From: Raillietiella orientalis | Lineage: Eukaryota | Length of the DNA stretch: 64,000 nt | Assembly: GCA_036172245.1 (NCBI GenBank) | Contig: JAYWIR010000098.1 | Location: 124,001 to 188,000, forward strand | Direction of reading: 5' to 3' | Part shown: positions 1 to 64,000 of the stretch, piece by piece | How the letters are laid out: each line of letters starts with the position of its first letter | Numbering within the stretch: the first letter of the stretch is position 1 | Translations under genes and position numbers: made by a program | Notes under the pieces: model-generated | Seen by the model: only the letters and a program-made list of their open reading frames with translations | The model's database searches: none | What the model was told of the DNA's origin: nothing

Positions 1-3000
1 CTGATTCCAATTTCCCTTTTCAAAAGACCTTTCAATATTTCCATGGCAGGCACCTGGCTCATTTCTGCCCGCATTTTGGTCCTCTTTATCACGATGCTCT
101 TGATAAAGAGGGCGATGGTAGAGCGGACCATCGGGTTGTATCGTGGAACTTTGCCTTCCCCTTCGAACACGCCAGCGAGAATCTCCATCTTCCGCAACGG
201 CTGCAAGTCTATCACCTTCTTGAGACTGGTCCAGTCCTGGCGCAGAGAGGGGCAGATGAGTACGTGAAGTTGGATTTCTCTGGTTCCACAGGCATTGCAC
301 TTCTTCTCCTGCAGATTTCCGGTCCAGTGTTTGGTCCTAGTGCCTCTCTGAATGCCCCTGTGATAAAACATGAGGAGCTCATCCTGAATGTCGAGTGGTA
401 AGTCGCTCGCTCAGACCGTGGTTCCAACCACCAGCGGTTTTACCTGGTGGCATCCGTATCGGTAAGCGGCCGCAGACAGAGCGTTGTCGTCGTTTGGTTC
501 CTTCATAAGTGCTTCTTCCATGTTTCCCCTGGTTATCAGGCGCCAGCAGCTAGATTCCTGATTGGTCCAGATCTCTCGATATTTGTGGGTGAATCTTCCT
601 ATTATTTCCGTGGTTAGCCGATACAGCCGCATTTACTGTTAAATGTCACTTAATGCAAACTGCTTGCACTCCTTCATGGTGATCCTTGGATTCACGGATA
701 TTCACTTCCCGCTGTCCGAAGGAACGTGCAAAAACCATGGGATAATCCGAACCAGTTCGCTCTCCCAAATTACTTTACTCCTAGGCACTATTTTGAGGTG
801 ATGGGTGTTCACCGGTGCCTGTTTCCGTATCCAAGTAAGGTCGATGTTTCTCCACTGTCCTTGTTTGCCTATTAGGGCGGACATTAGGCCTCTCGAATTG
901 TTGACCAGCTGCGAGTAGGCTCTGTGCGCCGCATAAGGCCACTCTGATCCCATTTGTTGGCAAGATCCAGGAGTTGTTGCACGTCCAGCAGATGCACGGA
1001 CCGTTTGAGCAATTTCATCCCGGTCCCGCCTTTGTTACGCGGTCGGCACAAGAGTTTCAGCCTGAACCGCGGCTTAAACTCGCTCCATAAAATTCTCCGT
1101 TGTAGTTGTTCCACCTGACGGCACGTTTCATCGTCCACTCGACAAAAGGCTGCTGCGAAGAGCACCTTAGGAAGAAGTTCGTTCCACATGTTTGCCCTTC
1201 GCTTTAGGCAGAAGTGGAGTCGTACGTATTTTGCAGCCTCTGCTCTTGTTTTACCCAGGATTCCCTTCCACATTTCCTGCGAAGCCGAGGCATCGCCGAT
1301 GTGGACTCCCAGGTACTTGATGTTATCCACTACTCGGAATCCTGCTTCCTCTAAGGCGGTAAGGTCCAGGATTCCGATGGGCAACAGCTGGAATTTATGG
1401 GCGTTGATCTTCAAGCCCAAACCATTCTCCATAGATTCGACGACACCAAGGAACGTATGCTGATCCTTGTCTTCCTTCAAGAAGAAGAGCAGATCATCCG
1501 CATACGCCAGGTGCATCAACCTGTCGTCTTCAAGGCGTATTCCTTGGATACGTCTGCCATGGTGGACAAGTGACGAAACCGCTTCCATATAAACTACGAA
1601 TAGCATCGGACTAAGAGCGTCTCCCTGATGGATTCCCCTTTCCATCCTGATGTCTGCAGTATCATTTCCGTTGATTCTTATTTTGCAGTACTGTCCTTTG
1701 AGATTCTTCTCGTAGTCGGCGAAGTATTCTGGGTAGCCCAGTTTCCTCAGTATTTTCAGCAACATTTCATGTCCACTGTATCGAACACCTTCTCCATATC
1801 CGTGCAGACCAGCACCAGGTTGTCGCCTATGTGGCGACTGTAACCTAACGTTGCTTGTACACACTTCACATTGTCAGAAATGCTACGTACGGGCACCGCT
1901 CACGTCTGCATTGAAGAAATGACGGATGGCAACGTCTTGCTTAAACGGTTAGCCCAGATCTTGGCGAACCATTTGGCGTCCGTGTTCATGATGGAGATGG
2001 TCCGTCATCGGTAGACCTGAGTCAGGTCTCCTGCCTTAGGCAGCAGCCTCATGCGACTCTCGTGGAACGGCTCGGGAAGCTTTCGTTCTTCTTGGAAGCG
2101 AAGTGTGAGCTTGTGGAACAACCGCAGGTAGGCATTTAGGTACAGCTGATAATGCGAGATTGACACGCATTCAGGGCCTGCAGCCACGTAATTGCGGAGT
2201 CCAGCGAAGGCCTGTTGCACTTCCTTGGTGATTCCTTCTTCTAGGTTTACCTGCTGTTGCCGGACGATTCGTTTCTGCAGGAGTCGAAGAAAATTGTGTT
2301 GCTTGCTTCTTGACAATTTACGCCGTCGAAAGTGGGAGGTGTAATGTTGATGGAAGGCCTCCACGATTTCTTGTGGCGTGTGTGGCAACTGGTTTTCGTG
2401 CTGGATGCAGAAGATATCCGTTGAAATATTTCTCTTCTCCTGCACGCTTATTTCCTCTTTTACGTTGCGGCAGACGTACCGGCTCTCGTACTGGTCCCAG
2501 TATTTGAAAGCGAGCGTTATTGGATGCTTTGCTCTCGATACGCTTTCTTCCTTATCTTCCTGTTTTTGAATTGCGCGTTGCAGAACACGTAAATGGTATG
2601 CTTTAACCTGTCCCAGTCCTCGACTCTGCGGATTGTTGTGTCACGCAGGATCGTCTCGAGGAGTTCCTGGTGACAGGGAAGGGTTTCAAACCAGGAAGAC
2701 ATACACATGAGTGCAGCCCTTGTGCCTATTTGCTTTCGGGGTTCTCCGTTCACAACGTGAACCTCAGCAACGGGTAATCCGAGAGCAGAATCTGGGTGTC
2801 TCGGAATCCCTGCACGCGGTTCTCGACTTTGTGACTAAAAATTACGTGGTCGATTGGTTTGTGTTTGAGGTTAGCCAACGTACTCCAAACTCGTCGGGGA
2901 GTTTCTGATACGCCACTTTTTCTCCAGTATCCCTGAACTGGGTACTAATGCCCGGTATATTCAGATCGCCCACGATAACGACGATGTCCTTTGGTGCGAC

Positions 3001-3413
3001 CTTGCTGCTCAGGAGATTCCGCACAGCTTCCGCACATCGATGCTTTTCCAAGTGGTGACCGCAAACGTTGGCAAGGAAAAGGTTAATTGCTCAGGACCAA
3101 GACATCCGAACTCCAACGATGCGGGAGAGACACGGAGAAAAGGATTCCAGAACGGTGTGCGCGATCCTGTTTTTGATGAGGATCGCAACACCCTTGGTCT
3201 GCTCTCTCCAGGACTCAAGTACAATGCAGCATCCAGTCGCTATTCGAGTTCGCGGCATATCTGGTCGTCTGTTTCGTGAGTCTCTTGCAGGCAGACGATG
3301 TCCTCGCGCTCGATATTATGCGCGATCCTTCTTCTTTTTCCCTGGTCTCGAATCCCATCTACGTTCCAGGAGGCAATCTTTACACTCCTGGATGAAGACA
3401 GGTAAGAACACAT
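1..3413 (-). pseudogene. Element A ORF2 (APE endonuclease-reverse transcriptase), disrupted
   Basis: ORF pieces 2842-3051, 2517-2753, 2005-2445 and 884-1864 carry APE/RT motifs in the correct order. Confidence 0.9.
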
Positions 3414-3433
3414 GAGGAATCACTTTTTACTTC

Positions 3434-4855
3434 TTAATATCTGGTATTTTTCTGCTTTGGTGGTGCCGTAGGATTCTTCCAAGCAGAAGTCTCCTCCTCC
3501 GTTTTGCTTCCAGACTCCACGAAATCCGTGATGTCTTCTGCTGGGGTTTCTTCTCTTACAACTACTTCGCGGCCTGAATGCTTTGTGGTCCCACTAGAGA
3601 GCTCTTCTTGTTTCGAGGCTGCAGTTCTGGCTGTCAACGCCTCAGGGACCTCTTTTACCTTTAGTTCGAAGCGGTCGATTACTACCGCGGGTAAGGGTTT
3701 GCATTGCTGTGAGGACAGGAGCAACGGCTCTTCCTGTATTATCTTTTCCTCATTCTGTAAGGTGCTAACTTCCATTAGGGTGGTTGCCTTTCCTTGACCC
3801 ATCATTTGTTGCTTCGCCCTTTCAGTTACGCCCAATCCCTTCGACGCTGCTGAAACAGGAGAAAGTTCCTCGTTAACTTCTTTTCTCTTCCTTTTTTCTT
3901 AATTCTTTCTTGCTTCCGTGGAGAATGCAGCCGCACTTGTGCTGACTTCCTCTACTACTTTTTCTTCTTCTTTCCTCTGAACTGTCGGCAATGGAGGAAT
4001 TCCCTGCTCATCGAGCCATTTCCAATATCTCGGGCATTCTCTCTTGACATGTCCCGATTCCTTGCAGTGGTGACACTGCGGGGCTTTGTGCAGGCTTTAA
4101 TAAAATGAACATGCTGACCACATTGGAAACAGCGTGCTCTCGGACATGAACCCAGCTGATAGCCAGATTGCTTACATCCGTTGCAGAATGTGGGCTGCAT
4201 ACGGTAGCGTACCAACACGTGTTGGGAGTACGCATCTAAACAGACTTCTCCCGGGATTCTAGCATCTTCAAACAGCCTGATTCTTGCCATCACTTCTCCA
4301 GTAAAGACTCCCGTCATCAAAGGACGAAAGGACATCTTCCGCACACCTCCGTATTGGGATAAAAAATCCCACACAACCCGTTGCTCCGTGAAGCCACTAA
4401 TCACCGCTAAGAACACAGAGGTGTAACTTGCCTCTTCCATTCCGCGCAGTTGACGTCCGTTTATAAATACACCATGTTCCAAAAGAATTCCCTGGAGTTT
4501 TTAATTACTAAATGTAGATTAAAAAACAGATTGCACTTGGAATGATGGCCACAACATCGTTAAAGTTCACCTTTCTTTCGTGCGACACGACATGAATGTT
4601 CCTAACATTCTGTATTTCAAAACTGTCAGTTTTAAAGGTCACAGTTTTAATATCTGCTTCCATTTTCCACATGGGTTCTATAACCCGCTTTACTTCAATT
4701 ACGGCGTGCATTGTTCTTCTCGCCATCGTCACCGCTGAAACGTCTGAATTCGTTGAATGCGCCGCCGTCGCCTCTGCGTACGACCGGATGGGAGATGCAG
4801 CTCCTGACGCCACCGCAGTAACCTCCTTCGACGTCCCCGGTAAACACGTCTCCAT
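3434..4855 (-). pseudogene. Element A ORF1 (gag-like, zinc knuckles), frameshifted
   Basis: ORF pieces 4508-4855, 3955-4482 (CNGCKQSGYQLGSC, CFQCGQHVHFIKAC) and 3434-3835. Confidence 0.85.
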
Positions 4856-4959
4856 AGTAGTTTCCTGTGCCTCTCGGCAATAGTCTCCTCGAGTCCTCCT
4901 TCTTCTAACGCGTCCGCGAGTTTTTTTTTTTTAAAAAAAAAGCCCAAACAATTTCGCCG

Positions 4960-5465
4960 CACACACAGACTCATCACTACTTCCTCGCAACTACTACTCG
5001 TCTCAGCAGGAGAGGAGCGATCTCCCGACTGCAGAGGAGGCTGCGCCATTACCGCCTTTTAAGGGTGCAGCAAAAGCTCCTTTCGAGGTGGTTGGGGAGG
5101 AGAGCCGGAGGCGTTCCTGACGAACATCACAGAACTCCTTGAGGAGACGGGCGGAGTGTGGAAGGTTGTGGGAAAAGGGAGGAAAGTAAAGTCTCCCAAA
5201 AATTCTCCGCAACCACCATCCAAGAGCCTTTGAAAGGCAGGGAACAGCAGCGCGTTGAAGAAAACTCGCGCGGTGGTTCCCTCTGCCATTGCATAAGATA
5301 CCGCCGCGACCGCTCATGGCGCGAAAATTGCGATCGCCAGGAAAGATGCCGTGGTGACCGCGAAAGAGGAAGTGTTCCCTGTCCCATCCGCGAGCACTTC
5401 CGAATCGACACGGCAGGAGAACCGCGAAACGCCCGCGCTTCATTTAGACTCCGAAACGGAGAATC
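4960..5465 (+). mobile_element. Probable fragment of a low-complexity ORF1 C-terminal region
   Basis: GC-rich; encodes K/S/A/E-rich peptide with WKVVGKGRK, resembling WQLVQARK and WQVATAKK in other ORF1s here. No diagnostic domain. Confidence 0.4.
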
Positions 5466-7482
5466 TTCTCACTCGTGGAAGCCGGGGCTTTTATTATTTT
5501 AAAAAACCAAAATTACAATTTATAATTGCAGTCGATTGATTTTTCATTGTTTTTGTGTTCCTGACGCAAAACATTTCCGTATTGTTTTGCACTCGCTTAC
5601 CGACTTTGGTGCCGGTAAGGCCTACTTCACTCGCGAAGAGGACGCGAAAAAGGAAAAAAAATACATAAAAAAAACAAGAAATACGCCTGGGAGATATTGT
5701 TTATGAAGAGGGAAAGAAAAGGGAAGGGATCACTGTGCGTCGAGGGGAGGCCTCAGCATCTGGTTCCGGATGCGAACAAGTGCTGCCAGGATTTTCCTAA
5801 GCCGGTGCCAACGAGAAGCCTTCTCCATGGGGATGACCACCCAGTGGATGGCATTCCAGCTGCTGTGGCCTCTTATCGACGCGTTCCACTTGTCCGATAT
5901 TCCTCGTATGCAGCAGAGAACTGCAACATACGCGGCACCTGGCAGGGATTTCCGTATCAAGAGGCGACGTAAAATGTTTTTAGGGTCGCCCACCGCTACG
6001 TTTATGGCCGACGAGAGTCGATCCCAAGTTCGGCGGAGGGCAACACATTCGATGAGTAAGTGGGGGAAGGTCTATCTTTCCCCACACTCTGTACAATGGG
6101 CATCCAATCTCTCAATGTCCAGTGAGACAGGCGTGCTCTGCTCAAAAGTCCCCAATGGATCACAAGCAGCGCCGTCTCCTGCCAATCCAAAGGGAGGGTG
6201 CCACTGTCCCAAGACGCCGGGGCCACTTCACCTCCTCCGGAGCCATGCTCCGCAGCTCGTCCCAGCGCACAATTCTATTTAACCGGAATGTCGGGGTTGT
6301 AGCGTCCGCTAGTTCATGGGACGTCCACGCCTTCATTGGTTTTTTCCTGCCTCCTATGAGGCACCACACTTCGCAACAAGCGTCCTCTTGGCTGTCCCTG
6401 GCTTTTATAAAAGAGAGCAGCACGGGAACAACGGGGATGAATGCGGCCTACAAAAGCTTTTGTGGGTTAGATACGATCTCCCGCAGGGGCTGGCCAGCGT
6501 TCCTGCCTCAACGTAGGGTGCATTAGTCCACCGCGCTAAAATCCTTGAGCCTTGCCCACGGGGAAACGGACTCCTGGAGCCAGGTAGTCCAGTTTGTCAG
6601 GCTGCAGGAGATCCACATGTTTCTCCTCATCAGGGCCAGCAATTCACGTAGCTGTGAACTACAATCGTACAGTCCGAAGTCGTTGCCTACGGGGACTGAA
6701 GTCAGTCCATCGCAACCGATTGCCCTGTGGGCGTGGAGTACTATGAGCGCACACCATGGTGCTGTCCAATATTTTGCCGCAAAGACAAGTTTTCCTAGTT
6801 GGAACTGACGCTCTATGCGCTCCAACGTCAGGAGACCAAGTCCACCGTCCCTGCGTGGAGTGCACATGTTCCGCACCACAGCCCGTTCCTGCAAGTAAAA
6901 CTTGCCGTCCCGGAACGGGCCAATCGCCAAGTCCACCTTTTGGAGACGGTCGCAACGGGCTTCTGCAGCGCAGAAGTCCCCCAACGGAACGCCCAGGTAC
7001 TTAAAGTACCCGCCCGTGGGGATCTCCAGGCGGATCCAGTCCGACCGTCCTGCCCGCGACGAGTCCGGAGAAATGATTGACGACTTCGCCCTGTTTACCT
7101 CGAAGCCCGTCCCACGGTTCAGCAACTCAAAGAAATCTTCGAGCGCCGATGCCGGGATGGACCCGGGAAGCAGAAGCAGAAGGTCGTCGGCATAGGACGA
7201 CAAGTCAGGCGTGCCGGGACATGAGCTCGGCAGGGTTGCCAAAGTCTCCCTGTATGCTGTCGGCACCAACTCAAAGTAGATGAAGAGCAGGGGGCTCTGG
7301 CTGTCACCCCACCGGATGCCGCGACAAATTGGCACGCCGTACACCTGCCGGCCGCTGAAATTGATGTTAATTAGCGCAAAGCGCCAGCAGGAGCGAAGGT
7401 ACACTAGGAAGACGGCCGGAAATCCCAAGCGTTCCAGGAGCTCCAAGAGGAGCACCTGGTCGACACAATCGAAAGCTTTACT
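5466..7482 (-). mobile_element. Element G1: 3' part of ORF2 (RT to CCHC) plus 3' UTR, cut at KAFD by E1
   Basis: ORFs 6523-7455 (YADD, KYLG), 6002-6226, 5730-5993; 3' end AATAAAAGCCCCGGCTT..GTGAGAA at ~5466-5495. Confidence 0.9.
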
Positions 7483-7483
7483 T

Positions 7484-8576
7484 CGCTTAGAGCGGACGTG
7501 TTTCCTCGTTGCATCTTGTGCCGGGAACCGTCCCTAGGTGTAGGCTTTGTGTGTAGGGGTGGTCGATCAGGCAGCAATGACTGACACGACCAGCAGTGCC
7601 TGTCAGGGGGCGGTGGCAACGTCGCCTCCTGAAGAAATGGAGTGCCAGGTGGCGGAGGCAACGTCGCCTCTAGAAAAGTTGGAGTGCCAGGAGGCGACGG
7701 CAACATCGCCTTTAGTGGCGAAGGAGGTAGTGGCGTCCGCCCCCACACAACCGGTCCCCTCGGCAGCGCGGGCGTAAAGCGCCGTTGTGTCGGCGCCATC
7801 GCCTGCAGCCGCGGCGGAATTGTCGGCCTATGTGGAGGAGGGGCATAAACCCTCATTGTTCTACAAGGTAGGCTATCTATATTCTTTAGAGAGCGCACGC
7901 GCCATTTTGAAGGGGATGCGCGCTCTCTATGTTAAAGAGGAGGAGCTCTGCGCTACGACCATTCGTAGCGGGGGGCAGTACGTAGAGGTGATCTGCAAAC
8001 ACGCTGATCTGGCCCAAAGCCTGCTCAAAACCATCGTGGTGATGGAGACAAGCAGGCTCCTTCCTATTACGGCGGACCACAGTATGGTAGTCCACCTTTT
8101 AGGAGTTACCGCGCGGATGCGGAAAGAACAGTTACGCGCCGCGTTGGGAAAAGAAGGCACGGTCCATGCAGTATGGACCAAGCCTAGTCCTTACGAGGAC
8201 TATACCACAGTTTAGTGCGGCCTCACAGCTGCCCGCCTAACCGTTTATGAGGGCTCTACCCTCCCCCACAAACTGGTTGTCGGCGGAGTAAGCGTCGACC
8301 TCTGGTACGTAGGGTAGCCCAAATACTGTGGCTTCTGCAACACGTAGGGACACCTCCGAAGGAGGTGCCCAACGTAAAGTGCCAGGTATGCGGGACAATT
8401 GGCCCCACGAGGGAAGTGTGCCCACAATCCGCTGTGCGCGTGGTTTCCGCGAAGAACTTAAAAAAACGCGCGCGGCTGCTACAGTAAAGTCTGGCGGCGA
8501 AAGCTGCCGCTCAACCTGTGCCACCCACGCTCATGGTCCCGGCGGCAGCCGACACCCCGGCAACGAATGCCGAAAC
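7484..8576 (+). mobile_element. Element E1: 5' fragment (5' UTR plus disrupted ORF1) of family E
   Basis: Starts CGCTTAGAGCGGACGTG; ORF1 AAAELSAYVEEGHKPSLFYKVG matches element E (~47,140-47,200); knuckle remnants at ~8325-8420. The 3' boundary is approximate. Confidence 0.85.
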
Positions 8577-9599
8577 GATCGACAAAAGCGGTCAGGTGCG
8601 GTGAGATGCGGCAAACCTGCGCCGGTGCCGCACGCGTTTTTGGGTAGCTCCCGTGAGCGAATCCAAGAACAGTTCCTGGAAGTGTGGAAGTGCGGACGTT
8701 GGAAGGCAGAAATGCTTGAAGACGCCCCAGTACGTGCGAAGGGAGACGTGAGGCCTACGTCTCCCCAGCCTAAGGATGTGGGGTCATGCCCCACCACAAA
8801 ATCAGCTTCCGCCACCCTGGCGAGGGCGTGGAACAAGGTGGCCGCGGCGGCTCCGCCGGACGTAACGGACGAAGTGCAGCCCTACATAAAGGAGGGCTAC
8901 AACCCTGCCCTCCTCTACAAGGTAGGAAACTTATATTCTCCGCTTACAACGCGGAAATTTGGAAACGCCATCCGTAAGATGGGAATCTCTGAAGAGGAGA
9001 TTCTTTGCTTCTCGATTCGGAGCGGCGGGAAGTTCGCGGAGCTGATTTGCAGAGATGCAGCGCTCACACACAAACTTCTCTGTACGCCCGTTCTGTTCGA
9101 AGGACGGAATCTCCTCCCACACACGGTGGATCACTCTATGGTGATCCACCTCACAGGTACAACGGTGCAGATGACCGAGGAAGCCATTCGCACAGAAATC
9201 AACAAGTTCGCGGAGATATACGCGATGTAATCGAAGCCCAACGCCTTTACTTATCGAGGCGCATTCAGTGGGCGAGTTACCGCACGGGTAACTCTCCGCG
9301 AAAACTAATAACTTCCCCACAAGCTGTAGGTCGACCTCCCTGCAATTTTGGCGCCTCCCAGCAATTTTCTGTGATCCCTTCCCGGCCCTCCAAACTTTTT
9401 TTTGTGGTTTGTTTTTCTCTTTTATTTTATTATTGTTCTCTCCCCCATCCTACTTCACTGCCGAGAAGAGCCAAACCGAGCTACGTCCCGGTGTCCCGGC
9501 AGTTCCGGTATTGCGTGGCCGTCAGTGGGGCCCTGTACCTTCGTTCTGTATTGACTGTTGAAATGTTTTTAATAAACGTCCCCGCGTATCCGGGTGGCA
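8577..9599 (+). mobile_element. Element I: ORF1 N-terminal half fused to a 3' terminus (internally deleted)
   Basis: ORF 8328-9230 has YIKEGYNPALLYKVG...SIRSGG; at ~9330-9350 it jumps to the ORF2 end, TGATCCCTTCCC, U-rich UTR, AATAAA (9571) and terminal hairpin. Confidence 0.75.
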
Positions 9600-10279
9600 T
9601 CGCCGAATCCCTGGGGCAGACGTTGCACAGGGAACTGTTCGCAGAACTCCCGGACCGAGTCCTTAAATAGGTCCCAATCCGCGAGAATCTGGAGGGTGAC
9701 GCCTCGCAGGAATTCGCGAAGATGTTGTTTCGCTCCTGACAAACGCGTCCAGTTCCATGGCATACGCCAATCCCTGGATGGCGGTCCCTTGTCGCGCGGG
9801 CGCATCTCGAATAATAACCGGGAATGGTCCGACAGCGTCGATCCAAGTGTCCCTCGTTTTCCGACCCGTGTGCACAGGTCTTCGTCCAGGAAGACGTGGT
9901 CCACGCTGCTGAACATCCCGCTTATTTCTGTCAACAAGTTGTGCGCGCGCGTGGCGGCGTACAACTCGTTGATCGCGTTCCCCTGTGCTCCGGGCTGATC
10001 TGAGAGAAGACGGACGTTGAAATCCCCTGCTATCAGATGCGCCTTTCGCACGTCCGCGTCCACCAGCCATTCGCGCTTGATGGTTTCCAGTAACGCGTTG
10101 CGCTGCTGGTATCCCTGTTTACTGCTAGGAGCGTACACATTGGTGGCGATAAGTTCGATCGAATCGGACCATCTGAGAATCAGTTGGCCGATCCGTCCGT
10201 CGTCCCCAAAGCGCACGCCGTTCACGGCCGCGTTAATAGCTGACTTTAGAAAGAAAGCGACTCCACAAGTGATGCGGCA
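9600..10279 (-). mobile_element. B-like ORF2 fragment (APE endonuclease to linker)
   Basis: ORF 9569-10324: GVAFF, NVYAPS, HLIAGDFN, VDHVF, SDH, FPVQRLPQGFG. Confidence 0.9.
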
Positions 10280-10726
10280 GGACTCCCTCAGTCCAGCTGT
10301 AGCCCTGGCAGCACTTTGCTGCATTCGTGGTATAGTGGCGGCCTATAGTGATGCCGAAGATGAAGACTGCATCGTGAGGGATGTCATCGAGTATGCTTCT
10401 CGCTTCCTGCAGAGAGCTACCCGGTGGACCCATCTAGGAAGGATGAAAAAGGAACTAGAAGGCATCCTGCCAAGAATAGGCCCTCCCAGCAGTTTTCTGT
10501 GATCCCTTCCCGGCCCTCCAAACTTTTTTTTGTGGTTTGTTTTTCTCTTTTATTTTATTTTTGTGTTCTCCCTTATCCCCCTCTACTGCTGAGGAGAGCC
10601 ACACCGAGCTGCGTCCCGGTGTCCCGGAAGTTCCGGTATTGCGTGGCCGTCAGTGGGGCCTTGTACCACGTTCTGTATTGACCGTTGAAATGTTTTTAAT
10701 AAACGTCCCGGCGTATCCGGGTGGCA
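10280..10726 (+). mobile_element. 5'-truncated 3' terminus (ORF2 end plus 3' UTR) of a B-related element
   Basis: LAALCCIRGIV..., stop at 10502; 10480-10738 is nearly identical to 9352-9611. Confidence 0.85.
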
Positions 10727-10838
10727 TCGCCGAATCCCCGCTGTGGAGAGCGGACGTGCTTTTCCTGCGCTCCGCCTGCGTGGAAAGCGAGTGTTTTTTC
10801 TTCTTGAGTGATTTGTGCGTGCAAATCGTCGGTGTCCG

Positions 10839-12709
10839 ATGGCAGCGTCGCCAGAGGACACCGCGATGGAAGTAGGCGTGGAAGATGCTTGTTCGCCCCC
10901 ACAGCCTACTGGATCAGGGGCATCCGCCCCGGAATCGTCCCCGGCGACGCCGAGGTCATGGAGCGCCATGGTGGCAGCGCCTAGCGTTGAAGCCATGGCC
11001 GAGATGGAAGCCTACAAGAAAGCGGGGTATAAACCCTCGCTAGTCTACAAGGTAGGGAACCTTTTCGATGGACGAACTGCACGCGCCCTTACGAATGCGC
11101 TGCAGAACGCCAATATCTTCGAAAAAGATCTTGACGGCCTCTGCGTCCTCAGCGGCGGGCAGCGGGTCGAGGTGGTATGCAAGGATATCACCTTGGCCCG
11201 ACGCCTGATCACCAACCCGCTGATCGTTGATGGTCGCAAGATCTTGCCGGGGACGATGGACCGCTCTGTGGTGGTCCATCTCACTGGGATCTCCAGTCGC
11301 ATGACTAGGTCAGCGGTTCGAGAACAGTTACAAAAGCAGGGAGAAGTGCACGCGTTGTGGCCGAAGTCCACGATTTTCCGAAGCTACAATAGCCTTTTCG
11401 GAGGTCAAGCTGCGGCGCGTATCACACTAAAAGAGGGTGGTGTAATTCCCCAGAAGCTGGAGGTCTGCCAAGAAGCGGTGGACCTCTGGTACGTGGGGAA
11501 ACGTCAATTTTGTGGCTACTGCAATGCAGTAGGGCATCTACGAAAAAGGTGCCCGAACATTGTGTGCCACCTATGCGGCGAAAAGGGTCACGTTCGGCGC
11601 GTGTGCCCCAAGCGCCCCACCCCGGTGCCCCCTGCCGCCAAAAAGGCGCAGGGAAAACGTGGGAAGCTGGTAGAAAGACCAGCTCGCGAAAATGGCCGTT
11701 CCCAACTGCCAGCCTCCCTTCCTCCCGTACAGACGTCGGAGGAAAGAGCTCCCGTGAACGCGAAAATGGAGGAGGGTTGGCAGCTGGTTCAGGCCAGAAA
11801 AGAGAAAAAAAAGAAAGTGATGCCAGAAGAAAAGTCGGAGAAGAACACTGCCGGCAACAAGAAAAAAGCCGCGCCACTTTCAAAAAAAAAACAACTCCGC
11901 GAATGCTCGGTGGCACTGGAACGCTTAGCCGTTCCTGCCGAGTCCGCCCGCGCCAATGTTCGCGGAACAGCTGATGCGGACGCTATGAATACTCGCGTGG
12001 ACCAGCCCATTCTACGTTTAGAGGGTGAGACGCGAGACTCGCGCGCTGACAGCCAGGACGCCGCGCTCGATAATGTCGCGGAGGAGCCCGCGGCAACGTT
12101 CGCCGTCAGCGATGACGCCGCGCTCGATAAGGTCGCGGAGCAGCCCGCGGCAACGGTCGCCGCTGGCGAAGACGCGGCCTTCGAGAAAGCGGCGGAGGAG
12201 CTCGCAGCAACGCTCGCCGAGCGCGAAACCCCGTCGCGCAAGGGCGTACGCAGGTCGGCACCGACGAAGAAGGCCCCCGCAGGTGAGTGCGACCTGCGGG
12301 CCGGAAGCGGATCCTCCTCCTCGGAGGCACCTTCCAGGAAGGCGGGACGCAAGTCCCAGAAACCCAGGAGGCGTCTCCCCTCCACCAGCGAGGAGGAGAA
12401 AGAAGCGGCAGCGTGGGAATCCCGGAGGGGGAATACCCACGCCCGGAAGCCGTCGAGTCGACCACCCCCATGGAGGAGGGTGAGCAGGGGGGTGAAGTCC
12501 TCCCTGCACTCGCGAAACCTGAGCAGCCCGAATCCATGGAGGAGGGCGAACAGGTAGGCGCGACTTCACCTGCGGGTGATCCGGTCGACCCGCCGGCACC
12601 GATGGAGGAGGAGGAACAGGTGCCTTCAGTACCTGTATCCCCTCCCCCTCCACCTAGCGTCCCGCCCCAGCAGGTGGCGGACGCCGCATCGCCGTTTTCC
12701 CAGGACTAA
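10839..12709 (+). pseudogene. Element B ORF1 (2 CCHC knuckles, long disordered C-terminus), one apparent frameshift near 12,400
   Basis: ORF 10815-12557 (CGYCNAVGHLRKRC, CHLCGEKGHVRRVC) continues in ORF 12287-12709. Confidence 0.9.
12057..12218 (+). repeat. 57-bp (19-aa) tandem repeat x~3 in B ORF1 (DAALDKVAEEPAAT..)
   Basis: GACGCCGCGCTCGATAA.. units; the same repeat is in B' at ~33,634-33,795. Confidence 0.85.
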
Positions 12710-13747
12710 CACCTGGGCTCGCCAGTCGCCGTGGGATTCGCGCGGCCATTTGCAACGTCAACGGGCTGCGCGACAACGGCAACAGGCGAGATACGGCCGA
12801 CACCCTGCGTGAGCTCGACCTGGCGCTGCTGCAGGAGATCCACGTGATCACCGCGGCAGACGCCCAGGAAATCGAGACGATCGCGGGAGGTCGGTTGTAT
12901 TGGCGATGCGGCCTCCGCAACACCTGCGGGGTCGCGTTCTTCATGAAGCCGGTCATCGACGCTGCCGTAAAGGGCGTGCGGTTTGATGACGACGGTCGGA
13001 TCGGTCAGCTGATTCTCAGCTGGTCCGACTCGATCGACCTAATCGTCACAAACGTGTATGGCCTCAGCGGCAAACAGGGGTACCGCGACCGCACCAGGCT
13101 GCTGGAAACCCTGAAGCGCGACTGGCTGGCGGATACCAATGTGCGAAAGGCTCACCTGATAGCGGGAGATTTCAATCTCCGCCTGCTAACAGGTGAGCCG
13201 GAAACACAAGTGAACGCGATGAACGAGTTGTGCGCCGCCATGCGCGCGCGCAACTTGTTCACGGGTGAGAGGGGAATGGTCCACAGCATCGACCACGTCT
13301 TCCTCGACGCTGTCCTGTGTTCACGCGTCGGCAAACGGGGGAGGGTTGTGTCGACGTTGTCGGACCATTCCCGGCTAATTTTCGAGATGCGTCCTCGCGA
13401 CAAAGGACCGCCATCCAGGGATTGGCGTCTGCCGGGGGACTGGACGCTAATCTCAGGTGCGAGTGAACACCTTCGCGAATACCTGAGAGGCGTCACGCTC
13501 CGGAATCTCCATTGAAACCTGGTTGCGCCGGGACGTTTATTCTCACGAATAAACCTATACAATCTGTGACTGGACCAGTAGTCCAGCCACGCCCTGGAAA
13601 GATATAGCTTACCGGGCTACTGGTGCGCAGACCGGCGCGGTCGACCTCGGCAGCAGAGGGGAGGGGGAACGAAACAAAAAGAAAACAAAAAATAAACAAA
13701 AATCAGGGAGGGAGCGGGAAGGGATCACAGTCTGCTGGGAGGGTCCG

Positions 13748-16700
13748 TCATCCTCTGGAGGATGCCAGCAAGCTGTTTCTGCTTGTGTGGTTCCAGATGG
13801 GGCCATCGCGTCGACATCCTGTAGAAACGGGCAACATACACGTTGGCATCCCTGTCGCTGGATCCTCCCGTCGCTTTGCTTCATGCCACGACGATCTCGC
13901 GTAGGCAGCCCAGGGCTGCAAGCGAGGCCGCTGGAGGCAGGGCGTCACGGACGAAGTGGGGGCGCAAAGCGTCTCTGGAGTTGCCTCCGGGGATCCCCAG
14001 CGCTGCGGCACAGCGTTCCCACAAGGGACGGAGGGCAACACAATCCACTAACAGGTGGGGGAGGTATTCCCTCTCCCCGCACCTGACACAATTAGGGTTG
14101 ACACCCCCCCGCGTCCAGTGGTGTCGGCGGGCGTTGCAAGGAAGCCCCCAATGCAACACCATCAGTGCCGACTGTTGCCACTTCATGGGGAGGGTGCGCG
14201 AGTCTATGAGCACCGGGGGCCACTCGAGATGTTCCTCTGGAACATCTAGTAGCTCTCCCCAGCGCAACAGTATATTTGGGGTGGTCCTCGGGGTCGCAGC
14301 GTTGGTGAGCTGACCCGTTCTCCAATCCCCGATCTTCTTTGCCCTGCTGGCGATCTTGACAGTAACCTCCCATTGTGGCGCGACGTCGCTGCCCAGATGT
14401 TCCCGTAGGGTAGGCAGTACCGCAGCAAGGGAGGTTCTTTGTGCCCACGCTCTCCTTCGGAAATTCTCGATGATTTCTCGTAGCGTGCGGCGGGCATGCG
14501 GCCCGAACAGAGCTATTCGCTCATGTTGCGGGCTCTGCTTCTGAATCATCGCCCACGTGCGGACGGTTTCCTGCAACCAGGCAGGACCGTTCGCGGGGCG
14601 TACGAGGATCCGCGCCGAGTTGTTCTTCACGAGCTTGGCCGCCCTCCGAAGTTGAAGTCCACAGTGGCAGATGGGGCTTCGGAGTGCAAAGTAGGACGAG
14701 AGTCCCTCATTGCCGGTGGTCCGCTCGACGAGGAGACGTGCAGGGAGGCACCAAGGGGTGCACCAATTTTCTGCCATAAAGGCAACAACTCGGAACTGGA
14801 GCTGTAGCTCCAGCCGCTCCAACGTCAGGAGGCCCAGACCACCATCCCGACGAGGAGCGCACAAGTCCGAAAGACGGACTCGGGGCCTCCCTCTGCCCCA
14901 AAGGGCGATCCTCAGGAGGTCCTTCGTTCTCTTCTTTGACTCCGCTAAGGGGGGGCAAACAAAAAGCAAGGGGCGAAGGAGATAGGCCGCAAACGCGTTC
15001 CACGCCGCAACCCGTTCATGCAGGAAGAACCTGCCGTCCTGGAACGGGCCGATCGTCTCCTGAGCCTTCTGAAGGCAGCCGGACCACGCTTCCGCAGGGG
15101 AGTAATCCCCCAACGGCACACCAAGGTACTTGAAGTACCTCACCGTGGGGATCCCCAAACGGACCCAGTCCTGCTGCCCTGCCCACGCCGCTCCGACTGG
15201 CATTACGGACGACTTCGCCCTGTTCACCGTCATTCCTGTTCCCCGACTCAGCAGGTCGAAGAACTCCTCGACCGCCGCAACCGGGGTGGACATAGGCAGC
15301 AGCAGCAGAAGGTCGTCCGCGTACGCCGAAACCGCAGGCGTACCGGGACAATCGCACGGCAGGTGCGCAAGAGTCTTCCTGTACGCTCTCAGCACCAATT
15401 CGAAATAGGCGCTAAAGAGCAGGGGGCTCAGGCTGTCTCCCTGCCGTATGCCGCGTCGCACCGGTACTCCGTGCACGGTTTGCCCGCTGAAAAGAACATT
15501 AATGAGCGCGTCGCGCCAGCTGAAGCGCAGGTAGGCCAACAAAGAGGCCGGGAAGCCCAAGCGTTCCAGAAGCTCCAGCAGGAGATTCTGGTCGACGCTG
15601 TCGAATGCTTTACGCAAGTCGACAGCGACCGCAAGGGCTCCCTTCCCCACCCGACCGTTCCGTCTCTTGCCAACGGACGCACCGGAATTCCGGCTGCTCA
15701 ATAAGCCCCTTCCTTGTTGGAGCTCTAACCATGTGGAAGTGTGGAACAGGTTCGCCTCCATGCTCCGCCCGGGAACAGCATAAGTCTGTTCCGGGCTGAT
15801 GAAGATGTTGGCAACCCGTCCCAGACGCTCTGCCCACATCTTGGCTATCAACTTGGCGTCCGCATTCACTATTGTGATGAAACGCCAGTTGTTCATGCTC
15901 CTTAGGTCTCCTCCCTTCGGGAGGAGCCGAACCTTTGCTGAACGAAACGAGGTGGGAACGTCACCTGTTACACGGATCAGCAAGGTGAGCTGATGTACCA
16001 GGGGAGTAAGCTGAGCCGCGAAAGTTTGGTAAAACTCCGCGGGCAGGCCGTCCTCCCCTGGAGCCTTCCGCCTCTTGAGCTTTCCGATGGCCGAGAGGAT
16101 CTCGTCCATCGTGAAAGGCTCGTCGAGGCTTCTTTTCTCCTCCGCCCCGATCGCTGGAGCACCTTCCGGAAGCAGAAGTCGTGAGACGTCCCGCTCCGGA
16201 GGCGCCCTGGCGTACAGGAAGGAGTAAAATTTTCTGACTATCCCGCGTTTCTGAGCGGGAACCGAGTGCTCCCGGCCCTGATCGTCCAGCAAGCTGGCCG
16301 ACCCGGATTGCCAGGCTTGCCTCTCGGCTCCCGCTCGATACTCTGCTAACCTGCGCATGTCGGGGGTTCTCGCGTAACGTCGGGCCTGAAGATAGCACCT
16401 TTCGTTACGCGGCCCCTCCCCAAATACCGCAAGTAGGCGATGCAGGGGGAACTGATCGCAGAACTCCTGGACCGACCGCTTGAAGCGGTCCCAGTCCTGA
16501 AGTGTCTGCATCCTGAAGCTCCGAATAAACGCGCGGAGGTGCTCCGCCGCGTCGGGAATTTCAGCCAGTCCCCTGGCAGACGCCACGCTGACGAGGGGGA
16601 GCCCTTGTCGCGCGGACGCACTTCGAACATGATCCGACCATGGTCCGACAGCTCGGATGGTACCTTGCCGCGCCTGCCCACCCGAGAGCATAGGTGCTGA

Positions 16701-17305
16701 TCAAGGTACACGTGATCGATGCTGCTTTTCATGGCCGTGTCCCCGGCCAACAAGTTGCGCGTGTTCATTTCTGCGCACAACTCGTTGACGCGGTCGTTCA
16801 GTGTATCCGGCGCACCTGAAAGCAGGCGCAGGTTGAAATCACCTGCGATCAGGTGCGCTTTGCGAACTTCTGCATCGGTCAGCCAATCGCGTCTCAGGGC
16901 AAGGTAGAATTTCCTTCTTGCCTTCGCCCTCAACGCGTTGTTTCCGCTAGGAGCGTATAGGTTGGTGACGACCAGGTCGATGGAGTCGGACCAGCTGAGA
17001 GTCAGCTGACCGACGCGACCTGCGTCATCGAACCGAACGTCCTTTATTGCGGTTTCAATGGCTGGCCGGAGCAGGAAGGCGACACCGCTTGATTTCGCGG
17101 TGCCGCAACGCCACAACAGCCGCCCACCCGAGATCCGTTCGATCTCCCGGGCTTGATCTGCGGAGATTACGTGGATCTCCTTCAGCATCACCAGGTCGAA
17201 GGATGCCAGGGTGGCGGCCACGTCACGCCTCTTGCCGTCGTCGCTTAGCCCGTTCACGTTCCAACAGGCGATCAGAAGACGACGGCGAGAGGCGATTCCC
17301 GGCAT
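13748..17305 (-). pseudogene. Element C ORF2; longest intact stretch in the window (936-codon ORF), frameshifts near 16,560 and near the C-terminus
   Basis: ORFs 16346-17305 (WNVNG, GDFN, SDH) and 13881-16691 (KAPGEDG, DLRKAFD, QGDSLSP, YADD, CVRCG..H..C). Confidence 0.93.
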
Positions 17306-18911
17306 TATGGCTGGGAAAGTGGCGTCGCGACACCTGCCGCGGGGCAGGTGTAGGAAAGGTTTATCGGTACGAGGACGGAGGCCTCTTCAGGCGCCTGGGG
17401 TACCTGTTCGGCCTCCATCCTCACCATCCCTCCCGTGTCCGAGCGTGGAATTATCTCGGGCGACGGGTCTTGGGAGTTTCCCACGCTCATGGCACCCTCG
17501 CTACCGGAAGCCATCTCTTCCCCTTCGTCGGGGGAGACGATCTTCCGGGGCATTGTGGACTTTCGTCCTGCCTTTTGGCGGGGTGCCGCGGAGATGGATG
17601 CTGTGTTTCCGGCCTTCACCTCGGGGTCGGAAGTGGCCGACTCCTGAGGGGAAGCCACACGCCTGACGGCCTTCTTGCCAGCCTTGGCGGCAACCGGCTG
17701 CAGCGAGGCAGCCAGCTCCTCCGCGGCGCGCTCGAAGGCGACGTCATCGAGCGTGGGCTCGATGACGGACGCCGCCGCCTCGCTCCCCTCCTTGTTGACT
17801 TTGTCAACAGAGGGTTGAGCAGGGGCAGCAGCGAGTTCTTTAGCGCCGCATCGGTCGATGGCGGGAATCCGCTCTACAACGACGCAGCAGCTTTTAATTT
17901 TTTCGAGGCGCAGAGCGGTTTCGCTTCGTTTCGCCACGTTCTTCCCCTTCTTATGGGAGTTTTTCTTGGGGTCGACCTTCTTCCACCCTGGCTCTTGACC
18001 CTCGCCCTCGACCTTTTCGGCGTTTTTCGCCGAAGTCTCGGGGCTGGCCTTCGTCTTGGTGGCGGAGGTGAACTCCTTAGCAGCAGCACGAGATGCCAGC
18101 TTCTTCCTTTTTTAGCCGCGCGCTTTCTCGCGTTTTTCGCGGACACGACGCGGACTGTGTTTTGGGGGCACACCAGACGGGTGTGCCCCGCTTGTTTGCA
18201 TTGCTGGCACTGCACGCTCGGACACCTCATTTTAAGGTGACCAAAGCTGCTGCAGCAGCCGCAAAACTTGGGTTTTCCCACGTACCACACGTCAACGGAT
18301 TCACCGTTGACGGTGAGTTTGTGGGGAAACTCACATCCCTCGCGAACCGTCACTCGCGCTGCACCCAGGCCGCCAAGCACCCCGTCGTAATCGACAAAAG
18401 GAGTAGGCTTTCCCCACAGCGCGTGGACAGTTGCAAACTTTTCTAATCCGTTCCGGACGGCCTCCTTCGTCATCCGGAACGTGATACCGGTCAGGTGAAT
18501 GATCACCGACCAATCTTCAGTAATGGGGAGAAGCCTTCGGCTGCCCATAATTACGGGGGATCGCAGAAGTCTCTGCGCAAGAGTTGCCTCCTTGCAGATA
18601 ACTTATACAAATTGACCCCCGCTTCTGACGGACATAGCCAGAAGCTCCTCTTTTTGTACACCGAGAACGCGCTTCGCCTGCGAAAAGGCGCGCGCGTTCT
18701 CGGGAGAATATAAACCGCCTACCTTATATAGAAGGGGTGGGTTATACCCCTCCTCCAGGTAAGCGCGCATTTCCGCCATAGCCGCTGGCGTAGGTGCCGC
18801 AGCCACGGCGTTCCAAGCCCTGGGTAGGGCCGGGGGCGCATCCGTGCTGGCGGGAGCCTCCACTGATGCGGGAGCCCTCATCTCCATCTCCTCGGTGGTG
18901 GAATCAGGCAT
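17305..18911 (-). pseudogene. Element C ORF1, disrupted
   Basis: ORFs 18603-18911, 17874-18548 (CGCCSSFGHLKMRC, CQQCKQAGHTRLVC), 17305-17937. Confidence 0.9.
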
Positions 18912-21900
18912 TGCTGCCTAATCCTCCACCCACACCACGCACAAGCACCAACGGAAATGAAACTCAGGTGCAACGAAAAGACACGTCCGCTCGACGCTCC
19001 GGAATCTCCAGGACTGGGACCTTTTCAAGGAATCGGTCCGGGAGTTCTGCGAGCAGTTCCCTCTGCACCGCCTGCCCTCCGGATTCGGCAAGGGTCCTCG
19101 CAACCATCGGGCTTATTTACAGGCCCGTAGGTACGAGCGAACCCCTAATGTCCGTCGCCTGGCCGAGTACCGCGCCGGGGCCGAACGCCAAGCCTGGCAA
19201 TCCGGGTCCGCCAGCTTGCTGGACGACCAGGGCCGGGAATGTTCGTCCCCGGCGTCGGTACGGCATCTCGTGCGGAGTTATTATTCCTCCTTTTACGCCA
19301 GGGCGCCCCCGGATCAAGATGCCTCTCGGCTCTTGCTTCCGGATGGTGCTGCAGCAATAGGGGAGGAGGAGTCGTTAAGCCTCGATGAGCCTTTTACCAC
19401 CGGCGAAATTCTCGCCGGTATCAAAAGGCTCAAGAGGCGGAAAGCTCCAGGGGAAGACGGCTTGCCCGCGGAGTTCTATCAGAGCTCCGCGGAAGAGCTG
19501 GCACCCCTGCTGCTTCAGCTGACAAGGCTGATCCGAGACGAAGGCGATGTTCCCGCCTCGTTTCGGTCAGCCAGAGTGAGGCTCCTTCCGAAAGGAGGAG
19601 ACCTTAGAAATTTGAACAACTGTCGTCCGATCACGATTGTGAATACGGACGCCAAGTTGGTTGCCGGGCTATGGGCTTCGCGTATGGGGCAGGTGGCAGA
19701 ATCCATAATCAGCCCGGAGCAGACATATGCTGTTCCCGGGCGAAGTATGGATGCCAACCTCTTCTTCGCAAGCACATGGGTGCACCTGTAGAGAAGAGAA
19801 AAGAAAGGGATAGGGAAAGTCGGCAACCCCACATTCGGGCCGCCACCCGGGCTAGGAAGGGAACCCCGGGCGGGAAAGGGGGCCCTTGGGCTCGCAGTCG
19901 ATCTTCACAAGGCGTTCGACTGTGTAGACCAGGAACTCCTCTTGGAGCTCCTGGGTCGCATGGGCTTCCCACCCTCCCTGATTTCCTACCTGCGCTCTTG
20001 CTGGCGGTATGCGATGATTACCGTCTCTTTTAGTGGTCAAAAGGTTTATGGCGTGCCGGTGCGGCGGGGCATAAGGCAGGGGGATAGCCTCAGCCCCCTG
20101 CTCTTCAGCACCTACTTTGAGTTGGTGCTGAGAGCGTACAGGGTGACTTTGATCCCCTTGCCGTGCTGGTACCCCGGCACGCCCGCCGTAGCAGCGTACG
20201 ACGACGATCTTCTGCTCTTGTTGCCAATGTCCACCCCGTCAAAGGCGGTCGCAGACTTCTTCGATCTGCTCAGCCGCGAGACCGGACTGCAGGTTAACAG
20301 GGCGAAGACGTCGGTTGTGCCAATAGGTGCGGCGTGGGCGGAGCAGCAGGGCTGGGTTCGTCTGGGGATCTCCACGGCGAGGTGCTTCAAGTACCTTGGT
20401 GTGCCGTTGGGGGACTACTCCCCTGCGGAAGCGTGGTCCAGCTGCCTCCAAAAAGTCGAGACGGCGATCGGCCCGTTCCTGGAAGGCAAGTTTCACTTGC
20501 CGGAACGGGCCGCTTTTTGGAACGCCTTCGCGGCCCCCATCCTTCGCCCTTTGCTTTTTGTTTGCCCCTCCACTGTGGAATCGAAGAAGAGGACAAAGGA
20601 CCTCCTCCGTATTGCCCTTTGGGGCAAGGGGAGGCCCCGAGTCCCTCTGAAGTACTTGTGCGCTCCGCGTCGAGACGGCGGTCTTGGCCTCCTGACGCTG
20701 GAGCGCGTGGAGAAGCAGCTGCGGTGGCGAACCCTCGCCATCGCAGCGAAGATTTGGAGCACCCCTTGGTGCACTCCGGCCCGCCTCCTTGCCAGGCGTG
20801 TTTCCCGGTGCGATGGACTCGCGTGTTTTCTTCTGAGCCGTGGCCGGAAGATGGAAAGATGCGGCCTACTGCTCGGGCGCATGGCAACATTGACCAAGGT
20901 GAACAGCTGGATGGTTTGCTGCCCCGCCAACACCCCGCCTGGCTGGAGGAGAATATTGGAACGTGGGCAGCGGTTAACCAGTGGAGCCACGAAACCTGGA
21001 ATCGTCTCCGATGCAGCCCCTAAGCCCGCTGCACGCTGCGGAATCTTCTGGATAGTACAGCAAGATGCACGTGGGCAGAGACGACCTGCTTAGCTACGGC
21101 TCTGCCCTTCCACAGGAAGGCACTTCAGAGCAGCCGAACGCCAAGGTGGGAAGTCTCCTGCTGCATCGAGGAACGCGAGAAGTTGATCAGCGGCTGGACA
21201 ACAGGAGAACTGTACGACGCCACTACACCGAGCGTCCAGCCGCGAGGACTAAGAAGATGCGTCGAGCTGCTGGCCATCCCTATGGATGTGCTGAAGTGGC
21301 CCCCGCTTCTTCAGGAATCCAGGATCTTGCCCCTTGAGTGGAAAGAGTCGGCGTTGCTGTTGTTGCATTGGGGTTTGCCCTGCAACGCACGTCGCTCTCA
21401 CTGGACAAGAGGGGTTGTGGATCCTGCGTGTGTCAGGTGCGGAGAGCGGGAATCGCTCTCCCACCTTATTGTGGACTGTGCTGCCCTTCGTCCCCTTTGG
21501 GAACGGTTTGGGTCGATCCTCGGTCTCCCTACGGGCAGTTCCCCTAGAGACATTCTTCCCCTTCTTTTCGTGAAGGACGCCCTGCAGCCAGCCGAAGCCC
21601 TTGCAGCCTTGTGCTGCGTCCTAGGCATTGTGGCGGCATGGAGCGACACCAACAACGAAGGAGTAGGTCAACACGCGAGGGATGTCATCCCATATGCCCA
21701 ACGCTTCTTGCGGAGAGCTGCTGGATGGCCCCAACTGGGGAATATACGGATGAACCTCGAGGGCTTCCTTCAACGGATGGGCCCTCCTGTCAGCGAACAG
21801 TGATCCCTTCCCTGCCCCCCAACCTCATTTGTTTGTTTGCCTCTTGTTTTTATTTTTGTTTTTCCCCATCCCCTTTCGCTGCCGGGGAGTGCCACGCCGG

Positions 21901-22010
21901 GCTGCGTCCCGGCGTCCCGGTAGGTCCCGTGCATAAGGCCGTGAGCGAAGCCTGGTACCGCAATTGTAGAGTTTTTTATAAATAAACGACATGGGCGTAC
22001 CCGGGTGGCA

Positions 22011-25000
22011 ACGCATAAGCCCGGCGGAAGACGTTCCAGGGGAAACTGGTCGCAAAACTCACGGACTGAGCACTTCATTTCGTCCCAGTCCGCGAGCGTC
22101 TGAAGCTGGAATCCTCGCAGGAAGAAGCGTAGATGTTCCGCCGCTCCTGCGAGGCGCAAACAATCTCCTGGCAGGCGCCACGTTTTCAGGGGAGGGCCCT
22201 TATTGCGCGGATGTAACTCGAGCACGAGCCGTGGATGGTCGGACAGCTCTGCCTGGAGCGTTCCTCAAATTCCCACCCGCGTGCACAGGTGGTTGTCGAG
22301 GAACATGAGGTCCATGTTCCGATCTCTCCCGGCATCACCGGCCAACCAGTTGCGCGCATTCATTGCTGCGCACAACTCGTTAACCAGTTGTGCTCGACTG
22401 CTGGGCGCACCTGCCAGGAGGCGGAGATTGAAATTTATCACACGGGCACGCCGGGGCGTTTATTAATAATACTAAACTGGTCAGGGACAATGTCCTCAAC
22501 CAACAGAACGACAGAGAACATAGAAAAATTACCGGCACGCAGGCCTGGTAAACAAACCGCTCGCAGCGTGGGGGGAATGAGGGGAAACAAACAAAAATCA
22601 AAAACTAGAGGGAAGGGTAAAGGGTTTTTGGTTAGGCTCCGTACTCACGGGGATTTAAACGATGAGCACCTCGAATGTTCCGAAGGCTATGAAGACGCGG
22701 GTGTTAAAAGAAAATACAAAATTAGTTTATGGAGGGTAGGGCAATGATCACCGGGTTGGCCGCTGCTGAGGATGTGTAAACGGGCGGTGTATTGCGGCGA
22801 GATTCCTTTTTGTCTCCTCTGTCAAATGAGGCCATCTAGCGGATGCTCCTATGTTGAAGGATGCTTTGCTGATTACCTCTTGGTGCTGTCCGTTGATTAC
22901 CAACGCCTGGCGGACGGAAACTATCGCGCGTATGCAACCGATGGTTGCAATCCTTGCGCTTAGTGACAGCCCGCTCGGCGTGAAGAATCGTCGCAGCAAG
23001 TCTCTTGCGGTGTCCACGGGATGCATTAGTGCTGTTGCCAGCCTACGCCACAGTCCTTGTAGGACACCGCAGTCCAGAAGTAGGTGCGGAATCGACTCCG
23101 TCGATCCGCACCGAACGCAGTTTGCAGACGCAAGTCCCCCGGAGTCACGATGCCAACGCTCGTTGCACTGAAAACCCCAGTGAACGAAAAGCAGCACGGC
23201 TTGCTTTTAAGCAAGGGGGAGCAGCAAAGTGTCAATACACTGTGGAGGGACTACAAGTTCTTCGGGGGTGACAGCAAGTTCTTCTGCCCACCGGAGGAAC
23301 CCCTTTGCAGTAACACGAGGAGTGGCGGCGTCCGCCAACTCTCTCGTCTTCCAGGCGCCAAGGATTCTGGTTTTTCCCGCTATCGTGCAGGAAACCTCCC
23401 ATTTCGCCGGTTGGTAACTGTCGTTTCTTGCCCTGAGGGCAGACAGCGCTGCGGCAAGAGGCGTGGCAGCCAGGGTAGATAACTTCACCTCGTCCTGCAG
23501 TACTTCTTCCAAGGATCGTGGAAAAAATTGACGCAGGGGGCGAAGATCTTCAGGGCGTATTCCTTGGAACGCCGTCCAGGATTCAACAGACTCCTGTCGC
23601 CAAGCTTCAAAGTTCATTGGGCGGCAGGAGATCCACGAGTGAGCTTCCAGAAGTGCGGTCAACTGCCGCAATGGAAACCCGAAACCCCGCTTCCTGTATT
23701 GAGTGCCCGGCAAAAGCGAGAGAAATCCTCAGCTGCCGGCGCATCTCCGCAGGAGAATGCGGGCTGGCACACACAGAAGGGATGTCCATAGCTGGGCACA
23801 CAGTGCCAGCAGTCGGAACTGCACCTGCAGTCCGTTTCGCTCCATTGTTAAGATACCTAAACCAGCATCCCGACGCGGAGCTAACAAATCTTTGAGGCGG
23901 ATTCTGGATCTCGCCAGACCCCAGAGAGCGTTCCTAAGCAGGCGTTTAGCCCGCTGTTTTGCCGCATAGGGGGGGTCCAAAACAAAAAACAGGGGACGGA
24001 GGGGGGGAGCCACAAAGGTGTTCCAAATAGTCGCCCGTGCCTGCAAGGTAAACTTGCCGTTAAAGAACGGGCTGATGGCCAACTCTGCTTTCTGAAGACA
24101 GTCCGCCCACGCTTCGGCTGCGCCGAAAGCGCCCAACGGAACGCCAAGGTACTTAAAGTACCCGACCGTGGGGATCCCCAGGCGGATCAAGTCGGACTGA
24201 CCCTCCCACTACGTACCCACAGGAACGACCACGCTCTTCTTTCTGTTCACGCTCACGCCCGCTCTTCGACGAATCAGGTCAAAAAAATTCTCGACACTGG
24301 ACGCCGGGGTGGACTTGGGGAGCAGAAGAAGCAGGTCATCAGCGTAGGCGGCCACGGCAGGCGTTCCCAAGCAGGAGCTTGGCAAGTGAGACAGCGTCAG
24401 CCTGTATGCTCTTACCACCAACTCAAAGAAGATGCTGAAGAGCAACGGGCTTAAGCTGTCGCCCTGTCGGATGCCCCTACGCACGGGAATACCATACACG
24501 CGGCAGCCGCTGAAAGTAATGCAGGTTAGCGCGTGGCGCCAGCACGCGCACAAACACAGCAGGAGTTGCGCCGGGAACCCAAGGCGTTCCATAAGCTCCA
24601 AAAGCAGCTTCTGGTTTACGTAGTCGAACGCCTTGTAAAGATCGACCGCGACCGCCAAGGCACCTGGCGTTTCCTCCTGCCGTTGGCGCCTGTTCTTCTT
24701 GCCTGCGGCAGTGACTTTCGCAGCAGACTGGCTTTGCTGCGCCACAACTTCCTGCAGCTGCATCCATGTACGCGCGAAAAGGATGTTCGGCTCCATGGAT
24801 CGTCCCGGAACCGCGTAGGTTTGTTCCGGGCTCACCACAGATTCCGCGATACTTCCTAACCGCGCTACCCACAGCTTGAAAAACAACTTGACGTCCGAGT
24901 TCACCAAGGTGATCGGACGCCAGTTGTTAAGTTGACGCAAGTCTCCGCCTTTCGGCAGGAGACGCACCTTCGCTGAGCGGAAGGAATCCGGGACATTCCC

Positions 25001-28000
25001 GGATTCACTCATCAGCGTCGCGAGTTTCAGCATCAAGGGAATGAGCTCCACTGCAAAGCACTGATAAAACTCTGCAGGGAGCCCATCCTCGCCTGGCGCC
25101 TTTCGTCTCTTCAGCCCAGCGATTGCGGACGAAAATTCATCCGCCGTGAAGGGCTCGTTGGGACGTTCGCGTTCCTCCTCGCCGACAACACGAGCATCCT
25201 GAGACAGGAGTATCTCAGAAAGAATATTCTCCGTCGGGGATTCCGCATACAGCAAGGAGTAATAGCGTCTCACAATGGGGCGTACTTCGGCTGGGGCCGA
25301 ACATTCCTGGCCCTTGTCGTCCAACAGGCATGCTGCTCCGGACTGCCACACCTGGCGCTCGGCCCTCGCCTTGTACTCTGCAAGACGCCCGACATCGGCG
25401 CGTTTCGAAAACGTGCGGGCCTGCAGAAAGTCTCTACTGTTGGCCACGCCCTCTCCGAAGCCGCGTGGAAGCCGGTGCAAGGGGAATTGGCAGCAGAACT
25501 CGCGGACAGATCTTTTGAGATCGTCCCAGTCCGCAAGTTCTTGAATGGCAAAGCCTCGGAGGTATCCACGTAGATGCTCCGCAGCCTCCGGTTGGCTAAG
25601 CCAATGCGCCTGCATGCTCCAGTTTTGCAACGGAGGCCCTCTACCTGGCGGAAGGATCTCAAACTCCAGCCTGTGGTGGTCAGAAAGCCTAGTCAACAAT
25701 CTTCCTCTCCTACCCACACGCGAATGCAGGTTTTCATCGAGGAAAACGTGATCGAGCGATCTTTATATTCCAGGTTCGCTGACCATCAAGTGTGCGGCGT
25801 GCACGGACGCGCACATCTCGATGGGCAGCGCGCGCTCCCTCGGGCGGCTCCAATCGTCGGAGAGCAGGCGGACGTTGAAGTCCCCAGCGACGAGGTGCGC
25901 CACTTGGAAACCGGAGTTGTTAAGCCAGTGACTCTGCACCTCACCAAAGAAAGCTACTCTTTCTTCGAGGTAGCGAGAGCCACTCGGCGCGTAGACGTTC
26001 GTAACGACGAGTTCGATGGACTCGGACCACTTGATGACAAGCTGGCCTTTCCGTCCGTCGTCGTCGAAACGAACACTACGCACCGCTTCCGCAATTTTTC
26101 CTCTTACGAGGAACGCGACGCCGCACGTGTGTGCGCCGCCGCACCGCCAATGTAGCGTTCCGCCTGCGCGCTCCGCGATTTCGGCTGCCTGCTCGTCGGA
26201 GATTACGTGAATCTTCTGCAGGAGCGCGAGGTCGAAGGGGCGCAAGTCGTTGGCTACTAATCGCCTCTTCTCGTCGTTCTGTACTCCGTTCACGTTCCAA
26301 CACGGTACGGACAGACGACGAGAAGACGCGATTCCATGCATTACTGCTGGGAAGGTGGCGGCTTTTTGCTCGCTTTATCCGGCGAGCAGACGGCGAGCAG
26401 CACGACTGGCTGGAGGGGACGGTCGCCACCGTCTTCTGTCGTGCTGCATGCATGTAATGCCTCCACGCCAGGCTTAACCCCGTCGGGTTTCGTGGAGACT
26501 TCGCGTGGCTTCGCGGCTAGGGTTGCCTGGCTGCCTACTTTTGATCGGCGCGCACACGCTTTCGAACGAGTTGTGCTCGTCTTGGTGATCGGAACGGCAT
26601 CCATTTCGGAGTCCGAACGGCGCATGTTCGATCGGGTATCGGCCTTCCGCGAAGTAGTGACAGGTTCTGCTGGATTGACAGCTGTCCTCTTGTCTTTTTC
26701 CGTCTGCAGAGCATCGCTTTTGGTGACGGCTGCTTTCCCGGCGCGCGCGTTTTCAGCGTGCTCACGCGCAATTGCACGAGGGACCTTTGCTGAAGTGTTC
26801 TTTACTTCAATACGGTTCCTCACTTCGCGTGGCGCCGTAAATAGAGATTGTGCTCCATTGCCATGTTTGAAGCCATCCGCGTCTTTGGACGGGAGCACTT
26901 TCGATGGCTCCGACACGCTTTTCATGGACGCTGCCTTCGGTAGGGCCTTAAATCTTTTCGTTGGCATGGCATCCGCGCCAGTCAAGAGCTTGCTCTCCGA
27001 CTGCGACGGCGTGAGATTTTTCTCCGCTTTCGCGGTCTTGGATCGCGACGCGGATTTTTTTTTTGCCGAGTTTCGTGGTCGACACGGCACAACCCTTCTT
27101 ACCCGATTTGGGCTTCTGAGTTACTGCAGGAGGTGAAGGAATGGATCTGACGGTACTGGAAGTGTCCTTACCGCCGTTGTCCATTGACGTCCCCGCCGGT
27201 TGCTCGAACTCCGAGAGAGCCATGCGTGCTTGGGAAGGACAGCTATTGCGTCTAGGGGGACTTATCATTGCCTTGGATTCCCCGAACCCTTTCTTTTGCG
27301 GCTCCCCTGCCGCGAGAGAGGCCGCGCAGGGCTCCGCGTGCGAGGTTTCCTGCTGCTTTGGGGCGACATTCCGCCTCGCGTTTTTTCGGAATTTCTGCCG
27401 TGGGGTCTCCAGGTTTTTCGCAGATGTTTTCTTTTTATCCGCGCTTTGTTTTTTAAGATGGAGCTCCGCGGCTGCCTTTTTTCTCAAAAGATCCGGGCAG
27501 TTTTTCAATTGGTGCCCGGATAGTTTGCAATAACGGCATTTTCCAGAGGGGCATTTATCCAAACAATGCCCCTCCTTCCCGCATTGCTCGCACGTTCTTA
27601 CTTTGCCCACGAACCACAGGTGAACGACCGTGTCTTTCACCTGTAGTTTGGTGGGCAGCAGAAGGCGGTCCGGCATTGTAAGCCGGACTCCAGCGACTCC
27701 GCTGTGTATGGACGGGAAGTCCTTGAGGTTGCTACGCACCCTCCACAGCGCATGGACCGTGGCGAATTTCGCCAACGCGTGCCGAATATCAATATCGGAG
27801 ATTTCCGACTCGATGTCGAAAATCTCCGCCACAAATGAGTCGTCCATGGCTGCCGGGAAGACCTTCTTGCCACGGATCGACAACGGGGTGCGCAGCAAGC
27901 GTTGCACAAGTGCAGCGTCTTTGCAACGCACCTTGAAATAGCCCATGTCTTTTACGGGCATAATGGCAAGAAGCTCCTCCTCCCGCACGCCAACACGGGT

Positions 28001-29376
28001 CAGTTCATCGTTGAACTGATTCCCGTCGCGCGCAGAAAGAAAACCACTCACCTTATATCGGAGAGCAGGTCTATAGCCTTCGGCTACGTATGCTTGCAAC
28101 TCCGTCTCGTCGAGTGGCTTCCCTTTGACGGCTGCTGTGGCAGCAGCGTCAGCAAAACTCCTCTCCATTGTCGAGATAGACGAAGTGCAGGCGGCCGTCG
28201 GTTCCGCGATAGCAGATCCGGATTCTGTTCCTACAACTTCAGTAGCTTCAAGTTCGGTCGCCATCGTCGTCAAAATGTACGACGCCAAGATGAAGCGGAT
28301 GAAAGCACGGAGACGAGAGCGGAGAAAAGCACGTCCGCACTCGATTGAAATCTCCCGCAATGAGGTGCGCCCTTCGCACGCCTGCTTCGGTCAACCAGTC
28401 TCGCCGCAAGGTTTCGAAGAACACAGTGCGTTCCTCGGCCCTGTGGCTGCTCACCAGAGCGTACAGGTTCGTGACTACGAGGTCGATCGAGTCCGAACAC
28501 TTTAACACAAGCTGCCCAACTCGACCTTCTTCGTCGAACCGTGCACTGCGCAGTGAGTTGTCGACGGTTGGCTTTAGCAGAAAGGCCACTCCGCAGGAGT
28601 TGTCCGTTCCGTTCCTCCACAGTAGCCGCTTTCCCGCGATTCTTTCGATTTCCTGGACATCTCCCGGTCGGAGAACGTGCGTCTCTTGCAGGAGCACCAG
28701 GTCGAAGTCTCGCAGTATGGCGGCTACATCTCGCCTCTTTCCGCCGTCGCGCAACCCGTTGACGTTCCAACAGGTGATGCGCAAGCGGCGGCAGGAGGCG
28801 AGCCCACGCATTGGTGTATTTATGGTAGGGTGGAGGCGGCCTCCTCCCTTTCGGGAGACGGCTCGTTGGCGGCCGTGACGACGGTCGGCTGCTCACACGG
28901 GAGCACGTAGTCAGCAGCGACTTCCATTGCGCTGGCTTCCGAGGCGCGGACGGGAGAAGGCTCGCGTGACGCGACGCACATTGCCTCCCCCTCCGTGCCC
29001 GAGGACATGGGCTCCTCCACTTGGGAGGAGGCGACACGTCTCGGGCATCCGGCCTTCTTGCCAGCTTTCCTCTTCGGCACGGCTGCGGAAGTAGAGCAAC
29101 CGGCTTCAGCGTCGGACCCGGAAGATTCCGGGCCCTTCGCCGTCGCCGGTCGTCTCAAGGCCTTCTTTTCGGCCTTGGCAGGCCGCCTGAACATGGCTGC
29201 CAGCTCTTCCGCGGCCTGCTCGAAGGTCGCGTCTTCGATTCGCGCCACCTCCTCGCTTTCCGCACCGACACTCGGCGCAGGCGCAATGGAAGCGGCTTCA
29301 TCGATCGGCGCGCAGACGTCCTTGGCTGGCAATGCCGAAGCGGCATTGTCGTCAGCTGATGGTGACGTCACTGCGT
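22011..29376 (-). mobile_element. Element J: ORF1 end plus APE/linker; host of D, bounded by B and F insertions
   Basis: ORFs 28820-29395 and 28248-28811 (..HLIAGDFN); resumes at 22434 (NLRLL..FPLERLPPGL). Confidence 0.88.
22435..28343 (-). mobile_element. Element D: full-length (~5.9 kb) with 8-bp TSD
   Basis: ATTGAAAT at 22427-22434 and 28344-28351; ORF1 26341-28264 and ORF2 22748-26341, both disrupted. Confidence 0.95.
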
Positions 29377-32314
29377 TTTTACCCGGATATGCCAAGGCAT
29401 TTATTTAAAAAAAAAAAATAAAAATACATGTAATTTTCGGGTGAAGTACCTGATGGTTCAGCACAAAGCAGCCTGCTTCTTGCCGATTCTAAACCGGCGA
29501 GGTCCTTCCAACGCTCGGGAATGGGAAGAAAAAAACAAAACAAACAAAAAAATGTAAAAATTCGAGAGAGTACTTCTGTTTGGGAAGGGGGGGGCATGAA
29601 GGGAATCACATTGCTCGCTTAAAGGTCCTCTAAATCCTGTTCAGGATCTTCACAAGCTGCGTCCGTTGTGCACCCAGGTGTCTCCACCTGCAAATGTTTC
29701 TCACAAAAAGGCGAGTCCAATGTACAGCATTGCCGCAAGCTTGGAGCTTTCTTCTTGTCGCGTTCCAAGCCGACACGCTCCCTCTAATGCAGCAAAGAAC
29801 TGATACAGAAGCGCGAGGGGACAAGGCATCACGCAAGAAGAGTCGCCTAAAAACGTCTTTAGGGCCGCCTCCGCGAATGTCCAGGATCGCCGTAAGGCGA
29901 TCCCATAAAGGGCGGATGGCACTGCACTCAATTTGAAGGTGGGGGAATGTCCCTTTCTCCCCTCACTCGTCGCACTGGGAATCCACAGCCCCCCGAGTGG
30001 AGTGAGAGAGGCGTGCCTTGAAGGGTAAACCCCAATGTATCACGAGCAGCGCCACCTCCTACCATTTCAGGGGGAGGTAGTCACTATTCCAAGACGCTGG
30101 GGGCCACTTCATCTCCTCCGCAGATAGTCCGAGTAGCTCTCCTTAGCGTCGGATTCCGTTGGGCGGGACACTGGGCGTCGCAGCGTCCGCTAGCTGCCGA
30201 GATGTCCACGCTTTAATCTTTTGTGTCCTACTTTCGATGGTGCAGGACATGGTCCATTTCCCCTGCTCGCTACTGTCCCTGGCATTCACAAGGAAGGGCA
30301 GCACTAAGGCGCAATGGGTTATCAGGGCCCACAGGAGGTGATCGTGGGACTGCACGATCTCCTGCAGCGTCCAGCGGGCGTGCCTTTTCAGGCAAGTGTT
30401 TTTTGTGCCCGCCGGAACGTGAAGCTTTTCCCAAGCGGAGACTGTCTCGTGCAATCATGCCGAGTAGTTCCCTGGGAGGCAGGAGATCCAGGCGTTCTCC
30501 CGTACCACAACGTCCATGCGACGCAGGAGAAAGCCGCCTTATGCTTCTCTGCGGTCGCGCGCCAGCAGAAACGACAAAAGTCCGCCGAATCCGCAGGCTC
30601 GTTGGGCCAGGAGGCGTGCTGGAACGCATCAAGGCGTGTCCCACAATTTGGCCGCGAGGGCGAGAGTCCTGAATTGTAGTTGGAGTTCCATGCGCTCCAG
30701 CGTAAGTAGGCCAAGTCCACCGTCCTTACGTGGAGCTCACAAGTCTTTGAGCCTCATATGGGACCTTCCTTTGCCCCAAAGGACTGTCCACAGGAGGCTT
30801 GCTGCTCGTTTTCAAATAAAATAAGGGGCGGGGCAAACAAAAAGTAGGGGGCGAAGAAGGAAGGCCGCAAACGCGTTCCACACCTCGGCCCGTTCCTGCA
30901 AGTAGAACTTGCTTTCTTGGAACGCAACGATCGCCAACGCTGCGTTTTGAAGACGGTCGGACCAGTCTTCTGCTGCGCAGAAGTCCCCCAACGCCACGCC
31001 AAGGTACCTGAAGCACCTGCCCGTGGGGATCCCCAAGCAGATCCATTCCGACCTTCCAGCCCACGCCGAGCCAGTACAAGTTATGGACGACTTCGCCCTG
31101 ATCACCTCCAGGCCCGTCCCGCGGCGCAGCAACTCGAAGAAGTCCTCGAGCGCACTCGCCGGGGTAGACCCGGGAAGCAGCAGCAGAAGATCGTCTGCAT
31201 AGGCCGACACAGCAGGCGTGCCGGGACACGAGCTCGGCAGGGTTGCCAGAGTTACCCTGTATGCCCTCAGCACCAACTCAAAGTAGATGCTGAAGAGCAA
31301 GGGGCTCAGGCTGTCACCCTGCCGCATGCCGCGTCGCACTGGCACGCCGTACACGTGCCGGCAGCTGAAACCAATATTGATATACGCGTTGCGCCAGCAG
31401 GAGCGCAGGTAAGACCGGAGCACGGACGGGAAACCCAAGCGTTCCAGGAGCTCCAGAAGGAGATCCTGGTCGACGCAGTTGAATGCTTTGTGCGAATCGA
31501 CCGCGACGGCAAAGGCTCCCGCCGAGTCCGTCCTTTCTTCTGCATGATCTTCTTGGTCAGAGGGGAGCGCAAGGCTCCCTTGACCATCCTGAGCAACGCG
31601 TTGTCGCAACTGCCAACATGAGCTGGCGAGGAGCAGGTTGGCCTCCATGGTTCGTCCAAAAACAGTTCAGGTCTGCTCGAGACTCACCAAGGAAGCGGCC
31701 ACCCGCCCCAAACGCTCAGCCCACAATTTGGCATACAACTTTGCGTCCGCATTCACTACTGTGATAAAACGCCAGTTGCTAATGTTGCGTAAGTCTCCTA
31801 ACTTTGGCAGGAGACGTACCTTTGCTGACCGGAACGAGGCGGAAACTTCACCGTGTTCGCGCATCAGCGTACTGAACCTGAGCACCACGAGGGCGAAGTG
31901 CCGCGAAGTGTTTGTAAAACTCCGCATGCAGGCCGTCCTCCCCTGGTGCCTTCCTGTTCTTCAGCCTGTTGATGGCGGAGACGACTTCCACCATCGAGAA
32001 CGGTTCTGCCAACCTGGAACGATCCTCCTCCTTGAGCGCGGGGAGGCCATCCGGCAGCAGGCGCTGCGCGAAATGGCGCTTCGGTGTTAGTGGCGCGTAC
32101 AAGGAGGAATAGAACTCCCGCACGATGCGGCTTACCTGAGCTGGGCTGCAGCGTTCTTGGCCCTGATGGTCCAGCAAGCAGGCCGAGCCTGAATGCCAGG
32201 CCTTCCTCTCATACTCAGCCTTGAATTCTGCCAGGCGACGGACGTCGAGACGCCTGGAATAAGGGCGGGACTGAAGGTATGCCCGCTCGTTCCTGACTCC
32301 CTTCGCGGAATCCC
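29377..32314 (-). mobile_element. Element F: ORF2 from linker to 3' end, cut at GF(R)EG by B'
   Basis: ORFs 31848-32477, 31667-31927, 30812-31648 (YADD), 30143-30454, 29630-29836; 3' AATAAAATGCCTTGGCATATCCGGGTAAAA. Confidence 0.9.
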
Positions 32315-34835
32315 CGCTGTAAAGAGAGGACGTGCTTTCCCTGCGCTCCAACTGCGTGGCAAGGCGAGTGTTTTTTTCTTCAGTGATTTGTGCGTGGACA
32401 TCGTCGGTGTCCGATGGCAGCGTTGACAGAGGACACCGCGATGGAAGTAGGCGTGATGGAGGCTTGTTCGTCTCCACAGCCTACTGGATCAGGGGCATCC
32501 GCCCCGGAATCGTCCCCGGCGACGACGAGGTCATGGAGCGCTATTGTGGCCGCGCCTAGCGTGGAACCCATGGCCGAGATGGAAGCCTACAAGAAAGCGG
32601 GGTATAAACCCTCGCTACTCTACAAGGAAGGCAACCTTTTCGATGGGCGAACTGCACGCGCCTTTACGAAGGCGCTGCAGGACGCCAATATTTTTGAAAA
32701 AGATCTCGACGGCCTCTGCGTCCTTAGCAGCGGGCAGCGGGTCGACGTGGTATGCAAGGATATCACCTTGGCCCGACACCTGATCACCGACCCGCTGATC
32801 GTTGATGGTCGGAAGATCTTGCCGATAACGATGGACCGCTCGGTGGTGGTCCATCTCACTGGGATCTCCAGTCGAATGACTAGGTCAGCGGTTCGAGAAC
32901 AGCTACAAAAGAACGGAGAAAAGCACGCGTTGTGGCCGAAGTCCACGATTTTCCAAGGCTACATTAGCCTTTTCGGAGGTCAAGCTGCGACGCGTATCAC
33001 AGTAAAAGAAAGTGGTGCGCTTCCCCACAATCTGGAGGTTTGCCAAGAAGCGGTGGACCTCTGGTACGTGGGGAAACGCCAATTTTGTGGCTACTGCAAT
33101 GCAGTAGGGCATCTACGAAAAAGGTGCTCGAACATTGTGTGCCACCTATGCGGCGAAAAGGGTCACGTTCGGCGCGTTTTCCACAATTGAACCACCCCGG
33201 TGCCCCCTGCCGCCAAAAAGGCGCAGGGAAAACGTGGAAAGCTGGTAGAAAGACCAGCTCGCGAAAATGGCCGTTCCCAACTGCCAGCCTCGTTTCCTCC
33301 CGTGCAGACGTCAAAGGAAAGAGCTCCCGTGAACGCGGAAATGGAGGAGGGTTGACAGCTGGTTCGGGCCAGAAAAAAAAAAAAAAAGAAATTAATGCCA
33401 GAAGAAAATTCGGAGAAGAAAACTGCCGGCAACAAGGAAAAAGCCGCGCACCTTTCAGAATAAAAACAACTCCACGAATGCTCGGTGGCACTGGAACGCT
33501 TAGCCGTTCCTGACGAGTCCGCCCGCGGCAATGTTCGCGGAACAGCTGATGCGGACGGATGAATACTCGCGTGGACGAGCCCATTCTACGTTTAGAGGGT
33601 GAGAAGACGCGAGACTCGCGCGCCGACAGCCAGGACGCCGCGCTCGATAAAGTCGCGGAGGAGCCCGCGGCAAAGTTCGCCGTCAGCGGTGACGCCGCGC
33701 TCGATAAGGTCGTAGAGCAGCTGGCGGCAACGGTCGCCAGTGGCGTAGACGCGGCCTTCGAGAAAGAGGCGGAGGAGCTCGCAGCAACACTCGCCGAGCG
33801 CGAAACCCCGTCGCGCAAGGGCGTACGCAGGTCGGCTCCTACGAAGAAGGCCCCCGCAGGTGAGTGCGACCTGGGGGCCGGAAGCGGAACCTCCTCCTCG
33901 GAGGCACCCCCCAGGAAGTCGGGACGCAAATCCCAGAAACCCAGGTGGCGCCTTCCCTCCACCAGCGAGGAGGAGATGCCGGAAGGAAGCGGCAGCGAGG
34001 AATCCCGGAGGGGGAATACCCACGCCCGGAAGCCGTCGAGTCGGCCACCCCATGGAGGAGCGTGAGCAGGGGGGTGAAGTCCTCCCTGCAGTCGCGAAAC
34101 CTGAGCAGCCCGAACCCATGGAGGAGAGCGAACAGATAGGAGCGACTTCAACTGCGGGTGATCTGGCAGACGCACCAGCACCGATGGAGGAGGAGAAACA
34201 GGTGCCTTCAGTACCTGTTCCCTCTCTTCCTCAACCTAGCGTCCAGCCCAGCAGGTGGCGGACGCCGCATCGCCGTTTTCCCAGGAATAACACCTAACTC
34301 GCCGGTCGCCGTCGGATTCGCGCCGCCTGTTGGAACGTCAACGGGCTGCGCAACGACGGTAACAGGCGAGATACGGCCGACACCCTGTGTGAGCTCGAAC
34401 TGGCGCTGCTGCAGGAGATCCACGTGATCACCGCGGCAGACGCCCAGGAGATGCAGACGATCGCGGAAGGTCGGTGGTATTGGCGATGCGACCTCCGCAA
34501 CACCTGCGGGGTCGCGTTCTTCGTGAAGCAGGCCATCGACGCTGCCGTAAAGGGAGTGCGGTTTGATGACGACCGTCGGATCGGTCTGCTGATTCTCAGC
34601 TGGTCCGACTCGATCGACCTAATCGTCACAAACGTGTATGGCCCCAGCGGCAAACAGGGGTACGGCGACCGCCCCAGGCTGCTGCAAACCCTGAAACGCG
34701 ACTGGCTGGAGGATACCAATGTGCGAAAGGCTCACCTGATAGCGGGAGATTTCAATTGAGTGCGGACGTGTTTTTCTTCGCTCTCGCCTCCGTGCTTTCA
34801 TCCGCTTCATCTTGGCGTCGTACATTTTGACGACG

Positions 34836-36755
34836 ATGTCGACCCAACCCGAAACTACTGAAGTTGGAGGGACAGCATCCGGATCTGCAATCGCGGAACC
34901 GACGGCCGCCTCCACTTCGTCTTTCTCGCCAATAGAGAGGAGTTTTGCTAACGTTGCTGCCACAGCAGCCGTCAAAGGGAAACCACTCGACGAGTCGGAG
35001 TTGCGGGCATACGTAGCCCAAGGCTATAGACCTGCTCTCCGATATAAGGTGAGTGGCTTTCTTTCTGCGCGCGACGGAAATCAGTTCAACGATGAACTGA
35101 CCCGTGTTGGCATGCGGGAGGATGACCTTCTCGCCATTATGCCCGTGAAAGACATGGGCTATTTCAAGGTGCGTTGCAAAGACGCTGCACTTGTGCAACG
35201 CTTGCTGCGCACCCCGTTGTCGATCCGTGGCCAGAAGGTCTTCCCGGCCGCCATGGACGACTCATTTGTGGCGGAGATTTTCGACATCGAGTCGGAAATC
35301 TTTGATATATATATTCGGAACGCGTTGGTGAAATTCGCCACGGTCCATGCGCTGTGGAGGATGCGTAGCAACCTCAAGGACTTCCCGTCCATACATAGCG
35401 GAGTCGCTGCAGTCCGGCTTACAATGCCGGACCGCCGTCTGCTGCCCAGGAAACTACAGGTGAAAGACACGGTCGTTCACCTGTGGTTCGTGGGCAAAGA
35501 AAGAACGTGCGAGCAATGCGGGAAGGAGGGGCATTGTTTGGATAAATGCCCCTCTGGAAAATGCCGTTATTGCAAACTATCCGGGCACCAATTAAAAAAT
35601 TGCCCGGATCATTTGCCAAAAAAGGCAGCCGCGGAGCTCCATGTTAGAAAACAAAGCGCGGATAAAAAGAAAAAATGGGCGAAAAACCTGGAGACCCCAC
35701 GGCAGAAATTCCGAAAAATCGCGAGGCGGAATGTCGCATCAAAGCAGCAGGAAACCTCGCACGCGAAGCCCTGCGCGCCCCCTCTCGCGGCAGGGAAGCC
35801 GCAAAAGAAAGGGTGCGGGGAATCAAAGGCAATGGTAAGTCCCCCTAGGCGCAATAGCTGTCCTTCCCAAGCACGCCCGGCTCTTTCGGAGTTCCAGCAA
35901 CCGGCGGGGACGTCAATGGGCAACGGCGGTAAGGACACTTCCCGTACCGTCAGATCCATTCCTTCACCTCCTGCAGTGGCTGAGAAGCCCAAATCGGGTA
36001 AGAAAGGTTGTGCCGTTTCGACTTCGAAAGTCAGCCAAGAAGAATCCGCGTCGCGATCCAACACCGCGAAAGCGGAGAAAAATCTCACGCCGTCGCAATC
36101 GGAGAGCAAGCTCTCGACTGGCGCGGATGCCATGCCATCGAAGGGATTAAAAGCCCTTCCGAAGGCAGCGTCCATGACGAGCGTGTCGAAGCCATCCAAA
36201 GTGCTCCCGTCCAAAGACGCGGATGGCTTCAAAGATGGCAATGGAGCACAATCTCCATTTACGGCGCCACGCGAAGTGAGGAACCGTAATGAAGTAAAGA
36301 AGACTTCAGCAAAGCTCCCTCGTGCAACTGCGCGTGAGCACGCTGAAAACGCGCGCGCCGGGAAAGCAGCCGTCACCAAAAGCGATGCTCTGGTGACGGA
36401 AAACAAAAACAGGACAGCTGTCTATCCAGCAGAACCGGTCACTGCTTCGCGGAAGGCCGAATCCCCATCAAACATACGCCGGTCGGACTCCTAAATGGAT
36501 GCCGTTCTGATCACCGAGACGAGGACAACTCGTTCAAAAGCGTGTGCGCGCCGATCAAATGTAGGCAGCCAGGCAACGCTCGCCGCGAAGCAACGCGAAG
36601 TCTCCACGAAACCCGACGGGGTTCAGCCTGGCGTGGAGGCATTACATACATGCAGCACGACAGAGGACGGTGGCGACCGTCCCCTCCAGCCAGTCGTGCT
36701 GCTCGCCGTCTGCTTGCCGGATAAAGCGAGCAAAAAGTCGCCACCTTCCCAGTAG
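34836..36755 (+). pseudogene. Element D' ORF1 (2 CCHC knuckles), in-frame stop at 36492-36494
   Basis: ORF 34812-36494 (CEQCGKEGHCLDKC, CRYCKLSGHQLKNC) plus 36495-36755. Confidence 0.9.
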
Positions 36756-36757
36756 TA

Positions 36758-39700
36758 ATGCGGGAAATCGCGTCTTCTCCTCTTTTGTCCGTAACGTGTT
36801 GGAACGGGAACGGACTACAGAACGACGAGAAGAGGCGATTAGTCGCCAACGCCCTGCGCCTCTTCGACCTCGCGCTCCTGCAGGAGATTCACGTAATCTC
36901 CGACGAGCAGGCAGCCGAAATCGAGGAGCGCGCAGGCGGAACGCTACATTGGCGGTGCGGCGGCGCACACACGTGCGGCGTCGCGTTCCTCGTAAGAGGA
37001 AAAATGGCGAAAGCGGTGCGTAGTGTTCGTTTCGATGACGAGGGACGGATAGGCCAGCTTGTCATCAAGTGGTCCGAGTCCATCGATCTCGTCGTTACGA
37101 ACGTCTACGCGCCGAGTGGCTCTCGCTACCTCGAAGAAAGAGTAGCCTTCTTTGGTGAGGTGCAGAGCCACTGGCTCAACAACTCCGGTTTCCAAGTGGC
37201 GCACCTCGTCGCTGGGGACTTCAACGTCCGCCTGCTCTCCGACGATTGGAACCGCCCGAGGGAACGCGCGCTGCCCATCGAGATGTGCGCGTCCGTGCAC
37301 GCCGCCAACTTGATGGTTTGCGAACCTGGAATGGAAAGATCGCTCGATCACCTTTTCCTCGATGAAAACCTGCATACGCGTGTGGGTAGGAGAGGAAGAT
37401 TGTTGACTAGGCTTTCTGAGCACCACAGGTTGGAGTTTGAGATCCATCCGCCAGGCAGGGGGCCTCCGTTGCAAAACTGGAGGATGCAGGCGGATTCGCT
37501 TAGCCAACCGGAGGCTGCGGAGCTTCTACGTGGATACCTCCGAGGCTTTGCCATTCAAGAACTTGCGGACTGGGACGATCTCAAAAGATCTGTCCACGAG
37601 TTCTGCTGCCAATTCCCCTTGCCCTGGCTTCCACGCGGTTTCGGAGAGGGCGTGGCCAACAGTAGAGACCTTCTACAGGGCTGCACGTTTTCGAGACGCC
37701 CGGGTCTCGGGCGTCTTGCAGATTTCAAGGAGAGGGCCGAGCGCCAGGTCTGGCAGTCCGTAGCAGCATGCCTGTTGGACGATAAGGGCCAGGAATGTTC
37801 GGCCCCAGCCGAAGTACGCCGCATTGTGAGACAGTACTACTTTTCGCTCTACGCGGAATTCCCGACGGAGGATATTCTTTCTGAGATACTCCTGTCTTAG
37901 GGTGCTCGTGTTGTCGGCGAGGAGGAACGCGAACGTCTCAACGAGCCCTTCACGGCGGATGAATTTTCGTTTGCAATCGCTGGGCTGAAGAGACGAAAGG
38001 CGCCAGGCGAGGATGGGCTCCCTGCAGAGTTTTATCAGTGCTTTGCAGTGGAGCTCATTCCATTGATGCTGAAACTCGCGACGCTGATGAGTGAATCCGG
38101 GAATGTCCCGGATTCCTTCCGCTCAGCGAAGGTGCGTCTCCTGCCGAAAGGCGGAGACTTGCGTCAACTTGACAACTGGCGTCCGATCACCTTGGTGAAC
38201 TCAAACGTCAAGTTGTTTTCCAAGCTGTGGGTCGCGCAATGAGGAAGTATCGCGGAATCTGTGGTGAGCCGGGAACAAACCTACGCGGTTTCGGGACGAT
38301 CCATGGAGGCGAACATCCTTTTCCGGCGTACATGGATGCAGCTGCAGGAAGTTGTGGCGCAGCAAAGCAGGCTGCTGCGAAAGTCACTGCCGCAGGCAAA
38401 AAGAACAGGCGCCGACGGCAGGAGGGAACGCCAGGTGCCTTGGCGGTCGCGGTCGATCTCCACAAGGCGTTCGACTGCGTAAACCAAAAGCTGCTTTTGG
38501 AGCTTATGGAACGCCTTGGGTTCCCGGCGCAACTCCTGCTGTATTTGCGCGCGTGCTGGCGCCACGCGCTAACCTGCATCACTTTTAGCGGCTGCCGCGT
38601 GTATGGTATTCCCGTTCGTAGGGGCATCCGACAGGGCGACAGCTTAAGCCCGTTGCTCTTCAGCATCTTCTTTGAGTTGGTGCTAAGAGCATACAGGCTG
38701 ACGCTGTCTCACTTGCCAAGCTCCTGCCCGGGAACGCCTGCCGTGGCCGCCTACGCTGATGACCTGCTTCTTCTGCTCCCCATGTCCACCCCGGCGTCCA
38801 GTGTCGAGGATTTCTTCGACCTGATTCGTCGGGGAGCGGGCATGAGCGTGAACAGAGAGAAGAGCGTGGTCGTTCCTGTGGGTACGTCGTGGGAGGGGCA
38901 GTCCGACTGGATCCGCATGGGGATCCTTACGGGCGGGTACTTTAAGTACCTTGGCGTTCCGTTGGGCGCTTTCGGCGCAGCCGAAGCGTGGGCGGACTGT
39001 CTTCAGAAAGCAGAGTTGGCGATCAGCCCGTTCTTTAACGGCAAGTTTACCTTGCAGGAACGGGCGACTATTTGGAACACCTTTGTGGCCCCCCTCCTCC
39101 GTCCCCTGTTTTTTGTTTTGGACCCCCCCTATGCGGCAAAACAGCGGGCTAAACGCCTTCTCAGGAACGCTCTCTGGGGTCCGGCGAGATCCAGGATCCG
39201 CCTCAAAGATTTGTTAGCTCCGCGTCGGGATGCTGGTTTGGGTATCTTGACAATGGAGCGAATCGGACTGCAGGTGCAGTTCCGACTGCTGGCACTGTGT
39301 GCCCAGCTATGGACATCCCCCCTGTGTGTGCCAGCCCGCATTCTCCTGCGGAGATGCGCCGGCAGCGGAGGATTTCTCTCGCTTTTGCCGGGCACTCAAT
39401 ACAGGAAGCGGGGTTTCGGGTTTCCATTGCGGCAGTTGACCGCACTTCTGGAAGCTCACTCGTGGATCTCCTGCCGCCCAATGAACTTTGAAGCTTGGCG
39501 GCAGGAGTCTGTTGAATCCTGGGCGGCGTTCCAAGGAATACGCCCTGAAGATCTTCGATCCTGCGTCAATTTTTTCCACGATCCTTGGAAAAAGTACTGC
39601 AGGACGAGGTGAAGTTTTCTACCCTGGCTGCCACGCCTCTTGCCGCAGCGCTGTCTGTTCTCAGGGCAAGAAACGACAGTTACCAACCGGCGAGGTGGGA

Positions 39701-40349
39701 GGTTTCCTGCACGATAGCGGGAAAAACCAAAATCCTTGGCGCCTGGAAGACGAGTGAGATGGCGGACGCCGCTACTCCTCGTGTTACTGCAAAGGGACTC
39801 CTCCGGTGGGCAGAAGAACTTGCTGTCACCCCCGAAGAACTTGTAGTCCCTCCACAGTGTATTGACAGTTCGCTGCTCCCCCTTGCTTGGAAACAAGCCG
39901 TGCTGCTTTTCGTTCACTGGGGTTTTAAGTGCAACGAGCGTTGGCATCGTGACTCCGGGGGACTTGCGTCTGCGAACTGCGTTCGGTGCGGATCGACGGA
40001 GTCGATTCCGCACCTACTTCCGGACTGCGGTGTCCTACATGGACTGTGGCGTAGGCTGGCAACAGCATTTATGCATCCCGTGGACACCGCAAGAGACTTG
40101 CTGCGACGATTCTTCACGCAGAGCGGGCTGTCACGCAGCGCAAGGATTGCAACCATCGGTTGCATACGCGCGATAGTTTCCGTCCGCCAGGCGCTAGAAA
40201 TCAACGGACAGCACCAAGAGGTAATCAGCAAAGCATCCTTTTACATGAAAGCATCCGCTAGATGGCCTCATTTGACAGAGAAGACAAAAAGGAATCTCGC
40301 CGCAATACACCGCCGGTTTACACACCCTCAGCAACGGCCAACCCGTTGA
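36758..40349 (+). pseudogene. Element D' ORF2, disrupted
   Basis: ORFs 36758-37900, 38048-38242, 38227-39612 (DLHKAFD, YADD), 39585-40349. Confidence 0.92.
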
Positions 40350-41912
40350 TCATTGTCCTGCCCTCCATAAACTAATTTTGTATTTTCTTTTTACATCCGC
40401 GTCCCTATAGGCTCCGGAAGATTTGAGGTGCTCATCGTTTGAATCCCCGTGAGTACGGAGCCTAACCAAAAACCCTTCACCCTTCTTTCCAGTTTTTGAT
40501 TTTTGTTTGTTTCCCCTTATTCCCCCCACGCTGCGAGCGGTTTGTTTACCAGGCCTGCGTGCCGGTAATTTTTCTATGTTCTTTGTCGTTCTGTTGGTTG
40601 GAGACATTGTCCCTGACCAGTTTATTATTATTAATAAACGCCCCGGCGTGAACGGGTGATAAATTTCAATCTCCGCCTGCTAACAGGTGAGCCGGAAACA
40701 CAAGTGAACGCGATGAACGAGTTCTGCGCCGCCATGCGTGCGCGCAACTTGTTTGCGGTGAGAGGGGAATGGTCCGCAGCATCGACCACGTCTTACTCGA
40801 CGCTGACTTGTGTTCACGTGTCGGCAAACGGGGGAGGGTTGCGTCGACGTTGTCGGACCATTCCCGGCTAATTTTCGAGATGCGGCCTCGCGACAAAGGA
40901 CAGTTATCCAGGGATTGGCGTCTGCCGCGGGACTGGACGCGACCCTCAGGTGCAAAGGAACACCTTCGGGAATACCTGAGAGGCGTCACGTTACTGAATC
41001 TCCAGGCCTGGGGGTTCTTTAAGAAATCGCTCCGCGAGTTCTGTGAGCAGTTCCCCCTGGATGGCCTGCCCCCTGGATTCCGCGAGGGTGCTCGCAACCA
41101 TCGGGCCTATTTACAGGCTCGTAGGTACGAGAGAGCCGCTTATGTCCGTCGCCTGGCCGAGTTCCGGGCCGGGGCCGAACGCCAAGCCTGGCATTCCGGG
41201 TTGGCCAGCTTGCTGGTCGACCAGGGCCGGGAATATCCGTCCCCGGCGTCGGTACGGCATCTCGTGCGAAGTGTTTATTGTTCCCTCCACGCCAGTGAGC
41301 CCCCGGATCGGAACGCCTCTCCGCGCTATCTTCCGGATGGCGCCCCGGCAATAGGGGAGGAGGAGATGAAAAGCCTCGACGAGCCTTTTACCACCGGCGA
41401 AATTCTCGCCGGTATCAAAGGCTCAAGAGGCGTAAAGCTCCAGGGGAAGACGGCTTGCCCGCGGAGTTCTTTTAGAGCTTCGCGGAAGAGTTGGAACCCC
41501 TGCTGCTTGAGTTGATCAGGCTGATCCGAGACGGAGGCGATGTTCCCGCCTCGTTTCGGTCAGCCAGAGTGAGGCTCCTTCCGAAAGGGGGAGACCTCAG
41601 GAATTTACAGAACTGGCGTCCGATCACAATCGTGAATACGGACGCCAAGTTGATAGCAGGGCTATGGGCTTCGCGTCTGGGGCAGGTGGCAGAATCCGTA
41701 ATTAGCCCGGAGCAGACTTATGCTGTTCCCGGGAGAAGTATGGATGCCAACCCCTTCTTCGCAAGCACATGGGTGCACCTGCAGAGAAGAGAAAAGAAAG
41801 GGATAGGGAAAGTCGGCAACCCCACATTGGGGCCGTCGGCCTGGCTGGAAAGGGACCCCCGGGCAAGGTAGGGGGCCCCAGCGCTCGCAATCGACCTCCA
41901 CAAGGCGTTCGA

Positions 41913-44900
41913 TCTTCACCCATATTTCGCCGGGGCGTTTATTGTAAAATAAACATTTACAAAGACGTGCGGTGGCTGGTCCATTGCTCCAGCCACGCAC
42001 GAAGAAACACATAGCCTGCCGGGTCACCGGTTCGCAAACCGGTACGGTCCACCACGGCAGCAGTGGGAAGGGGGAAAAACAAAAAACAAAACAAAAAAGC
42101 AAAGAAAAGTTGGGAGGGTAAGGGAAGGGATCACAGTTGCTGGTGGGGCCGTTGCATCCTTTGCAGGATGCCGGCAAGCTCCTTCTGAATTCCTGGATGC
42201 AGGTGGGGCTATCGGAACGTTTTCCTCAGGAACTGGGAGGCTGGCTGGATGACACCCTGGTCGCGTTGTCCTCCCGTAGCCTTGATCCAAGCGGTGATGA
42301 TCCCGCGTAGGCAGCACAAAGCTGCTAACGAGGCTGCTGGCCGAAGGGCGTCGGCAACGAAGAGGGCTTTCAGTGCGTGCCTGGGGTTGCCGTAGGGGAT
42401 TTCGATGTCCGCGTTAAAGCGAAACCAAAGGGGCCGAAGGTCAACACAATCCACTAGCAGGTGGGGGAGGGACTCCCGTTCCCCACACCTGACGCAATTG
42501 GGGTCCACCGCACCCCAGGTCCAGTGGTGTCGGCGGGCGTTGCAGGGGAGTCCCCAGTGCTGCAACAGGAGAGCCGACTCCTGCCATTTCAAGGAAAGGG
42601 CGGAAGTGTTCATGAGCACCGGGGGCCACTTCAGATGTTCAATGGGAACATCGAGCAGCGCGCCCCAGCGCAGAAGTTTATTGGGAGGCGTAGTCGGGGT
42701 CGCAGCGTCTGTTAACTGGCCCGTCTTCCACTCTCCTATCTTCTTCTCCTTTCCGGAGATTGTAACTGAAACCTCCCACTTTGCCGCAACATCGCTGTCC
42801 AGATCTTCCATCAGGGAGGGCAGCGCAACAGCGAGGGGGGCTCTTCCTGTTCACGCTCTCTTTTTTGGATCCTCAAGGATCTCGCGTTGCGTTCAACTTC
42901 TGTAACCCCAAAGAGGAACCTTCGTTCCTGTTGGGAGCGTTGCATGCCGAACTGTCCCCACGTTCGAACGGTTTCCTGCAACCAAGCACTACCGTTCAAC
43001 GGCCGACAGGTGAGCAATCCTGGGTTTTTCCGATACTGCGCAGCCACCCTCCGTAGCAGGAGTCCGCATCGGTTGACGCGGCGACGGAGTGCAAGAAACG
43101 ACGTCAGTCCCGTCTTGCCGGTGGCTTGCTGGAGAAGCAGAAGTGCAGGGACGCACCAACAGGTGCACCTTTACTCTGGAACGAGTGCCGACAAGCGGAA
43201 CTGGAGTTGAAGCTCCAGCCGCTCCAGTGTCAGCAGGCCGAGACCACGACCCCGACGAGGAGCGCACAAGTCCTTTAAGCGGACTCGGGCCCTCCCGTTG
43301 CGTAAAGGGCGATACGGAGGAGGTCCTTTGTCCGCTTTTTAATCCTCTCTGTGAAGGGGCAAACAAAAAGCAGGGAACGGAGGAGAGAAGCCGCAAACGT
43401 GTTCCAAAACGCGGCCCGTTCAGGCAGGAAAAACCTGCCGCCTGAGAACGGGCCGATCGCCGTCTCTACTTTTGGAGGCAGCCGGACCACGCTTCCGCAG
43501 GGGAGTTGTTTCTCAACGGTACACCAAGGTACTTCAAGCACCTCGTCGTGGGGATCCCCAGACGGACCCAGTCCTGCTGCGCGGCCCACGCCGCACCAAC
43601 TGCCATCACGGACGACTTCGCCCTGTTCACCGTAATTCCGGTTCCCCGATGCAGCAGGTCGAATAACTCCTCGACCGCCGCAGCCGGGTTGGACATAGGG
43701 AGTAGCAGCAGAAGGTCGTCCTCATATGCTGAAGCATCCGGCGTACCGGCACAGTCGTGCGGCAGGTGCGCCAGAGTTCCCCTGTACGCTCTCAGTACCA
43801 GCTCAAAGTAGGTACTGAAGAGGAAGGGGCTCAGGCTGTCTCCCTGCCGGATTCCACGCCGCACCGGCACGCCGTGCACGGTCTGCCCGCTGAAAGTAAC
43901 ATTGATGTGCGTGTCGCGCCAGCAGGAGCGCAGATAGGCCACTAATGAAGCCGGGAAGCCCAAGCGTTCCAGAAGCTCCAGAAGGAGATTCTGGTCGACG
44001 CAATCGAATGCTTTCCGCAAGTCGATTGCGACCGCAAGGGCTCTCTCCCCCACCCGACCATTCAACCCCCTACCTGCGCACGAACCGGAATTCCGGCTGC
44101 GCACCAAACTCCTTTCATGTTGTAGCTCTAGCCAGGTGGAAGCGTGGAACAGGTTCGCCTCCATGCTTCGCCCGGGAACAGCATATGTCTGTTCTGGGCT
44201 GATCAAGATGTTGGCAACCTGTCCCTGACGCACTGCCCACACCTTAGCCAGCAACTTGGCGTCCGCATTCACTATTGTGATCGGACGCCAGTTGTTCATG
44301 CTCCTCAGATCTCCTCCCTTAGGGAGGAGCCGCACCTTTGCCGAACGAAACGAGGCGGGAACGAAACCGGTTTCGCGTATCAGCAAGGTGAGTTGCTGTA
44401 CAAATGGGGTAAGCTCAGACGCGAAAGTTCGATAAAACTCCGCGGGCAGGCCGTCCTCCCCTGGAGCCTTTCGGCTCTTGAGCTTTACGATGGCCGATAG
44501 AATCTCGTCCATCGTGAAAGCCTCGTCGAGGGTCTTTCTCTGCTCCTTCCCGATCGCTGGAGCGCCTTCTGGAAGCAGGAGTCGTGAAACGTTCCTCTCC
44601 GGAGGTGCTCTGGCATACAGGGAGGAGTACTAACTCCGCAGCAGGCCGCGGATTTGGGCAGGTGCCGAGTGCTCCTGGCCCTGATCGTCCAGAAAGCTGG
44701 CCGATCCGGACTGCCAGGCTTGCCTCTCGGCTCCCGCTTTGTATTCCGCCAGCCTGCGGATGACGGGGGTCCTGGCGTAACGACGGGCCTGCAGGTAGGC
44801 TCGTTCGTTACGGACCCCGGTCCCAAAACCCGTAGGTCAGCGGTGCGGAGGAAACTGGTGGCAGAACTCCTGGACCGACCGCTTGAAGCGGTCCCAATCC

Positions 44901-47479
44901 TGGAGTGTCCGCAGACTGAAGCTCCGTATGAACGTGCGGAGATGTTCCGCCGCGTCCGAAAGCTTCAGCCAGTCCCCTGGAAGACGCCAGGCTGACGAGG
45001 GGGGGCCTTTGTCGCGCGGATGGATCTCGAGGACTAGTGGGCGATGGTCGGACAGCTCGCACGGTAACTTGCCGCGCCTGCCCACGCGAGGGCACAGGTG
45101 CTCGTCAAGAAACACGTGGTCAATGCTGTCTTCCATCCCCGGTGCATTGGCCAACAGATTACAGGTGTGCACCGCCATGCACACCTCGTTGACCAGGTCA
45201 CGCTCGGGATTCTGCTCATCTGGTTTCAGGCGAACGTTGAAATCGCCTGCTACCAGATGGGCATTCCACACGCCTGCTTCGGTCAGCCAGTCTTGCCGGA
45301 GGGCAAGGAAAAACTCTTTTTTTCGCCCTCCTGTTCATCAGGTCCTTGCCGCTCGTTGCGTACACGTTCGTGACGATCAGATCGATCGAGTCGGACCACC
45401 TGAGAGTCAGCTGGCCGACACGACCGTGAACGTCGAACCTCACGCCCCGAGCCGCGGCCTCGACGGCTGGCCGAAGCAGGTAGGCGACACCGCAACTTTT
45501 CGCTCTCCCACACCTGTACCATAGCCGCCCTTCGGAGATCCGTTAGATCTCTTGCGGTTGTTCTGCAGAGATCACGTGGATCTCCTGCAGCAGCGCAAGG
45601 TCGTAGGACTCCAGAAGGGCGGCCATGTCTCGTCTCCTGCCGGCGTCTGTCATGCCGTTCACGTTCCAAACGGCGATGCGCAGACGAAGGCGGGAGGAGA
45701 TTCCCGGCATTACTGCTGGGAAGATTAAGGTGTGGGGAAGCCCTCCTCTTGCGAGGCGGGCGGGATGTCCATGGGGGTTTCGGCCTTCTCAGGCACCTGA
45801 GGCACCTGTTCGGCCTCCACCCCGTCCATCCCCTCCGTGTCCGTGCGTGGGAGTTCCTCGGGGGAGGGGTCCCGAGAGTTTCACACGCTCATGGCACCCT
45901 CGCTTGCGGAAGCCATCTGTTACCCTTCGACGGGGGAGACGAGCTTCCTTGGCTTTGTGGACTTACGTCCAGCCTTCTTGCGCGGTGCCGTAGAAACGGA
46001 GGCTGCGCTCCCGGTCTCCACCTCGGGGTCGAAAGTGGGGGACTCCTGAGGGGAGGCCGGACGCCTTACGGCCTTCTTGCCAGCCTTGGAGGGTTCTGGC
46101 TGCAACGAGGCTTCCAGCTCCTACGCGGCTCCCGCGAAGGCTACGTCATCGATGGTGGTGTCGATGACGGACGCCGCCGCCGGCTCGCTCCCCTCGCTGT
46201 TGACTGTGTCAACAGAGGGGAGGTCGTCGGTAGCGGAGAGTTCTTTCCGGCAGCGTTCGGCAACATCGAGAACGCGTTCGACAACGACGCTGCACTCTTT
46301 AATTATCGCGCTACCCTGCTCTTTCTTCTTCTGTTGGTAGACGATTTTCTTTTCCATCCTCCTTTCCTTGTTTGATTTTTTGGCTGTTGCCACTTGCCAC
46401 TCAGTCTCCTGGCCGGCTCCCTCAACTTTTTCGGCGTTGGTCGCGGGGGTCTCGGGTGCGGCCTGGGTCTTGGGCGCGGGTGGCACAGCCTTCGCGGAAG
46501 CTTTCGCCGCCAACTTTTTCTGCAGCAGCCGGGCGCGTTTTTTAAGGTTTCTCTTGGAAACCACCCGCACTGCTGCTTTTGGGCACACCTCCCTCGTGTG
46601 GCCCATTGTGCCGCATACTTGGCACTGCACATTGGGACACCTCTTTTTAAGGTGGCCCGACGTATTTCAGAAGCCACAGTATTTCGGCTTCCCCACATAC
46701 CAGAGGTCGACGGTTTCGCCTTCGAGCACCAGTTTGTGGGGAAGAGTGCAGCCCTCCCGAACGGTCACGCGCGCAGCAGTGAGGCCGTGTTGCAGCCCCG
46801 TGTAGTCCTCGAAAGCACTAACTTTTGTCCACTGCGCGTGGACCGTTGCGAACTGTTCCAAAGCGGCGCGAACCTGTTCTTTGCGCATTCGCGCGGTTAC
46901 GCCTAACAGGTGGACCACCATTTTGCGGTTCGCCGTAGTGGGGAGGAGACTGCGCGTCCCCATCACAACGGGGGTTTTAAGCAGTCGTTGCGCCAGTTCT
47001 GCATGTTTGCAGATGACCTCAACGTACTGACCCCGCTGCGTATGGTCATAGCGCTAAGCTGCTCCCCTTTCACATCGAGAGCGCGCATCCCCTTCGAGAA
47101 GGCGCGCGCGCTTTCTTAAGAAAATAAATTGCCTACCTTGTAGAACAATGAGGGGTTGTACCCCTCCTCCACATATGCTGACAATTCCGCCGCGGCTCCA
47201 GGCGATGGCGCCGACACAACGGCGCTTCACGCCCGCGCTGCAGCGGGGACCGATTCTGTATGGGCGGTTGCCCCCACCTCCATCGCCTCTGGGAGCGACG
47301 TTGCCGCCGCCCCCTGGCTCTCCATCGCCTCTGGGGGCGGCGTTGCCGCTGCCCCCTGGCCATCCCTGCTGGTCGCGTCAGGCATCGCTGCCTGATCGAC
47401 CACCGAACCACACGACGCTTGCACTGGGGGAGACTTCCTGGCACGAGAGGCCCCGAGAAAACCCTTCCGCTCTAGAGCG
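41913..47479 (-). mobile_element. Element E: full-length (~5.6 kb) with 14-bp TSD
   Basis: CACAAGGCGTTCGA at 41899-41912 and 47480-47493; ORF1 ~45710-47440 and ORF2 42131-45710 (YEDD variant), both disrupted. Confidence 0.95.
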
Positions 47480-49614
47480 CACAAGGCGTTCGACTGTGTA
47501 GACCAGGAACTTCAATTGGAGCTCCTGGGTCGCATGGGCTTCCCACCCTCCCTGATTTCCTACCTGCGCTCTTGCTGGCGGAATGCGATGATTACCGTCT
47601 GTTTCAGTGGACAGAAGGTGTATGGCGTGCCGGTGCGGCAGGGCATCAGGCAGGGCGATAGCCTCAGCCCCCTGCTTTTCATCACCTTCTTTGAGTTGGG
47701 GCTGAGAGCGTACAGGGTGACTTTGGCCCAGTTGCCGAGCTCGTGCCCCGGCACGCTCGCCGTAGCAGCGTACGCCGACGATGTTCTGCTCTTGTTGCCA
47801 ATTTCTACCCCGGCAAAGGCGGTGGGAGACTTCTTCGATCTGCTCAGCCGCGGGACCGGACTGCAGGTTAACAGGGCGGAGTCGTCGGTTGTGCCAATAG
47901 GTGCGGCGTGAGCAGGGCAGGAGGACTGGGTCCGTCTGGGGATCTTCACGGAGAGGTGCTTCAAGTACCTTGGTGTGCCGTAGGGGGACTGCTCCCTAGC
48001 GGAAGCGTGGTCCGGCTCCCTCCAATAAGTCGAGACGGCTATCGGCCCGTTCCTGGAAGGCAAGTTTCACTTGCCTGAACGGGCCTGCGGTTTGGAACAT
48101 GTTCGCGGCTCCTCTTCTCCGTTCCCTGCTGTTTGTTAGCCCCCCCACAGAGAGGATCAAAAAGCGGACGAAGGACCTCCTTCGTATCGCCCTTTGGGGC
48201 TACGGGAGGCCCCAAGTCCGCCTGAAGGACTTGTGCGCTCCGCGTCGGGACGGTGGTCTCGGCCTCCTGACATTGGAGCGGCTGGAGCTGCAGCTCCAGT
48301 TCCGGATTTTGGCACTTGTGTTGGAGTTGTGGTGCACCTGTTGGTGCGTCCCTGCACGTCTCCTCCTTCAGCAAGCCACCGGTAAGACGGGACTTACGTC
48401 GTTTCTTGCACTCCATCGAAGCCGCATCAACCGATGTGGGCTTCTGCTACGGAGGGTGGCTGCGCTGGCAAGGAAAAATCAAGGATGGATCACCTGTCTC
48501 CCCGCGAACGGTAGTGCCTGGTTGCAGGATACCGTTCGTATGTGGGGACAGTTCGGCATGCAACCCTTCCATCAGGAACGAAGGTTTCTGTTTGGGTGTT
48601 ACAGAAGTTGCACGCTCCGTGAGGTCCTGGAGGATCCTAAGAAGAGAGCGTGGTCAGGAAGAACCTCCCTCGCTTCTGCGCTGGACTCCCTTGTGGAACA
48701 TCAGGACAGCAATGTTGCGGCGAAGTGGGAGGTTACATTTAAAATCTCCGGGAAGGAGAAGAAACAGAGAGAGTGGAAGACGGGCCAGCTAACTGATGCT
48801 GCGACCCCGAGTACGCCTCCTAATGGACTTCTGCGCTGGGGAGCGCTGGTGGATGTTCCGATTGAACATCTGAAGTGGCCCCCGATTCTTATGAACACTT
48901 CTATCCTCCCTTTAAAGTAACAAGAGTCGGCATTCCTGTTGCAGCACTGGGGACTCCCCTGCAACGCCCGTCGACACCACTGGACCTGGGGAGCGGTGGA
49001 TCCCAATTGTGTAAGGTGCGGGGAACGGGATTCCCTCCCTTACCTCCTAGTGGATTGTGTTGCCCTTCGGCCCCTTTGGTTCCGCTTTGCCGCGGCCATC
49101 GGTATCCCTTGCAGCAACCCCAGGGAGGCACTAAAAGTCTTCTTCGCTTCCGACGCTCTGCGGCCTGGGTCCTCGATAGCAGCCTTTTTCTGCCTTCGTG
49201 GGATCGTCGCCGCCTGGAGCACGGCGACGGGAGGACGTCGCGATCAGGAAGCCATCCAGTGCACCTCTGAATTCTTGAGGAGGGCGTCGCGATGGCCCCA
49301 CCTAGATGTTCACAACAAACAAGACCTTGCCAGCATCCTGAGAGGGATGATTCGGCCCCAGCAGCAACAGTGATCCCTTCCCGTTCCCTCCCACACTTTG
49401 TTTGTTTGTTTGTTTGTTGGTTAGTGTTTTTTTTTTTTTTTTTTTGTTTCTCCTTTTTACCCTGCTGCCTTGGTGGACCGTACCGGTCTAGAAACCGGTG
49501 AATTGGCAGGCGCCGTAATTCTTAGCTTCTGGCTGGAGCATTGCCACAGCCATTAATAATTTGTTTACAAAGTTTATTTTTTTAATAAACGACTCGGAGA
49601 ACTCCTGGTGAAAA

Positions 49615-49787
49615 TCGAATGTTTTGCGCAAGTCGACAGCGACGGCGAAGGCTCCCGCCGATTCCGCCCCACCCTCTACCGGGTCTCTCTGGTCAGAGGG
49701 GTGCTCGAGGCTCCCTTGACCGTCCTGTGCAACGCGCTGTTCCAACTGCCACCATGTGCTGGCGAGGAGCAGGTTGGCTTCCATGGT
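49615..49787 (-). mobile_element. Short F-family RT fragment (TMEAN...AVDLRKTFD)
   Basis: ORF 49488-49784 matches the N-terminus of ORF 30812-31648. Confidence 0.85.
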
Positions 49788-52107
49788 TTTTCACCCGGGT
49801 AAGCCGGGGCTTTTATTACTAAAATTTTGAAATTACAAAATTTCGTAACAAAGTCTATCTTGTTAAAATTTTCGTTTTTACGACGTCAGAAGTTCAGATC
49901 AGAAGTTCAGTAGCACTTATCCTTACCGACCAGGAGGTCGATAAGGTCCTTCACTGGCGCCGGGACGGGAAAAATAAAACAAAACAAAAACAAAAAAAGA
50001 AGAACGTCCGCAAAGCAATGATTTTGGGTAGCGGGAGCGAGGAAGGGGATCGCCGTGCGCCGTGAGCAGGCCTTTGCATCCGGTTTCGGATGCGAACAAG
50101 TGCTGGCAAATGTTTTTGAAGTCGGCGCCAACGGCACGCTTTCTCCAAGGAGATCGCTGCCCAGTGAATGGCATTCCGGCTGGTCCTTCCTCTCCTAGAC
50201 GCGGTCAACTTCTCCAGGATACCGCGTATGCAGCAGAGCACTGCTACGCTCCCGGAGGCTGGTAAGCCGTCTCGCGTCAGGAGGCGTCTAGATAAATTTT
50301 TCAGGTCAACCTCCGGAATGTTGAGGATCAACGAGAGTCTGTCATACATTTCGCGGAGGGCAACACACTCCAGAATCAAGTGAGGGAAGGTCTCCCTTTC
50401 CTTGCACTCTGCACAACTAGCATCCACATTCCCCGTTGTCCAGCGAGACAGGCGTGCTCTGCTTAAAAGTCCCCAGTGGAGCAGAAGCAACGCCGTCTCC
50501 TGCCACTGCAGGGGAAGGGTGGCGTTGTCCCATGACGCTGGGGGCCACTTCACCTCCTCCGGAGGTATACCGAGCAGCGCGCCCCATCGTATAAGTCCGT
50601 TCGGCGGGACACTCGGGGTACTAGCGTCCGCTAGTTCCCTCGGCGTGCACGCCTTCAGTGATTTTTTCCTGCCTCCGATGAGGCAGGACACTTTCCACGA
50701 TGCCTGTTGGTGGCTGTCCCGAACTTCCCCGAAGGAGGGTAGCACTGGGGCAAGGGGGGTTAAGGAAGCCCACAGAAGTTTCCGTGGGTTGGAAACGATC
50801 TCCTGGAGTGGCTGACCAGCGTGCCTTCCTATGCGGAGGCAGGAGAAGTCCCCATCGCTGGTGCCATTGATCTTCGCCCATGCGGATACGGACTCCGGAA
50901 GCCAGGTAGTCCAGTCCGCTGGAATGCAGGAGATCCAAGGGTTGTCTCTCATCAGAGCAGCCAAATCCCGCAGCTGATAACCACAATGGTTCAGGCTGCG
51001 TTCGTTGGCTACCAGGATTGAAGTCAATACGAAGCAGCCGGTTGCCCTGTGAGCAAGGAGTCTTGCTGGTGCACACCAGGGTGCTGTCCAAAACTTTGCC
51101 ACAAGGGCAAGTTTTCTCAATTGGAGCTGTCGCTCCATGCGCTCCAACGTCAGGAGACCAAGTCCACCGTCCCTGCTTGGGGCGCACAAGTCTTTGAGCC
51201 GGACGCGGGGCCTCCGGTTGCCCCAGAGGGCTTTACGTATAAGTCCCTTAGTCCGTGTCCTTATTTAGTAAGGTGTAGGGCACACAAAAAGTAGGGGGCG
51301 AAGGAGGGGGGCCGCGTAAGCGTTTCATACCGTGGCCCGTTCCTGCAAGTGGAACTTGCCGTCCCGGAACGGGCCGATCGCCAGCTCCACCTTTTGTAGA
51401 CGGTCGGACCAGGCTTCTGCAGAGCAAAAGTCCCCCAACGGAACGCCAAGGTACTTGATGTACCTGCCCGTGGGGATCCCCAAGCGGATCCAGTCAGACC
51501 GTCCGGCCCTCGTCGAGTCGGTGAAAAGCAACGACGATTTCGTCCTGTTTACCTGGAGGCCTGTCCCACGGTATAGCAACTCGAAGAAATCCTCGAGCGC
51601 CGATGCCGAGGTGGACCCGGGAAGCAGGAGCAGAAGATCGTCGGCATAAGCCGACACGGCAGGCGTGCCAAGACAGGAGCTCGGCAGGGTTGCCAAAGTC
51701 TCCCTGTATGCTCTCAGCACCAACTCAAAGTAGATGCTGAAGAGCAGGGGGCTGAGGCTGTCACCCTGCCGGATGCCACGACGAACCGGCACGCCGAACA
51801 CGTGGCGGCCGCTGAAATTTATATTGATGAGCGCGAAGCGCCAGCAGGAGCGCAGGTAGGCCAGGAAGACGGCCGGAAATCCCAAGCGTTTTAGAAGCTC
51901 CAGCATGAGATTATGGTCGACGCTGTCGAATGCCTTACGCAAGTCGACAGCGACCGCAAGGGCTCCCTTCCTCACCCGACCGTCCCGTCTCCCACCAGCG
52001 GACGCACCGGAATTTCGTCTGCTCAATAAGCCCCTTCCTTGTTGGAGTTGTATCCATGTGGAAGCGTGGAAGAGGTTCGCCTCCATGTTTTGCCCGGGAG
52101 CAGCATA
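49788..52107 (-). mobile_element. Element G2: 5'-truncated ORF2 plus 3' UTR
   Basis: ORFs 51325-52086 and 49951-51189 (CAECKERETFPHLILEC); 3' AATAAAAGCCCCGGCTTACCCGGGTGAAAA. Confidence 0.9.
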
Positions 52108-52147
52108 TCGAGGCTACTCTCCCTAAAGTGGCAGGAGTCGGCGCTGC

Positions 52148-55144
52148 TTTCATACCCGGGTGCGCCGAGGCGTTTATTTTTTAGTAAAAAGCAAACAAGC
52201 AAGTGTAGGGCTATAGTTGCTTCAGCGTCCGAAATAAAAAGTCTGAAATTGCCGCGTAGCTATCCCGCAGGCTGGCGAGTTCGACTTGGCAGCGGGGGGT
52301 GAAAGGACAAATAAAAACAAAAAGAGAACACTATTTACAAAAGCAGGGAGGAGTTGGGGAAGGTAACACATTCCTCTGGAGTCGTCCTCTACATCCTTTC
52401 CAGGAGGCCTGCAAGTTCGGTGCGCATATGTCCCAAATGGGATCATCTGGATGCCGTCCTTAGGAAACGTAGGGCGTAGCAGAAGATGTCTCTGTCGTTT
52501 AGTCCACCAGTGCCGATGCTCCAGGCCGCCACAATCCCTCGTAGGCAGCAGAGGGCTGCAAGGGCTGCGACAGGCCGAAGGGCGTCACGCACAAAAAGGC
52601 GCGTCAGAACGTCTCTAGGGTTGATCGTGGGTGCTCCTAGGGCCGTTGCGAAACGCAACCACAGTGGCCTGAAGGCAACAGAGTCAAGAAGTAGGTGCGG
52701 GAGGGTTTTCCGTTCCCCGCACCTGACACAATTTGGGTCCACCGCCCCCCTCGTTTAGTGCGAACGGCGGGCGTTTCTGGGGAGTCCCCAGTGCAACACG
52801 AGGAACGCCAACACCTGCCACTTCAGATGGAGGTCCCTGGTAGTCTCCAGCACCGGGGGCCACTCGAGTAAATCCATGGGGATGTTTCGCAGCTCGCCCC
52901 AGCGCAATAGTCCATTTGGTTGGGCACTTGGGGTCGCAGCGTCTGTCAACTGGCCCGTGGTCCAACCACCTTGTTCTCTCTCTCTTCCAGAGATACTGCA
53001 CCTGACTTCCAATTTTGCCAACTGGCTACTGCCCGGGTGCTCCCTATGGTGTAACAGAGCCGTGGCAAGGGAGGTCCGCTCAGCCCACGCACTCAAGGTG
53101 GACTGCACGATGATTTCCTTCAGCCAGCGGCTCTTGTGATAGGAGTGCAGCATTCGCTGCCGCAACTCCGGGCTCGCTTCCTAGATCTGGTCCCAAGTGC
53201 GAAGGCTTTCCTGCATCCAGGAAGTACCGTTCGCGGGCCGACAGGAGATCCAGGTGTTCGTTCTGGTCAGCTTCGCCACTCGCCGAAGTGCCAGTCCGCA
53301 GTGAAACAGGTACCGGCGTTTGCGGCGCTCTAGGAAGGTAGAGAGTCCCGCACAGCCGCTAGCTCGCTGAACTGGGCGTCGTGCAGGCTCGCACCAGCTG
53401 GTGCTCCATAGCTTCGCTACTAGAGCTTGAGTCCTGGACTGCAGCTGCAGTTCCAGCCACTCCAGCGTGAGGAGGCCGAAGCCTCTATCTCGACCAGGGG
53501 CACATAAGTCCTTCAAACGGACTTGGGGCCTACTTCTGCCCCAAAGGGCGATTCTGAGGAGGTGCTTTGTCCGCTTTCTGACACCGCAGGGTAAAGGGCA
53601 AACAAAAAGCAAGGGGCGATAAAAAGGGGCCACAAACGTGTTATACACCACGGCTTGTTCCGGCAAGAAAAACTTGCCATCCAGGAACGGGCCGATCGCT
53701 CTCTCGGCCTTTTGGAGGCAGCTAGATCACGCTTCCGCAGGGGAATATTCCCTTAACGGCACATCAAGGTACTTTAAGTACGGTACTGTAGGGATCCCGA
53801 AGCTAGATCTTTCCAGCTGCCCTGCCCGCGATGAACCAGCTGCAACCACGGACGACTTCGCTCTGTCCACCTCCAGCCCTGTCCCTCGACGCAGCAGCTC
53901 GAAAAAGATTTTGACCGCCGACGCCTGGGTGGACATGGGGAGCAGCAGCAAAAAATCGTCCGCATAAGACGCCACGGCCGGTGTACCTGGGCACACGCGC
54001 GGCAGACGACCAAGAGTCTCCTTGTATGCCCTCAGCACCAGCTCGAAGTAGGTGCTGAAAAGCAAGGGGCTCAAGCTGTCACCCTGCCGTATCCCGCGGC
54101 GCACTGGCACACCGAACACTTTTATTCCCCTGAAAGTAATATTGGTTAGCGCGTCGCGCCAGCAAGAGAGCAGAAAGGCCAATAAAAAGGCCAAGAAGCT
54201 TAAGACTTCCAGAAGCTCTAGCCGGAGATTCTGGTCGACTCAGTCAAGTGCTTTTTGCAAATCGACTGCGAATGCGTGAATACCCTCGCGCTCCCCACAA
54301 TCCCGCGAACCACCAGCGGACGTCCCGCAAATTGGGGTGCCGACATTGTTTTTTTTATTTATTCTACATCTCTGGAACTCGAACCAGATGTTCGCGAAGA
54401 GCAGGTTGATGTCCATGCTACGCACGTGAACAGCGTATGTCTGCTCTGGGCTGATGAAGCTTTCCGCCAACCGCCCCATTCGTTCAGACCATAGCTTCGC
54501 AAGCAGCTTGGCGTCAGCGTTCAAAACGGTGATCGGAAGCCATTTGCCCATGCTCCGAAGGTCTCGTCCCTTAGGAAGGAGACTCACCTTTGCCGAACGA
54601 AACGAAGCGGTAACGTCACCTGTCTCGCGTATGAGGAATGTGACTTGATGTACCAGGAGGGTTAGCTCAGCCGCGAAAGTTTGATAAAGCTCCGCGGACA
54701 GGCCGTCCTCCTTTGGAGCCTTGAGCCTCTTGAGCTTTCGGATGGCCGAAATGATCTCGTCTATCGTGAAAGGCTCTTCGAGGGACTTTTTCTCCTCTTC
54801 TCAGATTGCTAAAGCGCCTTCTGAAAACAGGAGTCGTAAGGCATCCAGCTCCAGAGACTCCCTGGCGTACATGGAGGAGTAAAATTTCCTGAAAATCCCG
54901 CTCTTCTGAGCAGGAGACGAGTGCTTCCTGTCCTGGTCGTCCAGCAAGCTGGCGAACCCGGATTGCCAGGCTTGCCTCTCCGCTTCTAATCGATATTCTG
55001 CTAACCTGCGCATGTCGGGGATTTTTGCGTAACGTCGGGCCTGAAGATAGCACCTTTCGTTTCGCGGCCCCTCTCCAAATCCTGCAGGTTGGCGATGCAA
55101 AGGGAACTGTTCGCAGAACTTCTGGACCAACCTTATGAAGTGGT
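52148..55144 (-). mobile_element. Element H: ORF2 (linker to 3' end), degenerate
   Basis: ORFs 54801-55403 (part), 54240-54587, 53727-54194 (YADD), 53181-53666, 52443-52742; 3' AATAAACGCCTCGGCGCACCCGGGTATGAAA. Confidence 0.9.
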
Positions 55145-55145
55145 G

Positions 55146-56924
55146 CACCTCGGCATCGGCGCTCGACGATTTCTTCGAGTTGCTGCGCCGTGGGACAGGC
55201 CTCAAGGTAAAAAGGGCCAAGTCCTCGATTATTGTATCGTGCTCGTCGAGGGCAGGACGGTCTGACTGGATCCGCTTGGGGATCCCGACGGGCAGGTACA
55301 TCAAGTACCTTGGCGTTCCGTTGGGGGACTTCTGCTCTGCAGAAGCCTGGTCCGACCGTCTCCAAAAGGTGGAATTGGTGATTGGCCTGTCCCCAGACGG
55401 CAAATTTTAGTTGCAGGAACAGGCCACGGTGTGGAACAATTTTGCGGCCCCCCCCTTTCGCTTCCTAATTTTTGTGTGTCCCGCTTTCCTTCAAATTAGG
55501 ACATGGACAAGGGGCCTCATACAGAAAGCCCTTTGGGGCAATCGGAGGCCCCGCGTCCGAATTAAAGACTTGTGCGCTCTACGCAGGTGGACTTGATCTT
55601 CTCACGTTGTATCGCATAAAGCGACAGCTCCAAATTTGGAAACTCGCCCTTGTGGCAGAGAACAGGCAAGCACCTTGGTGTATTCCCGCAAGACTCTTCG
55701 CTCACATGGAAACCGGCTGCTGCGGTTTGACCACAGTCGTGGTAACTAACGACCGTAGTCTGAAGTATTTTGGGTTTCAGCTACGCGATCTGGTCTCCAT
55801 GGTGAGGGAGAATACGTGTATCTCCTGCATCCCCTCGCACTGGATTACCTGGCTACAGGAGTCCGTTTCCGCGTGGTCAAAATTCAACGTCTTCAGCGTT
55901 GTGGTGTTCTGCCTCCGTCGAGGCTGGTACGCTGGTCAGCCACTGCTGGAGTTCATATGCAACCCACGGAAACTTTTGTGGGCTTCCTCCAATCTCCTTG
56001 CTCCCTTGCTGTTCTTCTTAAGGAAAGTCAGAGTCAGCCAATAGGAGGCATCGTGGGAAGTGTCCTGCCTCATCGCAGGCAGCAAAAAACGGATGAAGAC
56101 GTGAACGTCTCGGGAACTAGCGGACGCTAGTACCCCGAGTGTCCCGCCGAATGGTCTTATACGCTGACGCGAGCTGCTCGACATGGAGAAGAAGAAGTGG
56201 CCCTCAGCGGCTTCTGATAACGGCACTTTTCTTCTGCAGTTGCAGGAGACGGCGTTTCTTCGGCTCCATTGCGGACTTTCAAGCAAAGCGCACCTGTCTC
56301 ACTGGACATCGGGGAGTGTGGATGCCAACTGCGGTGAGTGCGGGAATCGGAGACCTCCCCCCACCTAATTCTACAGTCAGTTGCCCTTGGTCAGATGTTT
56401 TTGGATCCACTCTGTTTGTCCCTTAACATTCCGGGGGACAACCCGAAGAACATTTTTAGACACCTGCTGATGAGTGACGCCATGCCAGCCTCTGAAAGTG
56501 TAGCAGTGCTCTGTTGCATACGCAGAATCGTGGATAAGTTGACCGCGTCGAGGAGAGTCCGCACCAGTTGGAATGCCATCCACTGGGCCGCCATCTCTTT
56601 AGAGATGGACTGCCGTTGGAGCCGGCTTTGAAAACATTTACAGGCACTTTTACACCTAACCTAACCCCCCCTTTCCTTCCCTCCAAAAACATTGCACCCT
56701 TCAGGCGTTTTTCTTTTTTTTGTTTTATTTTTGTTTTTCCCGCCCCTGCGCCCGTGAAGAGGACCTTATCGGCCTGGGGGTCAGTAAGGACCAGTGCGGC
56801 TAGACAGTAAAACATCTGTGCTGACCCAAACAGAAAAGTTTTGTTTACAAAAAAGACTTTATTATGTAATTTTTTCTGTTTAAAAATTTTAATAATAAAA
56901 GCCCCGGCTCACCCGGATGAAAAA
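55146..56924 (+). mobile_element. Element G3: 5'-truncated G copy, last element of the array
   Basis: Matches G2 (TSASALDDFFELL..RYIKYLG); AATAAA at 56894 plus CCCCGGCTCACCCGGATGAAAA. Confidence 0.9.
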
Positions 56925-59900
56925 CCAAATTTCATGTATTCTTTAGCGCTCTCTAACTTAAAATTGACTAACTTGTCTGCATAGTTTCTGTCTAAAGCCT
57001 GTTCCAGAATTTTATGTAAGTCTCAGTAAATACTTTTAATTCATTCGAAGATAAACGCAGAAAGATGAGTAATGACTATAGCAGTGACTCCACGAGAACC
57101 ACTTAGTTTGGGAAAATCGTGCAAACAAATTTCATCGTACAAATGAAATGAACACTTTATCCTAAAAAACAGGATTCCTGAATTGCAAGTAAGCAAATGA
57201 AAAAAATTAAGTTCCGTCAAATCATTTCAGTTAGTCATATAGTGATGAAGTTTGCAACCGTTTCTCTGTATAGCAATACGATAATTGAGAAAATGTATTT
57301 TTTTTGTGATCTATGTGGTTGCAAATGAATATCAGTATGTATCTGCGAATAACTCAAGCAAGCCACTTGTTCTAAATGTTATTGATAAATCTAGGTATTA
57401 ATTGATGGACTGGGAGCGGTTTAACCTAGCAGTAGATTCCGGCAAGATAGTGCCCATTCTCAGCGAAGTTTTGTACGACAATAATGACAGTCGTCGTGTA
57501 TTGGTTCCTTGTGTGATTGATGATTTCATCATCAGAGCACGCAAATGCCTTCTGTTATGTAAAGAAGATACATCCCTTCTTCTCTTTCTGAATTGCAATG
57601 GCAAGAGGGTCACAAACAACGTATAAGCATTCTGCTCTGTTGAGAAAATGAAAAAAACACTGTTGGTGATAGGTCATCTGGAATTCAGAACTCAGAATAG
57701 CATACTCGTGATGCCTTGAATGAATCTCTGAAAATATTTCAATTGCAATTAATAGTGTCTTGTTTCCTGAATACGTGGAGTACTCAAGTAGTTTAGTGTG
57801 TTTTCTATCCAAAAACAAGAGAAATTCCCTTAATAAATCTCTAAATAGAGTGCAAATATTTCTTAATAGTATCAGTAAATGATGTGATAGAATTTTTTAA
57901 TATACATGTGGCAACACTTTGTTTACTGAGTTGGACTCCTCAATACAACTATAAAATCCATATTTGGGGGAGGTTTCCATCTGCAATTCAGTGTGCTCGG
58001 AACATATCCCAGATTTATTCCAGTGACAAGCCTGAAGTGTATTGAAAGTACAATACGTTATCAAGAGATGCAACACCCATGAAGAAGACGTGTATTCAAA
58101 CTTTCAATGCGTATTTCCCTAAAAAAAACCTAGCGATGGACGAGTTTTTTTTTCCTGAGTTTTTTATTTTTATGCAACAAGAGGATACAGTGGTGAAATT
58201 AATGTCGAATGATGTGAAATATTTGTAAGACTGTTTTCCTACTTTGAGAGAAGAAAAACATTGATAGAAAAGTTCCCAAACATGTCGTTTGCATATCCTT
58301 CATATTTCAAACAGGAAGCAGTTAGTTCAGATGAATTGTGACAAAACCACCCTTTTCAACGGTTTTGAGATAGTTCTCATCAAGGAAGGTCAAAAGAGAC
58401 ACTGATGCTTGAAGCACAGCACATTCAAACACATAGCAAAAACTGAACTGTAACGTACCTTCGAGATACAGTTGCTGAAAGTTGTAGGTAGCAATCCCCA
58501 TTGAAATCATTTAGAAAAAACTCAACCATCATACTTCCATGGAATTCTGGCAACTAAAACCTTGCTAAGTCCTATTATATTGCAAACGTGGGCTTACAAA
58601 AAAAGACAGGGAACACGAGCCACGTTGCAATTGAACTCGCAAGTTATTGAACGACAGTTCACACGTTCCAAAATCGTTGGCGAAAGCAGAAATACATGGC
58701 CCTCGCTTGTTCGCTAGGCCAATGACGTGTGCGAGCGATCTGAACAATGGAATTGTAGTGTTTTCCGTATCAGAACATTCTGCAGAAAGGGCAGCATAGC
58801 TGAACAGCACAGCCTACAAAGAAAAAGGATTCGGTGACACTTTATCACCCGAAGGGACACATAGAGTACTAAACTTCGCAGTTACGAAAAATGGCTGCAA
58901 ACAATTTCCTTACAGTCAAAGGAAAGCTTGCGAGAAAAATTTACACGAAAGAAGTGTGTTGAGCTGTAACCACAGCTATAACAAAAAGGTTTCCACACGC
59001 CAATCACGAATTCCCGAACAGTAAACTCTTCGATTCGGTTGAGCACCATCTGTCCTCATAGAAAAGTGGCTTCTTTTCGACACTGTCGTCAACTAGTAAG
59101 CTCTCTTAGAAACCTTTTCCACAATAAAAGACTTTAAATATCCTAAGAACATTTCCAGAAAATAAAAACACTAGCATCAGCAACAACAAAGTACGCGTAA
59201 GTGTTACAATAACCAAGGCAAAATCAGAAACACAGTATGAAGAAAAGGGAAAGAGTAAAGGAATCATTCCATTAAAACAGGAATGCACCTTCACGCTAAG
59301 CGAATTGCTTTTGCAAATTGCACGCTCGAGAGACCGAGCGTGTTTCTCCAAAGACAAAATCAAGCACCACTTGCCTCACAGACGTTCCTTCCATATACAA
59401 TGGACTGCTTCCATACGGCAGAGAGATGGAAATACGCATCAAACATTGCGTAGAATGCTAAATTGAACATATGAAGGACTGCACAGTGAGCGAAATCAAT
59501 TTGACGAAATACATTGCACCAATCAATAGACTAGAAACGCTAACAGAAAAGCGAGCCGTTCTAGGGAACATGCAACAAAATTCATGGTGCCTCTTAAGAC
59601 AACTCTTTCGTTCAGCACCAAAGCTGTATCCATGAAGCAAACTGAGTGAAGAAACAAACGAAACACGCTGCAAAGAATCTCACTAACCATACACACATTG
59701 AAATAGGGCAAACGCACTGCTATAACAAAGATCCAATTGTCGGTCTCAGCATTCTCAAGAGATAAATTCAGAGCCCAAAAAAAACTACACCTTTTCCTAA
59801 CATGCGCCTACAAGATTAAGAGTGCGCCACATAAGGCAACTACTAACAGAGGAAAGAAAGATTGAGGAAGCGATATGCCGAAATACAGATGAATTTCCCT

Positions 59901-61600
59901 ACGACGATGAAGAGTAGTCGCCACAGCATGATGCCTTCCAAAACTTCACACGGGATGAGACATAATAAGGAATGCCGCGTTCGAACGAAACTCGCCATGG
60001 CTTCTACAGAAATGAGGAATTACGCGGACTGGAAACCAATAAGAACTGTGGTCAACAGTTGTAAAGACATGAGTCAAACATGTCCAGCGCACACAGCTTA
60101 CGAAATCGTTACACTCCAACTATCGTGATCCAAACATCAGGCAATCCCAGCTGTACGAAAGTTTGCTGCTAAACGGAGGAGCAAAGAGAGTGCAGATTGG
60201 AGACGACAAGCTGCGTACTGAACATCAATAGAGAACACTAACAACGATTTAACACTCCATGAGGCCTCACGGCAAAGAACTACATAAAGCTTCTCCGAAC
60301 GTATTAAACGCTGAGTCTGTGCAACGGTTTCCACTCACGAGACGTGCAAGAAGAAATCAGGTTGCTTCGAAAATGATATCCATGGCAGCGCGATATATCC
60401 GAAACATCCGGTCCACAGCTAGAAAAGGATGTGAAAACGGAATGGAAAGCAACCGGAATTCGATGAAGTTTCTCTAATTAAATCACACGCAGCTGGATGC
60501 AACATACTGGACAGTACGAAGCCATACGCCTGAAGATGTTTTTATGCTCAAACATCACGAAAAAGTCATCTGAAACTTCAAACACCTATCTGCCTTACGT
60601 TATTCATTTCATGTTTCTAACGCTGCTCACCCAATATCAGTCAGGTGGGCTACGATGACGCTTCCTTTTTAATAAAATAGGTAACAAGCATACCGTTTTG
60701 CACCCAGAATCTCAGCAGTTGTTCTCACTGGATTCATCTGCTGCGTGTACGGTTTCACCATATAGATGTTCTGATAGAAGCACGAGATAATCAAGATACC
60801 CTACACAGCGCTCCCTGGTCATCCAGCGCCACTTTGCGAAAATTTTGCGTTGGTGAAGCCGTCATTCGAAGGGCGGTTGTCTTCCAAAGAAGGTAATGAA
60901 AACATCGGTAACATTCGCCATAAACCGTGTCCTCGTTCTCTTTGCCTTCAATCTCTGTGTAGTTCCCCAAGAGGTAAAGGGGAGCCATGAGCCGATAGAA
61001 GAGAATCGTGCATTAAGCTGTTAGAAGGTTGGACTCGATTCAGTGTTTAGCCTTCACAGTTTCAGTTCTTACAGCTTCATTGGAGCTCATAAATTGAAAG
61101 TCTCCTGCATCATCCGAAGAATCAGGAACGACCGTTTCCGGCGGACAAACCGGAAAAAAACCCAATGCAACTTACCAGCGAGAGTTAGCTCACAGCGTTC
61201 GAGTACAAAACAAGTAGCAAGAAGAGTACTAAAAAAAAAAGCAAATGAAGATTCACTACAACGGGGGCTTCATCGTCAGTGAATAAACAGAGGAAAGCAA
61301 AGTACTCCTTAACACGCAAATAAACGAGATGCTTCAGCAACGGAGGAGACCACCTGAATGTAGAGTCGAAAGTACCTGAAGATGCTACTGCACATACGTC
61401 GACTCATACATGCAGCGAAAAACTAAAAATGCACCAATCTTTAAAGGGAACGGATCGGGATCCAAAAGGCTTCCCTGCCTAAGCTGGTAAGTCTACCACA
61501 GCTGAAGTCTTCTAGGCCGACGACAGTCGCTCATAAGTAAAACGCTGGTTCTTCCTGTTAAGGGAAACTAAAAATTCAAGTGAAAAGGAAATGATTGCAA
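56925..61600. other. AT-rich, non-repetitive-looking flank; no gene callable
   Basis: Abrupt fall in GC; only short ORFs with no motif I recognise. A spliced host gene cannot be excluded. Confidence 0.6.
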
Positions 61601-62690
61601 ACGAGATTTCTGCTGCACGAGGACAGACGATCAAGTTTCGTCGATGATGATCCAACAGCAAACAGTTTGCATCTCAACAAAGTGTAGTCATAAGAGGTTA
61701 ATCTCTTGAAACTTAGGTGTGATAGTCGCTTGGTGAAACGTTGTAATAAAACTCCTGACGCTAAAAATACACAGGGTTTCCCATGACGGAGACGGATCCA
61801 TAGAATGGCTGCTCGAAGGGACAGCAGCGTGACTATTCCATTCTCAACGCTTTCAATGAGCAAATTCCTCAATAGACTAATAAATAGCCTTGGAGTCTAG
61901 TGGGATGTAGCAGTGATTTCTGGCGATCTCATTTAGAATAGATTCGCAGTTTTTGTCAACTGTAACCATACAGCAGAGCGAAGCCGTGCTAAAGCATTCG
62001 GTTTTACTCCCGTCAGCAGCAATGGTGCAGAAAAAAAGGGAATTTAGATCGTGCCATGTAAAAACAAAAAGTTCGACTGCAACAAAATGGCGTGATCACT
62101 TAGAGTCTCTTCATTTTAGAATCTTTCTTTTTTTTTTCCAGCGCATCGCATTCAAGAGGCACCTCGCAACCGAGAAGGGTCCGCAACGCCACTCTGTATC
62201 GCAGGTATCAACACTCTCAGCAGCCTCACGTCTCAGTGTTGCCTCGCATTCGCGGCACATAACTCAAAGGCGTTGCCCACTGCTGCCAGGAGGAGGGATG
62301 GTGCGAGCGTTAGAAATTTTATCATTCGACTGCTTGTCTGCATGGGGTCGCTAAAATTGTCTTGCCCAAACTTTCTTACCTTTGGCGTCCACGATGGTAC
62401 CATACAATGCACGTGAACGGTGTTGCGTCGTTCCGTTTTCTCCTCCTGCTTGTCAGTTCTCATTTGCCCACCCGCACCGCCCGAATGCTTTCTCCCTAAG
62501 GCACTGAGAATTAAGAGCTTTCTATCCTTTCCGTCTGCCTTCTCCTCTGTTTGTTTGTTGGGATTCGAAAAGCAGCATGGAACTCATCCGTTCCAAGCAT
62601 ACGCAGCATAGGTCGAGAGGCTCTCCGGAGCATCCCGTCAGGCGTGCCTCTTCGTATTGAATTGTACGCAGCAGACAAAAGATGCGTGCG
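61600..62690 (+). pseudogene. Possible heavily decayed ORF2 relic
   Basis: Collinear traces: AVISGDL (~61910, GDFN-like), FPAHRI..GVRN (~62140-62190), LLPGGG (~62280, LLPKGG-like), PVRR (~62635). Confidence 0.4.
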
Positions 62691-64000
62691 CGCGTCGGAC
62701 CGCCTTGCAACGCACCTGCCGCGCGACTATCCCGGTACGCCCGCGGTGTCAGCATATGCACGACCTTATGCTGCTGCTCCCTATGTCCACTTTGGCATCG
62801 GCGTTCGAGGAGTTCTTCGACCTGCTAAGTCGGGGAACCGAATTTGGGGTGAACCGGGCGAACGCGTCCATCATTCCAATAGGTGCGGCGTGGGCAGGGC
62901 ATCCGGACTGGGTCCGTTTGGGGATCTTCACGGTACGGTACTTCAAGTACCTCGGTGTACCGATGGGTGATTATCTCCCTTCGGATGCGTGGTCCAGCTG
63001 CCTTCAAAAGTTAGAGACGGCGATCGGCCCGTTCCTGGAAGGCAAGTTTCACTTGCCGGAACGGGCCGCGGTTTGGAACGCTTTTGCGGCCCCCATCCTC
63101 CGCTTCTTGCTTTTTGTTTGACCCGCCCCCAGAGAATGCAAAAATAGGACAAAGGACCTCCTCCGCATAGCCCTTTGGGGCAAGGGGAGGCCCCGAGTCC
63201 CTCTGAAGGACTTGTGCGCTCCGCGTCAGGACGGCGGCCTTGGCCTCCGGACGCTGGAGCACGTGGAAATCCAGCTGCGGTGACGAACCCTCGCCATCGC
63301 AGCGAAGATGTGGAGCACCCCTTGGTGCGTTCCGGACCGCTTCCTCGCCACGCGTGTGTCCCGATGCGAAGGACTCGCGTCGTTTCTTCTGTGCTTTGGC
63401 CGGAAGATCCGAAGATGCGGCCTTATGCTCGGACGCATAGCAACCCTGGCGAAGACGAACGGTTGGATGGTTTGTGGCCCCGCCAACTCCTCCGCCTGGT
63501 TGGAGGAGTCTGCTGGCACATGGGCTAAGCAGAACCGAAGGAGTGAAAACAATATGAACTGCCTACGAATCGGCCCATACGCCAACCGCACCCTGCGGGA
63601 AATACTGGAATTTCCCCGGAGTCGCAGGTGGGCCTTGACGACCCTACTTGCTTCGGCGATGCCCTACCTCCTGAAGGCGCTTCAGGATCGCCAGAAGCCG
63701 AGGTGGCAAGTCACCTGCCAGATCGCAGGCAGGGAGAAGATGTTAAGCGGCTGGACCACAGGAGAACTGGTGGACGCCACGACACCGAGCGTCCAGCCGC
63801 GTGGATTAATGAGATGGGGCAAGCTGCTCGCCATCCGTACGGATGTGCTGAAGTGGCCCCCGGTACTGAAGGAATCCAGGATCCTGCCCCTTAAGTGGCA
63901 AGAGTCGGCGTTGCTACTGCTGCTCTGGGGTTTACCCTGCAACGCACGCCGCTTCCACTGGACAAGGGGAGCTGTGGATCCTGAGTGTGTCAGGTGCGGA
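62690..64000 (+). mobile_element. ORF2 fragment (RT palm to C-terminal domain), B-like, running off the window
   Basis: PGTPAVSAY.., RYFKYLG, GKFHLPERAAVWNAF, LKWQESALL..WGLPCNARR..CVRCG. Confidence 0.9.

Follow-up and report, generated by a model that had tools for sequence, protein, structure and literature searches.

Three LINE lineages occupy lineage-specific sites in conserved coding motifs of related LINEs within one nested cluster

The window analysed here, a 64,000-nucleotide stretch of contig JAYWIR010000098.1 filed under Raillietiella orientalis, holds between 5.4 and 56.9 kb a nest of related LINEs with APE endonuclease and reverse transcriptase (RT) regions (tblastn and blastn maps, ORF profile search). 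The profile search of the window ORFs detected RVT_1 in 9 of 29 long ORFs and Exo_endo_phos above cutoff in 3 of the 29, and the tblastn map places APE before RT on single elements. ORF1 carries a zf-CCHC match (23.6 bits, cutoff 20.8), and for a C-terminal CCHC/zf-RVT region of the plant or algal type the two zf-RVT scores, 22.3 and 18.2 bits, were both below the cutoff of 27.5. The best PDB sequence match is human LINE-1 ORF2p (RT E = 1.4e-39; endonuclease E ~3e-7); R2 proteins match much more weakly (4e-14), and no R1 or TRAS endonuclease occurs among the PDB sequence matches at E ≤ 0.01. Named protein-database matches are fish and plant L1-like proteins with at most 28% identity, and none of the 44 protein-database matches is green-algal. 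The sole lead towards Tx1 is homologue P0001, whose Atlas cluster is named 'Transposon TX1...' (score 0.88). Judged by sequence, the nest consists of related L1-group APE-type LINEs that combine a predicted CCHC knuckle in ORF1 with APE endonuclease and reverse-transcriptase domains.

The members of the nest (Table 1) have common 5′ and 3′ termini. Poly(A) is absent from all 12 3′ ends examined, each of which carries the same hexamer and a GC-rich hairpin region followed by a lineage-specific tail of 2–7 nt. Many copies are full length, and several diverged lineages lie side by side. Nearly every 3′ junction sits inside another LINE. A LINE host is present at 13 placeable junction events, or at 12 when e and g are counted once, a sample drawn from one window with 2–4 events per lineage. 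The element labelled A2 is a recombinant of B-type and E-type elements. Furthermore, the flanks of A1 differ from each other (10727–10739 and 22011–22023) and those of A2 map to two different host sites, which shows that recombination has reshaped the nest and left some junctions without partners.

Table 1 Elements of the LINE nest, with their junctions and hosts (window coordinates)
Element	Span	Strand	Composition	Junctions and hosts	Basis or duplication
F	5464..7482	(-)	5′-interrupted LINE, RT aa ~364–939 and 3′ UTR	Host of E3 at DLxKxFD; 3′ end faces non-LINE DNA, left nest edge	tblastn; 3′ boundary ±3
E3	7483..8575	(+)	5′ part (5′ UTR and ORF1) of E-like element	5′ end adjoins F at E-type site	74% identical to E 46429–47482
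e	9354..9599	(+)	5′-truncated B-type 3′ end	3′ junction in PxGF codons of f	
f	9600..10277	(-)	B-like fragment, APE aa 99 to RT aa ~91	Host of e	tblastn
g	10279..10726	(+)	5′-truncated B-type 3′ end	Followed by 13-nt PxGF host remnant 10727–10739	
A1	10740..22010	(+)	Full-length B-type, pieces 10740–13511 and 18994–22010	Split by C; 3′ junction in PxGF codons of H1	
C	13512..18993	(-)	Full length	Antisense in A1 at TLRNLQDW	17-bp duplication 13495–13511/18994–19010
H1	22011..29375	(-)	Oldest host; pieces 22011–22434 and 28344–29375	Received A1 (PxGF), D1 (GDFN) and G (in ORF1)	
D1	22435..28343	(-)	Full-length D	Sense, after GDFN codons of H1	8-bp duplication 22427–34/28344–51
G	29376..32315	(-)	RT aa ~94–939 and 3′ UTR	3′ end in H1 ORF1 (sense); cut at PxGF by A2 5′ end	tblastn
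A2	32316..49614	(+)	B-type, pieces 32316–34756, 40663–41912 and 47480–49614; E-like from ~48100–48280	5′ flank, B-type junction; 3′ flank, E-type junction with p	
D2	34757..40662	(+)	Full-length D	Sense, after GDFN codons of A2	8-bp duplication 34749–56/40663–70
E	41913..47479	(-)	Full length	Antisense in A2 at DLxKxFD	14-bp duplication 41899–41912/47480–47493
p	49615..49784	(-)	G-family fragment, RT aa ~313–367	Host of A2 E-like 3′ end and of q 3′ end	82.6% identical to G over 172 nt
q	49785..52108	(-)	F-lineage, 5′-truncated	3′ end at TMEAN of p, sense	
r	52109..52148	(+)	40-nt remnant ending in KWQESALL codons	Host of s 3′ end	
s	52149..55144	(-)	RT aa 73–939 and 3′ UTR	Antisense to r	
t	55143..56926	(+)	F-lineage 3′ part	3′ end adjoins low-GC non-LINE DNA, right nest edge	

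A sequence-only reading of this DNA had proposed that each LINE family inserts into its own conserved coding motif of its relatives. All the junctions that it named exist, within a few bases of where it had placed them (junction prints), orientation is indeed fixed within D (sense) and within E-type and B-type (both antisense), and its duplication lengths hold for D (8 bp), E (14 bp) and C (17 bp). Within this window, the proposal stands for the exact motifs of D, E-type and B-type. The insertions of C at TLRNLQDW, s (its 'H') at KWQESALL (52149) and q (its 'G2') at TMEAN (49785) are also real; C, s, q and G, however, are single events and thus carry no information on specificity.

Both D copies are full length, are sense with respect to their hosts and begin immediately behind the host GDFN codons, with an identical 8-bp duplication (2/2). 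They are ~94–95% alike overall (mostly 92–99% per 100 nt), and their host flanks are only 57–58% alike on the 5′ side and 53–70% on the 3′ side. The exact 16-nt site around the D junction is present in three of the eight GDFN copies (A1, A2, H1), two of which are occupied. In the other five (f, C, E and the two D copies themselves), all unoccupied, 3–4 of the 16 positions are different. D may be spared from its own endonuclease by codon differences that are mostly synonymous. In a related contig of run X1, the last base of D is joined to a site in the APE region of E, antisense (side match of 30 nt, 90% threshold); this junction, if real, would represent a second kind of D target.

All three E-type events (E, the E-like 3′ end of A2, and E3) are antisense, inside DLxKxFD and associated with a 14-bp duplication. 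The E-like 3′ end of A2 (49614) joins p at the same DLxKxFD nucleotide at which E entered A2, and the 5′ end of E3 (7483) joins F at the matching place (7469–7482). F is nearer to q (84%) than to A2 (64%), and q is uninterrupted at the E-type site. In the RT tree, E and the E-like part of A2 are sister lineages; they diverged under selection (Ka/Ks 0.36, dS 0.43) and have one common site, in keeping with a heritable specificity. C lies no farther from E than the E-like part of A2 does (C vs E dS 0.42), yet it occupies a different site, which shows that specificity is labile or leaky.

B-type junctions, all antisense, lie in PxGFxEG (3′ ends 9599, 10726 and 22010; 5′ end 32316). The count of four given earlier has to be read as three to four, since e and g, which are 92% alike with their 11–13-nt flank included, may record one event. 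The 13-nt host remnant between g and A1 suggests a B-type duplication of ~13 nt, in place of the 12 bp proposed before. The further suggestion that each insertion disables a competitor was an extrapolation that fares less well: a B-type element entered the B-like f, which is 78% identical to A1, and nothing suggests that E is immune to itself, its own DLxKxFD codons matching the target in the last five bases before the nick.

Repeated junctions of this kind could in principle descend from one ancestral insertion per lineage that spread through the nest by segmental duplication or inversion. D1 and D2, taken with their flanks, are indeed arranged as an inverted pair whose blastn alignment runs through both junctions (22295–28792 vs 40801–34308), the e–g similarity extends into the short host flank, and recombination in the nest is clear. 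Identity nevertheless drops from ~95% within D to 53–70% exactly at the duplication boundaries. The interrupted hosts, moreover, differ from each other chiefly at third codon positions, with Ka/Ks of 0.35–0.42 and dS of ~1 (H1 vs A2, the D hosts, 0.39 and 1.05; F vs A2 and A2 vs p, the E-type hosts, 0.35 with dS 1.06 and 0.42, respectively; f vs H1, the B-type hosts, 0.36 and 1.03), and were thus still functional lineages while they diverged, prior to their interruption. As the hosts of one insert lineage also fall in different clades of the RT tree, each lineage occurs in hosts of different families and its repeated junctions are independent insertions. Descent from a single insertion is highly improbable, and the data already contradict it for D, for E and for three or more B events; the exact junctions, duplications, orientations and independence of the D, E-type and B-type events are shown by these comparisons.

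Among the 12 placeable events, seven pairs coincide in both site and orientation where 0.018 would be expected (Poisson P ~1e-16), and the maximum in 2,000,000 simulations was three such pairs. Coincident sites occur within a lineage and never between lineages. Beyond the window, the one metagenome scanned returned chance matches only, with LINE homology at 0 of 20 loci. These numbers bear on the view that insertion is merely regional, directed to a LINE cluster, to centromere-like chromatin or to any LINE DNA, and that the coincident sites reflect chance or the selection of a reader. Clustering through nested insertion into existing copies has been described for Zepp and ZeppL (PMC8226300, PMC3446292), and almost all 3′ junctions in the nest are indeed inside another LINE. 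Regional insertion accounts poorly for the excess of same-nucleotide pairs and for the constancy of duplication length and orientation within each lineage, and we give it hardly any credence compared with site-specific insertion.

The F/q/t lineage is not limited to LINE targets: the 3′ end of t (56926) adjoins non-LINE DNA, and the flank of the F 3′ end (~5464) shows no LINE homology in 4400–5620 apart from one match with E = 0.17. Non-LINE DNA likewise flanks the 5′ end of v, an element placed in the B lineage by its position beside A1 in the RT tree (100/99).

The region is highly repetitive, and the reads of dispersed LINE copies might have been collapsed or chimerically joined in assembly. 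No read or contig was seen to span a junction by at least 31 nt on both sides, the rule for bridging that was applied. Such an artefact is nonetheless exceedingly improbable given complete elements with perfect 8-, 14- and 17-bp duplications and matching empty sites in sister copies (A1 for D2 and E, A2 for C; blastn). A weak hint in the same direction comes from related contigs of run X1 that extend 29 nt past one D2 junction and 19 nt past the other, and from one that represents the empty-site form with the same 8 nt, all below the bridging rule.

Combining these findings, we propose, with considerable confidence, that three or more lineages use target-primed reverse transcription to enter sequences, different for each lineage, within conserved codons of their relatives. 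D would nick the antisense strand in the codons of the endonuclease active-site motif GDFN and enter in the sense orientation with an 8-bp stagger. The sense strand would be nicked by E-type elements in the codons of the reverse-transcriptase motif DLxKxFD and by B-type elements in those of PxGFxEG, both entering antisense, with staggers of 14 bp and ~13 nt, respectively. Specificity would be seated in the APE domain.

Guidance by base pairing of read-through transcripts is a mechanism known from R1-type elements. Were it to operate here, transcripts of copies resident in the target would carry downstream target sequence, anneal at the nick and thereby set the site precisely, and the endonuclease would be only weakly specific. 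The 3′ junction of q displays 4–5 nt of microhomology between tail and host, the 3′ ends lack poly(A) and are structured as in stringent-type LINEs, and C and E use different sites although they are 84% alike in RT. The junction prints, however, reveal no complementarity between tail and target in D, E, B or C, the second-strand offsets, fixed and specific to each lineage (8, 13, 14 and 17 nt), argue for cleavage set by the protein, and the lower similarity of C and E in APE (74%) than in RT fits a change of specificity in the endonuclease. We thus consider site choice by base pairing unlikely. The presumed benefit of such insertion would be a target that is safe, multi-copy, self-renewing and slowly evolving, as for the rDNA-specific R1 and R2.

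Zepp of Chlorella and Coccomyxa and ZeppL of Chlamydomonas are L1-clade elements that form GC-rich clusters by nested insertion into their own group (PMC8226300, PMC3446292), and the nest described here resembles them in that its LINEs also cluster by insertion into the same element group. As far as the accounts of Zepp and ZeppL at hand go, they describe one family per species in arrays of 5′-truncated 3′ ends and name no exact target codon; a preferred site may be given in the original Zepp reports. Here, in contrast, several diverged lineages coexist, three of them with their own exact target, orientation and duplication length. The 3′ tail of Zepp is listed as (A)n (PMC3747384, Table 3 footnote), whereas all 12 3′ ends examined here lack poly(A). 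A likeness also exists to Celine, a centromeric LINE of poplar with 52 of 58 full-length copies inside other transposable elements (PMC11288735), as the LINEs of the nest too insert mostly in transposable elements. Celine, in the portion of that report available, shows regional targeting with a unique 10–30 bp duplication per copy, while D, E-type and B-type elements of the nest are sequence-specific.

In the Tx1 clade, Tx1L and Tx2L insert into DNA transposons, Keno into U2 snRNA genes and Mutsu into 5S rDNA. Like these, the nest LINEs belong to the APE-type L1 group and have strict targets in multicopy DNA that includes other transposons; the Tx1-like trait of sequence-specific insertion is present in D (2/2), E-type (3/3) and B-type elements (3–4 junctions), each at one site. 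The targets here are, however, coding motifs of related LINEs, and several sister lineages use different sites of the same host element. R1 and R2 offer a parallel: each has a fixed site of its own in the 28S rDNA, a conserved multicopy target, with defined duplications. Their target is a host gene and not another mobile element, R2 employs a restriction-like endonuclease and R1 belongs to another clade. The R1Bm endonuclease specifically cleaves both strands (PMC1919474). The passages available from PMC4640811 list transposons among the targets, describe the Tx1 clade as target-specific and give the rationale of a harmless, conserved, multicopy target.

Self-nesting of Zepp and sequence-specific insertion of Tx1- and R1-type LINEs are thus already known, while no system in which several lineages each target a codon motif of their own within related elements was found described in the literature searched. 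In the nest, site-specific insertion takes a multi-lineage form: three lineages or more have each entered other LINE copies repeatedly at one exact nucleotide of a conserved enzyme motif.

The window has a GC content of about 55–63% between 6 and 56 kb and beyond 62 kb, and a lower one of 40–50% at 1–6 and 56–62 kb. Among its 29 long stop-to-stop frames, nine carry RVT_1, three carry Exo_endo_phos, and one ORF1 has a CCHC knuckle above cutoff. With the full-length element C as the reference for tblastn and self-blastn, the interval from 5.4 to 56.9 kb proves to consist of some 20 related LINE pieces (Table). The APE reading frame is open in C (16346–17386, minus strand), D2 (36725–37900, plus strand) and A1 (12658–13515, plus strand). 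The low-GC flank at 56.9–62.6 kb displays neither LINE homology nor a recognisable gene, and a search of the window for tRNA genes found none. A distant LINE occupies the low-GC left flank (231–4485, minus strand); it shows about 25–30% protein identity to ORF1 and ORF2 of the nest and stands outside the nested group.

Positions of elements, termini and target codons in the window
Feature	Position	Strand	Remarks
C, reference element	13512-18993	-	best preserved
A2, mosaic element	32316-49614		
ORF1 fragment, further lineage	8757-9335	+	37% identical to A1 ORF1; between E3 (left; boundary stretch 8576-8756) and e (right; boundary stretch 9336-9353)
v, B-lineage copy	62626-64000	+	starts at RT aa ~416; non-LINE DNA left; runs past window end
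5′ ends with the ~10-nt motif	7483, 10740, 18993(-), 28343(-), 32316, 34757, 47479(-)		
3′ ends, last ~45 nt, examples	40618-40662(+); 41913-41957(-); 13512-13556(-)		
GDFN codons in target form	13165-13180; 28340-28355; 34745-34756/40671-40674		
GDFN codons of the D elements	25870-25885; 37214-37229		4/16 positions off target, 3 synonymous

The oldest host in the nest is H1, on the minus strand, which took in G (sense, in ORF1), the full-length element D1 (sense, after the GDFN codons) and the full-length B-type element A1 (antisense, at PxGFxEG). A1 was itself entered by C, antisense, at TLRNLQDW with a 17-bp duplication, and G by the mosaic A2 at PxGFxEG. A2 in turn received D2 after GDFN (8 bp) and E within DLxKxFD (14 bp). 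The uninterrupted A1 provides the empty site for both D2 and E, and A2 provides that for C. The 5′ end of the E-like copy E3 enters the host F at the same DLxKxFD nucleotide that is used in A2, and two short B-type 3′ ends, e and g, are found at PxGFxEG sites. Downstream of g, a 13-nt host remnant is followed by the 5′ end of A1, an order that points to a duplication of 13 nt and to insertions returning to a single site.

Two joints fit no simple insertion. At 55142–55144, the right-hand pieces s and t, both truncated at their 5′ ends, meet head to head; at 10277–10279, the truncated 5′ end of g joins the host f at APE amino acid ~99. Twin priming was considered for the f/g pair and dropped, as about 2.5 kb of the element separates the two segments that are joined.

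The recurrent junctions are not copies of one ancestral insertion. The D1 and D2 loci are mostly 92–99% identical per 100 nt inside the element, and identity falls exactly at the duplications to 57–58% in the host flank on the 5′ side and 53–70% on the 3′ side. The host flanks in H1 and A2 give a Ka/Ks of 0.39 at a dS of 1.05, showing that these hosts diverged as working elements prior to their interruption. Comparable values were obtained for the hosts of the E-type insertions (F versus A2, Ka/Ks 0.35 and dS 1.06; A2 versus p, a G-family fragment, 0.42) and of the B-type insertions (f versus H1, 0.36 and 1.03), and F is far closer to q, in which the DLxKxFD site is uninterrupted, than to A2. 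G forms a separate branch of the RT tree, whose groups are (D1, D2), (A1, v), (F, q, t) and (C, (E, E-like part of A2)). Ka/Ks is 0.64–1.0 for A1 versus A2 (about 9% apart) and D1 versus D2 (about 6% apart), which looks like decay after insertion. For E and the E-like part of A2 it is 0.36; the two diverged under selection and yet have the site in common, so the choice of site was inherited.

The coincidence of junctions was compared with random insertion for the 12 events that can be placed on a common frame, counting e and g, which are 92% alike with the short flank included, as one event. With a coincidence defined as the same nucleotide (±1) and the same orientation, seven coincident pairs were seen against 0.018 expected (Poisson P ~1e-16), and the maximum in 2,000,000 simulation runs was three pairs. 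All coincidences fall within a single insert lineage and none between lineages. The clustering of junctions by family that the sequence-only reading had described is confirmed in this window, and its wider claim, that each family of related LINEs enters its own conserved coding motif of its relatives, is borne out here for the D, E-type and B-type lineages.

Up to a crossover at ~48100–48280, A2 matches A1 at about 91% identity; past that point it matches E at about 84%. It is bounded by a B-type junction on the 5′ side and by an E-type junction with p on the 3′ side. Ectopic recombination between B-type and E-type elements in the same orientation is the simplest explanation of this mosaic. 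A chimera made by template switching of the reverse transcriptase was also considered and dropped, since the different host sites on the two sides of A2 agree better with ectopic recombination. The left and right flanks of A1 are likewise mismatched.

The 16 nt surrounding the D junction form an imperfect palindrome that is identical in A1, A2 and H1, two of which are occupied. The remaining five GDFN copies (in f, C, E and the two D elements) differ from it at 3–4 of the 16 positions, mostly synonymously, and none is occupied. Judging by sequence, the altered codons of the D elements hint that D may be immune to its own insertion. DLxKxFD is occupied in three of 11 copies, and these three share the five bases that directly precede the nick with six of the eight empty copies, including that of E itself; at PxGFxEG, three copies and one remnant are occupied and six are empty. 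From what is known of L1 enzymes, we take the D site to lie in an endonuclease active-site motif and the E site in a reverse-transcriptase motif. One related contig of the sequencing run X1 joins the last base of D (40662) to position 45547, antisense, in the APE region of E (45531–45576), where similar palindromic arms adjoin. The match on that side is only 30 nt long at a 90% threshold, so that 45547 is a weakly supported candidate for a second D target.

The full-length elements of four lineages open with a common ~10-nt 5′ motif. All 12 of the 3′ ends examined contain a polyadenylation-signal-like hexamer, preceded by an A/U hairpin and followed by a GC hairpin, and finish in a lineage-specific tail of 2–7 nt; none of the 12 carries poly(A). 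RNAalifold returned a 4-pair stem alone for these ends, with little covariation, and single-sequence folds scored no better than shuffles (z −1.3 to +0.3). At gathering scores, Rfam matched nothing anywhere in the window, and at E≤1 it detected no ribozyme at the 5′ end of D2.

We propose that the APE domain would make a sequence-specific first-strand nick, that reverse transcription would be primed on the structured 3′ end, and that the second-strand cut would come next, at a lineage-specific offset of 8, ~13, 14 or 17 nt. That offset and orientation are constant fits protein-determined cleavage of both strands, by analogy with the R1Bm endonuclease, for which cleavage of both strands is reported (PMC1919474). 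C and E are 74% identical in the APE region and 84% in the RT; a change of specificity between them located in the endonuclease fits, on the basis of the one C event. In a rival explanation, target sequence carried on read-through transcripts would guide the choice of site by pairing at the nick; microhomology between tail and host is seen at q only.

Several points weaken the broader reading, among them the flanks of A1 and A2 and the possible second D target described above. For C, s, q and G, one insertion each was seen. Non-LINE DNA surrounds the 3′ junction of t (56926) on its outer side, and no LINE homology is found in the 3′ flank of F (5464), so the F/q/t lineage is not confined to LINE targets; these two ends are also the outer edges of the nest, both pointing outward. 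The truncated 5′ end of v adjoins non-LINE DNA despite the place of v in the B lineage of the RT tree. A metagenome scan with the shared 3′-end pattern gave 20 loci, none of which had LINE homology by tblastn, and they are therefore chance matches. Run X1 contained 282 related contigs (30 at ≥99%, 86 at 95–99% and 166 at 90–95% alike), none of which bridges a junction by at least 31 nt on both sides: the reach over the D2 junctions is 29 and 19 nt, and the empty-site joint has a 21-nt side. These reaches validate neither the assembly nor genome-wide specificity. Runs X2 and X3 had next to no related sequence.

Within the window, it is well supported that LINE lineages insert, each at its own exact nucleotide, into conserved ORF2 codons of their relatives; niche partitioning with the disabling of competitors would be a plausible reading of this. 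A broader model, which as a whole we put forward tentatively and with some doubt, is as follows. Sister LINE lineages would live almost entirely within each other, each with an endonuclease specific for the codons of a separate catalytic motif (GDFN, PxGFxEG or DLxKxFD), TLRNLQDW, TMEAN and KWQESALL perhaps being further such targets. Attackers and targets would co-evolve through mostly synonymous codon changes, and the less specific F/q/t lineage would seed clusters in ordinary DNA, which the specialists would colonise later.

The nearest solved protein by sequence is human L1 ORF2p. A protein search returned one relative at 69% identity and all others at no more than 28%, the named ones being L1-like proteins of fish and plants. 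Zepp and ZeppL are described as nesting in copies already present, in the available parts of PMC8226300 and PMC3446292, and those of PMC9940879, PMC11005252 and a 2025 CENH3 preprint have nothing further on exact sites. The nest resembles these elements, as far as those parts describe them, in having also grown by insertion into existing copies. We do not group it with Zepp, since its 3′ ends have no poly(A) tail and such an assignment would require a clade placement. PMC4640811 describes target-specific APE LINEs in the Tx1 and R1 clades and counts transposons among their targets. Full-text searches, in a collection short of most subscription journals and of Repbase Reports, yielded no case in which several sister LINE lineages target different codon motifs of one another.

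If confirmed genome-wide, the arrangement would offer (i) a mechanism for the growth and confinement of LINE-only clusters, (ii) a natural set of related APE endonucleases with different known targets, useful for decoding how APE specificity is encoded, and (iii) an instance of parasite-on-parasite co-evolution that can be put to the test at synonymous codons. Sequence-specific LINEs have their safe havens in rDNA, snRNA genes, microsatellites, telomeres and a few DNA transposons, and the self-nesting LINE clusters of Zepp and ZeppL are centromere components. The nest would join these two themes: the multicopy target would be conserved codons within the elements, with different sites for several lineages.

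Follow-up and report, generated by a model that had tools for sequence, protein, structure and literature searches.

B-clade LINEs of Raillietiella orientalis insert antisense at the ORF2 linker codons of sister LINEs and probably bring along a copy of their target site

The LINE subfamilies grouped here as clade B are L1-like and insert antisense into sister LINEs, at the linker codons (PxGFG-E) of their ORF2. The clade was studied in a window of 64,000 nucleotides (contig JAYWIR010000098.1, positions 124,001 to 188,000, forward strand) and at related junctions on further contigs. Judging from the junction sequences, B probably integrates by target-primed insertion in combination with a site copy borne on its RNA, which would pair at the second strand and re-seed the site. 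The antisense insertion at the linker codons had been proposed in an earlier sequence-only reading of the window and was borne out by junctions across contigs. Copies of full length are nearly confined to the linker site. In 29/29 scorable 5' junctions the flank was either an ORF2 frame of a LINE or a further copy of B, and in none of them 28S rDNA.

The 12-mer TCGCCGAATCCC is exact at 9600-9611 and 10727-10738, and its variants TCGCGGAATCCC (32303-32314, 11/12 match) and ACGCATAAGCCC (22011-22022, 8/12 match) also lie where the sequence-only reading had placed them. Within the window, only the copies at 9600, 10727 and 32303 match the 12-mer with no or one mismatch, the first-order Markov expectation for both strands being 0.015 exact and 0.51 one-mismatch matches. 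Upstream of the 9600 and 22011 copies stands the 3' motif AATAAAC..CCGGGTGGCA, and downstream of them are minus-strand APE frames ending in QRLPQGFG and ERLPPGLC, respectively. The 32303 copy is preceded by a minus-strand RT frame (..GVRNERAY) and followed by a B 5' end, while the 10727 copy is the join between a 3' end and a B 5' end, and this same junction was also found on two further contigs. B-type ends are indeed present at all four sites, but the single family B of that reading lumps several subfamilies. Likewise, the tandem at 10727 is head-to-tail with one site copy between its members, as had been read, but it joins two subfamilies: B1, with 3' ends at 9599 and 10726, is only ~70-77% identical to main B, which starts at 10739. 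Among 8 shown of 26 read pieces over 9200-11800, none crossed 10,700-10,760, which speaks neither for nor against the join.

On the plus strand, the first feature is a B1 3' end (9354-9600, 91% identical to full-length B1) that has no poly(A) tail and whose last base, by the first-base rule given below, is the T at 9600. It is followed by a host-derived site copy at the 3' junction (9601-9611, plus strand), the antisense of G-GGA-TTC-GGC-G, and by the host itself, the C-terminal half of a B1 APE (9612-10277, minus strand, 95% to B1 APE) that is cut off at 10277. The upstream tandem partner is another B1 copy, present with its final 450 bp (10277-10727, plus strand, 95-96% to B1 3' ends) and again with T as its last base; the related junctions on C123 and C46 hold a longer stretch of this copy. 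A single site copy (10728-10738, plus strand), in which the distal AATCCC forms the 5' terminus of main B, separates it from a full-length main B on the plus strand. The 5' half of main B (10739-13511) holds the 5' UTR, ORF1 with a CCHC knuckle (frame 10812-12557) and the APE (frame 12658-13515), and its 3' half (18994-22011) holds the RT and the 3' UTR and ends with an A at 22011. Between the halves, sister LINE H is nested antisense (13512-18993, minus strand) and flanked by a 17-bp duplication (13495-13511 and 18994-19010). The own linker of this main B (near 19081-19092) is empty.

The next site copy (22012-22022, plus strand) is host-derived and is followed by the C-terminal APE part of host K' (22023-22435, minus strand; host J of the sequence-only reading), which picks up again near 28344 beyond the nested element J. 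The mismatches of the 22011 copy were resolved as the element's A, the host family's own AAGCCC, native to K' (GGGCTTC in 5/5 matches), and two later substitutions. The RT half of host F (29768-32302, minus strand) begins at the linker codons. It adjoins the 5' junction of B' (32303-32314, plus strand), which combines a proximal half shared with the host and the element-type AATCCC. B' itself (32315-41912, plus strand, 92% to B) is interrupted by J at ~34757-40662 and again at 41912, and its own linker (near 41074-41085) is empty. The idea that hosts F and K' are one family comes from one locus (L146), and a search for an empty site found none.

The two sides of the insertions behave differently. 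In tandems, base 1 after the 3' end follows the element (T in 10/10 B1 ends, A in 30/30 others). The distal hexamer after 3' ends follows the host family, with AATCCC in B1, AAACCT in K and AAGCCC in K'; AAACCT is native at empty K sites. The proposed target-derived duplication on the 3' side of the element is thereby upheld, except that the ~12-bp TSD begins at base 2, base 1 being the element's last base. The 5' ends in K hosts read AATCCC in 6/6 full-length main B copies and AAAGCC in 6/6 full-length B1 copies, and B3 copies carry AATCCC/GATCCC (10/15) or AAACCC (5/15), never AAACCT (hand tallies for B1 and B3). AAACCT at 4/24 B1 5' ends would fit a sublineage but also a plain TSD. At L135, one insertion with both flanks from K has AATCCC at its 5' end and AAACCT at its 3' end, and a truncated copy in K (L182) has kept AAACCTGG. 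Three off-register joins (L166, L242, L244) bear GCCT-T(C/T)GCCGAAAGTC, i.e. ~15 bases of site copy; all three belong to a single B1 sublineage, and the host of L244 was compared with a 79% homolog only. At the off-linker joins L239-L241, the switch from host to element falls within a microhomology, and one possible B1 5' end (L238) has no site copy. When main B 5' ends were searched for less strictly, 16 of 53 matches had no site copy; the four of these that were inspected were not B. The left and right flanks of L145, and those of some other full-length copies, come from different host families, so that recombination has reshuffled flanks.

A 12-mer fixed in the element terminus whatever the flank, the alternative named in the sequence-only reading, was thus found at full-length 5' ends only, where the distal half of the 12-mer is constant within an element subfamily whatever the host, since 3' ends follow the host. 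The site is regenerated, as that reading held, but largely by the element's own 5' terminus and not by duplication alone. A comparison of 10250-11000 with Rfam (E up to 1) gave no match and hence no known ribozyme family at the B 5' end. The 3' end did not fold better than shuffled sequences (z 0.78, 1.10 and -0.30); a small CCCGG hairpin is predicted at the B1 3' end. A ~250 bp TSD at L177 was considered and rejected, as the two stretches differ at many positions.

The linkers of the different families are filled to very different extents, namely 17/18 in B1 and 44/55 in K compared to 2/81 of main B's own; nesting into the own family is seen at the level of the clade. Youth was not supported as the cause of main B's empty linkers: the median divergence was 5.0% for main B and 3.2-4.1% for B1 and K, in a junction-biased sample with wide spread for B. 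A search for B-B tandems joined at the linker 12-mer found them to be common, with head-to-tail arrangement at 12/30 and 36/75 full-length 5' ends in two counts, which supports repeated insertion at one site. Tandem partners mix subfamilies, and the spacer register was constant in 40/41 contexts. The direction of tandem growth was sought at L146 and L182, and neither locus shows one. Many of the linker-type junctions were found on small contigs or close to the end of a contig. B 3' ends were found at many positions on C1-C22 (among the matches listed, 100 of 387). Truncated copies at dispersed positions have genuine TSDs that differ in sequence and lie at the consensus CCY-N^CSCC (top strand), and their targets have only ~8 consensus bases in common. 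Among 55 non-linker 3' ends, a TSD was scored for 20 (length 10-19 bp, mismatches allowed) and not found for 35; the C-rich left flank is conserved. A fixed 12-mer as the recognised sequence does not agree with these copies, which use the short C-rich consensus and have TSDs of unrelated sequence.

These data suggest the following course of integration. The first join falls at the consensus CCY-N^CSCC, where the endonuclease would nick the G-rich strand, and the sequence that follows the 3' end is target DNA. According to the DNA junctions, B RNA may begin inside the site copy, up to ~15 bases before the nominal 5' end, and the finished cDNA could then pair with the second-strand overhang via this copy. 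The antisense GFG-E codons of sister LINEs would be the best genomic match to nick consensus and leader together, which would make them the hotspot. A full-length insertion would leave an intact site at its own 5' junction, and the next insertion there would yield a head-to-tail tandem with one site copy in between; this direction of growth is deduced from the site requirement.

If a strictly recognised site were simply restored by a plain 12-bp TSD, both copies would be target DNA. This suits all 3' junctions and truncated copies as well as insertions of B into B1, for which the sequences of element and host are identical (L147), and agrees with ancestral R1 tandems (PMC2718515). It is nevertheless quite improbable, because base 1 goes with the element, the agreement of dispersed targets in so few bases argues against a strict site, and the 5' hexamer in K hosts goes with the element, which contradicts it for full-length 5' junctions. 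A few original insertions could also have given rise to the many copies through segmental duplication, unequal crossing-over or gene conversion, so that hotspot, hexamers and tandems would mostly reflect descent of composite units. The window and C123 are 96-98% identical over ~10.7-19 kb, and part of the junction count is therefore duplication. Clear duplicate pairs, the mismatched flanks at L145 and the correlation of host and insert distances in K2 (Mantel 0.71, p 0.002) and K1 (0.38, p 0.025) point in the same direction. As a general explanation, however, duplication is improbable: B1 hosts are uncorrelated (0.14, p 0.22), hosts 1-2% apart hold inserts 13-19% apart, the same insertion base is used by at least four subfamilies and in at least five host families, and off-register joins cannot come from copying a linker junction.

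For 9600-10738 only, one twin-primed B1 insertion is conceivable though unlikely, an inverted APE piece and a 3' piece lying between identical 12-mers; the internal primer would have paired with the RNA's own GFG codons, and 9612-10277 would then be no host. Both pieces are B1 and 95% identical to one full-length copy, B1 ends are otherwise seldom found in B1 hosts (1/15, the present case), and a comparable inversion with a 140-bp gap exists on C91 (L177). Yet the B1 copy continues upstream on C123, it is 10282-10726 and not 9354-9599 that groups with the C123 copy, the same layout on C40 (L150) joins two different subfamilies, and the inverted piece is not linked to any one copy by shared derived variants. 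That tandems stem from read-through transcripts or template jumps, with two elements copied in one event, is very unlikely. L101 does have two tandem 3' pieces with an identical truncation point, and the 3' end is unmarked by a poly(A) tail, but the variety of partners across subfamilies and the single spacer register are at odds with it, and a dimer would need ~11.5 kb. Target-primed insertion with an RNA-borne site copy thus remains the preferred reading.

B was classified as an APE-type non-LTR retrotransposon of the L1 superfamily by its ORF order, its RT/APE similarity and its truncation with TSDs, and no poly(A) tail was found after any of the 70 B-clade 3' ends listed. A 3' poly(A) tail is typical of L1 but not universal. 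Domain profiles detected zf-CCHC and Exo_endo_phos on B, and RVT_1 above cut-off on the sister elements H and J; the RT half of B aligns at 69% to H ORF2. Among solved structures, the RT of H matched human L1 ORF2p (E 1e-39) and R2 more weakly (E 4e-14 or weaker), and the APE of B matched the endonuclease of L1 as well as chimeras of it (E 4.5e-6 to 1.6e-4). The 5' truncation and TSDs of variable length resemble those of L1-type LINEs, and preference for a site in multicopy sequence, a trait of the Tx1 clade, is present in the filled B1 and K linkers. Database relatives were at most 32% identical, save one match of 74%.

Drosophila R1, an APE-type LINE, forms tandems with one target duplication between the copies by insertion at the 5' copy, its off-target copies have 4-9 bp in common with the site, and melanogaster-type transcripts begin with target sequence, the pairing of which makes full-length joins precise, while truncated copies have ordinary TSDs (PMC2718515). 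R1 and B are alike in single-target-copy tandems and in the site copy at full-length 5' ends, seen for B at the DNA level. They differ in target, 28S rDNA versus sister-LINE ORF2, and in the leader, which in R1 ends 9 bp upstream of the nick in lineages with few tandems, whereas the putative leader of B spans the nick site, varies by subfamily and goes along with frequent tandems. In the Tx1 clade, Tx1L inserts in Tx1D, and Tx1-Mar and SINEU-3 in Mariner-N4; tandem SINEU-3 copies enclose one TSD and were interpreted as sequential insertions (PMC4494074). Like B, these L1-superfamily LINEs prefer a site inside another mobile element, but the passages on their targets name DNA transposons and LTR elements along with snRNA genes and microsatellites, and do not mention related-LINE ORF2 codons. 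Zepp and ZeppL, L1 LINEs of green algae, form clusters by nested insertion into existing copies, with 3'-end-rich arrays (PMC8226300; bioRxiv 10.1101/2025.03.28.645958). At the level of the clade, nests of B may likewise grow by insertion into existing copies, but B enters at one defined codon, in antisense orientation, chiefly in sister subfamilies, and has no poly(A) tail. Its 3' ends occur across all the large contigs listed, whereas ZeppL is described as absent outside clusters. Zepp has a poly(A) tail. Double insertion of Drosophila TEs through site preference and TSD likewise gives head-to-tail dimers with one target copy between (bioRxiv 10.1101/158386); these rest on duplication alone and lack the element-borne site copy proposed for B. 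A literature search found no account of LINEs that target other LINEs at their ORF2 codons; it did not extend to most subscription journals or to Repbase Reports, so absence from print is not implied.

The mechanism is not new, as both of its pieces, tandems via a target copy and the RNA-borne site, are known from R1. What stands out is the target in sister-LINE codons, the leader that would span the nick site and the gap in occupancy between the B1 and K linkers and those of main B. A rather doubtful extension is a predator-prey guild of LINE subfamilies, in which the short RNA leader of each would match the linker codons of its preferred victim (K2 for B1; B1 and K1 for main B), the victim would be killed by the ORF2 insertion and the predator would spare itself via synonymous changes in its own linker. 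If so, target choice would be heritable and could be retuned through ~15 bases of RNA. The proposed integration would provide a base-level rule for the growth of LINE-only nests, in which a preference for nicking at a short sequence is combined with a coding motif that relatives cannot easily change, being conserved, and with a site-bearing element end. The target, the putative leader and the gap in occupancy open subfamily competition among retrotransposons to direct tests, and likewise the part that 5' RNA homology plays in APE-type integration.

The window (G000:C98:124001-188000 of a 210-Mb eukaryote assembly) holds nested non-LTR retrotransposons, whose ORF1 has a zinc knuckle and whose ORF2 is composed of APE and RT; among solved structures, these elements are closest to human L1. 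Family labels are unpublished names of our own or of the sequence-only reading. The four linker-site copies claimed by that reading, at 9600, 10727, 22011 and 32303, were all found in place by direct check. With both strands scanned, the exact 12-mer occurs in the window only at 9600 and 10727 and a one-mismatch match only at 32303, while chance would give 0.015 exact and 0.51 one-mismatch hits. The copy at 22011 deviates because its host family reads GGGCTTC (5/5 matches). One copy of main B spans 10739-22011 and contains the nested element H (13512-18993), and B', a related copy, starts at 32315. Subfamily B1, whose identity to main B is about 70-77%, has 3' ends at 9599 and 10726, and 9612-10277 holds the APE half of a B1 copy in antisense orientation (95% to B1). 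As the 3' end at 10726 belongs to B1, the upstream member of the tandem at 10727 is B1 and the downstream one B. The proposed head-to-tail tandem of family B thus exists, but its partners are two subfamilies. A distant LINE occupies the left edge (231-4930, minus strand, about 30% to the nest ORF2), and 57001-62000 is a stretch of 35-45% GC without homology to the nest.

The search for B tandems around one site copy, as proposed from the sequence, was run across the genome. Main B 5' ends were sought with a 21-base pattern; 35 were found and 30 examined. In 17 of these, the preceding sequence is the RT side of a host linker, and in 12 it is the 3' end of another B-clade element; the remaining one lies at a contig edge. 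For the subfamilies B1 and B3, 75 of 81 pattern matches were element ends (hand tally; 7 control matches), and tandems were present in 36 of these 75. One register was kept in 40 of 41 distinct tandem contexts among our loci, a sample biased towards tandems, and the exact (A/T)CGCCGAATCCC was present in 19 of the 41. The window junction is not independent, since contig C123 shares 96-98% with the window over about 10.7-19 kb (other copies about 95%). Two contigs start at or inside a site copy ahead of a B 5' end (G000:C105:1 and C413:1) and therefore the assembly tends to break at such junctions. Four truncated copies (L104, L105, L116, L121) all start at one B1 position (5058-5059), and two pieces in tandem at L101 share one truncation point; these are possibly a non-autonomous derivative.

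The stretch 9600-10738 could also be explained by a single B1 insertion with twin priming, bounded by two identical 12-mers, as the two pieces both derive from B1, whose ends are rare in B1 hosts. However, the same B1 copy continues upstream in the C123 junction and a similar layout on C40 unites different subfamilies. Twin priming is therefore improbable here, and a deletion join appears the more likely origin of 9600-10738. A twin-priming-like insertion was observed at L177 (G000:C91:209273-212309), where an inverted APE piece that starts at the linker is joined to a piece in sense orientation from 140 bp further along. Both lie between two site copies, with a subfamily switch in the 3' part.

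At the 3' side, the first base of the site copy (base 1) was T after 10/10 B1 ends and A after 30/30 other ends in tandems. In dispersed insertions with a TSD (n = 20), it differed between the copies in 8, and the right copy had the subfamily's base every time. Base 1 is thus the element's and not the target's. The distal six bases after 3' ends track the host family (AATCCC in B1, AAACCT in K, AAGCCC in K', K and K' being host LINE families), which indicates that the 3' site copy is target DNA.

The 16-base 3' motif has 387 exact matches in the genome; a different pattern, the 3' end plus linker-type sequence, has 115, which are no strict subset of the former. Seventy of 100 matches listed were inspected, the last 40 picked to avoid known linker sites, and 15 were linker-like and 55 not. 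A TSD was found at 20 of these 55 (unrelated sequences, scored as 10-19 bases with mismatches allowed) and none at 35. The left flank of the 20 is C-rich (its last three positions have C in 15, 16 and 12), and the TSDs begin C-(C/G)-C-C. The linker antisense CCC(C/T)T^CGCC matches this consensus; thus, the linker is a hotspot that reflects a short preference, not a unique 12-mer. The third base after B1 non-linker ends was mostly G and never C (n = 20), while other subfamilies often have C; preferences in nicking or primer pairing may vary between subfamilies. Eight loci (L076, L079, L083, L090, L194, L205, L213, L228) hold insertions of a mere 20-26 bases (about) of the B 3' end, flanked by a TSD.

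By exact patterns, linkers were filled in 17/18 B1, 44/55 K and 5/5 K' but only 2/81 main B copies; initial patterns missed empty sites and their counts were dropped. Main B was not younger when divergence was compared, and its copies are accessible, as they often hold insertions of J and H, two further LINE families. Pairing was uneven, with B1-type ends in 15/16 K2 and other ends in 16/19 K1 and 14/15 B1 hosts, but these counts overstate independent events because insert distance is correlated with host distance in K2 (0.71) and K1 (0.38), though not in B1 (0.14). Inserts 13-19% apart were found in hosts 1-2% apart.

Full-length 5' ends behave differently. Empty K linkers read AAACCT, whereas the hexamer in K hosts was AATCCC before main B (6/6), AAAGCC before B1 (6/6) and, before B3 (n = 15), AATCCC or GATCCC in 10 and AAACCC in 5, never AAACCT. 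At L135, both flanks are K, yet AATCCC stands at the 5' and AAACCT at the 3' side. A truncated B1 copy in K retained AAACCTGG. Out-of-register joins (L166, L242, L244) read host sequence and then GCCT-T(C/T)GCCGAAAGTC, although for the L244 host only a 79% homolog served as comparison; off-linker joins (L239-L241) switch from host to element inside microhomology. Seven extra bases in the C46 junction are expected if the leader paired at a wrong GCC. AAACCT at 4/24 B1 5' ends and one possible 5' end without a site copy speak against this pattern, which nevertheless indicates that full-length elements supply part of their 5' site copy themselves. The suggestion that a TSD of about 12 bp regenerates the site and permits repeat insertion therefore holds at the 3' side, where the hexamer follows the host, but not at full-length 5' ends, where it follows the subfamily in K hosts.

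At L241 (G000:C44:1542569), a full-length B3 lies antisense in a relative's ORF1 at GEVHAL codons, with 10 bases common with the linker site. In B, B1, B3, J and H alike, GGACGTG and a T-rich stretch occur no more than about 20 bases from the 5' terminus, and the 3' ends of B and J read AATAAAC..CCGG..CCGGGTG(G/A)(C/T)A without poly(A); the former is a candidate internal promoter, the latter a candidate 3' recognition signal.

The first-join position, target-derived 3' copies, subfamily-specific 5' termini and mixed-subfamily tandems are read directly from the junctions. Following established target-primed reverse transcription, the G-rich strand would be nicked and the RNA would start inside a site copy. 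The cDNA end could then pair with the second-strand overhang, which would favour full-length joins where the site resembles the linker. Each 5' junction would retain an intact site to seed the next insertion. Since the C-rich left half is lost at the 3' junction, tandem growth is predicted on the 5' side. Overall, we consider target-primed insertion with an RNA-borne site copy and 5' re-seeding a probable mechanism.

Family J (window copies 22435-28344, minus, and 34757-40662, plus; also L142) inserts in sense within APE domains, at their AGDFN codons, and has an 8-bp ATTTCAAT copy on either side; 12 distinct host 5' junctions and one J-J head-to-tail tandem were seen. H lies antisense in B at TL(R/Q)NL codons, where 17 bp are duplicated (window 13495-19010, L031, L036, L134, L148, L185), and B' is broken at 41912 by another family at DLHKAFD codons of RT.

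PMC2718515 describes Drosophila R1 tandems with one TSD between them, formed by insertion at the 5' copy, and a target sequence carried at the 5' end of melanogaster-type R1. B appears to work alike in both respects, but has no rDNA target and is thus not R1. Tx1-clade LINEs use other transposons as targets, and SINEU-3 forms tandems around one TSD (PMC4494074). Zepp clusters grow by nesting (PMC8226300); Zepp is confined to clusters, while B is not. Double insertion is named as a general source of dimers in 10.1101/158386. A literature search, mostly of sources other than subscription journals, found no paper that describes LINEs with the ORF2 codons of LINEs as their target. The insertion pattern of B is real and repeated, and its probable mechanism is of a known kind with an unusual target.

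Follow-up and report, generated by a model that had tools for sequence, protein, structure and literature searches.

The targets of known target-specific LINEs are rDNA, telomeres, snRNA genes, microsatellites and one DNA transposon. Sequence-specific APE endonucleases have been described in Tx1L and R1Bm (PMC1950540; PMC1919474). The specificity of Tx1L resides in the endonuclease, which in vitro nicks almost only at the target (PMC1950540; PMC4494074), and PMC4494074 assigns the Tx1 clade to animals. In the relevant passages on Zepp-type centromeric clusters, these are described merely as 'targeting existing copies' (PMC3446292, PMC8226300). Here we analyze a stretch of 64,000 nucleotides (the window), a dense nest of LINEs inserted in LINEs, in which one family, D, resides in the endonuclease-coding sequence of two other elements, J and B'. 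A search of the open-access literature returned no description of LINE-into-LINE insertion at the endonuclease GDFN codons.

Insertion site and host elements

The two copies, their duplications, their hosts and the empty site of B are located as follows.

13162..13183, plus strand: empty target GCGGGAGATTTCAATCTCCGCC in B, the uninterrupted paralogue of B', where the same 22-mer is native
22011..22434, minus strand: continuation of host J, ORF2 aa about 165-306, cut at 22010/22011 by the 3' end of B
22427..22434, minus strand: 3'-side target-site duplication of D, ATTTCAAT, then host J CTCCGCC
22435-28343, minus strand: D, full-length copy of the inserting LINE, 5909 bp
28344..28351, minus strand: 5'-side target-site duplication of D, ATTTCAAT, preceded by host J GCGGGAG (28352-28358)
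28344..28826, minus strand: 5' endonuclease part of host J, ORF2 aa about 7-167, ending in ..AHLIAGDFN
32315..34756, plus strand: 5' part of host B' (5' UTR, ORF1, endonuclease to GDFN), 92% identical to B 10739-13176
34749..34756, plus strand: 5'-side target-site duplication of D', ATTTCAAT, bounding the insert
34757-40662, plus strand: D', second full-length copy, 5906 bp
40663..40670, plus strand: 3'-side target-site duplication of D', ATTTCAAT, bounding the insert
40663..41912, plus strand: continuation of host B' past D', ORF2 aa about 168-584, where E' then interrupts

The initial annotation had placed D and D' at the same nucleotide in the GDFN codons of their hosts, and exact matches at the junctions, with both strands mapped, bear this out. 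The junctions read GCGGGAG-ATTTCAAT at the 5' side and ATTTCAAT-CTCCGCC at the 3' side, with an 8-bp duplication, and both copies are in sense orientation relative to host ORF2; the same flanks, duplication and sense orientation had been noted before. Junction, duplication, orientation and first base are identical in 2/2 window copies, both full-length at the 5' end. Within the host GDFN codons, the duplicated stretch takes in the last two bases for Asp and the full Phe and Asn codons (as read at the 5' side of D'). The host frames are those originally written, ..TEAGVRRAHLIAGDFN in J and ..EDTNVRKAHLIAGDFN in B'. Exact matches to GCGGGAGATTTCAAT are found in the window at 13162 (plus), 28344-28358 (minus) and 34742 (plus), and those to ATTTCAATCTCCGCC at 13169 (plus), 22420-22434 (minus) and 40663 (plus), against a chance expectation of about 0.2. 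The uninterrupted site in B defines the boundaries of the insert and the 8-bp duplication. GDFN of D aligns to G144-D145-F146-N147 of human L1 ORF2p; both the D145A mutant and the D145A/N147A double mutant of L1 are catalytic-null (PMC1950540), in line with the earlier statement that the motif carries a catalytic Asp.

The same arrangement could result from a single insertion of D, if the element and its flanks had later been copied as a block to the second host by segmental duplication or gene conversion, and blastn does carry the D/D' alignment past the insert ends, by 36 nt and 100 nt of flank. This extension occurs because the hosts are homologous. Identity of J to B' is 66.3% on the 5' side (480 nt) and 64.3% on the 3' side (420 nt), whereas the inserts are 94.2% identical. 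In 40-nt bins counted from the junction, identity between the hosts is 82, 62, 55... (5') and 72, 70, 72... (3'), and thus stays below the level of the inserts, with no rise to that level at the junction. The divergence of D from D' had been proposed for comparison with that of J from B' as a test of gene conversion; the figures are 94.2% vs. 64-67%. B and B', in turn, are 92-93% identical on both sides right up to the junction, the flanks of B' being those of the native B, and J shares with B an identical run of 23 nt at the site, in surroundings only about 65% identical. Flanks 64-67% identical and the empty 22-mer in B lead to the rejection of a block duplication or gene conversion as extremely improbable, and the initial annotation was right to describe the hosts as different elsewhere and to exclude a block duplication. 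Two separate insertions of D are thus favored, and a shared nucleotide, 8-bp duplication, orientation and full-length 5' end in two diverged hosts cannot credibly be attributed to chance.

The inserted element

D and D' align end to end with 94.2-94.3% identity, the differences being 346 with short flanks counted in. ORF1 of D carries a frameshift and stops; its ORF2 (26374-22748, minus strand) keeps the frame, but for 4 in-frame stops. ORF1 is open in D', where ORF2 has 2 frameshifts and 1 in-frame stop. Both copies are decayed, so activity of the family cannot be claimed from them. CCHC knuckles in ORF1, and an APE endonuclease and a reverse transcriptase in ORF2, are present in each copy. 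The coding features of D' are the following.

34836..36494, plus strand: ORF1, open, with two CCHC zinc knuckles (CEQCGKEGHC.., CRYCKLSGHQLKNC)
36800..37399, plus strand: ORF2 endonuclease domain, PF03372, E 9.4e-10, residues 26-225
38437..38958, plus strand: ORF2 reverse transcriptase core, PF00078, E 2.5e-15, with a YADD motif in the translation

The reverse transcriptase sits downstream of the endonuclease, whose relatives of solved structure (all 6 matches, E 1e-4) are human L1 ORF2p or L1-EN. No direct or inverted repeat links the two ends of D, the sole end-to-end pair being host sequence. An endonuclease, a reverse transcriptase and a target-site duplication are thus found together with a lack of terminal repeats, which makes D an APE-type non-LTR retrotransposon (LINE). 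Its 3' end, ...GGGTGATAA, lies about 22 nt past AATAAA, and a poly-A tail is absent.

D probably belongs to the L1 superfamily of non-LTR retrotransposons, as suggested by a weak similarity signal. The nearest protein found in searches is a metagenome ORF, 60-69% identical, named relatives being distant, and a broader look-up of protein clusters returned generic reverse transcriptase clusters alone. For the sibling element E, the named database relatives are plant L1-like proteins with zf-RVT and a fish reverse transcriptase, 23-30% identical. Scans of metagenome, genome and viral contigs with the D ORF1 protein returned no relatives. Four metagenome loci match an exact 22-mer of the D 5' UTR by chance, as they have no blastn similarity to D. 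A conserved 3'-terminal RNA hairpin is unsupported (RNAalifold on nine 3' ends gave 4 pairs and zero compensatory changes), the window has no match to Rfam families, and CpG depletion and telomere repeats were looked for and not found. A host-D fusion protein was ruled out, ORF1 of D being in a different frame; the host frame reads into an immediate stop in D', and into a stop after 31 codons in D.

Additional copies were sought in public sequences. In run X1, a contig of 3755 nt covers 34728-38481 with 139 differences, and extends 29 nt into the same 5' flank; D differs from D' at 239 positions there, and the contig is therefore neither window copy. A second contig of 1040 nt covers 39642-40681 with 45 differences (62 for D), and extends 19 nt into the same 3' flank. 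A third joins 34748 to 40663, with 8 letters shared, and is an empty site (17 of the 128 loose ends of X1 are listed; contig depth was not taken as copy number). The X1 contigs need not reflect a third, independent insertion, as they may derive from a diverged strain in which the D' locus has its orthologue. Runs X2 and X3 contain almost none of the stretch, the few short matches there being unrelated AT-rich contigs, and no further D copies were found in the three collections (metagenome, genome, viral).

Target sites and the surrounding nest

A search for the GDFN pattern gave 11 hits in the window, 8 of which are GDFN sites of this LINE group. Two of the 8 belong to D itself, and 6 are host sites. 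The exact 22-mer is found in 3/6 host sites; two of these three are occupied, and one stands empty. None of the variant host sites (0/3) is occupied. Variant sites, including the one carried by D', are listed below.

10009..10030, minus strand: GDFN site of host H, GCAGGGGATTTCAACGTCCGTC, unoccupied
16825..16846, minus strand: GDFN site of element E, GCAGGTGATTTCAACCTGCGCC, unoccupied
37211..37232, plus strand: own GDFN site of D', GCTGGGGACTTCAACGTCCGCC, different from the target, unoccupied, with no hairpin
45229..45250, minus strand: GDFN site of element E', GCAGGCGATTTCAACGTTCGCC, unoccupied

D carries an identical own site, GCTGGGGACTTCAACGTCCGCC, at 25888-25867. The candidate target sequence of D is GGAGATTTCAATCTCC.

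The target forms a pseudo-palindrome, GGAGAT-TTCA-ATCTCC. Self-complementarity of the 22-mer extends to 16/22 positions, a level reached by 162 of the 63,978 22-mers of the window (0.25%), and the full 16-mer palindrome is found at the B site and, once reconstructed, at the two occupied sites, nowhere else in the window. It is unlikely that D only loosely prefers some short motif (AAT^CTCC, for instance) and that the copies seen are a biased sample of a family mostly dispersed elsewhere. Two window copies examined in full, together with one X1 contig per end, are a small basis on which to judge specificity, further copies of D may lie at unrelated sites, and some target-specific lineages are weakly specific, as Utopia in reptiles (PMC4640811). 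Yet the AATCTCC 7-mer occurs 29 times in the window, and both copies reside at the 22-mer; moreover, where X1 contigs reach the ends of D, the sequence beyond is again that of these flanks.

In B, J, E and E', a strong inverted repeat (z -4.1 to -5.8) has the GDFN codons at its apex. LINEs of this group might all be attracted to the cluster, through its chromatin for instance, the hairpin serving as a structural hotspot for any of them and D having no real sequence specificity. The density of the nest would fit such a scheme, which we consider more unlikely still than a loose preference: D alone occupies GDFN sites, the other families (B-type, E, E') using different positions, the hairpin ranks only about 7th among the local folds within an element, and E and E', in which the hairpin is present with a different apex sequence, are unoccupied at GDFN. 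Taken together, D is probably a target-specific LINE of the L1 superfamily, its target being a stretch (about 16-23 bp) coding for the endonuclease active-site block A-G-D-F-N-L-R of related LINE families; a specific sequence in its own relatives is most likely what D targets.

Other families of the nest also recur at fixed host positions, B-type elements at GFxEG codons (aa about 307), E'-type elements at KAFD codons. E is inserted in B at aa 280 with a 17-bp duplication, E' in B' at aa 583 with a 14-bp duplication. The tails of B-type elements are GGGTGGCA, with TCGC[CG]GAATCCC as candidate site; those of E'-type elements are GGTGAAGA or GGTGAAAA, with TCGAA[CT]G.. as candidate site. The nest mixes truncated elements (C1, C2, G) with full-length ones (D, D', E, E'). 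GC content is 54-63% between 6 and 56 kb, and 40-44% between 56 and 62 kb. Tentatively, the nest may have been built by a guild of sibling L1-like families, in which every family homes into the others at a conserved ORF2 motif that the rest do not use: GDFN for D (sense), LPxGF(G/R)EG for B-type elements (antisense), and the reverse-transcriptase motif DL(H/R)K(A/T)FD for E'-type elements (antisense). Targets would lie in or beside conserved hairpins, hosts would escape by synonymous respelling, and each invader would spell its own motif differently. If this holds, the nest would record an intragenomic arms race of retrotransposons, analogous to homing elements at active-site codons.

Proposed mechanism and comparison with known systems

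As judged from the anatomy of the insertions, the endonuclease of D would nick the bottom strand within the Asp codon (5'-GAAAT^CTCC), and the resulting 3'-OH would prime reverse transcription from the end of the D RNA. A top-strand nick 8 bp away, after the Asn codon (5'-TCAAT^CTCC), would then give rise to the 8-bp duplication ATTTCAAT and to a precise full-length 5' junction. The sequence-specific nick site proposed for D in the initial annotation is supported, the nick being deduced from the duplication and chance not being credible for the shared junctions. Both predicted nicks read AAT^CTCC, and, as the target is pseudo-palindromic, a single recognition specificity could serve both strands. 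Direct reading reveals no microhomology between the termini of D and the target; targeting by RNA annealing is therefore discarded, which would leave the endonuclease as the sole determinant. Insertion splits the catalytic Asp/Asn block and inactivates that copy of the host. The GDFN codons of D have another spelling, so the element should be safe from its own endonuclease, and hosts with synonymous or conservative spellings (AAC for AAT; GTC, CTG or GTT for CTC) should escape.

If D indeed targets the catalytic-motif codons of related LINEs, the growth of nested clusters would have a mechanism at the nucleotide level, and the relationship between retrotransposon families would be one of parasitism, possibly of an arms race. 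The invader would have chosen a site common to diverged hosts and hard for them to change. A compact pseudo-palindromic site of 16-22 bp and the matching APE endonuclease would also provide a test case for the gain of specificity by L1-type endonucleases, an issue that bears on tools for targeted integration.

The closest known systems are target-specific APE LINEs such as Tx1L and the nested L1 clusters of Zepp type. Like D, Tx1L of Xenopus laevis (Tx1 clade) is an APE-type LINE with a defined target inside another transposable element. The target of Tx1L is a non-autonomous DNA transposon, Tx1D, whereas D resides in coding sequence, at the active-site codons of the endonuclease of related LINEs. 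R1Bm, TRAS and SART (R1 clade), and other target-specific LINEs of rDNA, telomeres and snRNA genes, insert with precise junctions and a short duplication of fixed length, as D does, and their APE endonuclease cuts both strands of a specific site (PMC1919474; PMC4640811), as predicted for D. For such elements a multicopy target is a safe haven; the multicopy target of D, in contrast, is a family of selfish elements, destroyed at the catalytic motif.

Zepp and ZeppL of green algae resemble the nest in forming clusters of L1-type LINEs inserted in existing copies, with a local GC peak (PMC3446292, PMC8226300). No nucleotide-precise target is given in the passages on Zepp of these two papers, which describe arrays mostly of 5'-truncated 3' ends (PMC3446292, PMC8226300). 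In the window, compared by description, four elements (D, D', E, E') retain their full length, and each of several diverged families resides at a different fixed host position. Nest elements also carry AATAAA near the 3' end, whereas the polyadenylation signal of green algae is UGUAA.

For homing endonuclease genes, inteins and group I/II introns, the insertion site is the best-conserved stretch of the host gene, coding for an active site; diverged hosts have such a site in common and are slow to escape. Their mechanism of mobility is entirely different from that of D, and the likeness would be one of analogy alone.

Insertion of family D at the GDFN codons of two hosts

The 15-mers GCGGGAGATTTCAAT and ATTTCAATCTCCGCC have three exact matches each in the window, where chance would give about 0.2. 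Two pairs of matches flank 5.9-kb inserts, the two copies D and D' of one LINE family; in the third pair, found in B, a paralogue of the D' host, the two halves overlap.

22435-28343, minus strand: D, insert between 15-mer matches, in the host LINE J
34757-40662, plus strand: D', insert between 15-mer matches, in the host LINE B'
13162-13183: empty target in B, uninterrupted GCGGGAGATTTCAATCTCCGCC

Both D and D' start with YGAGTGCGGACG and end with ..GTGATAA; the first base is C in D and T in D', a difference falling within a CpG. The direct repeat ATTTCAAT is present on both sides of D as of D', and comparison with the empty paralogue B proves that it is an 8-bp duplication. Exact matches and junctions confirm the initial annotation, according to which family D had inserted twice at the same nucleotide in the GDFN codons (endonuclease active-site motif of ORF2) of two different hosts.

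D and D' are 94.2% identical in end-to-end alignment, the J and B' flanks only 66.3% over 480 nt at the 5' side and 64.3% over 420 nt at the 3' side, with no climb to the insert level beside the junctions. B and B' are 92-93% identical on either side of the site, which is empty in B, so the B' flanks are native and do not represent a conversion tract. The alternative named in the initial annotation, host flanks as alike as the inserts, does not hold, and the insertions of D and D' are independent events.

Anatomy of D, census of GDFN sites and target structure

ORF1 of D' (34836-36494) is open and features two CCHC knuckles. Exo_endo_phos (E 9.4e-10) and RVT_1 (E 2.5e-15) domains were detected in D' ORF2, with a CX2CX8HX4C motif C-terminal to the latter. 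Decay is evident in both copies: D' has one in-frame stop and two frameshifts in ORF2, D four in-frame stops in ORF2 and a shifted ORF1. D has neither terminal repeats of its own nor a poly-A tail; AATAAA is found about 22 nt upstream of its 3' end, and the 3' terminus, AATAAACG plus about 20 nt and a final A, is common to nine elements in the window. The six solved-structure matches were all to human L1 ORF2p or L1-EN, and named database relatives (plant L1-like proteins and a fish RT) are only 23-30% identical; L1-only structure matches and distant named relatives together place D, as judged from its sequence, in the L1 superfamily. The top protein match is a metagenome ORF (60-69% identity). 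GDFN of D aligns with G144-D145-F146-N147 of L1, in which, according to PMC1950540, catalysis is abolished by D145A and by the double mutation D145A/N147A.

The motif scan of the window gave 11 matches: eight GDFN sites of this LINE group, one GDLN and two spurious. D and D' contribute two of the eight, and six host sites are left. The exact 22-mer, the target sequence across host GDFN codons, resides in three of these (B, J, B'), two of which are occupied; none of the three variant sites is.

10009-10030: variant GDFN site in the LINE H, empty
16825-16846: variant GDFN site in the LINE E, empty
45229-45250: variant GDFN site in the LINE E', empty

Changes in the variants are synonymous or conservative (GGG, GGT or GGC for GGA; AAC for AAT; GTC, CTG or GTT for CTC). 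D's own GDFN site, GCTGGGGACTTCAACGTCCGCC, likewise differs from the target. At the site, J and B are identical over 23 nt, with about 65% identity around it; target selection by sequence would produce such a run in diverged hosts, the counts being too small for a formal test. A more distant LINE of lower GC (49%) is found at 1-5000 on the minus strand; its endonuclease has the GDLN motif (2970-2959), its RT ORF spans 887-1873, and its CCHC ORF1 lies at 3958-4500.

The duplication takes in the last two bases of the Asp codon, the Phe codon and the whole Asn codon (G/AT TTC AAT/CTC). Under the standard target-primed reverse transcription model it would result from a bottom-strand nick at 5'-GAAAT^CTCC and a top-strand nick at 5'-TCAAT^CTCC, so that both strands would read AAT^CTCC at the nick. 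The earlier suggestion that D has a sequence-specific nick site is supported, the putative nick positions being derived from the duplication. AATCTCC occurs 29 times in the window, and a preference for this 7-mer is thus no explanation for the shared site. Sixteen of the 22 positions of the 22-mer are self-complementary, a level attained by only 162 of 63,978 window 22-mers (0.25%); its core is the hairpin-forming GGAGAT-TTCA-ATCTCC, and the predicted nicks both map between one and the same pair of stem rungs.

An inverted repeat of about 45 nt, with the GDFN codons at its apex, was found in four LINEs.

13141-13203: inverted repeat in B
about 16805-16867: inverted repeat in E
about 45209-45271: inverted repeat in E'
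homologous site in J: inverted repeat

The hairpin folds at -17.3 to -19.6 kcal/mol (DNA parameters; z -4.1 to -5.8 vs. shuffles) and pairs at 12-15 of 16 positions, vs. 3-9 in slid registers; at least four pairs are preserved between families by changes on both sides. At D's own GDFN site the inverted repeat is absent, and 6 of 16 positions pair, the background level. Within E or B the hairpin ranks only about seventh among local folds. It may serve cruciform presentation of the target, or be a host RNA element.

The LINE nest and its sibling families

Related LINEs form a nest between about 6 and 56 kb of the window, with a GC content of 54-63% vs. 40-44% at 56-62 kb. The 56400-62600 interval (GC 40-44%; CpG observed/expected 0.89) has no long ORFs and no LINE similarity, and may be the edge of the cluster.

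Fixed host positions are also used repeatedly by nest elements other than D. B-type elements (3' tail GGGTGGCA; 5' end CGCTGT..) lie antisense at about aa 307 of host ORF2, in the LPxGF(G/R)EG codons, with the 12-nt target/duplication TCGC[CG]GAATCCC. This position is occupied in three distinct hosts (H, J and F) and in one tandem, and B-type elements look like a second site-specific family.

9599/9600: junction of C1 with H
22010/22011: junction of B with J
10726-10738: tandem junction C2-12mer-B
32303-32314: junction of F with B'

A 262-bp piece (B-type 3' UTR plus the 12-nt target) is present twice (9350-9611 and 10479-10738; 92% identical), one copy adjoining H, the other the 5' end of B.

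E' (tail GGTGAAGA) and the 3' part of B' (tail GGTGAAAA) are antisense directly after host aa 583, at the RT motif DL(H/R)K(A/T)FD; the flanks at the two junctions are TCGAACGCCTTGTGGAGGTCG and TCGAATGTTTTGCGCAAGTCG, respectively.

41913, minus strand: 3' end of E', abutting antisense host after the RT motif
49614: 3' end of the 3' part of B', abutting antisense host after the RT motif
13512-19001, minus strand: full-length E, ORF2 open over a stretch of 939 aa

E' in B' is marked by a 14-bp duplication, CACAAGGCGTTCGA, the empty site being at 19906-19919 in B; E interrupts B ORF2 at aa 280, where 17 bp, ACGCTCCGGAATCTCCA, are duplicated, and the empty site is in B' near 40988-41004. The similarity of B' to B is 92% at the 5' end and 88% at 47480-48295, its 3' tail and 3' junction are E'-type, and its flanks correspond to different positions in different hosts (aa 307 of F, aa 583 of K). 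B' (47480-49614) thus looks chimeric, which suggests recombination between nested copies.

Inserts and hosts are 94.3% vs. 67.4% identical for D/D', 91.3% vs. 53.4% for C1/C2, 66.1% vs. 68.7% for C1/B, and 65.7% vs. 56.7% for E' and the B' 3' part. Among the pairs compared, these divergences indicate clear independence for D/D' and C1/C2 only; the other two may each represent an ancient composite rather than separate insertions. The GDFN region might be a generic structural hotspot for insertions; site choice is family-specific, and D alone among the nest families occurs at GDFN, which speaks against this possibility. The surrounding nest strengthens the reading of D as a target-specific LINE.

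External sequences and known target-specific LINEs

D relatives were not found in the three collections scanned. Four metagenome contigs from a 22-mer DNA scan were rejected as D copies, having only an exact 22-mer of the D 5' UTR in common and no other similarity. In the public run X1 (Logan contigs) 34% of sampled words are present; its contigs were compared with 33700-41700, with 17 of the 128 loose ends listed. A 3755-nt contig spans 34728-38481 with 139 differences, vs. 239 between D and D' over that span, and is thus neither window copy; it begins 29 nt within the same 5' flank as D'. A 1040-nt contig spans 39642-40681 with 45 differences, vs. 62 between D and D' there, and stops 19 nt within the same 3' flank. 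One contig links 34748 to 40663 with eight ambiguous letters, as an empty site. The X1 contigs would fit a third copy of D at this target; an equally good reading is the orthologue of the D' locus in a diverged strain.

D is probably a target-specific LINE homing into active-site codons of related LINEs, with two full copies and one ambiguous external copy. According to PMC4640811, the Tx1 and R1 clades contain established target-specific APE LINEs. In PMC4494074 and PMC1950540, the Tx1L target is the DNA transposon Tx1D, and the Tx1L endonuclease nicks almost only there. The open-access passages searched contained no description of a nucleotide-precise target in endonuclease active-site codons of related LINEs; one may already have been described for the Zepp L1 clusters of green algae. 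The target of Tx1L lies inside a DNA transposon, that of D, if the reading is true, at active-site codons of the endonuclease in related LINEs.

Follow-up and report, generated by a model that had tools for sequence, protein, structure and literature searches.

A LINE lineage of Raillietiella orientalis that probably targets the motif A codons of other LINEs

Site-specific LINEs and the affinities of the nested elements

Site-specific LINEs are natural models for programmable, safe-harbour DNA insertion, and their known targets are rDNA, telomeres, small RNA genes, microsatellites and a few transposons. R1Bm, whose specificity is reported to be determined by its endonuclease (EN), inserts into a 14-bp region of the 28S rDNA (PMC1919474). 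According to a survey of sequence-specific LINEs (PMC4494074), the Tx1 clade comprises L1-like APE LINEs in which close families have different fixed targets, several of them other transposable elements: Tx1L targets Tx1D, the crocodilian Tx1-Mar targets Mariner-N4_AMi, Tx1-8_Crp and Tx1-4_AMi target LTR retrotransposons, and Tx1-9_AMi targets Harbinger. The survey's list of targets, which differ from those described below, consists of DNA transposons, LTR elements, snRNA and 5S genes and microsatellites. Zepp and ZeppL, of the green-algal L1 clade, nest in themselves, and their tandem arrays are described as being made up mainly of 5'-truncated 3' ends. A literature search, with coverage outside subscription journals and Repbase Reports, found no LINE that targets the reverse transcriptase (RT) or EN codons of other, including related, LINEs.

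Here we analysed a 64,000-nt stretch of a R. orientalis contig (the window) in which LINEs are nested within LINEs. The ORF2 of these elements carries Exo_endo_phos and RVT_1 domains with a weak zf-RVT match, and the ORF1 carries a CCHC knuckle. In the element C, the domains were matched by PF03372 (E-value 1.5e-13) and PF00078 (E-value 1e-22); in the element E, PF00078 was matched (E-value 6e-21) and all parts were present by tblastn. The order of the domains in ORF2, with an N-terminal AP-endonuclease-like domain followed by the reverse transcriptase, is that of APE-type LINEs, and the elements are flanked by perfect duplications of 14 bp (E), 8 bp (I and M) and 17 bp (C) without terminal repeats, as in LINEs.

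The likeness to R1 and the R1-clade insect LINEs lies in the APE-type enzyme, the cutting of both strands at one fixed sequence, the multicopy conserved target and the precise insertion (PMC1919474 for R1Bm). The target in the window, on the other hand, is the coding sequence of other LINEs, whereas that of R1 is rDNA, and the Pfam domains found here are PF03372 and zf-RVT, as in L1/Tx1-type elements. The nearest solved structure for both the EN and the RT was human L1 ORF2p (E-values 3e-7 and 4e-22). A PDB search with the EN, which as a sequence-only comparison is a weak test of R1-clade membership, gave only L1-EN and bacterial exonucleases (14 matches at an E-value of 0.01 or less). L1-EN was the best of these 14 matches, among which the endonuclease structures of R1Bm and TRAS1, presumably present in the PDB, were absent. 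The resemblance to R1 is probably convergent behaviour, not membership.

The comparison with Zepp also brought out differences. Most inserts in the window are full length, with complete 5' ends in E, C, I, M, N-D and B', and the nesting occurs at fixed internal sites, each lineage having one exact site, a fixed duplication length and a fixed orientation.

Relatives outside the window were few. A protein search with the ORF2 of C gave one close match, P0001, which is 69% identical and uninterrupted across the KAFD codons; the other matches, and likewise the nearest named relatives, were at most 28% identical. The RT of a divergent LINE in the window (A) had a single weak plant match in the protein search, only generic RT clusters were found in the protein atlas, and Rfam gave no match. 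A metagenome scan with the conserved 3' 16-mer picked out 118 loci, but the remainder of the 3' end was absent from all of them; they are chance matches or an unrelated palindromic repeat.

Family E at the KAFD codons of three hosts

The element E is a full-length LINE of 5,567 bp (41913-47479, minus strand) lying antisense in the host B', which is on the plus strand. E comprises a 5' UTR, in which a 42-nt sequence is tandemly repeated, an ORF1 and an ORF2 with APE, RT and zf-RVT domains, the ORF2 being decayed into at least six frame pieces; its 5' end reads CGCTCTAGAGCGG, and AATAAA stands 20-26 nt upstream of the 3' terminus, which carries a short A tail. The element is flanked by two perfect 14-bp copies of CACAAGGCGTTCGA on the plus strand, the left one (41899-41912) adjoining its 3' end and the right one (47480-47493) its 5' end. 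In the reading frame of B', they span the H-K-A-F-D(GA) codons in RT motif A. The cut falls in the codon for the last D of D-x-x-K-A-F-D, an aspartate that aligned with D606 of human L1 ORF2p, and the leading D aligned with D600, which we take to be the motif-A catalytic aspartate.

The sequence CACAAGGCGTTCGA occurs four times in the window against none expected from shuffles. The two copies that do not flank E, at 19906 in the element D and 38461 in the element M, are homologous sites that are uninterrupted and hold the sequence once each; the two copies beside E are therefore a genuine target-site duplication, as the initial annotation had it. Furthermore, both duplication copies are the host family's own sequence, identical to that of D, and so were derived from the target and not from the element RNA.

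A second junction is at the 5' end of E1. E1, the 5' 1.1 kb of an E-family element (7483-8614, plus strand), has the same 42-nt repeat as E and is 76% identical (7484-8575) to nucleotides 1-1051 of E. It adjoins G1, the 3' half of a G/H/K-family LINE (5463-7482, minus strand) that begins exactly at its KAFD codons. The site in G1 is AGTAAAGCTTTCGA, the reverse complement of which, TCGAAAGCTTTACT, occupies 7469-7482, with the E-type 5' end tCGCTTAGAGCGG immediately after it. Because E and E1 begin at identical nucleotides, both are full length at the 5' end, and the junction falls at the host position used by E, give or take one extra T, in agreement with the annotated position. A second copy of the G1 duplication was sought and none was found, so the 3' junction of E1 has been lost. 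A later rearrangement removed the 3' part of E1.

The third junction involves the host B' itself. Its B-family part (32315-34756, 40671-41912 and 47494 to ~48073, plus strand) is interrupted by M and E and is 90-95% identical to the B-family element N-D, and its remainder, E3 (48074-49614, plus strand), is 84-87% identical to E and 44-69% identical to N-D. B' is therefore a chimera, with the first 4.26 kb from the B family and the last 1.54 kb from the E family. The switch at 48071-48076 is marked by the informative sites, of which 414 are E-type and 100 B-type after it, against 94 E-type and 1286 B-type before it. It is because of this chimerism that B' closes with an E-type 3' end, the terminus of which, ...GGTGAAAA, is at 49614. 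The 5' end of B' adjoins the element L at the B-family site and its 3' end has the E-family site. Such flanks would be expected if two neighbouring insertions had later recombined, each lineage keeping its own site. We considered B' as an ordinary single insertion and rejected this, as the flanks are mismatched and the family switch is sharp.

At 49614, the E-type 3' end ...CTGGTGAAAA stops, and it is followed at 49615-49628 by TCGAATGTTTTGCG, the antisense of F. This RT fragment (49615-49787, minus strand; 173 nt) comes from a third LINE family and ends in VDLRKTF-D. Both E-family 3' junctions fall directly before TCGAA on the element strand, and the three target 14-mers, in B', G1 and F, have in common only AA(A/G) and TTCGA; on both points the initial annotation was borne out. 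A likeness of the E 3' junction GTGAAGATCGA to the antisense of the VDLH codons of D was also considered and rejected as chance (4 matches versus 5.2 expected).

All four readable E-family termini (E 5' and 3', E1 5' and E3 3') thus lie antisense at KAFD, in three events within one window, which upholds the claim that the family targets the RT KAFD motif at three loci. In the working criterion of Kojima, a LINE is sequence-specific when more than 20% of its flanks are alike (PMC4494074); within the window, 4/4 E-family termini are at KAFD, in three hosts. The 14-bp duplication is seen once, because E1 keeps only its 5' junction and E3 only its 3' junction. The occupancy of the sites is partial, with 7 of the 10 recognisable KAFD sites in the window empty.

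Could one ancestral E-in-LINE junction have been copied to the three places by segmental duplication, gene conversion or ectopic recombination? Recombination between LINEs does occur here, as seen in the B' chimera and in the 15-nt flank that is identical in the elements R and S. However, identity is only 61-72% among the hosts and 76-87% among the inserts (E1 76% and E3 84-87% to E) at and beside the junctions, on both sides, which indicates independent events among different host families. Moreover, homologous recombination preserves collinearity and has no way of bringing an element terminus up against a KAFD site. We regard a copied junction as very improbable.

Could the coincidence be luck, with E merely preferring the LINE island for chromatin or regional reasons and using a short TTCGA nick motif? 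Since the window from 5.5 to 56.9 kb is almost all LINE, LINE hosts are expected, and the G/H/K, J and L families enter LINEs at various positions. On the other hand, by hand arithmetic for a host of about 5.5 kb and two orientations, the chance that two further junctions fall within 1 nt of the first is P ~ (3/11000)^2, or roughly 7e-8. A generous null would let E choose only among the window's TTCGA sites, of which there are 138 counting both strands, 11 of them at the KAFD position. Even then, the probability that all three junctions fall at KAFD, to within 1 nt and in a single orientation, is P ~ 4e-4, again by hand arithmetic. A similar coincidence recurs in the I/M and B families. Luck is consequently an improbable account, if a little less so than a copied junction.

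A third alternative is that RNA-DNA homology mainly guides the targeting, the E transcript reading through into the antisense KAFD flank of its donor copy and its 3' extension annealing to the homologous site in another LINE, which would set where priming occurs, with little endonuclease specificity beyond TCGA. All copies of E lie in KAFD sites, and read-through would thus never lack a matching sequence; the palindrome TCGA at the junction can be assigned to either partner. For R1 and R2, co-transcription with the target is said to strengthen specificity (PMC4494074). A weaker point is that the 3' tail of C, ...GGTTTCAA, resembles the I/M target ATTTCAAT and is possibly a transduced flank. 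Against this, the two duplication copies around E carry the host family's sequence, and mismatches between the three target 14-mers reach 6 in 14, so that they would anneal poorly with a fixed read-through. The second nick is also precise, the 5' junctions of E and E1 agreeing within 1 nt, for which a 3' extension of the RNA cannot account. We consider RNA guidance unlikely, though the least unlikely of the three alternatives.

The comparison of these sequences leads us to consider family E as a probable sequence-specific APE LINE of the L1/Tx1 group that targets a short site in the RT gene of other LINEs, including its own relatives. Its endonuclease would nick the sense strand of the host LINE at 5'-AAR-NNN-TTCGA^Y-3', in the last Asp codon of D-L-x-K-A-F-D, and the freed 3'-OH would serve as the primer, with reverse transcription beginning right where the short A tail of the element starts. 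A second nick in the other strand, 14 nt off, would give the 14-bp duplication, and the outcome would be a full-length, antisense E and a host RT split just after motif A. The anatomy, the perfect duplication, the orientation and the shared host position of all four termini in three diverged hosts are visible in the sequence itself, whereas the order of the nicks and the protein or RNA feature that reads the site are inferred.

Sites of the other lineages and the growth of the island

Fixed-site behaviour is not peculiar to E; at least two further lineages, I/M and B, have their own sites inside LINEs. The I/M lineage inserts at the GDFN codons of the APE domain in the sense orientation, with an 8-bp duplication of ATTTCAAT. 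M (34757-40662, plus strand) is full length and lies in B', with duplication copies at 34749-34756 and 40663-40670, and I (22435-28343, minus strand), also full length, lies at the same GDFN codons in the host P, with copies at 22427-22434 and 28344-28351. I and M are 94.3% identical, whereas their host flanks are only 68.5 and 70.9% identical, and these two insertions are independent.

Five junctions place B-family ends at a single 15-bp site in the EN-RT linker, in antisense orientation. The target 15-mer GCATCGCCGAATCCC, the antisense of the host Q, is found at 9597-9611 (plus strand), after the 3' end of R at 9596, and again at 10724-10738 between the 3' end of S and the 5' end of N; homologous 15-mers follow the 3' end of D (22008-22022) and precede the 5' end of B' (32300-32314). 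R and S have an identical 15-nt flank. N-D (10739-13511 and 19011-22007, plus strand), a B-family LINE interrupted by C, adjoins the host P at its 3' end and a 15-nt remnant of the host's site at its 5' end. The 15-mers at its two ends match at only 11 of 15 positions, so a further recombination is needed to explain them.

C is a full-length LINE (13512-18993, minus strand) of the sister lineage of E, lying antisense in N-D in the EN-RT linker, beside the LQDWD codons, between 17-bp copies of ACGCTCCGGAATCTCCA (13495-13511 and 18994-19010). E and C are sisters in the RT tree, and their insertion sites are different.

With fixed sites also for the I/M and B lineages, the window holds a small radiation of LINE-homing LINEs by which a nested LINE island is built. 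It is plausible, though we hold this tentatively, that these lineages are hyperparasites of LINEs, each with its own exact ORF2 site (motif A for E, GDFN for I/M and the EN-RT linker for B and C), and that the process is self-feeding and both builds and maintains LINE-only islands. If so, each insertion would disable a competitor or an older relative and create new targets, and the islands might act as chromosomal landmarks, like the Zepp clusters. Retrotransposon competition is clear in that each insertion splits the RT or endonuclease of its host.

Catalytic-motif codons of other LINEs, if they are indeed what such a lineage is aimed at, would be a new class of target. The case would illustrate a shift of specificity between sister lineages, as between E and C, and would offer a concrete mechanism by which LINE-only islands grow. 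The specificity determinants of L1-type endonucleases could also be mapped well with such a set of close relatives that differ in their exact targets.

Conservation of the target sites was uneven. When 4323 segments of 20 nt were ranked by conservation, GDFN ranked 206, KAFD 269 and the B-family site 2235; on account of the B-family site, we rejected the notion that the elements always aim at whichever ORF2 segments are most conserved. Because the B-family site is unconserved among families, the targeting of the most conserved catalytic codons is not a general rule. No common insertion site was seen in the window for the G/H/K family, J or L. LINE sequence fills nearly all of the window between 5.5 and 56.9 kb, and 57-62 kb is a unique stretch.

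E-family junctions at the KAFD codons

The full-length LINE E (41913-47479, minus strand, 5,567 bp) lies antisense in the host LINE B', between two perfect copies of the 14-bp repeat CACAAGGCGTTCGA (41899-41912 and 47480-47493). Because this repeat had no matches in shuffles of the window, and because its two further matches are the single-copy homologous sites of the uninterrupted elements D and M, it is a target-site duplication made on insertion. Across the site, B' (plus strand) reads I-D-L-H-K-A-F-D, which includes the codons of reverse transcriptase (RT) motif A. The 5' end of a second E-family element, E1, is found at 7483/7484 (tCGCTTAGAGCGG; E counterpart, CGCTCTAGAGCGG), and the adjoining TCGAAAGCTTTACT (7469-7482) corresponds, in antisense, to the opening 14 nt of G1, a minus-strand host that begins precisely with its KAFD codons. 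An E-type 3' end, ...CTGGTGAAAA (...GGGTGAAGA in E), stops at 49614, and TCGAATGTTTTGCG directly after it is the antisense of F, a 173-nt RT fragment reading V-D-L-R-K-T-F-D. The initial annotation had placed three E-family junctions antisense at the KAFD codons, and the coordinates and flank sequences bear out all three (in B', G1 and F). These three events all come from one 64-kb window; the 3' part of E1 and the 5' part of E3 (the E-family 3' portion of B'), with one junction each, were lost to later rearrangement.

Three of the ten host elements with a recognisable KAFD site are filled (B', F and G1), and seven are without an insert (C, D, I, M, E, H and L, the site in L being mutated to TTCAA). 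The divergent LINE A (231-5460, minus strand), which lies in DNA of 49% GC and has an RT ~30% identical to that of C at the amino-acid level, carries EKVFD with TTCGA (1791) at the equivalent position, empty of insert. A 42-nt tandem repeat in the 5' UTR is a further family character common to E (47278-47360, 2.0 copies) and E1 (7604-7711, 2.6 copies), and it may be promoter-related.

What does the insertion do to its host? When VDLRKAFD is aligned with human ORF2p (chain offset 237), the leading D corresponds to D600, which we take to be the catalytic residue of motif A, and the last D to D606; it is the codon of this last D that the E insertion cuts. Whichever Asp is catalytic, the insertion interrupts the RT directly downstream of motif A and kills the host copy.

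INDEPENDENCE and chance

Could one E junction simply have been copied three times? This is excluded by the strong divergence of both the hosts and the inserts: B' is 72.4% identical to G1 over 300 nt and 61.1% identical to F over 173 nt, and relative to E, the identity is 76% for E1 and 84-87% for the E-type 3' part. The odds of two more junctions falling within 1 nt of the first are ~7e-8 by arithmetic (5.5-kb host, two orientations). TTCGA occurs 138 times on both strands of the window, 11 times at the KAFD position; for an enzyme reading TTCGA alone, three of three insertions at KAFD has P ~4e-4.

Fixed sites in other lineages and the chimeric B'

The LINEs I (22435-28343, minus strand) and M (34757-40662, plus strand), both full length and 94.3% identical, lie in sense orientation at the endonuclease G-D-F-N codons of two different hosts, whose flanks share only 68.5% and 70.9% identity. 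Each sits between its own pair of 8-bp duplications ATTTCAAT (22427-28351 and 34749-40670 with duplications included), and the pair was scored as a 6-kb inverted repeat in the repeat search. The B family uses one 15-bp target in the EN-RT linker (GGGATTCGGCGATGC on the host sense strand), antisense, at five junctions, of which three are 3' ends (R, 9596; S, 10723; D, 22007) and two are 5' ends (N, 10739; B', 32315). R (9341-9611) and S, which are 90.7% identical with the same 3' end and an identical 15-mer, may not represent independent junctions. At 10698-10765, the S 3' end, the 15-nt target GCATCGCCGAATCCC and the full-length 5' end of N follow head to tail, an arrangement that looks like a second hit on the first insertion's duplicated target. 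The 15-mers at the two ends of N-D, the B-family LINE interrupted by C, are unlike (11/15 identical), for which further recombination is the only explanation that we can offer.

C (13512-18993) is antisense in N-D between perfect 17-bp duplications (13495-13511 and 18994-19010), beside the LQDWD codons of the EN-RT linker. In the RT tree C groups as sister to E (support 93/95), and its site, a single case (n = 1), differs from that of E. The tail at its 3' end, ...GGTTTCAA, is similar to the I/M target and may have been transduced from the flank of a donor copy. No common insertion site was found among the catalogued ends of the G/H/K family, J or L, and K has its 3' terminus in AT-rich DNA that is not LINE sequence. 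In all, seven of the 13 catalogued 3' ends are at a re-used site. At 55100-55160, J (minus strand) and a 5'-truncated K (plus strand) meet head to head, the break in J lying ~12-15 nt downstream of the site used by C in N-D.

With its two nested inserts spliced out, B' was aligned to N-D, E and C. Its first 4.26 kb are 84-96% identical to N-D and 43-73% to E, whereas the remainder is 44-69% identical to N-D and 84-87% to E. Informative sites place the switch at 48071-48076 (1286 N-type vs. 94 E-type before it; 100 N-type vs. 414 E-type after it). B' is a chimera, with 48071-48076 as the recombination breakpoint from B family to E family, and the E-family identity of its 3' part upholds the earlier label of an E-type 3' end at 49614. 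The 5' end (32315) adjoins the minus-strand host L at the site common to other B-family ends, and the 3' end adjoins F at the E-family site; a single insertion is ruled out because these flanks come from two different hosts. The simplest account is that a B-family insertion in L recombined unequally with an E-family insertion in F, and the chimera with its flanks supports lineage-specific sites.

Conservation of the target may explain two of these sites. When an alignment of 8 elements was ranked by conservation in 4323 windows of 20 nt, KAFD and GDFN came 269th and 206th, i.e., in the top 5-6%. As a rule for target choice, conservation was rejected, since the B-family site ranks 2235.

Proposed mechanism and element make-up

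All 13 LINE 3' ends carry AATAAA 20-26 nt before the terminus (e.g., 41913-41975, minus strand), next a 4-bp CGCC/GGCG hairpin in which one pair covaries (CG in 9, AU in 3, UA in 1), then ...CCCGGGTG and 0-5 A-rich bases. The signal, the hairpin and the short A-rich terminus suggest that the LINE RNA is cleaved and polyadenylated normally, reverse transcription probably beginning at the very start of the tail. From the duplication geometry, the E priming nick would fall at AAR-NNN-TTCGA^Y in the sense strand of the host, and the second nick on the other strand, 14 nt off. Targeting guided by a read-through RNA flank is less likely, as each copy of the duplication has the sequence proper to the host family, and as many as 6 of 14 positions vary among the three targets. 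The same two observations favor recognition of the site by the E endonuclease, as for R1Bm, in which the endonuclease cleaves a 14-bp region, first on the bottom strand and then on the top (PMC1919474); R1 and E have the 14-bp precision in common.

PMC4494074 describes Tx1-clade families as target-specific, several inserting into other transposable elements (Tx1L into Tx1D, Tx1-Mar into Mariner, two families into LTR elements and one into Harbinger), and PMC8226300 describes Zepp elements nesting in existing copies. We found no paper on a LINE that has its fixed target in codons of another LINE's RT or endonuclease in a search without most subscription journals, Repbase Reports and the target-listing supplements of PMC4494074.

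The LINEs form an unbroken nest on both strands from ~5.5 to 56.9 kb (GC 0.55-0.63) within AT-richer flanking DNA (GC 0.40-0.50). CpG o/e is 0.9-1.1 throughout the window, in LINE and non-LINE parts alike, giving no sign of CpG methylation decay. No Rfam matches and no host genes were found in the window. The reference copy C is near-intact and combines an ORF1 bearing a CCHC knuckle (the Pfam match itself being from the N-D ORF1) with an AP-endonuclease domain (PF03372, E 1.5e-13) and an RT domain (PF00078, E 1e-22); a zf-RVT match in the C-terminal part of E ORF2 is weak (E 0.0011, below the Pfam cut-off). Since the nearest solved structure for both endonuclease and RT is human L1 ORF2p (E 3e-7 and 3.6e-22, respectively), the window LINEs are assigned by homology to the L1/Tx1 group, a placement at the level of group rather than clade. 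In the protein library, the sole close relative is P0001 (69% identical, on a short metagenome contig), the others being ≤28% identical. Scanning metagenomes with the 3' 16-mer gave 118 loci, of which none was homologous. Eight of these (L011, L013, L016, L033, L035, L040, L049 and L051), on eukaryote-like contigs, belong to an unrelated repeat in which the palindrome AATAAACGCC..GGCGTTTATT recurs several times, picked up only because it shares the 16-mer.
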